A DNA stretch of 60,056 nucleotides, from contig JANJGN010000557.1 of NCBI GenBank assembly GCA_026770705.1, forward strand, positions 3,945 to 64,000, given 5' to 3'. The translations under genes and the position numbers were made by a program. The stretch comes from Isurus oxyrinchus (taxonomy: Eukaryota). Numbering within the stretch: position 1 is the stretch's first letter; each line of letters begins with the position of its first letter. A model generated the notes under the pieces. That model worked only from the letters and a program-made list of their open reading frames with translations. It had not been told where the DNA came from and did not search any database. Positions 1-60,056 of this stretch are shown here, piece after piece.

Positions 1-820
1 TAGAGAGAGAGATAGAGCAGAAGAGTGTGATAGAGAGAGATTGTGAGTGTTAGAGAGGGAATGTGTGTGTGTGAGAGAGAGAGATAGAGCAGAAGAGTGT
101 GATAGAGAGAGATTGTGAGTGTTAGAGAGGGAATGTGTGTGTGTGAGAGAGAGAGATAGAGCAGAAGAGTGTGATAGAGAGAGAGATAGAGCAGAAGAGT
201 GTGATAGAGAGAGATTGTGAGTGTTAGAGAGGGAATGTGTGTGTGTGAGAGAGAGAGATAGAGCAGAAGAGTGTGATAGAGAGAGATTGTGAGTGTTAGA
301 GAGGGAATGTGTGTGTGTGAGAGAGAGAGATAGAGCAGAAGAGTGTGATAGAGAGAGATTGTGAGTGTTAGAGAGAGAATGTGTGTGTGTGAGAGAGAGA
401 GATAGAGCAGAAGAGTGTGATAGAGAGAGATTGTGAGTGTTAGAGAGAGAATGTGTGTGTGTGTGAGAGAGATAGAGCAGAAGAGTGTGATAGAGAGAGA
501 TTGTGAGTGTTAGAGAGAGAATGTGTGTGTGAGAGAGAGAGAGATAGAGCAGAAGAGTGTGATAGAGAGAGATTGTGAGTGTTAGACAGAGGATGTGTGT
601 GAGAGAGAGAGAGATAGAGCAGAAGAGTGCAATAGAGAGAGATTGTGAGTGTTAGAGAGAGAATGTGTGTGTGTGTGAGAGAGATAGAGCAGAAGAGTGT
701 GATAGAGAGAGATTGTGAGTGTTAGAGAGAGGATGTGTGTGAGAGAGAGAGAGATAGAGCAGAAGAGTGCAATAGAGAGAGATTGTGAGTGTTAGAGAGG
801 TGTGTGTGTGTGTGAGAGAG
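1..820. repeat. ~72-bp compound GA/GT satellite
   Basis: Tandem unit gatagagcagaagagtgtgatagagagagattgtgagtgttagagag..aatgtgtgtgt..gaga; first two copies start at 11 and 83. Confidence 0.95.
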
Positions 821-824
821 AGCA

Positions 825-1335
825 GGTTGTAGAGATAGGGAGGGTTGTAGGGACTGGAACAGATTACAGAAATAGGGAGGGTACTGGGGGTTGAAGGTTA
901 CAGAGATGGGGAGGGTTGTGGGGGTTGGAGGTGGTTACAGATATAGGGAGGGGTGTAGGGGTTGAAGGTGGTTACAGAGATGGGGAGGATTGTAGAGGCA
1001 GGTGGAGGCTGCCTTAGGGAGGGTTGTAGGGGCTGGTGGAGGTTACAGAGATAGGGAGGGTTGTAGGGGCTGGAGGAGGTTACAGGTATAGGGAGGGGTG
1101 TAGGGGTTGAAGGTGGTTACAGAGATGGGGAGGGTTGTGGGGGTTGGAGGTGGTTACAGATATAGGGAGGGGTGTAGGGGTTGAAGGTGGTTACAGATAT
1201 AGGGAGGGGTGTAGGGGTTGAAGGTGGTTACAGAGATGGGGAGGATTGTAGAGGCAGGTGGAGGCTGCCTTAGGGAGGGTTGTAGGGGCTGGAGGAAAGG
1301 GAGAGAGAGAGGAGGTTACAGATATAGGGAGGGAG
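825..1335 (-). repeat. 37-bp minisatellite (G-rich strand on +)
   Basis: Tandem ttgtaggggctggaggaggttacagagatagggaggg; reverse complement of the array at 3985-4610. Confidence 0.9.
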
Positions 1336-1479
1336 ACAGTCAGAGAGAGAGCCTCCAGGAGATAGAGAGCGATAGAGAGATTGAGAGACAGACAGAGACT
1401 GAGAGAGGGAGAAGAGAGAAGGAGAGTGAGAGAGAGACAGAAAAAGTGTGAAAGATGGTGGAAGGGAAGAGTGGGGAGG

Positions 1480-1835
1480 TGTTGGCCTGATGGTATTTTC
1501 ACTGGACCAGTAATCCAGAGACCCAATGTAATGCTCCTGGGACCCTGGTTAGAATCCCACCACAGCAGTTGGTGGAATTTGAACTCAATAAAAACCTGGA
1601 ATTAAAAGTCCGATGATGACCAGGAAACCATTGCTGATTCTTGTATTTGGGTCACAAATGCCCTTTAGGGAGGGAAATCTGCTGTCCTTACCTGGTTCTG
1701 GCCTACATGTGACTCCAGACCCACAGCAATGTGGTTCACTTTTAAAAAGTGGCCTCTGAACAAGGGCAATTAGGGTTGGGCAATAAATGCTGGCCTGGGC
1801 AGCGATGTCCACATCACATGAAAGAATGAAATAAA
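1480..1835 (+). mobile_element. SINE, HE1-like (elasmobranch)
   Basis: Dispersed repeat with related copies near 9350-9670 (-), 34570-34930 and 35780-36030; tail (attagggatgggcaataaatgctggcc...catgaatgaa) shared with LINE 3' ends. Family name is from recall, not a search. Confidence 0.65.
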
Positions 1836-2404
1836 AGGACAGAGAGGGACAGACAGAGTCGAGAGACACCCAGAATGAAAAAAACACAGTAAACACTGGA
1901 AAATAAACATTCTGGTCTGATCTGGTCTTGTATACCTTCAAATGGAACACCAGTAAAACAGGGAAATAAGAGTACTGGGCCAAACTGTTAGAGAGGGTCA
2001 CATTTAGAGAGAGAGAGAGAGAGAGAAAGAGGGAGACACTGAAAGAGATAAGGACAAGGAAAGAAAGAGTGAGAGAGAGAGACAGACAGAGACACACAAA
2101 GAAGTAGAAAGAAAGTGATAGAGATGAAGCAGGAGAGAATGAGGAGAAAGATAGATAGATAGAGAGAGAGGATGGTAGAGAAAGAGAACGAGAGGAAAAG
2201 AGACAAAGGCAGAATGTGATGGAACACTGAATCCTTGTCTATGCGTTTTGAAATCCAGCCCAGAACTATCATTGGAAGATTCAGCGAGTGTCCAGTACAG
2301 GGGACCCAGCCCAACCTTCTCATCCTGACCTTCCCAGTGGGGCTGAAGAGGGCAGAGAGGAAACCTTCCTCTGTTATTCTGTTGTCGAATAAACACAACA
2401 ATTC

Positions 2405-3015
2405 TGGAACTCTGCCCTTTCTATCTCACGGATTAGAATATAAGGGGGCAGAGGTCATGCTTCAGTCTACATAAAGCCCTGGCTAGACCACACCTGGAGT
2501 CACTGTGAGACATTCTGGGCCCCACACCTTAGGAAGGATATATTGACCTCGGAGGGAGAGCAGTGTCAGTTTACCAGAATGAGACCGGGACTCCAAGGGT
2601 TAAATCACAAGGAGAGATTAAACACAAACTCGGCTTGTATTCCCTGGAAGTTAGAATGTTAAGCAGGAGATTTGATGAAAGTTTGCATGATAATAAGGGG
2701 AACAGATTGGGGGCGATAAAGAGAAACCATTTCCCCTGGTTGGGGGGAGTCTGGGACTCGGGGTCAGAGCCTAAAAAGGAATTAAATTAGGAAGTACAAA
2801 GGGTGGGAGAAATTTGGAACTCTCTTCCCCAAACAGGAACTGATGCACGATCAAGTTGTTCATTTTAAACCTGTGAGACTGATAGATTTTTGTTATCCAA
2901 AGGTATTAAAGGAGATGGGACAAAGGCATATGGGGCGAGTTTGCAGATCAGCCATGAACTCTTTGAATGGTGGAGCAGGCTCGAGGGGCCAAATGGCCTC
3001 CTCCTACCCTTATGT
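2405..3015 (+). mobile_element. CR1-type LINE 3' fragment (decayed)
   Basis: Broken translation GLEYKGAEVMLQ..ALARPHLE..FWAPHLRKDI..LGLYSLE, typical of the CR1 ORF2 C-terminus, followed by a CR1-like 3' UTR. Confidence 0.8.
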
Positions 3016-3406
3016 AATAGAAACTTACCTGTCAGAAGCCAGTTTATGTTGATGTGAGTCTGAGTCGATGACTGAACCCAGTTGGTAACTTGTTCCATAC
3101 AAAGCAAGAACGTTCATGCCCTTCAATGTTCCTGGATAAACCATGAACAAAGCTGGTGACAGACAGTCTCCACATGGTAAACACTGACCGATCAACACAT
3201 GACATGGCTGTTAACCCCTAAACCTCAGCGTAAATCAGTTCCCCCTCGAGGCCCCTTGTCCGAAATAAAAGCAACGCACACAATTTGTAAAATAGTAAGT
3301 GTCTGGCAGGAAGGAGGAGCAATGAGAGGAGTAAGGGGTTAGGGGGCGTGCGCTTCACCTGATTTGCCGACATAAGAACCAGCCCCTATGTTTTTGCTAT
3401 GTTGTG

Positions 3407-3620
3407 TTGCATCAATATGAACACATATTTGCACAAGGTGAAGGGCGTTGCGGAGGGACTGATAGTTCTCGGCGCCAGACAGTCAATGTCCCAGTGACCT
3501 TACTGCTGGTCCCAGGCCAGTGGGACAGGGAACATCGACACTGCAATATCCAGAAATGGGTGTGATACCACACAGCAACCCACCCGCGGCTGTCCCCTTC
3601 AAGTGTTTCAGGTATAAGAG
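3407..3620 (+). promoter_or_regulatory. HAMP: Putative hepcidin promoter
   Basis: TTGCATCA 3407-3414, C/EBP-like TTGCACAA 3429-3436, GGCGCC 3471-3476 followed by AGAC, and TATAAGAG 3613-3620 about 75 bp before the ATG. Confidence 0.55.
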
Positions 3621-3689
3621 CAGGAAGCTCCTCTAGTTACAAACCAAAGCGTCAAAGCAGAGCCAGAAGATCAGAAGAGACAGGCAGAG

Positions 3690-3781
3690 ATGGGAAGCTC
3701 CCAGATGAAATGGCGACTTGTCTTGTTCACTCTGACTTTGCTGCTCTCCCTGCAGCTGAGTCACTTCTTCTCCTTGTCGAG
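3690..3781 (+). CDS. HAMP: Hepcidin-like gene, putative exon 1 (signal peptide)
   Basis: MGSSQMKWRLVLFTLTLLLSLQLSHFFSLS then AG|GTTAAG donor; hydrophobic leader, ~90-nt coding length, TATA upstream, 3.1 kb before the mature-peptide exon. Ends in phase 2, so joining is unresolved. Confidence 0.6.
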
Positions 3782-3984
3782 GTTAAGCTAAGAGATGTCC
3801 CTCTGGGTGAGGTGTTTCTTGCACATGACTCTACGTCTACCACCCAGATAGACTGGTCACTTCCGCAGTTTGATATTATTATGTTCGTGCCTTTAATATT
3901 GTCGCCCTCTATGAATTTAACATCATTTCCTTCTGTCGTTTCCCCTGAAATTCTCATTCTTGTTTTCAATCCCTCCTCAGCGAC

Positions 3985-4610
3985 TCCCTATCTCTGTAAC
4001 CTCCTCCAGCCCGTACATCCCTCCCTATCTCTGTAAACTCCTCCAGCCCCTACACCCCTCCCTTTCTCTGTAACCTCCTCCAGCCCGTACAACCCTCCCT
4101 ATCTCTGTAAACTCCTCCAGCCCCGACAACCCTCCCTATCTCTGTAACCTCCACCAGGCCTTACAACCCTCCCTATCTCTGTAACCTCCTCCAGCCCCTA
4201 CACCCCTCCCTATCTCTGTAACCTCCTCCAGCCCCTACAACCCTCCCTATCTCTGTAACTTCCTCCAGCCCCTACAACCCTCCCTATCTCTGTAACCTCC
4301 TCCAGCCCGTACAACCCTCCCTATCTCTGTAACCTCCTCCAGCCCCTACAACCCTCCCTATCTCTGTAACCTCCTCCAGCCCCTACAACCCTCCCTATCT
4401 CTGTAACATCCTCCAGCCCCTACAACAATCCCTATCTCTGTAACATCCTACAGTCTCTACAACCCTCCCTATCTCTGTAACCTGCTCCAGACCCTACAAC
4501 CCTCCCTATCTCTGTAACCTGCTCCAGACCCTACAACCCTCCCTATCTCTGTAAAGTCCTCCAGGCCCCACAACCCTCACAATCACTGTAACCTCCTCCA
4601 GCCCCTACAA
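3985..4610 (+). repeat. 37-bp minisatellite in hepcidin intron
   Basis: About 17 copies of ccctccctatctctgtaacctcctccagcccctacaa. Confidence 0.95.
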
Positions 4611-6107
4611 TCCTCCTGAACTCTTTCCACAGAAAGTTTTCTGATTTCAAGCTGATTTCAGTGGCAGTCTGTCTCGGTTATACTCAGGAGGCATGTTTGA
4701 AATCGAGCCCCCCGCAACTTTTTTGCAAAGCTGGGAAGAGGCAATTCCAAGGAAGTGAACATATCCCCACAGGAATTTTAAATGTAACCCACGCCGGGAA
4801 TAGTGAGAGGGAGACTGATCCAGCCTGGGAGTGGGTTAAAGAGAGGCTGGGAGTCGAGAGTCGGAGAGAGGGATGGAATGGGGGAGGGAGGGATTGGAAG
4901 AGAGAGACACAGAGTGGGACGGGGAGGGGTGAAAGGGAAAGAACATAGGTGGGAGAGAGTGACAGAGGGAGAAATTAAAGAAGAGATGCAGAGTGAGGGA
5001 AAGTGAAAAGAGAAGAGAGTGTCCAAGAGAGAGAAATTAACAGGAAAGGGAGAGTTACAGAGTGAGCGAAAGTTACAAAAATAGTGTGAGAGAGAGGGAG
5101 AGATACAGAGTGGGAGAAGGAGACAGGGGAGAGAGAGGGAGAGAGACAGGAAAAGGGAGAGAGGAGAGAAAGATTGGGAGAGAGGGCAATTGAGAGGAAG
5201 AGTAGGAGAGAGAGAGACAGGGAGAGGAGGGGTGGATGAGAGGAAGAGAGAGAGAGATATGGAGCAGGAGAACACCTCCTCCGGTCCCGATGTTCCTCCA
5301 AAATCTCTGAAATTACTGCATCTCCCGGGTCCCCCTGATTCCCATCGCTCCACAATTGGCGGCCGTGCCTTCAGCTGCCTGGGGCCCTGAGCTCCGGAAT
5401 ACCCTCCCTTAACCTCTCTGCCTCTCTCTCTCTCTCTCTCCTTTAAGACGCTCCTTAAAAACTGACATCTTTGACCAAGCTTTTGGTCACCTATCCCTAA
5501 TATCTCCATATGTGACTCAGTGTTAGACTTCTCTCTGATTTACGCTCCGGTAATGTGGGCTGGGACATTTTGCAATGTCAGAGGCGCTGTGTAAATGCAA
5601 GTTGTGAGTGTTATGTGGAAGGGAGACCCCAGGCGGCATTCAGTGCCAGAGACTGGAGTTATTGTGTGCAGACCATATCTAATCTCTCCGAATGCACAAT
5701 CGGTTTGACTGTCAGCCAAAGCATTTTTGATATTTGATCCTTCTAACTGTTTATAACCAGGCCTACATCAAACACCGAGAGGCTGGTTAATCAACAGACA
5801 CCTTAGAGGATCGAGTGAAAGACAAAGAGGACTTGCATTTCTCTAGCGCCTTCCAACACATCAGGACGTCCCAAAGTGTTTCGCAGACAATCAAGTGCTT
5901 TTTTCTTTCATGTGAGGTCACTGATGTAATGTGGGAAAAGAATCAGCCATTGGCGCACAGTAAGATCCCACAGACAGCAGCATGATAATGACCAGCGTGC
6001 TCCCAGTACTTGCACTGCAAGTGTCAGTTCAGGGTGTCTGCTCGATTCTCTGCGACTCTCAGCTCTGAGTTAAAAGGACCACCAGGCATAATTGAGGAAT
6101 GACCGAG

Positions 6108-6815
6108 CTATCGGAGGGTCAGTATTGAGGGTGTGCTGCATTGTCAGAGGGTCAGTACTGAGGGAGTGCTGCATTGTCAGAGGGTTAGTACTGAGGGAGT
6201 GCTGCATTGTCAGAGGGTCAGTCTTGAGGGAGTGTTGCACTGTCGAAGGGTCAGTACCGGCGGGGGGATGCACAGTCGGAGGGTCAGTACTGAGGGAGTG
6301 TTGCATTGTCAGAGGGTCAGTCTTGAGGGAGTGCTGCACTGATGGAGGGTCAGTACTGAGGATGTGCTGCATTGTCAGAGTCAGTACTGAGGGAGTGCTG
6401 CACAGTCGGAGGGTCAGTACTGAGGGGGTGCTGCACTGTTGAAGGCGCTGTCTTTCAGATGAGACATTAAACTGGGGCAACCAATCTGCCCTCTCAGGTG
6501 GATATAGAGGATTCCATGGCCACAATTTAGATGAAGTGCGTCAGGAGTTGGGGGGTATGTGTGGAGGGGGTGGTGGGGGCTGGATGGGTGGAGTTATGTC
6601 CACTTTCCTGGGGCAAACATTTATCCCTCAACTGACATTGGTAAAAAACTGAAAATCGGGGCCATTATCACATTTCTGTTTGTGGGATCTTGCTGTGCGT
6701 GAATTGCCTGCTGCGTTTCCTACATTACAGCGGTGAGCTCACTTCAGAAAAAGTCCTTCCATCAGCTGTTGAACATTTTGGGCCATCCTGAGGTGGGGAA
6801 AGGTGCTAGAGAAAT
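6108..6815 (+). repeat. 33-bp minisatellite (6108-6440) running into a SacSINE1/Deu-core-like SINE
   Basis: Tandem gtcagtactgagggagtgctgcactgtcagagg, continuing as gtctttcagatgagacattaaac...tgggatcttgctgtgcg...tttcctacattaca. Confidence 0.8.
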
Positions 6816-6906
6816 GCGCCATCCTCCTTCCAATGACGCGCCTGATTGAAATGATGCCTTCTTTCTTTCCGGAATGTTCTCACCTATTGTCCTCCTGCTT
6901 TTCCAG

Positions 6907-7023
6907 GGCTCCTTGCTGCAGCGCCAGAAGAGAATGGGCAAACAGCAGCTCTGCAGATTCTGCTGTAACTGCTGTAATTCGAGAGAATCAAATGAGACTT
7001 GTGGTATCTGCTGTAGATATTAG
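6907..7023 (+). CDS. HAMP: Hepcidin-like last exon (furin site + mature peptide)
   Basis: Acceptor cctcctgcttttccag|, phase 0, GSLLQRQKR-MGKQQLCRFCCNCCNSRESNETCGICCRY*. RxKR furin site and the C-x2-CC-x-CC-xn-C-G-x-CC 8-Cys hepcidin pattern. Too short for the ORF track. Confidence 0.92.
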   Translation, partial: GSLLQRQKRMGKQQLCRFCCNCCNSRESNETCGICCRY

Positions 7024-7379
7024 ACCCTGGCCTCATTCACGCAAGGTCATCCTGCACCATGCCACAGCCTCTCCCCTCCTTATCTACTGCTTAGCAATCT
7101 ATTTCACACAGGCCCTGTTCATTAATTCCAACTGAAACATTACCTGCGTTTTACAGCAGGGAAAGAAGCCATTTGGCCCATCTGCTCCATGCTGGTGTTT
7201 CTGCTCCACACGAGTCTCCGCCCACCCCTTCTCCATCTCACCCCATCACCATATCCTTCTATTCATTTCTCCCTCGTGTGTTTATCCAGCTTCCCCTTAA
7301 ATACATCGACACTATTCACCTCACGTGACTGTGTTTGTGTCTGTCTTTATGAGCGTGTGTGTGTGTGTGTGTGACTGTC

Positions 7380-7830
7380 AATATGTGTGTGTCAATGTGA
7401 ATGAGTGAGTGTGTCAGTGTGTCTGTGTGGGTGTGTGTGACTGTCAGTGTGTGTCAATGTGAATAAGTGAGTGTGTCAGTGTGTCTGTGTGGGTGTGTGT
7501 GACTGTGTCAGTGTGTGTCAATGTGAATGAGTGAGTGTGTCAGTGTGTCTGTGTGGGTGTGTGTGACTGTGTCAGTGTGTGTCAATGTGAATGAGTGAGT
7601 GTGTCAGTGTGTCTGTGTGGGTGTGTGTGACTGTGTCAGTGTGTGTCAATGTGAATGAGTGAGTGTGTCAGTGTGTCTGTGTGGGTGTGTGTGACTGTGT
7701 CAGTGTGTGTCAATGTGAATGAGTGAGTGTGTCAGTGTGTCTGTGTGGGTGTGTGTGACTGTGTCAGTGTGTGTCAATGTGAATGAGTGAGTGTGTCAGT
7801 GTGTCTGTGTGGGTGTGGGTGTGTGAGTGT
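7380..7830. repeat. ~62-bp GT-rich minisatellite
   Basis: Tandem gtgtcaatgtgaatgagtgagtgtgtcagtgtgtctgtgtgggtgtgtgtgact.. Confidence 0.9.
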
Positions 7831-9679
7831 GCAAGTGAATGTGTGAGGAATCTTATGACTAAGTCATTTGAATGGATGTTACTGGGGTTAATGATAGTTA
7901 AAATTCAGAGAGATGTAAAGCGGGCTCCTGATTTTGCTGCTTTATGCTCCCGGGCACAGATTCACCCCGACAATGTGTTCATGATTCACCATTATCTTGT
8001 CGGGACTTTAATTGTAAAGATTATGATTTGTAAAAAAAAATGAATAAACAACTTCTGTCTTCACAAAGTGTCTGGCCTGGTATTTCAGGCTACTTGTCTC
8101 CCCCTCACCCTCCCCCCCCACCATGCCCCCCACACCAGGGAACAATTGTCCCCCCTTCCTCTGAAGTTCTGGGTAAAGATCAGCTTTGTTCAATGCAAGC
8201 TGTTCCGACATCGAGAACGTTGTTACAAATATCTCACAAAGGGCACACGCCATGATAGCCCACTTTCAACAGATTTTACCAGTTGACCAGGTTGAAAACC
8301 TTTTCATAAACCACAACGTAGGTGTTCAATTCTTGCTGCTGTTTGCTTAATGCTCTCATAACTGCTATAACCTCTCTAGTTCCACTACATAACAACACAA
8401 ACATAAATAAACAGAAGCAGGAGTAGGCCTTTTGGCCCCCCAAGCCAGCTTGTCCATTCAATTTGAACCTGGCTCCTGCTGAAAGTTATTTAAGTTGAAG
8501 CAATAAAGCCATCAGGTGCAGGGATTAAAATGTAAGCAAAGGAAAAATAATACTTAGAGATGAGAGTTAAAATCAGTTTCTGTCAAGTATTATAGTGAGG
8601 CCCATTGCTCTGGATTCCTTCTTTCCAGAGTGAAGGGTTTGAAACTAGGAGTCACATTCAGCAGCTGCATTGTCTTCTCTAGTCGACTGTTTGGAGGTTG
8701 CCTGTAGATGTGAATCAGCAGGTCAGCAGCTTTGAGGAGTGAGTGAAGGTCCCTTTTATTTACAGGATCTGCCACAGGATGTGCAGGAATATTCCTGCTG
8801 AATCCCCCATCCTTGTATTCATGAAGGTTTTGAAACTGGAAGTCATATTCAGCAGCTGCAATGGCCTTTGTAGTCAACTGTCTGGAGGTTGCCTGTACAG
8901 GTGGACTCGGCATGTCAACAGCTTTGTTGGGCAGGGGACACGGGTAGTGAAGGTCCCTTTTCTTTAAAGGCTCTGCCAGTGCAAAACTTGATGATCCTGG
9001 GTCAAAATCATGTATCTCCCTCCCCAACAGCACTGTGGGTGTGACCTATGGAGGGTCCTTGGCTTCGACAAGCAGCCTACCAGCTCTGCTCTCAATTCCT
9101 CTTCGCACTTGCTTCCTTCCTCCTCTGGTCTTTACTTTGTTATAGTGTTAGTGTCCGCTCTGCCTTTTTTGTTGCTTTCCCAATTCTTCCCACCAACTCT
9201 CTCTGGCTTGATCCTTCTCTGTGCTCATCTCATTGGTTTGAGTTTCTATCCGTTCATTGACCTGGTGTAATCTGAAACTGGTGCAATCAGGTAGGGGTGG
9301 GGGGGTTGGCGCTGGCCGTGGGTGGTGATACACGGCTACCTTTTTACCAAAATTCTTTCACGGGATGTGGACAGCGTTTGTTACCTGTTCCTGACTGACC
9401 CCTTGAGAAGGGGGTGCTGAGCTGCCTTTTCGAAGTGCTGCAGTTCGCCTGGTTTGACTGGTCTGTGGCGGGTTTTGATATAACTCAGTGGCTTGCTCGG
9501 CCATTTCAGGGGCCAGTTAAGAGTCAACCACATTGCTGCGGGTCAGGAGTCACACGTAGGCCAGAATGGGTAAGGACGGCAGGTTTCCTTCCCCAAAGGG
9601 CATTAGTGACCCAGATGGGTTTTTGCAACAATTGGCCTTAGTTTCATGGTCACCATTACTGAGACTAGCTTCGCATTCC

Positions 9680-11640
9680 AGATGTCACATCCAGTCGTGG
9701 ACAATTAAACAACTCACTGGAGGAGGAGGCTCCACAAATATCCCCATCCTCAATGATGGAGGAACCCAGCACATCGGTGCAAAAGACAAGACTGAAGCAT
9801 GCGCAACAATCTTCAGCCAGAAGTGCTGAGTGGGTGATCCATCTCGGCCTCCTCCGGAGGTCCCCAGCATCAGAGATGCCAATCTTTAGCCAATTCAATT
9901 AATTCCATGTGACATCAAGAAAGGGCTGAAGGCACTGGATATTGCAAAGGCTCCAGGCCCTGACAATATTCTGGCAATAGTACTGAAGACTTGTGCTCCA
10001 GAACTTGCTGCACCCCTAGCCAAGCTTTTCTGGAATTTTCTAGTACAGCTGCAACACTGGCAACTACCTGGCTATGGGGTACGTCCTGTACACAAAAAGC
10101 AGGACAAATCCAACCCAGCCAATTCCCCAGCAGTCTATTCTTGATCATTACTAAAGTGATGGAAAGGGTCATCAACAGCGCTTGCAAGCAGCACCTGCTT
10201 AGCAAGAACCTGCTCACTGACGCTCAGTTTGTGTTCCACCAGGATCATTCAGCTCCTGGCCTCATTACAGCCTTGGTTCAAACATGCACAAATGAGCTGA
10301 ACTCCAGAGGTGAGAGGGACTGCCCTTGACATCAAGGCAGCATTTGACTGAGTGTGGCAAATCAAGGAGCCCGAGCAAAACTGGAGTCAATGGGAATAGG
10401 GGGAAAACTCCCCGCTGCTTGGAGTCATACCCAGCACAAAGGACGATGGTTGTGATTGTTGGGGGTCAATCATCTCTGTTCCAGGACATCACTGCAGGAG
10501 TTACTCAGGGTAGTGTCCTAGGCTCAAACATCTTCAACTACTTCATCAATGACCTTCCTTCCATCATAAGGTCAGAAGTGGGGATGTTTGCTGATGTTTG
10601 CACAATGTTCAGCACCATTCACGGCTCCTCAGATACTGAAGCAAGTTATGTCCAAATGCAGCAAGACCTGGATAACATCCAGGCTTGGGCTGACAGGTGA
10701 CAAGTAACATTCATGCCACACAAGTACCTGGCAATGACCAGCTCCAACAAGAGAGAATCTAATTGAAGGTGCAGAAAATTTGGATTTATGTTCAAGAGCC
10801 AGCCAGGACCAGCAGCTAGGGCGCCAAAGCGTACACATCCTTACGTGAAAACTTAAAAACCTGTACAAAGGGCTCAGTTGGAAATTTGCAATGAGGAAAT
10901 GGGAGACACACACACAAGGACACTGGGTGACTCAATCAAGAAATGGGGAAGGTTATTTCACACCGTCCGATGGCCTTGAACCACATCCAGTCAGCCCCCG
11001 GAAACCTTTTGCATTGAACAAACATAGATTCTTTGCTGTCTCAAAAGGACAATAGCCAGTCTCTGCCCTGTAATTACTGTACAAGAACACAATTATCAGC
11101 CCACCGGAGGGTCATTGTGCTGTGGCCTTTGTCTAACTAATACCATTACCTTGTAACTGAGAGTAAAAAATATATAAACTGTGCTCATTTGAACCTCGGT
11201 GGAGAAGCACCTGTACTGCCCAGCGTTTGCTCCCCACATGCCTAATAAAGGAACCACTTGAATATTGCATCTGGAGTCCGAGTGTTGAAATTTTGTACCA
11301 GAATATTCCACAGACCATTCATAACCATCGCCCCTTGACATTCAATGGCATTACCATCAATGAATCCCCCAATATCAACATCCTGGGAGTTACCATTGAG
11401 CAGAAACTGAACTGGACCAGCCATATAAACACTATGGCTGCAAGAGCAGGTCAGAGGCTGGGAACCCTGCAGACAGTAACTCACCTCCTGACTCCCCAAA
11501 GCCTGTCCACCATCTACAACGCACAAGTCAGGAGTGTGATGGAATACTCTCCACATGCCTGGATGAGTGCAGCTGCAACAACACTCAAGAAGCTCGACAC
11601 CATCCAGGACAAAGCAGCCCGATTGATTGGCTCCCCTTCC
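9680..11640 (+). mobile_element. Decayed non-LTR retrotransposon (CR1/L2-group RT), interrupted by a solo LTR
   Basis: Fragmented RT motifs GVTQGSVLG..F..FINDLP, MFADVC, QQDLDNIQAWAD, LGVTIEQKLNWTSHI, VRSVMEYSPHAW; many stops and frameshifts. Confidence 0.9.
10764..11321 (+). mobile_element. Solo LTR inserted into the LINE
   Basis: 558 bp, TGAA...TTCA termini, flanks TAAT/TAAC, internal TATATAA and AATAAA; splits the LINE sequence gagaatctaac|catc. Confidence 0.7.
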
Positions 11641-13135
11641 ACAGAGCTAGATAGATTCTTGATTAACAAGGGGGTGAAAGGTCATTGGGGGTAGGCAGGA
11701 ATGTGAGGTTGAGGTGACAATCAGATCAGCCATGATCTTACTGAATGGCGGAGCAGGTTCGAGTGACTGAGTGACCTACTCCTGATCCTAACTCAGATAT
11801 CCAGATGTTCTCAAAGGCAATTGGGGATGGGCAACAAATACTGGCCTAGTCAGCGACACCAACATCCCTGAAATGAATAAGAAAAAAATGTATCAATCAA
11901 TTAAATTTATTGATTAATCGAATTGAAATTCCTCCAGCTGCCGTGGTGGGATTTGAACCCGTGCCTTCAAAGCATTCACCTGGGCCTCTGGATCACTGGC
12001 CTAGTGCCATTCCCATTGTGCGACTGTCTGCTATCATCATGGCTCTTTCACATCGATGTGGAAGTCCTGATAACAGAAGCATTGGACGAGGTACAGAAAG
12101 GTGACAAATCAGGAGCTCCATTGCTCAATATGAACGGATAATAAAGATAAATGAACATAAACCTTCCAGTCGCTAATTAGGGAGTCACTGTGGAGCCCAT
12201 GAGTCCCTCGCAGCGCTATTGCAACCTTCTGGATCCCCAGTAGGGGACTCGGGGTGCAGCTGTGTCTTCCTCATCATTTGGAAAAGCCGGAATTGTTCGG
12301 GTGCCCCTTCAAACAGGCCGAAGATGCAGTGGGTGATGTCTCCCACAGGCCCTGGGAGACCTCCCCTGCCAATTTGTTTTGTAGCTTATTCTTCAACTGC
12401 GACATTGGATCAGCTTGAAAAAGGGTGAGGCTGAGGCAATACCACCAGGTAAGCGTCTATCCTCTCACACGTCACCCCCCCCACCCCCGTAACCAACACA
12501 GTCCCTCCCATCGTGCTGGAGGAGCATAATGTGCACATTCCCCTCCTTCCAATCAGTCTCCTCCCTTCCTCTCTAATCCTTGATCTTATTGTGTTCGAGG
12601 TTGACATCCCAGTCCTCCTCCCTAGACTGTCTGATGTTGACATCCCAATGCCCCATGTAGACCTGACCTCTCTCCAACTAGAGGCCCATTGTACTGTGAC
12701 TTACAGAGACCACCGGCCCCCCTCGATTCCCACCCCCACCCCTACTCTCTATATTACCTGCTCCCCACTGACAGGCTGCAGATGCCTCCCCTGACTGGGA
12801 TTGTGCCACCTGCGGCCTAGTATCAAGCCCCCACCCCCAGGACCGACGTGTGTGAGGGACTGACCACGTCCTGCACACCATGCTGGGCACCACCAACCCA
12901 GGACTGCCAGGCTGTCCCCACCACACTGGACTGGGACTAGAATAGGCATGCCAAGCACAGCTCTCTAAATCGTGGCGCAGACCCACAGCACTCGCAATGT
13001 TTTGTGGCCCGAATCCTTGCTGAGGAACTGCCCAGCACTAAAAGCAAAAAAACTGCGGATGCTGGAAATCCAAAACAGAAACAGAAACAGAAATACCTGG
13101 AAAAACTCAGCAGGTCTGGCAGCATCGGCAGAGAA

Positions 13136-13588
13136 GTACTGAGGTAGTGCGGCACTGTCGGAGGTTCAGTACTGAGGGAGTGCTGCACTGTCGGAGGCTC
13201 TGAAATGAGGGAGTGCTGCACTGTCGGAGGGTTTGAACTGAGGAAGTGCTGCACTGTCGGAGGGTCTGAACTGAGGGAGAGCTGCACTGTCGGAGGGTTT
13301 GAACTGAGGAAGTGCTGCACTGTCGGAGGGTCTGAACTGAAGGAGTGCTGCACTGTCGGAGGGTCTGAACTGAGGGAGTGCTGCACTGTCGGAGGGTCTG
13401 AAATGAGGGAGTGCTGCACTGTCAGAGGGTCTGAACTGAGAAAGTGCTGCACTGTCAGAGGGTCTGAACTGAGGGAGTGCTGCACTGTCGGAGGTTCTGA
13501 ACTGAGGGAGTGCTGCACTGTCGGAGGGTTTGAACTGAGGGAGTGCTGCATTGTCGGAGGGTCTGATCTGAGGGAGTGCTGCACTGTC
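13136..13588 (+). repeat. 33-bp minisatellite
   Basis: Same unit as 6108; gives 11-aa periodic spurious ORFs. Confidence 0.95.
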
Positions 13589-14319
13589 TAAAGAACATTG
13601 TACAAATTGCACAAAATTGCATCTGATGCCTGTGTCTCATGCTAACATGAAGTTCATGCACACAACAGGAATATTTCTCGCTGTTTCTCGACAGCAAGAC
13701 AGCTTTGGTATCACACCACCCACTGGCAAGAGTGTGCAGTTACAATGTGACATGTTTACATTGGAAATTTCTATTATAAAGATGGACAGAGGAATTCATC
13801 TGATTGGAATACGTGACAACAGGAAGCTATGTCTTTGAGCCAAGTATTTTGCAGCAAAACAAGAATTTTAATCTTTAAATATCTACAGAACAGGCTGAGC
13901 ATTTTAATCACTTGAGTTAATCAATGTAATTTTATTCATAAGCCAAATGCTTCTTACAATCTATCGCAGCATGAAAAAGGTGCAGCATTCAGAAAGCACA
14001 TTCCAATCAGAGAACAGAGTTTAGCAACGTCACATTTCTGTTCATTCCTATTCGATGAACAATTTCAAAAGGAAATTGGACGGAAATTGGAAATAAATTT
14101 GCAGGGATACGGGGATAGAGCGGGGGATGGGACTGAGTGGATTGCTTTACAGAGAGACAGCATAGACTCAATGGGCCAAATGTCCTCCTCCATTGCTGGA
14201 ATGACTCGATGATACGGAGATGATTATAACCAGGACACTGACCAGTTTCATTACAACTTAACACAACATCACACGTTATTTGTCCGCACTGACTGACCAG
14301 ATTGTTGCTGTACAAAGCT

Positions 14320-14459
14320 TCAAACAGTCTGTCGACTTCCTTTCACTGTTTGTCTCTCCCAGACACAGACTCCAGTGATAGTGATAACCACAGCCACAAG
14401 GAATATCACAGCTCGTATTCCCAGGATCAGGATCACGTGCAGAATCTCTCCTCCACTGT
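14320..14459 (-). CDS. Transmembrane/terminal exon with intramembrane Arg
   Basis: Acceptor ttctttctgtgtgttctctag|, phase 1: (D)SGGEILHVILILGIRAVIFLVAVVITITGVCVWERQTVKGSRQTV*; Arg codon 14413-14415. This frame is not in the ORF track. Confidence 0.8.
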
Positions 14460-17400
14460 CTAGAGAACACACAGAAAGAAATCATCACTGACTCTCCGCT
14501 TTCAATCTCTCACTCTGGCTGAACAATCAAGCTTCATATCACTGCAACATTTGCTGTAATATTGACCCATTCACTGGGATTCAATGTGGAATGAATGTTT
14601 TCACTGTAAACACTCTAAGAGTGGACAATCGGAACTTTCTCCTTAGCGTGGAACATTGGTGAGAATGGATCATTGTGCTGTTGGACTCCCTGTCCAATGT
14701 TTCTCTCCATCGCTGTGTACAGGATTGTGCTGTAGAAAATTCTGGAAACCTTTAGTGCCGGGTGAAAATCCATCTCAGCCGTGTGTGCGAATCGGGCAGG
14801 ATCGGGATGGACTCCCCCACGGATTTACACCCCCCGCTTAATAAACAGTTCCAATCTTTACCCAGAGAGAGGGGAGAATGTGGAACTCGCTCCCACAGGG
14901 AATGGTTGAGGTGAATAGTAGGAAATTAGGAAGTGAAATTGCTTGAAAAGCTTGGAGATGCAAGGGTTAAGTGTTACCGTGCTACCACTGGTGGGAGAGT
15001 GTAACTACAGCGTGATGTTTACATAGGCAATCCCCATTATGAACAAGGACATCATGTGAAAAATGGGCACTGGAAAGCTGAGAACTTGATGTAAGCTTTT
15101 CAGCAACAGGAATTCCCTTCCTAAACCTCTCCACTTCCCTCTTATTCTCAGATACTCATACAAAATTTCACACAAAATCACGTAAGGAGGAATTGGGACT
15201 GGTGACTGGTCAAAGAGTTAGATTTCAGGAAGGTTCTTAAAGTAGGATAGAGAGTTGGAGAGGCAGAGAGTATCTGTGAGTATCTCTGTGCATCTGAGTG
15301 TCTGTAATAGACTTTGCAATTTCCATATTCTTCCATAAATATGAAAGGGAACACAAATCCCAGAATCCAGGTCAACTCTCCGGTGCAGCACTGAGGGAGG
15401 TCAGGTAATCCACAGGGGAGTATGTGCTAGTGTGTTTGTTTGTGAGTGTGTCTTTGTGTGTGCTCATAGATGTGGGATTGTGTGTCTGCAGGTGTCTATT
15501 TAAGGCTGGATATTTATGTGTGTTTTTGTAGTGTTTCAATCTGAGAGAGATGTTGAAGTTTGCCTTAAGTAACGTTCCACAGTGATGGTTATGAACCCCT
15601 CCACTGCTCCATGTTCATTCTCTGAGCACACTGATAGTCTCCAGTGTCCCTGGATGTAACGTGAGGAATCACCAACCACAGCTCATTGTTGGAACTTGTT
15701 CTGTTCATTGTGATATTCAGATGTCAGGACCGGACTCAACAAGACAGATTGCAGGTTTACCAACAGAAAGTGAACAACAATTTATATTTAAAGGGAAGAG
15801 AGTGCTGGTTAATCAGCAAGTGGTCTCTGATTGGAGGAGGTGTTGCCATGGAAAATAATGTGTGTGAGATGTAAAGTTTAGACAGCTTGTCTCTTCATTC
15901 AGCAACAATCAAATAAAGATCAGTTAACTTCTATCGACTGTGAAGCACTTTGAGAGGCATGAGAATGTGGATACTGAGAACAGGCTGCACTGTCAGAGGG
16001 TCAGCGCTGAGGGAGTGCTGATGTAGAATGAAGGGTGTCCGTTCTTACCTTGCACAGTTAGTACGAGGGTCCGCTCCGATGAAACAGATGGATATCTCAC
16101 TCTGCAGCTGAGAGTGTGTCCATGGTGTTTGAGTGATGGGATCAGGGTCAGAACAGAAGTATAGGTCAGAGTGACACCATGCTGAGTTACAGTGTTTGAG
16201 ACTGATCCAGGTACGTCAGTGGGAGTGTCCCAGGTTAAGACAGGTGCTGCTGTTCCATTGCACGTTGTGTTGAAGGTGCAGCTTACATCCACAGGCTTTC
16301 CTGCAATAATTTCAGCAGGGAATATCGTGGGTTTATCTGTGAAATCTAACAGACAGAGAATGGATCCTTTTAGAGAAATATAACGTGAAGCATCAGTTCA
16401 AATAGAAATCACAGTCCCACAAGAAAAAGCACTTTTACAAGGATGATATCAGATCTGAGAGGTTACAATGATTAGGAGAGAATTTCCTGCTTTGAGACTT
16501 TGGTGTTTCTGTCTCTCAGCTTAATACACGTTCACTCCGAGACACTTGAACTTATAATAGTGGGTGAGGGTGGTGGAGCAGACCAGAGTTTGGAGTGCAC
16601 TAACCCATCAGTCCCTCAGCGATCTGGGCCATTTTTTACTTTGCAATTTGTGGGAGCTTGCTGTATGCAAATTGGTTGCTGTGTTTCCCACATTACAATA
16701 GTAACTACAATTCAGGAATCAGCTCATTGGCTGTGAAGTGATTTGGTCCATGCTGAGGTGGTGAAAGGTGCTACAGAAATGTGAATCTTTCTTCTGTCGC
16801 TAAGTCAGACTTCGAGACAGGATTAGAGAGATCGATAGGAGTGGATAACCTGATAACATTGATGGACACAGTCAATACATTTAATCATTGATATTAAAGT
16901 GAGTATTAGAGGTTGCTTTAGGAGTGAATTGGAAGCGATCACCAGGTTATTGAGAATCAGACAGTGTGTTATAATAAGCTGTGTTTTGTGTTAATACGTA
17001 AACGTCACAGTTTGTGTTATTTCCCATTGAGTGTTGAATGTGAATTGTTGAGTAATTATAACACAGCACTTACCAGAAACGGGAAGCTGGGTTACAGGGT
17101 AATAGTTATGGCTCGGACCATTGTCAAATTCTATTCTGAAAAAATAAGGACCCGCATCTTCCCGTCTGATGTTGTTTATAATCAGGGAACAGTCGCCATC
17201 TTTCAGGTCTCCAGACAGCCGGGTCCAATGGTGGAACCGTGGTAACTCGTGACTGTGATCCTTGGAGTGAAAGGCTATAGACGATGTTCTCCATTCCTCA
17301 TTATTAAACCAGACTCCACCTCGCGGTTGGTTTTCCAGACACGATGGATAACTGTAATGACATGGAATCTGTACACAGGAACCTTCCTGCACTGTCACCT

Positions 17401-20400
17401 GTCGTGGATTGTCACCTTTCCACTCTTGCGAGGGTTCAGCTGGGGAGAGAAATCTCAATATTTATCTCTGGATGGTTTGTGGATCCACTGAACCCAATAT
17501 TTACAGATGAGGCTGAATTGGGGGGATGGTCAATACTGAGGAGAATGGCAACAAATTATATTGTCAGGAAGAATAGAAAAACAGGATATAATTTAAATGG
17601 AGACAGGCTGCAGAATGCAGTACAGAGGGATCTGGGTGTCCTGGTACATGAATCACAGAAAGTCAGCAATCAGGAACACCACAGAATGAGGAAGGCAAGT
17701 GGAATGTTGGCCTTTATTGCAAAGGGATGGAGTATAAAAGGAGGGAAGTCTTGCAACAGCTGCACAGGGTGTTAGTGAGATTGTAACAGGATCATTGTGT
17801 ACAGGCAGTTCAGAGAAGCTTCACTGGGCTGATTCCTGGGATTAAAGGGTTTGTCCTGTGAGGAAATGTTGAGCAGGTTGGGCCTGTATCCATTGGAGTT
17901 TAGAAGAATGAGGGGTGAGCTTATTGAAACATATCCGATTCCGAGGGGGCTTGACAGGGTGGATGCTGGGAGGATGTTTCCCCCTCGTGGGGGAATCTAG
18001 AACCAGGGAGCACAGTTTCGGAATGAGGGCTCTCCCATTTAAGACTGAGATGAGGAGGAATTTCCTCTCTCAGAGGGGCGCTAGCCTGTGGAATTCTCTT
18101 CCCCAGAGAGCAGTGGAGGCTGGGCCATTGAATAGACTCAAGGCTGAGTGAGGCAGGTTTTTGATCGACAAGGGAGTCAAGGGTTTGGGGGACAAGCAGG
18201 AAAATGGAGTTAAGGCCGCAACCAGATCAGTGAGAGCAGGCTGGAGGGACCGAATGGCCTGCTCCTGTCCCTATTTCTTATGTTCCTACATTCTTACCTT
18301 CCTAAAATATTAAAGCTGCAGAATAAACATGCAAGTGAATGACCCGCTCGACCCACCTTCCATCTGGGGGTCCCATGGGGAGGACCCTTCCTGAGCCAGA
18401 TCCACCAGCCAACATGGTCTGGATCTGAGCACAGGAGACACGGGGGGGGAGGGACTAACAGGCTCCTTGTGACAGGCCCCGTCTGTCCAATGGCTGGCTT
18501 TCAGCTGCCAAGGCCAGAGTGGTCCTTGCTAAAACCGGCTCAGGACAGGCCAGGACCCCTGTGCAGACCCCCTCCAGCGCTGCAGCCTCTGTACAAACCC
18601 CTCATGCGCTTGTGGAGAGACACAAACAAGGCTGCACATTACCGAGGAGAATCCCCTCTACGGGCTAAGGGGCTGACTCATCACCTTAAACTCAGCAAAT
18701 GAGGAGGCTCTCGCTCGGTATCGGGGCTTGGCATTGGCTCAATAAAAATAAGAGCTGTTTCAGCACAGTGGCTGGGGTGGGAACCTGATTGAAGGGATTC
18801 AAACATGGAGTTCCGGGAAAGATGGGAACGGATTCGGGAGATGGAAACACGTTGCAGGACTTTGGAGGGGAAAGAGAGGCTGGGGATGGGACGGGAGATT
18901 ACACAGACAGTGTGAGGGGTGGAAGGTGTAGTGGGGAGGAGACACTTTACTCAGGGGGGAGGTGTCATCACCCCTCAGCTCGGTTTACGTTACAGCTATG
19001 ATGTGGATTCAATCACACACAATAAGCTCATGGATCTGGGAGCAGAAATAGACAAATCATTAAAAATAGTGACGCTGGTTAACACGGCCAAAAAACAAGC
19101 AAATCAAACACTATTATTTCCCATTGAGTGTTGGATGTGAATTGTTGAGTAATTATAACACAGCACTTACCAGAAACATGAAGCTGGGTTTCAGGACGGT
19201 CGTTGTATCTATTCCTGCTGTCAAAATCTGTTCTGAATAAATAATATCCTGCATCTTCCCGTCTGATGTTGTTTATAATCAGGGAACAGTCACCATCTTT
19301 CAGGTCTCCAGAAAGCCGGGTCCGATGGTGGAACCGTGGTAACTCGCGACTGTGATCCTTGGAGTGAAAGGCTATAGACCATGTTTCCCAATTCCTTCTC
19401 ATATACCAGATTCCAACAGGTGATCTCGGTACTAAATATGATGGGTAGCTGTAATGACACGGAATCTGTACACACGAACCTTCCTGCGCTGTCACCTCTC
19501 GTGGAGTGTCACCTTTCCACACTTGTGGTAGTCCAGCTAGGGGGAGAAATATCAATATTTAACTCTGAATGTTTTGTCAATCCACTAGACTCAAAATCCA
19601 CCCCCTCCATCACTGGGGCACAGTGGCTGCAGTCTGGACTCACAATGAATGCCCCAATGTTTCACAACACATTGAAGAGAATCCTGGATACAGGAGTGGA
19701 CAAGTTCATTCTACATTGGCTCGTAGCCCTCAGGAACCTGCTTAGTGAAGCCAGTCTTCCACCCAACACAGTGTCTACAAGACACACTAATTGAAGTGAG
19801 TTCACTGCTGATTTACAAACTAGGACAATGGATTAGGAGCCTTCAGAATTCCCCCATTATCACCATCATGAATCATGAATTGGCCTAGCTGTCCTAGATC
19901 CTCAGTGTCTAAGGCAGTGGTTCCTATTGTGATGAAAGTATAATAATTTTCATAAAATTTTATAGTATATTGTGAAGTAGGTTTATGGGGGTACGCATGA
20001 TGGGTCTGCATGTGATTTAAGTACATTTGGAGTTAATTAGATTGGAAGTTTAAAATGATCAAAAGGAGCTAGGTGCTTGACATGCTATTGAGTAAACATG
20101 GATGCTGCTTAGCATGGAAGGTATGAAGAGAATTTGCATTTTTATTTCAATGAAGGGGTTGTTGGATTTCAAAGGAATCTTAGTTTGTTTACAAATAGCC
20201 AGATAAGCAAGACTAAGGAATGTGCTTATTTTTCTCAAAGGCTCTTGGCAATATGGGCACCACAAAAGAATTTGTTATGAGGAAGATACAGTTTCAAAAA
20301 CATTTGGAACAATAGAATTTTCATGTTACAAAGAGAGAAATATATATCTATCAGGGAGAATGAAAGGCTATGTGTCAGAATGCCATGTAAGATCTAACAC

Positions 20401-23400
20401 GAGTGTGTGATATAGTCTTAATGAAACCACTAGCATTTGTGCACAAGCCTGCTATCCAACAGAACTGAAGTTGGGGAAAAGCCACTTGGAATTCCTCTGT
20501 GCAGGGTATTGCTTTTATATTGTGTTAACTTGCTGAGTTTGTTTTAAATATAAACTCTATTTTTGGACCGTTGCCTTAAAGGGAGTGTAACTGGGAGTCA
20601 GGTAATTTCGGAATTTTAAGAATTATTATTAAAATGGTAATTGTAGTGTCATGTACATGCATGATATCATTTATTCTGAGAGCAAGTATTTTAATTTAAT
20701 TTTCAAATCTCTAAAGTTCCTAGAGTAATTATTGCTTCTGAAGTCAGTGCACACATCTCATAATAAATACAAATTGCAAAATCATTATGATCGTGTGACC
20801 ACCTTTCTCTCATGGACTTGGTCTGCCTGGCACACATCACCTGCCAAGTGATAACACTGCTGTAATATGCCTTTCAGGGACAGCAGCATGACATCACTCG
20901 AGGGGAAGTGTGTCATGTGATTTTTAGGAACTGGGGATAGGTTAAGTAAGTTCTATGTGTATTTTTGTGTGTTAGGCATAAGGTCTATCTTTAAGTTCAA
21001 GTTTAGTTTGATTTCTGTATTTGTGTGTTAAGAAAGGGGGAAACTTGACTTTTAGTTTCATTTTTATAGAAGCCAGAAATCTAATGAGGTTTGGTGACTG
21101 TTGAAGGAAAGTCAAAACAAATACAATGTGTAAGAAACTGTGCTGTTGCCTGGCAACAGTGATCCAGAGGGAAGGTCCCACAGAGACAGAGAAAAACAGA
21201 AAAGTACTTTCAGTTCTGTTGAAAGGAGTTGCCAGGAGAAGCAGCAAAGGAGCGGGACAGATAGTCAGTCCCAAATTATAGAAGAAGCCAAAACTATCGA
21301 GTGGAACAGGAGAAAGGGCCAAGAAGACGCTCTAGTCCAAGGAAGATCAGGAATCTGGACAAGGTCCTGTTAAGTCAAGTTAAGGTTGAGGTTCAGAGGA
21401 GGGATCCAAGCTAAAAGAGAATGGGCAAAAGGACACAGACCCAAAGCAAAATAGGCTTGTGAGAAGCCAGAAGATCCTAGGAGACATCACAGGTTGGTGA
21501 CTCATTACTACGGCCATGTGAAGCCATGGTGTTCCATTGACACGGCTGAGCATTGGAGAGACAGGGCGTGGAAGGAAGGCTGAATGCACGTGGCGATCCA
21601 GGGGGCAGGAACATGGGAAGGAGAGTTTGAAATAGTGAAAGTGGACCCTTGTGGAAGGTGTCTGAGTGAAAGTGTCATGTTGGAGAAGATTCCAAAGAGA
21701 GCACTTGGTGAGTAGAGATTGGAAACTCTCATGTGAAAGAAGCAGTTTCGTTAGACCAGTTGCCTCACGGTGTAACAAGCGTCTAGAGTCAGTTGAGGAG
21801 GGACCCGGAGCATTTGTTCCAAGTGGGTTCTGTCACTTGGTTTCAGAATGTGGTGTCCCTGACCCCAGGTCGTCTACTGTTTTACATCGACTGTGTACTT
21901 AGTGTGAACATGAGAGTATAAGTTAGTTATTGTAATTGCGTTATCCTTATGAAACTGTAAATGTATAGGTCTGGGTGAAGGAGTAATGTCATATAGTTTG
22001 TCTTTCCTAGTTTAATAAATGTTTTATTCTTTTGTTAGAAGTTCATCAGATGACTCCTGTGACTCTGTTCAGTAGCCACACTCCACATTCCTAAATAAAA
22101 AATAAAAGTTAGGACCTATCAAGCTGAGTTCCACCCTGGGATCTGACTTGCCCAGTAGTAACATCAGCTGGGATGATAACACCATCCAGTCCAAGTTTCA
22201 CTTTGGTCTGTGAGCAGAACACAGCTCACACAGTTTGGCTGCAGGTGTCTCCCAGCTTTCTATCCTTGTACATCTGTTCTCATGTCCCTATTCAAAATAA
22301 CTGAACCCACAATGTATTTACCCAATTCCGTATCAGTGGTTGGTGCCTTTATATCATTATAAAAACACAACATGGTGATCAGCGGTGACCAAACATTCTG
22401 GCAGCAAGATTCAGTACAATATGAAAATGATACCAGAAACCTCTTATTCTCTGTCCTTCTCAAAGATCCATCCCTGCAGCAGGAGCCTTAAGAGTTATTG
22501 ATGTGGGGCTTAATTTATCAGATTGCAGAATGATCTGGAAGAGAAGGAAGTCATTTGGCCCATCGAGCCTGTGCTGGGCCTTTGAAAGTTCTGTCCAATA
22601 AGTCCCACTCTAACCTCTGCTCTCTCCTCCACAGCCCTGCAAAATGTCCCCTTCAAGTATTTATCCAGTTCCCCTTCTGAAAGTTCCTGTTGAATCTGCT
22701 TCCACCGGCCTTTCAGGCAGTGAGTCAATGGTCTCTCTCTGAGCTGCAAAGTGCTCAGATTCTGTGAAATTTAAACTCTGCAGCAGATCAGAGACACTCA
22801 TGATAACTCAGAATATTTGACAGTTTTACACACAGACAGCTTTACCTTCCTCTCTCTTTCAGTTATCTTGCTCCCTTATTGAAGTATCTAGCATGGTGAG
22901 AATGGACAGGAAGTGTGACACTGAACAGCCTGTCTATTCTAGGAGCTGCTGTGTTGTCTTCATGGGAAATTCTGACTAAAATCAGCAAATGACACAAAAT
23001 TTCAGGGCATTGTTATCCGAGTCCTAGCATCAGGATAGACCTCATTCCCCAGTTTTTATCCCTGTTTCTCTATTCAGCCGATCGCTCCCCTGTCACTGGC
23101 TGACCTACATTGGCTCCCAGTCCAGCAATGACTCAAATTTCAAATTCTCATCATTGATTTCTTACCCGCAATCCACCCTCTCCCCTCCCTATCTCTGTAA
23201 CCTCCTCCAGTTCTTACAACCCTCTGAGATCTCTATTCTCCTCCAATTCTGCTGTCAGACATGGAGTCAGTGTATATCAGTGAGCACAGGGGTGATGGGT
23301 GAATGGGACTTGGTGTGAGGTTGTACACTGGTACTGTTCACTGCTGAATCGGTTCCCAATCACAGCTCAATAAGAATGATCTTTTACAAAGACTATTAGC

Positions 23401-23472
23401 CATAAATCTGTCTGAGCTGACGATGATATTACCTTGGAGAAGTGACAGGAGGAAGTAAGATTTCCCGATCAT
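14320..23472 (-). CDS. Activating-type Siglec-like receptor, spliced: 23472-23433, 19536-19171, 17439-17074, 16345-16049, 14459-14320 (402 aa with both V exons, 280 aa with one)
   Basis: All exons have AG/GT borders and phase-1 junctions and join in frame: leader, V-set, V-set, C2, TM with Arg, short tail. AATAAA on the minus strand at 13931-13936. Confidence 0.75.
15574..15726 (-). pseudogene. Broken copy of the 282-bp C2-set repeat exon
   Basis: Only the 3' half remains (MNRTSSNNELWLVIPHVTSRDTGDYQC); 1-nt deletion after the Cys; acceptor and 5' half replaced by unrelated sequence; donor GTTACT. Confidence 0.85.
16049..16345 (-). CDS. Siglec domain-2 C2-set exon
   Basis: 297 bp, DFTDKPTIFPAEIIAGKPVDVSCTFNTTCNGTAAPVLTW...LSCRVRYP...VLTVQ; C-x5-C pattern of Siglec domain 2. 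Confidence 0.92.
17074..17439 (-). CDS. Siglec V-set exon V2
   Basis: 366 bp; GSCVQIPC, GDCSL, EDAGPYFFR with the essential Arg at 17135-17137; CAG acceptor and GTAAGT donor. Confidence 0.9.
17560..18300 (+). mobile_element. CR1 LINE 3' fragment
   Basis: YNLNGDRLQNAVQRDLGVLVHESQKVS...FKTEMRRNFLSQRGASLWNSLPQRAVEA; frameshifted. Confidence 0.88.
19171..19536 (-). CDS. Siglec V-set exon V1
   Basis: 366 bp; GSCVQIPC, GDCSL, EDAGYYLFR with Arg at 19232-19234; TAG acceptor and GTAAGT donor. Confidence 0.9.
19928..20856 (+). mobile_element. Solo LTR-like element
   Basis: TGT...ACA termini; homologous throughout to 52659-53549. Confidence 0.65.
20861..22181 (+). mobile_element. Second LTR-like element abutting the first
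   Basis: TGTAA...TAACA termini, AATAAA near the 3' end, similar organisation to its neighbour. Confidence 0.5.
23433..23472 (-). CDS. Leader exon, coding part (whole exon 23433-23514)
   Basis: MIGKSYFLLSLLQ+G|GTAATA; same peptide and 82-bp exon length as 33051-33132. Confidence 0.85.
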
Positions 23473-23922
23473 TGTCCACTCCCAGATATTCCATCCACTT
23501 CTGACTCTCAAACTCTGAAAGAGAAAGGAGTTAATGAGACCTCACCTCTTGTCCGACAGCGGTCGAGAGATCAGAACTGCTTTTAGACAATGTCTTCACT
23601 GACTAATTTGATTCTCTGTGGGATGATAGGTGCTCTGCAGAGAGTCACAAGACTTTAACAAAGAAAAACAATGAAGGGTTTGCATTTCTATAGCACCTTT
23701 CACCACCTCAGGATGTCCCAAAGCTCATGTCTCTGCTCTTCCCTCATCCCTTGAGCTAGAAAGATGTTCTGTACAACAGACTTGAGCCTCACACCCAGAT
23801 CTCAATAATCAGTAGAAATCTTTCAAAGGCATCAATCATTGGAATCTGTCTTTATAAAGTCACAACATCAACAAAGGACGGTGTTGGTGGTGGAAGTGAA
23901 TTCCAATCGTTCCGTTACTTAC

Positions 23923-24063
23923 CCAGGACCTGTCCGACTGCTCGCCTGGGGAGGAACTGCCCACACGCTCTGCTTGGGCTGAATGACCTCTTCCTGTGCT
24001 GCTCCCTCTGTGTATTTAATTAGAATGGGTGGATGTGTCACTGTGAGACATAATGAGGAAGTG
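23923..24063 (-). promoter_or_regulatory. Putative 5'UTR exon and ETS/PU.1-box promoter of the minus-strand Siglec
   Basis: GG|GTAAGT donor at 23923; GAGGAAGTG at 24055-24063; mirrored at 32521-32660. Confidence 0.5.
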
Positions 24064-24287
24064 GGTAACCAGTGAGAAGATTGAGGATGTTTTGTGCTCT
24101 CAGCAAAACGTTTACCATGTGTGATCTGTCAGCTCATATTTGGGCAGCTGTAGTCATGAAGCTTCTCCATTGGCTCTGTGGGATTAGACCCCTTCCCCTC
24201 ACCTCGGAGGCTGAAACTCAAGCGATAAGAGTTCCCAATACAGGTCTCTGGCCATATGGTCCATGTCGACAATCTGTGGTATCATTA

Positions 24288-25150
24288 CTGAGGGAGTGGT
24301 GCACTGTCAGAGGGTCAGTGCAGAGGGTATGCTGCAATGTTGGAGGGGTCAGTACTGAGTGAGTGCTGCACTGTCAGAGGGTCAGTAATGTGGGAGTGCT
24401 GCACCATCAGAGGGTCAGTGCTAAGGAAGTGCTGCACTGTTGCAGGGTCAGTACTGAGGGAGTGCTGCACTGTCAGAGGGTCAGTGAAAAGGGAGTGCTG
24501 CACTGTTGGAGGGTCAGTACTGAGGGAGTGCTGCACTGTCAGAGGGTCAGGGCTAAGGGAGTGCTGCACTGTTGGAGGGTCAGTACTGAGTGAGTGCTGC
24601 ACTGTCAGAGGGTCAGTGCTAAGGCAGTGCTGCATTGTTGGAGGGTCAGTAGTGAGGGAGTGCTGCACTGTCAGAGGGTCAGGGCTAAGGGAGTGCTGCT
24701 CTGTTGGAGGGTCAGTACTGAGTGAGTGCTGCACTGTCAGAGGGTCAGTGCTAAAGCAGTGCTGCACTGTTGGAGGGTCAGTAGTGAGGGAGTGCTGCAC
24801 TGTCAGAGGGTCAGGGCTAAGGGAGTGCTGCACTGATGGAGGGTCAGTACTGAGTGAGTGCTGCACTGTCAGAGGGTCAGTGCTAAGGAAGTGCTGCACT
24901 GTTGGAGGGTCAGTACTGAGGGAGTGCTGCACTGATGGAGGGTCAGTTCCGAGGGAGTGCTGCACTGTCAGAGGGTCAGTGCTAAGGAAGTGCTGCACTG
25001 TCAGAGGGTCAGTGCTAAGGAAGTGCTGCACTGTACAGAGGGAGTGCAAGACTGACAGAGGGTCAGTAATGAGGGAGTGTGAGACTGACAGAGGGTCACT
25101 ATTGAGGATGTGCTGCACAGTCGGGGGGGTCAGTACTGAGGGAGCACTGC
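24288..25150 (+). repeat. 33-bp minisatellite
   Basis: About 25 copies; source of the 320-aa and 372-aa spurious ORFs. Confidence 0.95.
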
Positions 25151-25299
25151 ACTGCCATAGGTGGTTTCTTTCAGATGACATGAGAGAGAGGGTTAAACCC
25201 ACTGAGACAAGACTGACACTAACGAGGCTGCTCATTAATTTAACCCTATCAGTGCCAGTAAATGATGTGAGGATGTCTTCTGTTTCCATTTCTCTGTAG

Positions 25300-25548
25300 G
25301 GTAAACAGAACGTGCTGATTTCTGAGCCCCGGAACACAACCAGAGACACAACTAGCGAGGGGGAGACCCCAGCTCCCCGGGGTCTCTCTGAAGGTGCATT
25401 GGGAGGCGATGCTGGACATTGGCACATCGACAATCCCGACGGCCTTCTCTACGCCAATCCCCAAGTATTGAGGATGTCCAGTGATGATGGGTCTGTCCAC
25501 AGGGAAGAGGAGACGGAATACGCACAGATCAGGTTCGAGCATAACTGA
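25300..25548 (+). other. Orphan Siglec terminal cytoplasmic exon (ITSM kept, ITIM lost)
   Basis: 249-bp open paralogue of 52119-52367: GKQNVLISEP...LLYANP...TEYAQIRFEHN*; no plus-strand ectodomain or TM exon found upstream in the window. Confidence 0.85.
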
Positions 25549-26139
25549 ATGAGAAATGGGGAGTGGGAGTGAGGAGGTGTGGGGGTGGGGGTAGTGATTG
25601 AGATTCCTGGGAACAGGAAACAACCCACTGGGGGAGAGGGGGAGAGAGGGAGGAAGGGATGGAATTGGGCTGCGGTTGGTGTGGTTTCGAATGAAATGCT
25701 TCTCCAGAGAGGACTGGATGCTGAGCCACTGGGGATAGAGATTCACTGTCTCTCTCTGTCTCCCTCTCTCTCTCGCTCTCTTGTTCTCTCTCTCCCTCTC
25801 TCTGTCTTTCTTTCTGTGTCTGTCTCTCATTCTCTATCTCCAGCTCCTCCTTTAAGATGCCCGTTAATAACTGACTTTGTTGACTCAGCTGTTGGGCTTC
25901 TGTCCCTTATATCTCCTCATGTGCCTCAGAGTCAGGTGAAGATGTGACTAACAATTCCCGGATGAGCCTTGGGACATTTTGCTACATTAAAGGTGCTATA
26001 TAAATGCAAGTAGTTGCAGTAAGTCTGATCTGCTTCGATTAACAATGGAACCACAAAGGGTCCTTCGACAGGGCGTGTGTGCAGGAGGATCCCAATAAAT
26101 ACATTGTGCTATTAGATTTTTAATTCTTACATCGAATGT

Positions 26140-26585
26140 GGCTGTCACTGGTGATGCCAGCATTAATGCCCATCCCTAATTGCCCTTGAGAAGGTGGTGG
26201 TGATCAGCCTTCTTGACCCGCTGCAGTCCATGTGGTGTAGGTACACCCACAGTGCTGTTAGGGAGGGAGTTCCAGGATTTTGACCCAGCGACAGTGAAGG
26301 AACGATGATATATTTCCAAGTCAGGATGGTGAGTGACTTGGAGGGGAACTTCCAGTTGGTGGTGTTCCCATGTGTCTGCTGCCCTTGTCCTTCTAGATGG
26401 TAGAGGTCGTGGGTTTGGAAGGTGCTGTTGAAGGAGCCTTGCTGAGTTGCTGCAGTGCATCTTGTAGATGGTACACACACTGCTGCCACTGTGTGTTCGT
26501 TGTGGAGGGAGTGAATGTTTAATGTGGGGGATGGGGTGTAGATCAATCGGGCTGCTTTGTCCTGGATGGTGTCAAGCTTCTTGAT
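26140..26585 (-). mobile_element. LINE 3' end fragment
   Basis: CTIYKMHCSNS.RLL.QHLPNPRPLP...RSFTVAGSKSWNSLPNS plus the tail shared with the SINEs. Confidence 0.8.
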
Positions 26586-26717
26586 TCTGTGCTTTGTATA
26601 GAACTGATTTAAAGAGACAGTCCCAGTCGTTGGTCTAAGATTACAGTGGGCTCTGTGTCTGTGCTACACGGACTCTCTGCTATATGATAACCACAGTGTG
26701 ATATTGTGTTATTACAG

Positions 26718-26799
26718 GAGAAAGACAGCGATGGAGGAGAGAGTTTCAGGGACCAGTGACATTGCCTTGACTCCCAGTCCACTCTCTGTGAAGCACCAG
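26718..26799 (+). other. Orphan juxtamembrane cytoplasmic exon
   Basis: 82-bp paralogue of 50919-51000 (RKTAMEERVSGTSDIALTPSPLSVKHQ) with intact splice sites. Confidence 0.85.
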
Positions 26800-26934
26800 G
26801 TACAGGAACTGTTTACACTTACACCAAATCTTCAATCTCAGTGTGTAGACAACACATGTCCCAGATTCCCAGCCCAGTTACCCACTGATTTGTACCTGTG
26901 GAGTCAGCAATGGTTCAGTATCATGCTGTCTCTC

Positions 26935-27692
26935 TGTTATGACACAGCAACTGGTAAAGGCTGTTGTTTAAAATCCCAGAGGGAAACTTTAAACAACTGT
27001 CATAACCTATATTTCCCAGTGGAATGTTTGAGATGCAGCTCTAAATTCAGGAATAAGACCATCAGTTCTTGAGATGGGTTTATATCAAACTACATGAGAC
27101 ATTTATTAATTTTCACAAGTTAATCATATGCACATGGCTACAAACTAGTATTATCATAACTTTTTAACAAATTCCCAAACTAAAGTCCTCTAAGACAACC
27201 CATAGACTTTAAGCAGATTCCAAGCGAAGCATTTTCACCTCACAAATTCCAAATGAGGTTCCTTTCACTTTGGTTCCTTTGCAGACAGGTGTAGGCTTAC
27301 AGCTGCTTTGATGTTACAAGCCTCTGCTCTGCACACACAAAACTGCTCAAGTTATACCCAGCACTGCTCTTTGAATGTAAATTCTCATTGTATCATCAGG
27401 ACCTTTGATCTCCATCTCTTCTAACAATAAATCCTCTGTCATAGTATCAATTTTATTAGTAATATAAACATTGATTGGTTTAAGAATTCACTCCCAGGCT
27501 TTGAATCCTCCTTTTAAAAATGCAATATGCCTCTTTACCTCTTTGTTTACATCTCAAAACTACTATACATCAAAGTCCCCAGACCGGCTGGCTTTAATCC
27601 AATTAAAACACACACACACACACCCACAGACTAAACCTCTGTTTAAAAAGACAATTTCCAATTACAATACATACATTAATAGATTCATAACG
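26935..27692. mobile_element. Solo LTR-like insertion
   Basis: TGTTATGA...TCATAACG inverted ends; homologous to 31185-32003; absent from the paralogous intron 51001-52118. Confidence 0.65.
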
Positions 27693-28114
27693 CTCTGTCT
27701 CTGACCCTTCATCTCTCTCTCTCTCTCTCATCCTCTCTCTGATTACAAGATTCATGTTATTGAGCCTCACACCAGGCACCTGAGTGCAGAATCCAAGCCG
27801 ACACTCGCCAGAGCCTTACCGAGGGAGTGCGAGACTGACAGAGGGTCAGTACTGAGGGAGTGCTGCACTGTCAGAGGGTCAGTACTGAGGGAGTGCTGCA
27901 CTGTTGGAGGGTCAGTACTGAGGGAGCGCTGCACTGTCGGAGGGTCAGTACTGAGGGAGCACTGCACTGCCATAGGTGTTTTCTTTCATAAAACATGTGA
28001 GAGAGGGTTAAACCCACTGACCCACGACTGATACTAACGAGGCTGCAGAATAATTTAACCCTATCAGTGCCAGTAAATGATGTGAGGATGCCTTCTGTTT
28101 CCATTTCTCTGTAG

Positions 28115-28363
28115 GGTAAACAGAACGTGCTGATTACTGAGCCCCGGAACACAACCAGAGACACAACTAGTGAGGGGGAGACCCCTGCTCCCCAGGGTCT
28201 CTCTGAAGGTCCAGTGGGAGGCGATGCTGGACATGGGAACCCCGACAATCCCAACGACCTTCTCTACACCAATCCCCAAGTCTTCAGGGTGTCCAGTGGT
28301 GATGGGTCTGTCCACAGGGAAGAGCAGACGGAATACGCACAGATCAGATTCAAGAGAAACTGA
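28115..28363 (+). other. Second orphan terminal cytoplasmic exon
   Basis: 249 bp, open: GKQNVLITEP...LLYTNP...TEYAQIRFKRN*. Confidence 0.85.
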
Positions 28364-29489
28364 GCGTGAAAAAGGGAGAGGGGGTCAGGAGGTTTGTGGA
28401 TGGTGGCAGGGATGAAGATTCTTGGGAACATGAGACAACCCACTGGGGGAGAGGGGGAGAGGCGGAGAGAGGGAGGAAGGGACTGAATGGGTCTGTGGTT
28501 GGTGTGGTTTGGAATGAAATGTTTCCCCAGTGACGACTTGATGCTGAGTCATTGGGGACAGAGATTCAGTNNNNNNNNNNNNNNNNNNNNNNNNNNNNNN
28601 NNNNNNNNNNNNNNNNNNNNNNNNNNNNNNNNNNNNNNNNNNNNNNNNNNNNNNNNNNNNNNNNNNNNNNNNNNNNNNNNNNNNNNNNNNNNNNNNNNNN
28701 NNNNNNNNNNNNNNNNNNNNNNNNNNNNNNNNNNNNNNNNNNNNNNNNNNNNATTAACTGGCTTTGTGAAATCAGCTTTTTGTCACCTGTCCCTAATACC
28801 TCATTATGTGTCTCAGAGATGGATTTATATGTAGGTAACAATCCCCTGAAGAGATTTGGGACAGTTTGTTACATTAAGTGTGCCAGATAAATGCAAGTTG
28901 TTGAAGGAAAGTTGATCTGCCTCGATTCAGAATGGTAATTCAGAGGGTCCATCGACAGGGCGTGTGTGCAACAGCCTCGCAATAAATGCATTGCACGGCA
29001 ACAACTAAGCATGTCCTTTGATGCTGATGCATCCCAGTACTGCTGTGTGGACACATCACAACCGAGGGACTGCCTGACTGCGTGCAGCCAACATGGCCGA
29101 ATAGTAATTAGCAGAAATGTGATGTCACTGAACTTTGTTGACATTTCAGAAAGTGCTTTCTGAATTCTGCAACTTGTTTATTCTGTGATAGATTACAAGA
29201 AGCCTTTGCATTTTCTATAATATTACATTTATTGTCACAAGGGATTGAAATGCCCAGACACCACCACCTGGAAGTTCCCCTCCAAGACACACATCATCCT
29301 GATTTTGAAATATATCGCCATTCCTTCACTGCCACTAGGGTCAAAATCTTGGACTTCCTTCTCTAACTGCATTGTGGGTGTACCTACACCACATGGACTG
29401 CAGAGGGTCCGGAAGGCAGCTCACCACCACCTTCTCAAGGTAATTAGGGATGGGCCATAAATGCTGGCCTAGCCAGTGATGCCCACTTC

Positions 29490-32410
29490 CCATGGAAGAA
29501 TGAATATATAAAATATAAATTTGGAACAAAATGAATGAAGTTATAGCACAAATAGAGATTAATGGGTACGATAAGATGGACACTGCAGAGAGTTGGTTGC
29601 AAGGTGACCAAGGTTGGAAATTGAAAATTGAAGGATATTTGGAATCTTTGAAAGGATAGGAAAAATGAAAAGGAGGTGGGGTCGCTCTGTTAATAAAAGA
29701 TGAGACCTGTAAAGTAGTGAGAAATGATTTTGGCTCAGATGTCAAGATGCACAGTCAGTTTGGGTGAACATAAGGAATTGCAAGGGAAAGAAATCACTGG
29801 TGGGTTGGTTTATACTCCCCCCTGACAGTAGTTACACTGCAGGGGTAGATTATAAATCAATACATGAGGAGGTCTGTGAGAAAGGCACCACATTAATCAT
29901 GGGAGTTTTCAATCGTCATATGGATTAGACAAATCAGATTAGCAAATGTAGCTTTCAGCGAGGTTATACAGATTGTATTCAGGACAGTATTTTAGAACAA
30001 TGCAACATGGAACCAACCAGGGTAGAGGCTGTTTTAGTCCTGGCAATGTTTAATGAGACAAGACTAATTAACATCTCATTGTAAAGGATCCTCAAGGGAA
30101 GAGTAATCATACGGTGTTGAAATTTAATATTCAATTTGGAAACTTGTGTCTGAAGCTAGTGTCATAAACTTAACTAAAGGCAATTACAAGGGTTAAAAGT
30201 AGAGTCGGCCCAAGTAGAGTGGGACAGCAGGTTTAAGGGGGGGGGGGGTGTAGATGAGGAGTAACAGGTGTCTAAAGAGATGTTTCATAAATTCCAATGA
30301 AGATATTTTCCAGTAAGAAAGAAAGAATCTATAAAAAGGATGGAGCATCGGCGGCTAAATCAGGAAGCTAAGGACAGTATCCAATTGTGAGATAAAGCCG
30401 GCAATGTTGGGATGCTTAGTGATAGGCTGGAGATTGGGAATATTTGAGAAACCAGAAAAGTGAGGGGAGAAATATAAGGAGGCAGAAATGATGATATGAG
30501 AGTAAACTAGCAAGAACCATAAACAATGACAGTGAGATGTTGTACATTAAAATAAGAGAGAAGCTACAGTAATAATGGGACACATAGAAAATCAGACTGG
30601 GGAATTAATAATGGGAAACAGGAAATGACAGAGACTTTCAACAAGAATTTTGTGTCTGTCTTCACAGTAAAAATCTCTAAAACCATCCCAATAGCAGGAG
30701 AAATTCACGGTGCAACAAGGAGGGAGGAACATAAAACAATCACTATCACCAGAGAAAAAGTATTAAGAAAACTAATGAGACAAATGCTGACAAGTCCCAT
30801 GGAGCAGACGGCCTGAATGTGAGGGTCTGAAAGGAAATGGCTGCAGAGACGGTGGATGCATTGGTTGTAATCTTCCAGAATTCCTTAGATTATGGGAAGG
30901 TCCCAGCGGATTGGAAAAACATAAATGAAACATTTCTGTTCAATAAAGGGAGGAGGCAGAAAGCAAGAAACTACAGGTCAGTTAGTCTAATATCTGTCAT
31001 TGGGAAAATACCAGAATTCATTATGAAGGAGGGAGCAGCAGGACATTTAGAAAACCATAATTCAATCAGACAGAGTCAACATGGGTTTGTGAAAGGGATA
31101 TCATGTTTGAAAAAATAATTAGATTTCCTCGAGGATGGAACAAGTGGATTGGATAAAGTGGAACCTGTAGACGTGGTGTATTAGGGACTATGACACAGCC
31201 AAGGGTAAAGGCTGAGTTGTTCAAATCCCAGAGGGAAAATTGAAACAAATGTCATAACCCAATTTTGCTGTTTGTAATTTCGAGATGAAGACTTTGAATT
31301 CAGTAGGAATAAGACCACCGAGGATTGTGGGTTTTTTATATAAAACTAAATAAACCATTTATTAATTTAACACATACACATTGGCTACAAATAACTACTA
31401 TAATAACTTTTTAACAAATCCCCCAATTAATCACCCCCATGAAAATCTCTACTAAGGCAACAATGAACCATTGACATAATATAGACACCAGGCAAAGCAC
31501 ATTTGACATTACGAATTCCGAATGAGGTTCCTTTGCTAGTTGGTTGGAGGCTACAGGCTGGTTCGGTCTGAAATGCTCCTGCCTCACACACACAAACTCC
31601 TTCCTTTATATAACTAGCTTTCCCTTTGAATGTAAAATTTCCATTGTATCACTCGGACTTCTGAACTCCAGCTCGTCGAACAATAAAACCCCCTTTCATA
31701 GCACCAATTTCATTAGTAAGTTCAAGAAAAAACACATCTTTTGGCTCCTTCTAACTAGGTGCAAGATTTTACCCCCAGTCTGGAATGGTTTATTCAACAA
31801 TTGCAAATGAACACTTTACTGTTCTCCTCACAATTCACCTAATTAACATCTCAAAACTACTAAACATCAAAGCACACAGACCAGCTGGCTTTAATCCAAT
31901 TAAGACACACCCAGACTCACACCTATACATGGACCACCACTAGAATTCTATTTTAAATAATAATTTCCAAGCACATTTTACACACAAATATCTCTTCATG
32001 ACATTGGATTTCCAAAAGGCATTCGATAAGGTGCCACATCAAAGGACAATGCACAGGGTGAAATTGGATGGTGTTGGGGGGTATATATTAATACGGATAG
32101 AGGACTGGCTAACTGACAGGAAACAGAGAGCCAGGATAAATGGGTGATTTTCAGCTTGGTAAACTGTAACTAGTGGAGAGCCACAGGGATCAGTGCTGAG
32201 GCCTCAACTATTCACAATCTACATTAGTGACTTGGATGAAGAGACTGACTGTACTGTAGGCAGATTTTCTGACTGTATGGTGAAGATAGGTAGGAAATAT
32301 ATAAGCTGTGCAGGAAAGCAAGTTGTGAGGAGGACACAAAGAGGCTGCAGAGGGAGATAAATAGTTTCAGTGAGTAGATAAAAAAATGAGTGGATGGAAT
32401 ACAAGGAATG
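29490..32410 (+). mobile_element. Decayed CR1 LINE (endonuclease + RT)
   Basis: Fragments FQNSLDYGKVPADWK..N...LFNKG.RQ...NYRSVSLISVIGK, QSQHGFVKG, DFQKAFDKVPH, PQGSVL.P.LF.IYI.DLD. Confidence 0.88.
31185..32003. mobile_element. Solo LTR-like element inserted into the CR1
   Basis: Splits the CR1 sequence gtggtgta|ttggatttccaaaagg; flanks TTAG/TTGG; same family as 26935. Confidence 0.65.
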
Positions 32411-32520
32411 AAAATGTCAGGGTGTCCAGCTGATCCTACTTGTTCTGTTCTTATATTCTTATACAGACACAGGGTTTGCTGACAGTGCACAGCTAAGTGC
32501 TGTTCACTCACTTTGTTCCA

Positions 32521-32660
32521 ACTTCCTCATTTTGGCTCACAGTGACACATCAGCCTTTTCTAATTTAATACACAGATGGATCAGCACAGGATGAGGTCAT
32601 TCAGCCCAAGCAGAGCGTGTGGGCAGTTCCTCCCCAGGCGAGCAGTCGGACAGGTCCTGG
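32521..32660 (+). promoter_or_regulatory. Putative PU.1-box promoter and 5'UTR exon of the plus-strand Siglec
   Basis: ACTTCCTCATTTT at 32521-32533; GG|GTAAGT donor at 32660. Confidence 0.5.
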
Positions 32661-33092
32661 GTAAGTAACGGAACGATTGGAATTCACTTCCACCACCAAC
32701 ACCGTCCTTTGTTGATGTTGTGACTTTATAAAGACAGATTCCAATGATTGATGCCTTTGAAAGATTTCTACTGATTATTGAGATCTGGGTGTGAGGCTCA
32801 AGTCTGTTGTACAGAACATCTTTCTAGCTCAAGGGACATGAGCTTGGGGACATCCAAGGTGGTGAAAGGTGCTATAGAAATGCAAGACCTTCATTGTTTT
32901 TCTTTCTGAAAGCCTTGTAACTCTCTGTAGAGCACCTATCATCCCACAGAGAATCAAATTAGTCTGTGAAGATATTGTCTAAAAGCAGTTCTGATCTCTC
33001 AAGAGCATTCGTACAAGAGGTGAAGTCTCATTAACTCCTTTCTCTTTCAGAACTTCAGAGTTAGAAGCTGAGGAAATATCTGGGAGTGGACA

Positions 33093-33132
33093 ATGATCGG
33101 GAAATCTTACTTCCTCCTGTCACTTCTGCAAG
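33093..33132 (+). CDS. Leader exon, coding part
   Basis: MIGKSYFLLSLLQ+G|GTAATA; acceptor tcctttctctttcag ends at 33050. Confidence 0.85.
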
Positions 33133-36100
33133 GTAATACCATTGTCAGCTCGGACAGATTTATGGTTAATAGTCTTTGTTAAAGATCATTCTTATTGAGC
33201 TCTGATAGGGAACTGATTCAGCAGTGATCCAGTGTACAAACTCACACCAAGTCCCATTCACCCATCACCCCTGTGCTCACTGATGTACACTGACTCCCTG
33301 TCTGACAGCAGAATTGGAGTAGACCAGTGGTCTTGAAGGGTTGTAGGGGCTGGAGGAGTTTACAGGGATAGGCAGGTTTGTAGCAGCGAGAGCAGAATCT
33401 TGAAATTCAGGTGCTGTCGGACGTTGGTCAGTGAGCGATGGGGATTGATGTGTTGAGTAGAGAAGCAGGGATAAAAACTGGGGGATGAAGCCTATCCTAA
33501 TGTGAGGTCTCCGATAGCAATGACCTGAAATTTGTGTCCTTTGCTGCCTTTATTCAAAACTTCCCATGAAGACAGCACAGCAGCTCCTAGAATAGACAGG
33601 TTGTTCAGTGTCACACTTCCTGTCCATTCTCACCTTGCTAGATACTTCAATAAGAGAGCAAGATAACTGAAAGAGAGAAGAAAGGCAAAGCTGACTGGGT
33701 GTAAAGGTGTCAAATATTCTGAGTTATCTGATGAGTGTCTGTGATCTGCTGCATAGTTTAAATTTCACGGAATCTGGGCACGTTGCAGCTCAGAGAGAGA
33801 CCATTGACTCACTGCCTGAAAGGGCGGTGGAAGCAGATTCAACAGGAACTTTCAGAAGGGGAACTGGATAAATACTTGAAGGGAAATTTGCAGGAATGTG
33901 CGAAAGGTTTTGGAGAGGAATTGGGAAAGAGTCAGCACATGCACGATGAGTCACATGAGCTCCTCCTGTGTTGTATCAATCAACAATCAGACAATTTAAG
34001 ACCCTTATCAGCAAATCTTCAGAATCCTGTTGAATCACAGATGTTTCAGAAGGACAGGGAACAAGAGGTTTCTGGTATCAACACTTCATGTGGGGCCCAG
34101 TTCAGTTTGAACAAAAAAAATGACAACAGCATCTTTGAAAGTCATGAAACCACCACAGCGGCACCTCCAACACATGCAGAGCTCAGGCTAGAGGCGCTTT
34201 GTTAGTGTGTTTCACAGTGTCTGCTGGAGTAGGGTCAGTGCTGAGCTTGGGGACAAGTCAGTCTACAATGCTGCATCGGAATCAACAATACAACAATATG
34301 GGGTTTGGATCAGAAATAATCCATTAGACAATGAGGATCCAAAGAGATTCCTTCGACAATGAGGATCCGAAGAGATTCCTTAGACAATGAGAATCCAAAG
34401 AGATTCCTTATTCCATTGGTTGTCTAACTGGGGTCCATGATTTTCCAAGGGGTCCTTGGCAGAATCAAATTATCGAGCAATAGTGTGTAAAATACCGGAG
34501 AGAACGGGAAAGGTGGGATCAATGGAAAACTGTTCACTCTGTTTACACTAATGGGAGTTAGTCTCAGTAATGGAGACCATGAAACTATCATCGATTGTCA
34601 TACACACCCATCTGGTTCACTAATGGCCTTTAGGGAAGGAAATCTGCCGTCTATATCTGGTCTGGCCTACATGTGACTCCAGACTCATAGCAACGTGGTT
34701 CCTCTGAAATGTCCGAGCAAACCATCCAGTTCTCACCATGCTAGAAACTTCAATAAGGGAGTAAGATAACTGAAAGAGAGAAGGAAGGTAAAGCTGCTCA
34801 TGTGGATAGATGTCAAATATCCTGAGTGATCATGATTGTCTCTACTCTGCTACAGAGATTATGTCACGGGACATTAGAGATGGGCAGCAAATGCTGGCCT
34901 TGGCAGCGACGCCCACATCCCATGAATGAATACATTTACAAAATCTTATTACTTGGAGGTATAAAAGGGTTAAAGAGTTGCTGATGGAGGAACAGGCACT
35001 CAATTTTTTTCGTAATTTACAGTTAGGAACCAATAATATTTTGTTTCAAGTAGACGAGGTTTGAGATTTAAGACGCTTGCAAAGAGAATAAAGCTACAAG
35101 ATTCCATGGCTTTTAAACAAACAAAAATAAACTTTACTGCACCAGCTCAGAAAGATAAAATAATTCACAATATCCACCTTATACCCTAACATTCTGGATT
35201 AATATGAGCTCATGTGAATTAACAGGCAAACTGTGGTCTCACAGCCACATTACTCATTAAATTGTAAACGCGACCAAGATAGAGCCCATGGATTTCACAA
35301 CAACCCACCCGGATATCAGTGAACACTGTCAGTCAACCAATCTCACTGAAACTCTGTTTCTCTCATGAGGGATTCCAATCTTCAACTTCGAAGATCTTGC
35401 CTTGGAATTCTCTCCAAAAGTTGCTTCAACTCGGATGGCCTCAGTGACGTTCCACCTCACAGGGTTTCCATCTCTTCTCCTGAGGCTCCATTGCCCTGGA
35501 TTCCCGACTATATACTCAAGCACCTCTAGGATTAGATGAAAGGTTTTGATTGACTGGGTAGACAGAGAATGTTCCCTCTTGTGGGCAGGAGAATAACTAG
35601 AGGACGAGTGATTGGTGATTCCTTAAACATTGAAGAGGGAATGAACACCAATCAGATTTAATCAGATTAGCCAATCAGCTGTGTTGAAGAGCAGACAGGA
35701 ATGTTAGGCTAATTAGTGATTCATGACGGTGATAATGGGGGGAGTTCTGAGTGGAAGACTGGCTTCACTAAGGGGAAGCGGTAGCAGAGAGGTATTGTCA
35801 CTGGGCTAGTATTCCAGAGGCCCCGGGTGATGCTCTGGGGCCCTGGGTGTGAATCCCATCACAGCTGATGAATGGAATTAAAAAGCCTGGTTCACTGATC
35901 ACCTATAGGGAAGGAAATCTGCCACCCTTACCCAGTCTGGCCTACATGTCACTCCAAACCCAAAGCAATGTGGTTGACTCTTAAATGCCTCTGATGGACA
36001 TGGGATGGGTAATAAATCCCATGAATGAATAATTCGAAAAAACTAAACAGGGTCCTGAGGACCATGAGCCAATGTAGAATGAACTTGTCCACTCCTGTGT

Positions 36101-50700: not shown

Positions 50701-52367
50701 AAGGCATCAGAGCTGTGAGTGTGTGCTCTGCTCAAAGCAAATGTCAAACTGAGATTGGATCACATGACACACTTCCATTATAGTGATGTCACGCTGATAT
50801 CCCTTATTGGAACTAGAGACAGTCCAGTCGTTGGTGTACGGTTACAGTGGGCTCTGTGTCTGTGCTGCACTGACTGTCAGCTATATGATAACCACAGTGT
50901 GATATTGTGTTATTGCAGGAGAAAGACAGCGACGCAGGAGAGAGTTTCAGGGACCAGTGACATTGCATTGACCCCCAGTCCACTCTCTGTGAAGCACCAG
51001 GTACAGGAGCTGTTTACACTCACTTCAAAGCTTCAACCTCAGTGTGTAGACAACACGTATACCAGATTATCAGCCGGGTTACACACAGATATCTCCCTGT
51101 GAAGCAATGGCTCAGTGGTCAGCACTGTCTCTCGCTCCCAGCCGCTGTCACCCTCCATCACTCGCTCTTTGACCAGAAATCTGAACACAATAATGACAAG
51201 GCACCTGATGTCAGTAGTGAGGGAGTGCTACACTGTCGGAGGGTCAGTACTGAGGGAGTGCTGCAATGTCAGAGTGTCAGTACTGAGGGAGTGCTGCACT
51301 GTCGGAGGGTCAGTACTGAGGGAGTGCTGCACTGTCGGAGGGTCAGTACTGAGGGAGTTTTGCACTGTCAGAGTGTCATTACTGAGGGAGTGCTGCACTG
51401 TCGGAGGGTCAGTACTGAGGGAGTGCTGCACTGTCGGATGATCAGTACTGAGGAAGTGCTGCACTGTCAGCGGGTCAGTACTGAGGGAGTGCTGGACTGT
51501 CAGAAGGTCAGTACAGCGGGATTGTTGGACTGTCAGACGGTCAGTACTGAAGGAGTGCTGCACTGTCAGAGAGTCAGTACTGAGGGAGTGTTGCACTGTC
51601 GGAGGGTCAGTAGTGAGGGAGTGCTGCACTGTCAGAGGGTCAGTACTGAGGGAGTGCTGCACTGTCAGAGGGTCAGTATTGAGGGAGTGCTGCACTGTCA
51701 GAGGGTCAGTATTGAGGGAGTGCTGCACTGTTGGAGGGTCAGTACTGAGGGAGTGCTGCACTGTCAGAGGGTCAGTACTGAGGGAGTGCTGCACTGTCAG
51801 AGGGTCAGTATTGAGGGAGTGCTGGACTGTCAGAGGGTCAGTATTGAGGGAGTGCTGCACTGTCAGAGGGTCAGTATTGAGGGAGTGCTGCACTGTCAGA
51901 GGGTCAGTATTGAGGGAGTGCTGCACTGTTGGAGTGTGATAGAGATTAAATTATAAAGAGAGAGAGAAAGCGAGAGAGAAAGAGAGACAGAGAAAGAGAG
52001 TGAAAAAAGGCTTAAACCCACTGAGACACGACTGACACTAATGAGGCTGCACAATAATTTAACCCTATCAGTGCCAGTAAATGATGTGAGGATGTCTTCT
52101 GTTTCCATTTCTCTGTAGGGTAAACAGAACGTGCTGATTACTGAGCCCCGGAACACAACCAGAGACACAACCAGTGAGGGGGAGACCCCAGCTCCCCGGG
52201 GTCACTCTGGAGGTCCAGTGGGAGGCGATGTTGGACATGGGAACCCCGACAAACCCGACGAGATTCTCTACGCCAACATCAACTTTTCAAAGCTGTCCAG
52301 CGGTGACAGGACTGTGCACAGGAGCGAGGACACGGAATACGCACAGATCGGGTTCCAGAAAAACTGA
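33093..52367 (+). CDS. Inhibitory-type Siglec-like receptor with 13 Ig domains (1410 aa; 1316 aa if repeat 8 is skipped)
   Basis: Exons of 40+366+297+11x282+97+82+249 = 4233 nt join in frame: leader, V-set with Arg, C2, 11 C2 repeats, uncharged TM, ITIM and ITSM. Confidence 0.85.
36264..36629 (+). CDS. Siglec V-set exon
   Basis: GSCVQIPC, GDCSL, EDAGPYYFR with Arg at 36566-36568; canonical splice sites. Confidence 0.93.
37001..37297 (+). CDS. Siglec domain-2 C2-set exon
   Basis: 297 bp, phase 1-1, near-identical to 16049-16345. Confidence 0.93.
37410..37845 (-). repeat. 33-bp minisatellite
   Basis: Reverse-orientation array in the intron. Confidence 0.92.
37976..38257 (+). CDS. C2-set repeat exon 1
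   Basis: 282 bp, tttag|...|gtgagt; ICSVESFPASNLTW...DTGDYQCVAENEHG. Confidence 0.9.
38927..39208 (+). CDS. C2-set repeat exon 2
   Basis: 282 bp, open, AG/GT intact. Confidence 0.9.
39844..40125 (+). CDS. C2-set repeat exon 3
   Basis: 282 bp, open, AG/GT intact. Confidence 0.9.
41348..41629 (+). CDS. C2-set repeat exon 4
   Basis: 282 bp, open, AG/GT intact. Confidence 0.9.
42410..42691 (+). CDS. C2-set repeat exon 5
   Basis: 282 bp, open, AG/GT intact. Confidence 0.9.
43356..43637 (+). CDS. C2-set repeat exon 6
   Basis: 282 bp, open, AG/GT intact. Confidence 0.9.
44414..44695 (+). CDS. C2-set repeat exon 7 (most diverged)
   Basis: 282 bp, open, AG/GT intact; private changes NPA, VKS, NLMW, PVN, AVDG. 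Confidence 0.88.
45479..45760 (+). CDS. C2-set repeat exon 8, donor mutated (probably skipped)
   Basis: Open frame but followed by ATGAGT instead of GTGAGT. Confidence 0.6.
46544..46825 (+). CDS. C2-set repeat exon 9
   Basis: 282 bp, open, AG/GT intact. Confidence 0.9.
47799..48080 (+). CDS. C2-set repeat exon 10
   Basis: 282 bp, open, AG/GT intact. Confidence 0.9.
48848..49129 (+). CDS. C2-set repeat exon 11
   Basis: 282 bp, open, AG/GT intact. Confidence 0.9.
49944..50040 (+). CDS. Transmembrane exon (uncharged)
   Basis: tttttacag|(R)RDSSKWTVGLFTAGIMLSVFLAGIFIFICVR(K)|gtaagt; phase 1 to 2. Confidence 0.9.
50919..51000 (+). CDS. Juxtamembrane cytoplasmic exon
   Basis: Phase 2 to 0, RKTATQERVSGTSDIALTPSPLSVKHQ; bridges the TM and terminal exons in frame. 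Confidence 0.88.
51210..51935 (+). repeat. 33-bp minisatellite
   Basis: About 21 copies in the last intron. Confidence 0.95.
52119..52367 (+). CDS. Terminal exon with ITIM and ITSM
   Basis: ILYANI (52263-52280) fits I/V/L/S-x-Y-x-x-I/L/V; TEYAQI (52332-52349) fits T-x-Y-x-x-I/V. Confidence 0.92.
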   Translation, partial: GKQNVLITEPRNTTRDTTSEGETPAPRGHSGGPVGGDVGHGNPDKPDEILYANINFSKLSSGDRTVHRSEDTEYAQIGFQKN

Positions 52368-52559
52368 GTGTGAAACAGGGAGCGGGGCTGTGGTGTGTGT
52401 GCAGCCAACATGGCCAAATAGTAATGAACAGAAATATGATGTTGCTCAACTTTTTTTTATTGGTTCTGAGTGAGCTTTCTGAATGCTGCACCTTTTTCCA
52501 TGCTGTCAAAGATTGTGAGAAGCTTATGAATTATGTATAATGTTACATCTGTTAATACA

Positions 52560-54150
52560 AGGTGAGACGAGAATGACTGCCTTTGACATCATGGCTGCAT
52601 TTGACCGAGTGTGGCATCTAGGAGCCCGAGCATAACTGGAGTCAATGGGAATCAGGGGTGGTACGAAAGTATAATAATTTGCTTAATATTTTCCTGGTTT
52701 GTTTTAAAGTAGGTTTATGAGTGTGAGTGTAGATGGATCTGTCTGTGTGGTTTAATTACATCTGGAGTCAGGTAGACTGCAAGCTTGAGATAATCAAAAG
52801 AAGCTAGATGTAGAAATGTACTTGAAATGCTAATGAGAACACATGGAGGCTGTGTTAACATGTAAGGTGTGAAGGGGTTGTTTAGATTTCAAAGGGATGT
52901 TGGTCTGTTTAGGACAAGCCCAATAAGCAAAGCTAAGGAGTTTTTTTTAATTTTACCCAAACTTCATTGACAATATTGGCAACATGAAAGTTTATATTAT
53001 GGGAAAGGTACAGTTCCAAAGAATTTACATCAAAGAGAGAGAAACATTTATAAAGGAGAATGAAAGACTATGTTGGGGCCATGTAAGATCTAACAGGAGT
53101 GTGTGAAACAGGCTTGAAGAAGCCTCCAGGCATTTGTGCATAAGTCTGTTATGTTCAGTAAATAAAGTTGGAGAAATCCATTTAGAATTCCACTGTCAAG
53201 TGTGTGCTGTGTTAACTCGCTGGATTTGTTTTTAATCTAAAATCTTATTTTGGACTGTTGCCTTAAACGGGCTCTGTAACTGGGAGTCAGGTTAATTAGG
53301 AATTTGAGAATATATTTTAGCTGTAACTAACTGTGGTATTATGTCTGTGCTTGAAATCTTTTATTTTGTTAATAAATATCTTAATCCAATTTTTAAAATC
53401 TCTAAAGGTTGTGGTCATCTCATTACTCCTGAATTCAGTGCACGCTTCTTATAATAAATACAAATTGCAAAACTATTGTGATAGCATGACCAATTTTCCC
53501 TTGTGGATTTGGAGCACCAAGCACACATCATCTGCCATGTCATGTCACAGGGAAAACTCTCCACTCATTGGATTCATACCAAGTACAAAGGAAGGTGGTT
53601 GTGGTTGTTGGAGGTCAGTCATCTCAGTTCCAGGATATCACTGCAGGAGTTGCTCAGTGTAGTGTCCTAGGCCCAAACATCTTCAGCTGCTTCATCAATG
53701 ACATTCATTCTATCAGATGGTCAGAATTATGGAAGGTCGCTGATGATTGCACAACGTTCAACATCATTCATGACTCATCAGATGCTGAAGCAGTCCATGT
53801 CCAAATGCAGCAAGACCTGGACAATATCCAGGCTTGGCCTGACAAGTGGCAAGTAACATTCATGCCACACAAGTGCCAGGCAATGACCATCTCCAACCAG
53901 AGAGAATATATCCATCTCCCATTAATGTCCAATGGCATCACCATTGCTGAATCCCCCACTCTCAACACGCTGGGGGTTAACGTTGACCAGAAACTGAACT
54001 GGACTAGCCATATAAACACTGTGACTACAAGAGCAGGCCAGAGGCTGGGAATCGTGTGGTGAGTAACTCACCTCCTGACTCCCCAAAGCCTGTCCATCAA
54101 CCTCAAGGCACAGGTCAGGAGTGTGATGGAATACTCTCCACCTGCCTAGG
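52560..54150 (+). mobile_element. Decayed LINE RT fragment (same family as 9680-11640)
   Basis: VVVGGQSSQFQDITAGV...FINDI...ADDCT...QQDLDNIQAW. Confidence 0.88.
52659..53549 (+). mobile_element. Solo LTR inserted into the LINE
   Basis: TG...CA termini, flanks GGGG/GGGA, splits atcagggg|aaaactc; family of 19928. Confidence 0.7.
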
Positions 54151-54931
54151 TGACAGTGCACTGTCGGATGGTCAGTGACAGTGACAGTGCAGCACTTCCT
54201 CAACGCTCACCCTCCAACAGTGCAGCACTCGCTCAGCACTGACCCTTTGACAGTGTGGCATTCGTTCAGCATTGACCCTCTGGGAGTGCAGCACTCCCTC
54301 AGTACTGACCCTCTGGGAGTGCAGCACTCCCTCAGTACTGACCCTCCGACAGTGCAGCACTCCCTCAGTACTGACCTTCCAACAGTGCAGCACTCCCTCA
54401 GCACTCCCTTACTGGGGAGAGTCCGTCCGCATTTTGAGCTGAAACCTTGACATGGTCTCAAAACACCAACCTTCCATCTCGAAGAGAGAGAGTGCGTTTG
54501 TGTGAGAGAGAGAGAGACAATGTATGTGTGAGAGACTGAGTGTGTATGTGTGAGAGAGCAAAAGAGAGTTAGAGTGTGTGTGCATGAGAGAGGGAGGTAG
54601 CTTGTGTGTGTGAGAGAGTGTGTGAGAGAAAGAGAATGTCTATGTGAGAGTGAGAGAGAGTATACATGTGAGAGAGAAAGATAGAGAGAGAATGTATGTG
54701 TGAGATAGTTTGCGTGCAAAAGAGAGTGTGTGTCTGTGAGAGAGTATTTGTGTATGTGATAGTGTGTGTGTGAGATTGAGAGAAAGGGAGATTGTGCGTT
54801 TGAGAGAGGGAGTGAGAGAGAACATGTGTGTGAGAGAGAGAGTGTGTGTGTGTATGTGTGTGTGTGAAAGAGAAAGTGTTTGTGCAAAAGAGTGTGTGTT
54901 TGAGGGTATGTGTGCATGTGTGAGTGTGCAT

Positions 54932-54967
<36 letters not shown>

Positions 54968-56789
54968 ATTCTGACTGAGCCGAGTTCACAGTTACACACG
55001 TTGCTAGGGACCACTTTTCCGCCTCTCTGTCAGACTGTGTGTATCTGACAGCAGGTCAGGCAGAAATAGTCCAGAATGCACTGTGGTTTTGTAGCATTGA
55101 AACAACGACATGAACTAAATGAGTGCTGCACCAAATAAAGACATGGAGTTACCACACCAAAAAACCACGTGACTTCCCCAGTTTCACATCTCCCTCAAAC
55201 ACAGAAAAACTGGGTTAACACTGACCCTCCTCCCAGAGCCAGTTCACCTCGTGTCCGATGCAGTCAGGAGAGGAAGATCATCTCTCCTCCGATCCTGGTA
55301 AACTGAACATTTCCAGAATGAGATCAGCTCCCTGAAGTGTCTCCAGTTAGACATTCATCTGACAGGATTGACTCTACAACCCTGGGGACTCATTCTCCTG
55401 TAAGTAAAACACTTGCTGCTCCTGTCAAATCTCTTCTGTACAGCATGGTCTCTGGATGTCCCAGAACACTTTACAAGTGAGTTCACCCTTTTTTCGAAGT
55501 GTGGTTACTGTTGTAATGTAGGAAACGCAGCAGCCAATTAGCGCACAGCAAGCTCCCACAAACAGCAATGTGATCATCTGTTTTTAGTGATGTTGGTTGA
55601 GGGATAAATACTGGTCCCAGGACACCGGGGAGATCTCCCCCCTGCTCTTCCTCCAAATAGTGGCTGTGGGATCTTTCACACCCGTCCGAGAGGGCAGACG
55701 GGGGACTCGGTTTAGTGTCTAATATTGGACTAATCTCCAGGCGAGGTTGGCTGGATGGATTATTGACAAGGTCCAGTCACCCTGTAAAGAGTTTCTGTGG
55801 TTTGAAATACCCGATCAAACATCGAGTTCTGTGTCTAAACCTTGTGTTGAAAAGACACCTTTCCAGCTCTTCACCTGCCATTAGCTTGTTGAGTCTTCAC
55901 ATGCTCCGTCTGTCCGTGACCAACCCCTCTTAGCTCATCCTTTCCTTGTCGTACATCGAGCTGTTCATCCTGACGGGTTCCATCCTTCCCAGTAACACTC
56001 CATCTCCGACATCAAACTAACTCCCAACACGTTGATGAATTGTATGGATTCCAGCGTCAGTTGGTTCTGTCTGAGGCTGTTTCTCTGATCGGGGACCGAG
56101 CTGTTCTGAATGGACATTGTGTTCAGTACTGATCCTCCGACAGTGCAGCACTCCCTCAGTACTTACCCTCTGACAGTGCAGCACGCCCTCAGTACTGATC
56201 CTCTGACAGTGCAGCACTCCCTCACTACTCCCTCACTGGGGAGAATCTACCTGGGTTTTGAGCTGAAATCATGAGCAGGTCTTAAAACATTCTGTATCAG
56301 AGAGAGAGAGAGTGTCTGAGAGAGAGAGAGAGACAGAGAGACTGTGTGAGAGAGAAAAAGAGATAGAGAGTGTGCATGTGTGAGGGAGAGTGTTTGTATA
56401 TGAGGGAGAGAGTGTGCATGTGAGAGTGTGTGAGAGAGAGTGTGTGGGAGAGAGCGTGTGTTTGTGACAGAGAGTGTGAGTGTGTGAGAGAGAGTGTCTG
56501 TGAGAGAGATTGTGTGGGAGAGAGAGTGTGTTTGTGACAGAGAGTGTGTGTGTGTGCGAGGGAGAGAAAGAGGGAGACAGCAGAAGATCGAGATGAAGAG
56601 AAATGTTAAATGTTTGAGAGAGAGAGAATGTGTGTGTCTGAGAGAGAGAGTGTGTGTGTGTGAGAGAGAGTGTGTGCTTGACAGAAAGAGAGATTGTGTT
56701 AGTTTTAGGGAAAGTGTGTGAGTGTGTGAGAGAGTGTTTGTGTCAGAGAGAGAGAGACAATGTATTTGAGGGAGGGAGACAGAGAGAAT

Positions 56790-58809
56790 GTGTGTGTGAG
56801 AGAGAGAGAGAGAGAGCAGAAGAGTGCGATAGAGAGAGATTGTGAGTGTCAGAGAGAGAATGTGTGTGTGTGTGAGAGAGAGATAGAGCAGAAGAGTGTG
56901 ATAGAGAGAGATTGTGAGTGTTAGAGAGAGAATGTGTGTGTGTGAGTGAGAGAGATAGAGTAGAGGAGTGTGATAGAGAGAGATTGTGAGTGTTAGAGAG
57001 AGAATGTGTGTTTGTGAGAGAGAGAGAGCAGAAGAGTGCGATAGAGAGAGATTGTGAGTGTTAGAGAGAGAATGTGTGTGTGAGAGAGAGAGAGATAGAG
57101 CAGAGGAGTGTGATAGAGAGAGATTGTGAGTGTTAGAGAGAGAATGTGTGTGTATGAGAGAGAGATAGAGCAGAAGAGTGTGATAGAGAGAGATTGTGAG
57201 TGTTAGAGAGAGAATGTGTGTGTGTGAGAGAGAGATAGAGCAGAAGAGTGTGATAGAGATTGTGAGTTTTAGAGAGAGAATGTGTGTGTGTGAGAGAGAG
57301 AGAGATAGAGCAGAAGAGTGTGATAGAGAGAGATTGTGAGTGTTAGAGAGAGAATGTGTGTGTGAGAGAGAGAGATAGAGCAGAAGAGTGCGATAGAGAG
57401 AGATTGTGAGTGTTAGAGAGAGAATGTGTGTGTGTGAGAGAGAGAGAGATAGAGCAGAAGAGTGCGATAGAGAGAGATTGTGAGTGTTAGAGAGAGAATG
57501 TGTGTGTGAGAGAGAGAGATAGAGCAGAGGAGTGTGATAGAGAGAGATTGTGAGTGTTAGAGAGAGAATGTGTGTGTGTGTGAGAGAGAGAGATAGAGCA
57601 GAGGAGTGTGATAGAGAGAGATTGTGTTTGTTAGAGAGAGAATGTGTGTGTGTGTGAGAGAGAGAGATAGAGCAGAGGAGTGTGATAGAGAGAGATTGTG
57701 AGTGTTAGAGAGAGAATGTGTGTGTGAGAGAGAGAGAGATAGAGCAGAAGAGTGCGATAGAGAGAGATTGTGAGTGTTAGAGAGAGAATGTGTGTGTGTG
57801 AGAGAGAGAGATAGAGCAGAGGAGTGTGATAGAGAGAGATTGTGAGTGTTAGAGAGAGAATGTGTGTGTGTGAGAGAGAGAGATAGAGCAGAGGAGTGTG
57901 ATAGAGAGAGATTGTGAGTGTTAGAGAGAGAATGTGTGTTTGTGTGAGAGAGATAGAGCAGAAGAGTGCGATAGAGAGAGATTGTGAGTGTTAGAGAGAG
58001 AATGTGTATTTGTGAGAGAGAGAGAGCAGAAGAGTGCGATAGAGAGAGATTGTGTTTGTGAGAGAGAGAGAGAGCAGTAGAGTGCGATAGAGAGAGATTG
58101 TGAGTGTTAGAGAGAGAATGTGTGTGTGAGAGAGAGAGAGAAATAGAGCAGAAGAGTGTGATAGAGAGAGATTGTGAGTGTTAGAGAGAGAATGTGTGTG
58201 TGTGAGAGAGAGAGAGAGAGCAGAGGAGTGTGATAGAGAGAGATTGTGAGTGTTAGCGAGAGAATGTGTGCGTGTGAGAGAGAGAGATAGAGCAGAAGAG
58301 TGTGATAGAGAGAGATTGTGAGTGTTAGAGAGAGAATGTGTGTGTGTGAGAGAGATAGAGCAGAAGAGTGCGATAGAGAGAGATTGTGAGTGTTAGAGAG
58401 AGAATGTGTATTTGTGAGAGAGAGAGAGCAGAAGAGTGCGATAGAGAGAGATTGTGTTTGTGAGAGAGAGAGAGAGCAGTAGAGTGCGATAGAGAGAGAT
58501 TGTGAGTGTTAGAGAGAGAATGTGTGTGTGAGAGAGAGAGAGAAATAGAGCAGAAGAGTGTGATAGAGAGAGATTGTGAGTGTTAGAGAGAGAATGTGTG
58601 TGTGTGAGAGAGAGAGAGAGAGCAGAGGAGTGTGATAGAGAGAGATTGTGAGTGTTAGCGAGAGAATGTGTGCGTGTGAGAGAGAGAGATAGAGCAGAAG
58701 AGTGTGATAGAGAGAGATTGTGAGTGTTAGAGAGAGAATGTGTGTGTGTGAGAGAGAGAGAGAGAGCAGAAGAGTGTGACAGAGAGAGATTGTGAGTGTT
58801 AGAGAGAGA

Positions 58810-58840
<31 letters not shown>

Positions 58841-60056
58841 CAGTAGAGTGCGATAGAGAGAGATTGTGTTTGTGAGAGAGAGAGAGAGAGCAGTAGAGTG
58901 CGATAGAGAGAGATTGTGTTTGTTAGAGAGAGAATGTGTGTGTGTGAGAGAGAGAGAGAGATAGAGCAGAAGAGTGTGATAGAGAGAGATTGTGAGTGTT
59001 AGAGAGAGAATGTGTGTGTGTGAGAGAGAGAGATAGAGCAGAAGAGTGTGATAGAGAGAGATTGTGAGTGTTAGAGAGAGAATGTGTGTGAGAGAGAGAG
59101 AGATAGAGCAGAAGAGTGTGATAGAGAGAGATTGTGAGTGTTAGAGAGAGAATGTGTGTGTGTGAGAGAGAGAGATAGAGCAGAAGAGTGCGATAGAGAG
59201 AGATTGTGAGTGTTAGAGAGAGAATGTGTGTGTGTGAGAGAGAGAGATAGAGCAGAAGAGTGTGATAGAGAGAGATTGTGAGTATTAGAAAGAGAATGTG
59301 TGTGTGTGAGAGAGAGAGAGAGCAGAAGAGTGCGATAGAGAGAGATTGTGTTTGTTAGAGAGAGAATGTGTGTGTGTGTGAGAGAGAGAGATAGAGCAGA
59401 AGAGTGCGATAGAGAGAGATTGTGAGTGTTAGAGAGAGAATGTGTGTGTGTGAGAGAGAGAGATAGAGCACAGGAGTGTGATAGAGAGAGATTGTGAGTG
59501 TTAGAGAGAGAATGTGTGTGTGTGTGAGAGAGAGAGAGAGCAGAAGAGTGTGATAGAGAGAGATTGTGAGTGTTAGAGAGAGAATGTGTGTGTGTGAGAG
59601 AGAGACATAGAGCAGAGGAGTGTGATAGAGAGAGATTGTGAGTGTTAGAGAGAGAATGTGTGTGTGTGTGAGAGAGAGAGAGATAGAGCAGAAGAGTGCG
59701 ATATAGAGAGATTGTGAGTGTTAGAGAGAGAATGTGTGTGTGTGAGAGAGAGAGATAGAGCAGAAGAGTGCGATAGAGAGAGATTGTGAGTGTTAGAGAG
59801 AGAATGTGAGTGTGAGAGAGAGAGAGAGAGAGCAGAAGAGTGCGATAGATAGAGATTGTGAGTGTTGGAGAGAGAATGTGTGTGAGAGAGAGAGAGAGAC
59901 AGAGCAGAAGAGTGTGATCGAGAGAGATAGTGAGTGTTAGAGAGAGAATGTGTGAGTGTGAGAGAGAGAGAGATAGAGCAGAAGAGTGTGATAGAGAGAG
60001 ATTGTGAGTGTTAGAGAGAGAATGTGTGTGTGAGAGAGAGATAGAGCAGAAGAGTG
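56790..60056. repeat. ~72-bp compound GA/GT satellite
   Basis: Same unit and orientation as 1-820; runs to the window end. Confidence 0.95.

What the first reader, a model, noticed from the sequence alone, without database searches (positions are those of the whole stretch)
6907..7023. Atypical hepcidin: longer loop with an N-glycan sequon, no xxH-type N-terminus
The predicted mature 29-mer MGKQQLCRFCCNCCNSRESNETCGICCRY keeps all 8 Cys. The Cys5-Cys6 loop is 8 aa (NSRESNET, with sequon NET) against 4 in human hepcidin-25. The N-terminus lacks the DTHFP/QSHL motif associated with ferroportin regulation and ATCUN metal binding. Inference: a functionally diverged, possibly antimicrobial (HAMP2-like) or glycosylated hepcidin.
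Basis: partly seen in the sequence, partly recalled or inferred. Interest (0 to 1): 0.8.

Follow-up and report, generated by a model that had tools for sequence, protein, structure and literature searches.

The report
Long-loop hepcidin exon, incomplete gene copy
This is the genuine last exon of a hepcidin-family gene whose unusual long-loop peptide is made in large amounts by a close relative or sister copy, but the copy in this window lacks its middle exon and is one of many copies in the genome.

Summary
Window 6907-7023 (+) follows a canonical acceptor and reads GSLLQRQKR, then a 29-residue, 8-Cys peptide with an 8-residue Cys5-Cys6 loop, one NET sequon and Lys (not His) at position 3. It passes Pfam Hepcidin (33.1 bits, cutoff 27).

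A TATA-like box and a signal-peptide exon lie at 3613-3781. Siglec-type V-set exons are neighbours.

Contigs of two RNA-like runs from one sample stop exactly at 3782 and start exactly at 6906. There they run on into in-frame coding letters of a middle exon. Those letters occur nowhere in the 60 kb. As assembled, this copy therefore cannot make the prepropeptide.

The abundant RNA also differs from the window inside the peptide (K3R, S16W). So transcription is shown for a near-identical exon, not for this copy.

The scan's own unchecked notes report many copies of this gene on other pieces of the same genome.

An antimicrobial or glycosylated role is untested:
- Likeness to sea bass Hamp1 and Hamp2 is equal.
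- Net charge is only about +2.
- The peptide keeps 2 of the 4 ferroportin-patch residues.

Verdict: a new variant of a known kind, of modest interest here.

The parts
3471..3476 (+). GGCGCC motif 137 bases upstream of the TATA-like box. It is a possible BMP-responsive-element-like site; that identity is recalled, not tested.
   Evidence: one of only 2 GGCGCC in the 60 kb. The letters of the HAMP BMP-RE come from my recall; PMC13407002 (passages) names BMP-RE1/2 but does not print the letters.
3613..3617 (+). TATA-like box of the hepcidin gene copy.
   Evidence: In one search the summed contig depth of X1 and X3 rises about 100-fold (X1) and about 40-fold (X3) from bin 3500-3630 to bin 3631-3761. 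The tool warns that contig depth is a poor measure.
3690..3781 (+). Coding part of exon 1: ATG and a signal-peptide-like stretch (MGSSQMKWRLVLFTLTLLLSLQLSHFFSLS, then AG of a split codon). The donor is GT at 3782-3783.
   Evidence: One search gives the translation. In one search, 12 contigs of X3 fit up to 3782 and then run on into letters that are not in the window. No other letter is listed for X1 or X3 within 3690-3781.
3984..4616 (.). Tandem array of 17 units of 37 bases inside the intron. Contigs of X1, X3 and X13 stop being collinear with the window at 4625, its right edge. This is a candidate site for the loss of exon 2.
   Evidence: TRF. table 8: records 1, 19 and 11 all end at 4625 with 77, 76 and 319 letters unplaced. 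4625 is not among the places that the tool lists as cut at repeats.
6877..6906 (+). Pyrimidine-rich tract and AG acceptor of the last intron.
   Evidence: In one search, 9 contigs of X3 begin to fit at 6906.
6907..7023 (+). Last coding exon: end of the propeptide, the mature peptide and the stop codon.
6922..6933 (+). RQKR, a furin-type proprotein convertase site.
   Evidence: Read from the sequence. Cleavage there is inferred from what is known of the family.
6934..7020 (+). Predicted 29-residue, 8-Cys peptide. Places 6941 (K3) and 6980 (S16) differ from the abundant RNA, which reads R3 and W16.
   Evidence: table 3: 6941 A>G in all depth of X1 and X3; 6980 C>G in 185815.6 of 193814.9 (X1), 539040.4 of 539229.5 (X3) and 108.1 of 108.1 (X13).
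6976..6999 (+). The 8-residue hairpin loop NSRESNET. The sequon NET is at 6991-6999.
7024..7300 (+). 3' untranslated region covered by the RNA-like contigs. Its end was not found.
   Evidence: bins 7037-7298; 7139 A>T in X1, X3 and X13; no AATAAA or ATTAAA between 7021 and 8042. From about 7165 the stretch looks like a dispersed repeat, so the depth there is not specific.

Best explanation
Window 6907-7023 is the last coding exon of one copy of a lineage-specific 'long-loop' branch of the hepcidin family. The copy lies among Siglec-type receptor genes.

The peptide type is real. A signal-peptide exon and a middle propeptide exon are spliced onto this exon. A convertase is expected to cut after RQKR (inferred). 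That would release a 29-residue, 8-Cys hairpin whose tip is twice the usual length.

In a close relative or a sister copy this RNA is extremely abundant. The copy in this window has its promoter, exon 1 and exon 3, but not the middle exon. Splicing exon 1 directly to exon 3 is out of frame. The copy also carries two private amino-acid changes. It is therefore most likely a damaged duplicate, or a damaged piece of assembly, and not the source of the abundant peptide.

For the peptide type I think a role other than classical ferroportin control is somewhat more likely than not (about 0.5-0.55). This is inference only.
For: Family membership:
- Pfam Hepcidin 33.1 bits against a cutoff of 27.
- PDB hits to bass and human hepcidin.
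- The 8-Cys pattern appears in 0 of 200 shuffles.

Gene anatomy:
- TATA-like box at 3613 and an ATG exon at 3690-3781 with a hydrophobic core.
- A canonical acceptor at 6905-6906.

Splicing and abundance:
- In X3, 12 contigs leave the window after 3782 and 9 enter at 6906.
- Read by hand, the loose letters are open in exactly the frames set by exon 1 (R VDTALGSSTI) and exon 3 (EKSVDSPDT G).
- Summed depth on the exon bins is 84,000-860,000, against 10-3,000 on unique intron bins in X1 and X3.

Middle exon absent:
- 0 matches in the whole window, both strands, for two 17-letter patterns at up to 3 mismatches and one 13-letter pattern at up to 2.
- The fourth pattern gave 2 hits, at 41079 and 47530, against 1.25 expected by chance.
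- X1, X3 and X13 all lose collinearity at 4625.

This copy is not the expressed form: 6941 A>G in all depth of X1 and X3; 6980 C>G in 96% (X1) and over 99.9% (X3).

Context: Siglec-type V-set exon, best PDB hits sialoadhesin and MAG at 1e-15.

Many copies, some truncated, are reported by the scan's unchecked notes.

Function:
- The bioactive patch of human hepcidin is His3, Phe4, Ile6 and Phe9 (PMC7915682, passages). Here the residues are K3, Q4, L6 and F9.
- One X1 contig shows a shorter, different start before 6950.
Against: - All RNA support comes from one sample. X1-X4 share sample S1 and study P1; I laid X1 and X3.
- The runs are only guessed to be RNA, they are contigs, and their organism is coded. 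It may not be the window's species.
- X5 (same organism label, another study) has no depth on either exon.
- The tool warns that contig depth cannot rank parts of a gene.
- The absence of exon 2 rests on short pattern searches. It could be an assembly collapse at the 37-base array.
- One search lists 348 open AG..GT segments of suitable phase in the intron, so a different middle exon cannot be excluded from sequence alone.
- For an iron role: the peptide keeps the 6-residue length before Cys1, L6, R8 and F9, and an aromatic C-terminus. The loop is the variable, extracellular part in the ferroportin complex (PMC8235187, section 5). A GGCGCC lies in the promoter. Expression is liver-hormone-like in scale.
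Confidence: 0.72

Rival explanations
1. The copy is intact in the animal. The middle exon is missing from the window only because the assembly collapsed or misjoined at the 37-base tandem array.
For: - A 17-unit array sits where collinearity with related contigs ends.
- Exon 1 is letter-identical to the RNA, and exon 3 has no stop or frameshift.
- The scan's notes describe small junction defects in other copies of this assembly (unchecked).
Against: - There are no N and no obvious join in 3783-6906.
- Two private amino-acid changes fit a drifting copy.
- Truncated copies are reported elsewhere in the genome (unchecked).
Confidence: 0.25
2. The long-loop peptide is this lineage's iron-regulatory hepcidin. 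It binds ferroportin through a changed N-terminal patch, with the long loop left outside the transporter.
For: - Very high abundance in one sample.
- It lies at the Siglec/MAG-type locus; the human HAMP-MAG neighbourhood is recalled.
- L6, F9 and the 6-residue start are kept.
- The loop is 'highly variable' and 'largely extracellular' in the complex (PMC8235187).
- GGCGCC in the promoter.
Against: - His3 and Phe4 of the four-residue patch are replaced by Lys and Gln.
- The start varies among expressed contigs: K/R at position 3, and a shorter form before 6950.
- Unchecked notes of the scan say that the same animal also transcribes a hepcidin with the usual start.
- In one search I saw only a contig (X1, 6936 to 7020, depth 6460) whose flanks fit and whose peptide part is skipped or replaced. 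Its letters were not shown.
Confidence: 0.22
3. The peptide is a host-defence (antimicrobial) hepcidin, analogous to teleost Hamp2.
For: - Loss of His3 and Phe4.
- Gene amplification and variable mature peptides, as in teleost Hamp2 families (notes).
- In sea bass, Hamp1 but not Hamp2 regulates ferroportin (PMC5665920, title and abstract start in the listing).
Against: - It is no closer to Hamp2 than to Hamp1.
- Net charge is about +2 and pI 8.2, and the added loop residues include two Glu.
- There is no activity data.
- It cannot be an orthologue of Hamp2 if the teleost Hamp2 duplication arose within bony fish (recalled).
Confidence: 0.3
4. Asn20 of the loop carries an N-glycan.
For: - A single N-E-T sequon sits at the exposed hairpin tip.
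- No change to the sequon is listed for the abundant RNA of X1 and X3.
Against: - One sequon in 29 residues is not rare by chance.
- The Asn lies 10 residues from the C-terminus and directly before a disulfide Cys, where occupancy is uncertain (general knowledge, recalled).
- I found no paper on a glycosylated hepcidin (3 papers listed, none on this).
Confidence: 0.3
5. The exon is translated on its own from the in-frame ATG at 6874 (a 49-residue ORF with a short hydrophobic start), so the copy needs no exons 1 and 2.
For: - The ORF 6874-7023 is open.
- Unspliced contigs run from the intron into the exon (X3 record 23, X1 record 8).
Against: - The hydrophobic start is just the translated pyrimidine tract of the acceptor.
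- The unspliced contigs are about a thousand-fold below the exon depth.
Confidence: 0.03

Closest known systems
Human hepcidin-25 (HAMP; PDB 1m4f and others)
   Same: - Same 8-Cys frame, with C-x2-CC-x-CC and C-x2-CC.
- Six residues before Cys1.
- An RX(K/R)R-type site before the peptide.
- Signal-peptide exon and last-exon layout.
- A Siglec/MAG-type neighbour (the human map is recalled).
   Different: - The loop has 8 residues instead of 4.
- K3 and Q4 stand in place of the His3 and Phe4 of the bioactive patch.
- No X-X-His start.
- A sequon in the loop.
- Multi-copy (the scan's notes).
Sea bass Hamp1 (iron-regulatory type; peptide printed in PMC5665920)
   Same: - 13/25 identities over LCR.CCNCC...CG.CC.
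- Leu before Cys1.
- Six residues before Cys1.
   Different: - The QSHLS start is not kept.
- The loop is 3 residues longer.
Sea bass Hamp2 / bass hepcidin (PDB 1s6w; antimicrobial type)
   Same: - 13/23 identities; CRFCCNCC and CCR+aromatic are identical.
- No His3.
   Different: - The loop is 3 residues longer.
- Leu6 is kept.
- Orthology is not expected.
- No activity data.

Membership tests
Hepcidin family (Pfam PF06446) | Profile match above the curated cutoff | tested here: met
   33.1 bits against 27, E 6.8e-08, residues 5-37 on profile positions 24-52 of 53.
Hepcidin family (Pfam PF06446) | Eight Cys in the order C-x2-CC-x-CC-loop-C-x2-CC | tested here: met
   Cys at 7, 10, 11, 13, 14, 23, 26, 27. 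Alignments.
Hepcidin family (Pfam PF06446) | Convertase site directly before the mature peptide | tested here: met
   RQKR at 6922-6933. Cleavage itself cannot be tested here.
Hepcidin family (Pfam PF06446) | Complete three-exon gene giving an in-frame prepropeptide | tested here: not met
   Exon 1 and exon 3 are present. The middle exon seen in RNA is absent from the window. A direct exon 1-exon 3 join is out of frame. This holds for this copy as assembled, not for the peptide type.
Hepcidin family (Pfam PF06446) | Disulfide-bonded beta-hairpin fold | tested here: inconclusive
   the single-sequence AlphaFold2 model (pLDDT 77.9) shows two helices. This conflicts with the bent beta-hairpin of solved hepcidin (PMC7915682). 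I do not trust the model and did not search with it.
Iron-regulatory hepcidin (HAMP / Hamp1 type) | N-terminal patch His3, Phe4, Ile6, Phe9 within the first nine residues | tested here: not met
   Patch as stated in PMC7915682. Here the residues are K3, Q4, L6, F9, so 2 of 4 are kept in kind.
Iron-regulatory hepcidin (HAMP / Hamp1 type) | X-X-His (ATCUN) start | tested here: not met
   Position 3 is Lys in the window and Arg in the RNA.
Iron-regulatory hepcidin (HAMP / Hamp1 type) | Binds ferroportin and causes its occlusion or internalisation; RNA follows iron and BMP signals | not testable with these tools
   The only lead is GGCGCC at 3471. That these are the letters of the BMP-RE is recalled.
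Teleost Hamp2-type antimicrobial hepcidin | Closer to Hamp2 than to Hamp1 | tested here: not met
   26.6 bits (13/25) to Hamp1 against 25.8 bits (13/23) to Hamp2.
Teleost Hamp2-type antimicrobial hepcidin | Direct antimicrobial activity | not testable with these tools
   Only net charge of about +2 and pI 8.17, which does not discriminate.
N-glycosylated secreted peptide | N-x-S/T sequon in a secreted, exposed segment | tested here: met
   NET at residues 20-22. Occupancy cannot be tested here.

The most novel reading that the evidence does not exclude
In this cartilaginous-fish lineage the dominant circulating hepcidin is an amplified, long-loop, possibly N-glycosylated form. Either it has taken over or shares iron control through a re-shaped N-terminal contact with ferroportin, or it is a new glycopeptide arm of liver-derived defence. 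The many copies beside paired Siglec-type receptors would then be a co-amplified immune gene block.
Probability: 0.15. Interest if true: 0.7.

Novelty: new variant of a known kind. Interest (0 to 1): 0.35.

Why it matters
Cartilaginous fish are where the ferroportin cysteine needed for hepcidin binding first appears (PMC8235187, section 7 passages). Their hepcidins therefore bear on how the hormone-receptor pair arose.

A very abundant hepcidin with a doubled hairpin tip and a changed start would show that the family split into different forms early and outside teleosts.

My searches of the held library found no paper that describes a shark hepcidin sequence. One proteome paper lists hepcidin among nurse shark plasma proteins (PMC9207270, one passage).

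For this window the practical point is smaller. This copy is incomplete, so it should not be taken as the gene that makes the peptide.

Tried and rejected
Searches and models that gave nothing usable:
- Word-index protein search with the open frame 6850-7020, scoring residues 18-57. No candidate shared three words. This is uninformative, because even bass-type hepcidins did not surface.
- Full HMMER search of the 38-residue exon product against 1.84 billion representatives. It gave 0 hits at E up to 0.001. That is expected for so short a query in so large a library, and is no evidence that relatives are absent.
- AlphaFold2 on the single sequence. It gave helices, so I rejected the model and made no fold search.
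- A search for a different middle exon by enumerating open AG..GT segments. It found 348 segments. The best-scoring lie in repeats, and none resembles the RNA's exon.
- Self-BLAST of promoter/exon 1, intron parts and exon 3 against the window. It found no second hepcidin piece, only dispersed repeats.
- Poly(A) signal search. None lies between 7021 and 8042, so the 3' end is left open.
- Literature searches. One search was badly framed and gave only general shark papers.
- PMC3225996 is not held.

Limits:
Exon 3 was searched alone, and exon 1 was only translated.
- Supplements are closed and I did not ask for them. The supplement of PMC9207270 may hold the nurse shark hepcidin sequence and could bear on whether the long loop is general in sharks.
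I made no test of it.

Full report
**What is there**

Window 6899-6906 is a pyrimidine-rich acceptor ending in AG. From 6907 the + strand reads GSLLQRQKR, then MGKQQLCRFCCNCCNSRESNETCGICCRY, then TAG at 7021-7023.

The 38-residue exon product matches Pfam Hepcidin at 33.1 bits, above the curated 27 (E 6.8e-08). It covers 33 residues over 29 profile positions. Among solved structures the hits are:
- bass hepcidin 1s6w (E 0.072), with a 3-residue gap in the loop;
- an unrelated BUD31 homologue (8ro0, E 0.84), which scored between the two;
- human hepcidin 1m4f (E 2.9), with a 4-residue gap in the loop.

Cys residues stand at 7, 10, 11, 13, 14, 23, 26 and 27. There is one sequon, NET at 20-22. 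Net charge is about +2 and pI 8.17.

The 8-Cys pattern occurs once in the six frames of the window and in 0 of 200 block-shuffled windows. No second such exon exists in the 60 kb.

**The rest of the gene**

Upstream lie a TATA-like box (3613) and an ATG at 3690. The ATG opens a typical signal-peptide exon (MGSSQMKWRLVLFTLTLLLSLQLSHFFSLS) that ends at a GT at 3782-3783.

Downstream neighbours are Siglec-type genes. The V-set ORF at 36245-36709 hits sialoadhesin and myelin-associated glycoprotein at 1e-15 to 1e-14. From memory, human HAMP lies next to MAG, so this looks like the ancestral neighbourhood. I did not test that map.

**RNA evidence**

The look-up of sequencing runs listed 19 runs. 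Eighteen hold some part of 6907-7330. Four hold half or more of the words, and all four come from one sample of one study (X1-X4, 'organism A'). Their kind is only guessed to be RNA.

I laid 4 of the 19 on 3500-7400: X1, X3, X5 and X13.

- In X1 and X3 the summed contig depth is 84,000-330,000 on the exon 1 bin and 200,000-860,000 on 6906-7298. On unique intron bins it is 10-3,000. The tool warns that contig depth is a poor measure, so I lean mainly on the ends.
- In X3, 12 contigs fit up to 3782 and then continue with letters that are not in the stretch. Nine contigs come in from foreign letters and fit from 6906. These are exactly the predicted exon borders.
- Read by hand, the foreign letters are open in the frames that exon 1 and exon 3 demand: after the Arg codon at 3780-3782 they read VDTALGSSTI, and before 6907 they read EKSVDSPDT.

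A middle coding exon is thus spliced between the two. The runs are RNA, or hold much RNA, and a near-identical gene is spliced as predicted and is very abundant in that sample.

X5 has the same organism label but comes from another study. It has zero depth on both exons, so expression is not general.

**This copy is incomplete**

The two ends of that middle exon are not in the window.
- The two 17-letter patterns gave 0 matches at up to 3 mismatches on both strands of the whole window.
- A 13-letter pattern gave 0 matches at up to 2 mismatches.
- A 14-letter pattern gave 2 matches, at 41079 and 47530, inside repeated Ig exons, where 1.25 are expected by chance.

The low-depth intron contigs of X1 and X3 and the DNA contigs of X13 ('organism C') are collinear with the window over most of 3602-4004 and 4625-6935, at roughly 1-6% difference. 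All three break at the same place, 4625. This is the right edge of a 17-unit array of 37 bases (3984-4616). There, 77, 76 and 319 letters stay unplaced.

That is where I would look for the lost exon.

Joining exon 1 (which ends with two letters of a codon) directly to exon 3 (which starts a codon) shifts the frame. One search shows that 348 open AG..GT segments of fitting phase exist in the intron, so sequence alone cannot exclude a different middle exon. None has RNA support among the joints shown (15 shown, 669 not shown).

So, as assembled, this copy cannot encode the prepropeptide. Whether the animal or the assembly lost the exon is open. I put 0.25 on the assembly.

**This copy is not the abundant form**

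Inside the peptide the RNA differs from the window in two places:
- 6941 A>G (Lys3 to Arg), in all depth of X1 and X3;
- 6980 C>G (Ser16 to Trp), in 185,815.6 of 193,814.9 (X1) and 539,040.4 of 539,229.5 (X3).

The 3' untranslated place 7139 also differs. Organism C's DNA has W16 but keeps K3. Ser16 is so far private to the window.

Only its near-twin is shown to be transcribed. For X13, 98 further differences were not shown, so I cannot say that organism C's loop is otherwise identical.

**More than one form**

- One X1 contig (depth 6460) fits up to 6936 and again from 7020, with the peptide part skipped or replaced.
- Another X1 contig enters at 6950 from letters that would give a shorter start.

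These hint at sister transcripts with other mature peptides. I could not read them.

The scan's earlier notes are unchecked AI notes. They say that this long-loop gene occurs many times on other pieces of the same genome, that some copies are truncated or off by one base at the first junction, and that the same animal also transcribes a hepcidin with the usual start. I tested none of this beyond the hints above. It did change my reading from 'the hepcidin gene' to 'one copy of a family', and it explains why the RNA need not come from this locus.

**What the peptide may do**

The bioactive epitope of human hepcidin is the first nine residues, above all His3, Phe4, Ile6 and Phe9 (PMC7915682, abstract and introduction passages). 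The window has K3, Q4, L6 and F9, so half the patch is kept. There is no X-X-His start.

In the ferroportin complex the 'highly variable hepcidin loop' is 'largely extracellular' and the two termini are buried (PMC8235187, section 5). The long loop, even with a glycan, does not by itself argue against ferroportin binding. The changed start does.

Against the two sea bass peptides printed in PMC5665920 the likeness is equal: 13/25 to Hamp1 and 13/23 to Hamp2. 'HAMP2-like' is therefore at most an analogy. The modest charge, and the two Glu among the added loop residues, do not point to a membrane-active peptide.

A GGCGCC lies 137 bases upstream of the TATA-like box, one of only two in the window. 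From memory these are the letters of the BMP-responsive elements of HAMP, which PMC13407002 names without printing them. This is a lead for iron control, not a test.

My odds for the peptide type:
- other than the classical iron hormone, about 0.5-0.55;
- iron hormone, about 0.2-0.25;
- Asn20 glycosylated, about 0.3.

**What is known in print**

In the held library I found no paper describing a shark hepcidin sequence:
- 'hepcidin' with 'shark': 208 papers, 25 listed, three opened by passage;
- 'hepcidin', 'cartilaginous fish' and 'ferroportin': 4 papers;
- 'hepcidin' with 'elephant shark': 14 papers, listing only;
- the phrase 'shark hepcidin': 0 papers.

PMC9207270 lists hepcidin among nurse shark plasma proteins that have no whale shark orthologue in its comparison (one passage). 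Its supplement was not seen. I found no paper on a glycosylated hepcidin. Subscription journals are largely outside this library.

**Verdict**

The peptide type is a new variant of a known family, and it has already been met repeatedly by this scan on other DNA of the same genome. The copy in this window is incomplete and differs from the expressed form. Interest for this window is modest (0.35).

Noticed in passing
window 3984-4616, 6114-6439, 7358-7821: Three tandem arrays lie in and beside the hepcidin copy: 37 bases x 17, 33 bases x 10 and 64 bases x 7. The first two reach summed depths of 2.8 and 7.8 million in their peak bins in the DNA-like run X13, so they are genome-wide satellites or parts of dispersed elements.
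   Followed up: partly
window 3471-3476: GGCGCC, one of only two in the 60 kb, lies 137 bases upstream of the hepcidin TATA-like box. A TTGCACAA (C/EBP-like) at 3429 and a TGACCT half-site at 3495 are nearby. All the motif meanings are recalled.
   Followed up: partly
window 6936-7020 and 6950 (contigs of run X1): One contig fits both flanks of the mature-peptide region but not the region itself. Another enters at 6950 from letters that give a shorter start. These are possible sister hepcidin transcripts.
   Followed up: no
window 16991-17458 (-), 19079-19555 (-), 36245-36712 (+): Three similar V-set ORFs. The third was tested and is Siglec-type, with best solved relatives sialoadhesin and MAG. 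Together they look like parts of paired receptor genes flanking the hepcidin copy.
   Followed up: partly
window 37918-49395 (+): About ten or eleven near-identical Ig-domain ORFs (...NLTWRHLNVPMNRTSSNNELWLVIPHVTSRDTGDYQCVAENEHGAVEGFITITVE...) are each followed by TG/CA-rich microsatellite. Three N runs (28571-28752, 39216-39360, 40134-40430) were left untouched.
   Followed up: no
window 5835-5993 (+) and 6660-6817 (-): An inverted pair of a dispersed repeat (74% alike) lies in the last part of the intron, with further copies at 16622-16781, 49518-49603 and 55488-55622. In X13 the contig that breaks at 4625 continues into the opposite strand of this element.
   Followed up: partly
window 6858 (run X13): Organism C's DNA contig carries 22 extra letters behind 6858, just upstream of the acceptor. 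They are absent from the window and from X1 and X3.
   Followed up: no
window 10326-11694 and 53568-54062 (+): ORFs with reverse-transcriptase-like wording. I took them by eye for LINE fragments and did not search them.
   Followed up: no

What the first reader, a model, noticed from the sequence alone, without database searches (positions are those of the whole stretch)
14320..52367. Head-to-head activating/inhibitory paired Siglec-like receptors in a probable shark
Seen: two divergently oriented genes share the leader peptide, the V-set framework and an almost identical domain 2. One ends in a TM with Arg and a 12-aa tyrosine-free tail; the other ends in an uncharged TM with ITIM+ITSM. Known: this is the logic of human SIGLEC5/14 and of head-to-head SIGLEC11/16, homogenised by gene conversion, where the activating member uses a charged TM residue to recruit DAP12. 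Inference: an ancient or independently evolved paired sialic-acid receptor system in cartilaginous fish. I cannot verify whether it has been described.
Basis: partly seen in the sequence, partly recalled or inferred. Interest (0 to 1): 0.95.

Follow-up and report, generated by a model that had tools for sequence, protein, structure and literature searches.

The report
Shark Siglec-like activating and inhibitory genes
Two neighbouring shark immune-sensor genes of the Siglec type point away from each other, one built to switch cells on through a helper chain and one built to hold them back; they belong to a large shark gene family that databases already label automatically, and I found no paper that describes it.

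Summary
The minus-strand gene is leader, V1, V2, C2 and a final exon encoding a membrane span with a buried Arg and a 12-residue tyrosine-free tail (14459-14320). It has two stacked V domains, not one, and it skips a decayed Ig exon remnant. The plus-strand gene is leader, V, C2, 11 near-identical 282-nt Ig exons, an uncharged membrane span (49944-50040) and two tail exons carrying ITIM (ILYANI) and ITSM (TEYAQI).

The V domains match Siglecs best, with the sialic-acid Arg aligned. The leaders are the same peptide and the C2 exons are 99.3% identical. The V domains are only 72-81% identical in protein, so this is a looser pair than human Siglec-5/14.

Contigs from one sample show canonical joints 17074->16345 and 16049->14459. 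They cannot be tied to this copy rather than a paralogue.

All three assembly gaps lie in simple repeats outside exons.

NCBI models in many sharks and rays are already named Siglec-like. Three of the 150 listed representatives end in the same Arg cassette.

This scan found the family before on other DNA of this genome. I found no paper on it.

Adaptor use, ligand and co-expression are untested.

The parts
23433..23472 (-). Minus gene leader exon: MIGKSYFLLSLLQ plus G, phase 1, gtaata donor.
   Evidence: tblastn with P0005 residues 1-13 gives 100% identity. Sequence read.
19171..19536 (-). Minus gene V1 exon, 366 nt, V-set of Siglec type. Arg in YYLFRTD.
   Evidence: Pfam V-set 7.5e-14 and Ig_CD22 4.4e-9. 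Sialoadhesin 5e-15 with the Arg aligned. Splice sites read.
17074..17439 (-). Minus gene V2 exon, 366 nt. It begins A-EPSQEWKG, carries the extra Cys in PSCLEN, and has the Arg in YFFRIE.
   Evidence: Internal V domains of P0001 and P0004 begin AEPSQEWKG and have PSC; in P0005 the internal V has PSC but begins VGLSQEWKG. Joint 17074->16345 in contigs.
16049..16345 (-). Minus gene C2-set exon with the SCTFNTTC Cys pair.
   Evidence: Pfam C2-set_2 6.4e-8. 99.3% nt identity to 37001-37297. Sequence read.
15574..15723 (-). Remnant of an Ig exon. The 5' half is missing, there is a frameshift, and the donor is GTTACT. It is skipped by the 16049->14459 joint.
   Evidence: Run X4 (organism B) has a contig that joins 15574 to 14459.
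14320..14459 (-). Final coding exon of the minus gene: TM with buried Arg (ILGIRAVIF) and the tail ERQTVKGSRQTV, then stop. The 3' UTR runs on below 14200.
   Evidence: KD mean 2.93 over 21 residues. Joint 16049->14459 with CT..AC ends in X1-X3. The same cassette ends P0006, P0024 and P0136.
32590..32835 (+). About 240 nt that are 100% identical to the other arm (about 23750-23995, minus strand), 260-500 nt upstream of the leader ATG, with a TATAAA. Candidate shared promoter or non-coding first exon.
   Evidence: The function is inferred only.
33093..33132 (+). Plus gene leader exon: MIGKSYFLLSLLQ plus G, phase 1.
36264..36629 (+). Plus gene V exon, Siglec type, Arg in YYFRIE. It is a mosaic of V1-like and V2-like stretches.
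   Evidence: Sialoadhesin 7e-16. Site patterns.
37001..37297 (+). Plus gene C2-set exon.
   Evidence: MAG and CD33 second domains among the best hits.
37976..49129 (+). Eleven tandem I-set Ig exons of 282 nt, phase 1-1, all open, 94-99% identical. They start at 37976, 38927, 39844, 41348, 42410, 43356, 44414, 45479, 46544, 47799 and 48848. The 8th has an AT in place of the GT donor.
   Evidence: Pfam Ig_3/I-set. P0016 of another shark has a similar long array.
49944..50040 (+). Plus gene TM exon: RDSSKWTVGLFTAGIMLSVFLAGIFIFICVRK. No charge inside the span. Phase 1 in, phase 2 out.
   Evidence: tblastn with P0005 residues 250-294, E 4e-14..
50919..51000 (+). Plus gene cytoplasmic exon 1: RKTATQERVSGTSDIALTPSPLSVKHQ.
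52119..52367 (+). Plus gene cytoplasmic exon 2 with ITIM ILYANI and ITSM TEYAQI, then stop.
25300..28363 (+). Orphan tail exons between the two leaders: cyt2 at 25300-25548, cyt1 at 26718-26799, cyt2 at 28115-28363. All are open. The ITIM position reads LLYANP or LLYTNP (Pro at +3), and TEYAQI is kept. No V, Ig or TM exon lies upstream on this strand.
28571..28752 (.). Assembly gap, intergenic, in a (CT)n simple repeat. The flanks are collinear with the tandem copy at 25.0-26.1 kb.
39216..40430 (.). Span that holds two assembly gaps (39216-39360 and 40134-40430), each in an intron just behind Ig exon 2 or 3.

Best explanation
The locus holds two divergently transcribed members of a large Siglec-like receptor family of sharks and rays.

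- The minus-strand gene encodes leader-V1-V2-C2. It then splices past a dead Ig exon to a terminal exon that gives a membrane span with a buried arginine and a 12-residue tail without tyrosine. Such a protein cannot signal alone. The arginine should pair with the membrane aspartate of an ITAM adaptor chain (FcR-gamma, DAP12 or a CD3-zeta-like chain; which one is unknown), so ligand binding would activate the cell.
- The plus-strand gene encodes leader-V-C2, about 11 repeated Ig domains, an uncharged span and a tail with an ITIM and an ITSM. After tyrosine phosphorylation these would recruit SHP-type phosphatases and dampen the cell.

The V domains keep the Siglec sialic-acid arginine and the Siglec cysteine pattern, so sialylated glycans are the likely ligands.

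The two genes share modules (leader, C2, V segments) through an inverted duplication followed by patchy gene conversion. Their outer V domains have diverged. They are best read as an activating-type and an inhibitory-type member of one family, not as a matched pair with one shared ligand.

Shown: exon anatomy, open frames, splice phases, Siglec homology, spliced contigs. Inferred: adaptor pairing, phosphatase recruitment, ligand, co-expression.
For: - Siglec homology of the V exons: Pfam V-set and Ig_CD22. The best solved relatives are sialoadhesin (7e-16), MAG, Siglec-5, Siglec-8 and CD33, with YYFRIE aligned to the R97 motif.
- C2 exons: C2-set_2; the second domains of MAG and CD33 are hit.
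- All exons are open and all splice phases fit, 1-1 through the Ig exons, then 2, then 0.
- Arg-TM exon: KD mean 2.93, R at position 11 of 29.
- Tail motifs: ILYANI and TEYAQI. They are conserved in shark homologues P0004, P0005, P0013 and P0015.
- Spliced contigs: joints 16049->14459 and 17074->16345 with GT..AG ends in X1-X3. A V-exon 3' end is found joined to the start of V2. Both variants at 14376 in the TM exon are present.
- Homologues: 3 of the 150 listed representatives end in the same Arg cassette (78-82% identical, R kept). XP_072325011 has the same C2-to-DSGGE junction.
- Stacked V-V models occur in several sharks.
- Inverted duplication arms. C2 dS is 0.013 against 0.18-0.25 for the V exons. 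There is a 240-nt patch of 100% identity. The plus V exon is a V1/V2 mosaic.
Against: - The contigs over the C2 exon carry the plus gene's letters at both sites that tell the two C2 copies apart (16122 and 16294). The minus gene's own C2 was therefore hardly seen, if at all, and the joints may come from paralogues elsewhere.
- The joint sides are short (18-31 letters), and X1-X3 are one sample.
- Expression of the plus gene was not tested directly.
- The ectodomains differ in domain number, and the V domains are 72-81% identical, which weakens the idea of a matched pair.
- No adaptor gene, ligand or cell type was examined.
- The 8th Ig exon lacks a GT donor.
- The number of Ig exons rests on an assembly with two gaps inside the array.
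Confidence: 0.7

Rival explanations
1. The minus-strand gene is a recent chimeric relic or pseudogene. A recombination joined the 5' part of one family member to the 3' half of an Ig exon and the Arg-TM exon of another. This copy would be silent or poorly expressed, and the spliced contigs would come from intact paralogues.
For: - The 5'-truncated, frameshifted Ig remnant sits just where the homology to the plus gene ends.
- Orphan tail exons lie nearby.
- The C2 contigs carry the plus-gene variants at 16122 and 16294.
- The family is large.
Against: - All five coding exons are open, with canonical splice sites and matching phases.
- Skipping the remnant keeps the frame and gives the same C2-to-DSGGE junction as XP_072325011.
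- The window's own TM-exon variant at 14376 is present in X2 and X3.
- Contigs drop rare variants, so absence is not shown.
Confidence: 0.2
2. The head-to-head layout, or the 11-exon Ig array, is an assembly artefact: a misoriented contig at the 28571-28752 gap, or a repeat array that was collapsed or expanded.
For: - There are three gaps in the span, two of them inside a tandem array of about 1-kb units that are 85-98% identical.
- The orphan tail exon ends just before the first gap.
Against: - The tandem duplicate 25.0-26.1 kb against 27.85-28.97 kb stays collinear and in the same orientation across the gap, which matches a (CT)n stretch.
- The inverted arms extend to 24076 and 32507, well away from the gap.
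- The Ig units differ from each other enough to be told apart.
- P0016 from another shark has a similar long array.
Confidence: 0.07
3. The receptors are Siglec-shaped but do not read sialic acid. The V domains have been turned to protein or pathogen ligands, as in some Siglec-like and CD33-related members that lost or repurposed the site.
For: - dN/dS is about 1.0 between the plus V and the minus V1, with the changes bunched in the C-C' region and in the G-strand region just behind the FR motif.
- The aromatic residue at the sialoadhesin W106 place is Tyr.
- Stacked V domains are not a feature of known Siglecs.
Against: - The essential Arg, the A-strand Trp and the Siglec cysteine pattern are kept in all three V domains.
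- The Arg is kept in the homologues read.
Confidence: 0.2

Closest known systems
Human SIGLEC5/SIGLEC14 paired receptors (PMC4042635)
   Same: One member has an ITIM plus an ITIM-like or ITSM tail. The other has a short tail and a basic residue in the membrane span that needs an ITAM adaptor. The two genes are neighbours. Parts of the ectodomain are kept alike by gene conversion.
   Different: In the human pair the first two domains are almost identical. Here only C2 is (99%), the V domains are 72-81% identical and the domain numbers differ (V1-V2-C2 against V-C2-11 Ig). The adaptor here is unknown.
Primate SIGLEC11/SIGLEC16 (PMC5701461)
   Same: An inhibitory and an activating gene whose ectodomain-coding parts are homogenised by repeated gene conversion.
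   Different: Siglec-16 has a Lys and pairs with DAP12 (my own knowledge, not checked here). Here the residue is an Arg in a GIRAVIF context. Conversion tracts here are short patches (C2 exon, V segments, a 240-nt upstream patch).
Conserved Siglecs: sialoadhesin (Siglec-1), MAG (Siglec-4), CD22
   Same: They are the best sequence matches of the V domains. The long chain of Ig domains in the plus gene recalls sialoadhesin. The nearest non-shark relatives are fish proteins named MAG-like, CD22-like or sialoadhesin-like.
   Different: As far as I know, sialoadhesin has no ITIM and MAG is a myelin protein. None of the three has stacked V domains or an Arg-TM partner.
NCBI Gnomon models in sharks and rays named Siglec-8/10/12/13/16, CD33-like or MAG-like (e.g. 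XP_078389734, XP_072326180, XP_072409577, XP_072325011)
   Same: The same family: the leader is identical to XP_078389734, other representatives have near-identical leaders, V identity is 66-76%, and the C2, the Arg-TM cassette and the ITIM/ITSM tail are the same.
   Different: These are automatic names, not orthology calls. None is this copy.

Membership tests
Siglec family (sialic acid-binding Ig-like lectins) | N-terminal V-set domain with the conserved F-strand arginine that holds the sialic acid carboxylate. | tested here: met
   YYFRIE, YFFRIE and YLFRTD align with the YNFRFE (R97) motif of sialoadhesin. E-values are 7e-16 and 5e-15. Pfam Ig_CD22 and V-set.
Siglec family (sialic acid-binding Ig-like lectins) | Siglec cysteine pattern: CxxxPC in strand B, a partner Cys in strand E (DCSL), and an extra Cys in domain 2 for the V-to-C2 disulfide. 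| tested here: met
   All three V domains have CVQIPC and GDCSLII. C2 has SCTFNTTC. The bonds themselves are not shown.
Siglec family (sialic acid-binding Ig-like lectins) | V-set followed by C2-set domains, one TM span, type I orientation with a signal peptide. | tested here: met
   Leader exons. C2-set_2. TM exons.
Siglec family (sialic acid-binding Ig-like lectins) | Binding of sialylated glycans. | not testable with these tools
   Needs glycan arrays with V-Fc proteins and Arg mutants.
CD33-related Siglec subgroup | Cytoplasmic tail with a membrane-proximal ITIM and a distal ITIM-like or ITSM motif. | tested here: met
   ILYANI at residue 49 and TEYAQI at residue 72 of the last exon. The resemblance to the human LHYASL and TEYSE[IV] motifs is recalled from memory and was not tested.
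CD33-related Siglec subgroup | Orthology or closest V-domain kinship with mammalian CD33-related Siglecs, and shared synteny. | tested here: inconclusive
   Sialoadhesin and MAG score a little better than Siglec-5, Siglec-8 and CD33. The nearest non-shark relatives that I looked up are fish MAG-, CD22- or sialoadhesin-like proteins. No tree with mammalian sequences was built and no flanking marker gene lies in the window.
Paired activating/inhibitory receptors | Neighbouring genes with opposite signalling ends: a basic TM residue with a short tail against an ITIM tail. | tested here: met
   The leaders are 9.6 kb apart and divergent.
Paired activating/inhibitory receptors | Near-identical ligand-binding ectodomains. 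| tested here: not met
   C2 is 99% identical. The plus V is 81% identical to V2 and 72.5% to the outer V1 of the minus gene. The domain numbers differ.
Paired activating/inhibitory receptors | Association of the charged-TM member with an ITAM adaptor, and co-expression of both members in the same cells. | not testable with these tools
   No shark adaptor sequence was available to complex prediction. Only contigs of one sample were laid, and only on the minus gene.

The most novel reading that the evidence does not exclude
Cartilaginous fishes have a large Siglec system of their own, with ITIM/ITSM members and Arg-TM activating members. These are built from shuffled modules (stacked V domains, a family-wide C2, a portable Arg-TM cassette) and kept alike by patchy gene conversion. 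If its tails and V domains prove homologous to those of mammalian CD33-related Siglecs, inhibitory CD33-type Siglecs and the paired-receptor logic would date to the jawed-vertebrate ancestor. The statement that fish lack CD33-related Siglecs (PMC7226832) would then hold for bony fish only.
Probability: 0.35. Interest if true: 0.7.

Novelty: new member of a known kind. Interest (0 to 1): 0.5.

Why it matters
Paired activating and inhibitory Siglecs have been studied mainly in primates, where they are read as a host answer to pathogens that mimic sialic acid. The fish Siglec paper I read (PMC7226832) covers teleosts only and does not mention sharks. It says that only Siglec-1, CD22, MAG and Siglec-15 are regularly present in fish, and that inhibitory CD33-related Siglecs are lacking.

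A large shark family with ITIM/ITSM and Arg-TM members would show one of two things. Either this logic is older than bony vertebrates, or it arose twice. It would also offer a natural set of swapped modules for testing how ligand domains and signalling ends are recombined.

For this one locus the gain is modest. It is one more member of a family that databases already name and that this scan has met before.

Tried and rejected
- **False leader.** A first scan for the leader picked MIDAFERFLLIIEIW at 32744 (+) and 23839 (-). It has no phase-1 donor and a TATAAA only 12 nt upstream. tblastn with shark homologues then placed the true leaders at 33093 and 23472.
- **False TM exon.** I first took 50.8-50.9 kb for the plus gene's TM exon and met a stop in the hydrophobic frame. 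Homologues showed that the TM exon is at 49944-50040 and that 50919-51000 is cytoplasmic exon 1.
- **Plus gene not laid.** I spent it on the minus gene, so the plus gene's splicing was not tested.
- **No whole-protein step.** Spliced exons were not joined. All searches were run exon by exon, so no whole-protein search, fold or complex prediction was made.
- **No tail search.** I did not search the tail against mammalian Siglecs, because the word-based search would miss such short motifs.
- **Literature.** Searches for Siglec with shark, elasmobranch or cartilaginous fish, and for DAP12 with cartilaginous fish, found no paper on this family.
Full report
**What is in the span**

A self-comparison of the window shows an inverted duplication. 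The arms run 16.0-24.1 kb on the minus strand and 37.3-32.5 kb on the plus strand.

Shark homologues laid on the window by tblastn, together with the sequence itself, give two gene models.

Minus gene:
- leader 23472-23433 (MIGKSYFLLSLLQ, then a phase-1 donor)
- V1 19536-19171
- V2 17439-17074
- C2 16345-16049
- final exon 14459-14320

Plus gene:
- leader 33093-33132, encoding the same peptide
- V 36264-36629
- C2 37001-37297
- eleven 282-nt Ig exons between 37976 and 49129
- TM exon 49944-50040
- cytoplasmic exon 1 at 50919-51000
- cytoplasmic exon 2 at 52119-52367

Every exon is open. Every junction fits in phase: 1-1 through the Ig exons, 2 after the TM exon, 0 before the last exon. All donors and acceptors are canonical except the donor of the 8th Ig exon, which reads AT.

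**The gaps, tested first**

- Gap 28571-28752 lies between the genes. It sits inside the second copy of a tandem duplicate (25.0-26.1 kb and 27.85-28.97 kb). The alignment of the two copies continues on both sides of the gap in the same orientation. The gap stands where the first copy has about 118 nt of (CT)n. The divergent layout therefore does not hang on a doubtful join.
- Gap 39216-39360 begins 8 bases behind the end of Ig exon 2, and gap 40134-40430 begins 9 bases behind the end of Ig exon 3. Both are in introns, where the other units have CA-rich simple sequence. The DNA behind each gap is collinear with other units.
- No reading frame crosses a gap. The number of Ig units is only as good as the assembly.

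**The two signalling ends**

The last minus-strand exon reads DSGGEILHVILILGIRAVIFLVAVVITITGVCVW ERQTVKGSRQTV stop. That is a strongly hydrophobic span (mean Kyte-Doolittle 2.93 over 21 residues) with one arginine at about a third of its depth, followed by a 12-residue tail without tyrosine.

The plus gene's span, WTVGLFTAGIMLSVFLAGIFIFICV, has no charge and is followed by RKRK. Its last exon holds ILYANI (ITIM) and TEYAQI (ITSM).

**Are they Siglecs?**

- All three V exons hit Pfam V-set and Ig_CD22.
- Against solved structures the best matches are sialoadhesin (7e-16 and 5e-15), MAG, Siglec-5, Siglec-8, CD33, Siglec-10 and Siglec-7.
- The FR motif aligns with the sialic-acid arginine of sialoadhesin, and the A-strand Trp is kept.
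- The CxxxPC and DCSL cysteines, and the second cysteine in C2 (SCTFNTTC), fit the Siglec disulfide pattern.
- C2 matches the second domains of MAG and CD33.
- The repeated Ig exon is a generic I-set domain, with MAG among the best hits.

Membership in the Siglec family is met on every feature that sequence can test. Sugar binding is untested.

Whether the genes belong to the CD33-related subgroup is open. The tail has the right pair of motifs. But the V domains score slightly better with Siglec-1 and MAG. The nearest non-shark relatives I looked up are gar, paddlefish and teleost proteins named MAG-, CD22- or sialoadhesin-like.

**Stacked V domains**

The 17-kb V exon has no leader of its own. 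Its homology to the plus gene stops 48 nt upstream of the exon (homology ends at 17487, the exon starts at 17439). The upstream intron of the plus V matches that of the 19-kb V instead.

The 17-kb exon begins A-EPSQEWKG and has an extra cysteine (PSCLEN). Internal V domains of predicted shark proteins with two or three V domains show the same features: P0001 and P0004 have both, and P0005 has the extra cysteine.

One contig joins a V-exon 3' end to the 5' end of a V2-type exon (tables 5c and 7).

The minus gene is therefore V1-V2-C2, not V-C2.

**How alike are the two genes?**

| Comparison | Identity | dN, dS |
|---|---|---|
| C2 exons | 99.3% nt, 97 of 98 residues | dS 0.013 |
| Plus V against minus V2 | 81% protein | dS 0.25 |
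| Plus V against minus V1 | 72.5% protein | dS 0.18, dN/dS about 1.0 |

- The plus V exon is a patchwork. It is V1-like at 36294-36340 and 36582-36595, and V2-like at 36367-36453 and in the downstream intron.
- About 240 nt upstream of both leaders are 100% identical, inside arms that are otherwise about 87% alike.

This mosaic is what short gene-conversion tracts would leave. C2 is also very conserved across shark orders, so selection may add to the effect.

The pair is much looser than Siglec-5/14 (PMC4042635) or Siglec-11/16 (PMC5701461).

**Transcript evidence**

I laid the contigs of four runs on 14200-19900. X1-X3 are one sample of organism A. They show the following joints, with CT..AC ends on the plus strand, which is GT..AG on the minus strand:
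- 16049->14459, one contig per run, shorter side 23-31 letters
- 17074->16345, one or two contigs per run, shorter side 18-29 letters

Such joints also show that these contig sets come at least partly from RNA.

Limits:
- It is one sample, and the sides are short.
- At the two sites that tell the two C2 copies apart (16122 and 16294), nearly all depth carries the plus-gene letters.
- At 14376 in the TM exon, both the window's letter and a paralogue-like letter are present.
- The architecture is therefore expressed in this animal, but the contigs cannot be tied to this copy.

X4 (organism B) has a 674-nt contig that joins 15574 to 14459. That is, the Ig remnant is spliced to the Arg-TM exon.

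**The remnant and the orphans**

Between C2 and the Arg-TM exon lies the 3' half of an Ig exon (about 15723-15574). It has a frameshift and a weak GTTACT donor. The homology to the plus gene ends 32 nt behind C2. The minus gene may thus be a chimera of the 5' part of one family member and the 3' part of another. This is inferred.

Three plus-strand tail exons lie between the two leaders: cyt2, then cyt1 and cyt2. They are open but have Pro at ITIM +3, and no V, Ig or TM exon lies upstream of them on that strand. They look like leftovers of a rearranged third gene.

**Relatives**

A search of 1.84 billion representatives gave 1551 hits at E up to 0.001 and 39 at E up to 1e-30. The top hits whose names I looked up are NCBI models from these species:
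- Scyliorhinus canicula and S. torazame
- Chiloscyllium punctatum
- Stegostoma tigrinum
- Mustelus asterias
- Cetorhinus maximus
- Carcharodon carcharias
- Pristis pectinata
- further down the list, Mobula hypostoma and Heptranchias perlo

They are named Siglec-8/10/12/13/16, CD33-like or MAG-like.

Three representatives end in the same Arg cassette, 78-82% identical, with the Arg kept in ILILGIRA. In one of them, XP_072325011, C2 is joined to DSGGE exactly as here. P0016 (1463 residues) has a similar long run of the repeated Ig domain before an ITIM tail.

The window is clearly from an elasmobranch.

**Known or new?**

This scan has already reported the family on other pieces of this genome (s1-300785, s1-300793, s1-300797 and several first-stage notes).

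Public annotation names it by similarity. My searches of the held literature found no paper on shark or ray Siglecs. A paper on teleost Siglecs states that fish have only Siglec-1, CD22, MAG and Siglec-15 and lack inhibitory CD33-related Siglecs (PMC7226832).

I class this locus as a new member of a known kind.

**Not done**

- No N stretch was filled in.

Noticed in passing
window 6090-6445, 13135-13590, 24280-25160, 37415-37845, 51210-51935, 54175-54400: A 33-bp minisatellite recurs six times on both strands (its translation reads like CTVGGSVLRE or LSTDPPTVQHS). It lies in the intron before each cyt2 tail exon and just behind the C2 exon. A 50-nt stub of it lies behind the minus gene's C2 exon (15972-16020). 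It could be a recombination substrate for module swapping.
   Followed up: partly
window 32590-32835 and 23750-23995: About 240 nt are 100% identical between the two inverted arms, which are otherwise about 87% alike. The patch lies 260-500 nt upstream of both leader ATGs and holds a TATAAA and a GTGTGAG donor-like site. It is a candidate shared promoter or non-coding first exon kept identical by conversion.
   Followed up: partly
window 25300-25548, 26718-26799, 28115-28363: Orphan but open ITSM-bearing tail exons on the plus strand lie between the two leaders. Both cyt2 copies have Pro at the ITIM +3 place (LLYANP, LLYTNP). Their origin and use are unexplained.
   Followed up: partly
window 1-1300 and 56290-60056: Long satellite arrays with a period of about 72 bp and strong G-over-C skew lie at both ends of the window. 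A related 37-bp-period array lies at 3984-4616 in inverted orientation.
   Followed up: no
window 10330-11700 and 53550-54165: Fragments of a LINE-type reverse transcriptase (VVVVGGQSS..FQDITAGV..) lie on the plus strand. The two copies are 84-86% alike.
   Followed up: no
window 45760-45762: The 8th of the 11 tandem Ig exons has ATGAGT in place of the GTGAGT donor. The exon is open, so it may be skipped (the frame is kept) or may use another donor.
   Followed up: no
window 15574-15836 (run X4, organism B): In a related species a 674-nt contig runs unbroken from 15836 to 15574 and then splices to the Arg-TM exon at 14459. The truncated Ig remnant and its upstream DNA are therefore transcribed there, possibly from an internal start near a TTTAAATATAAA at about 15790.
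   Followed up: no
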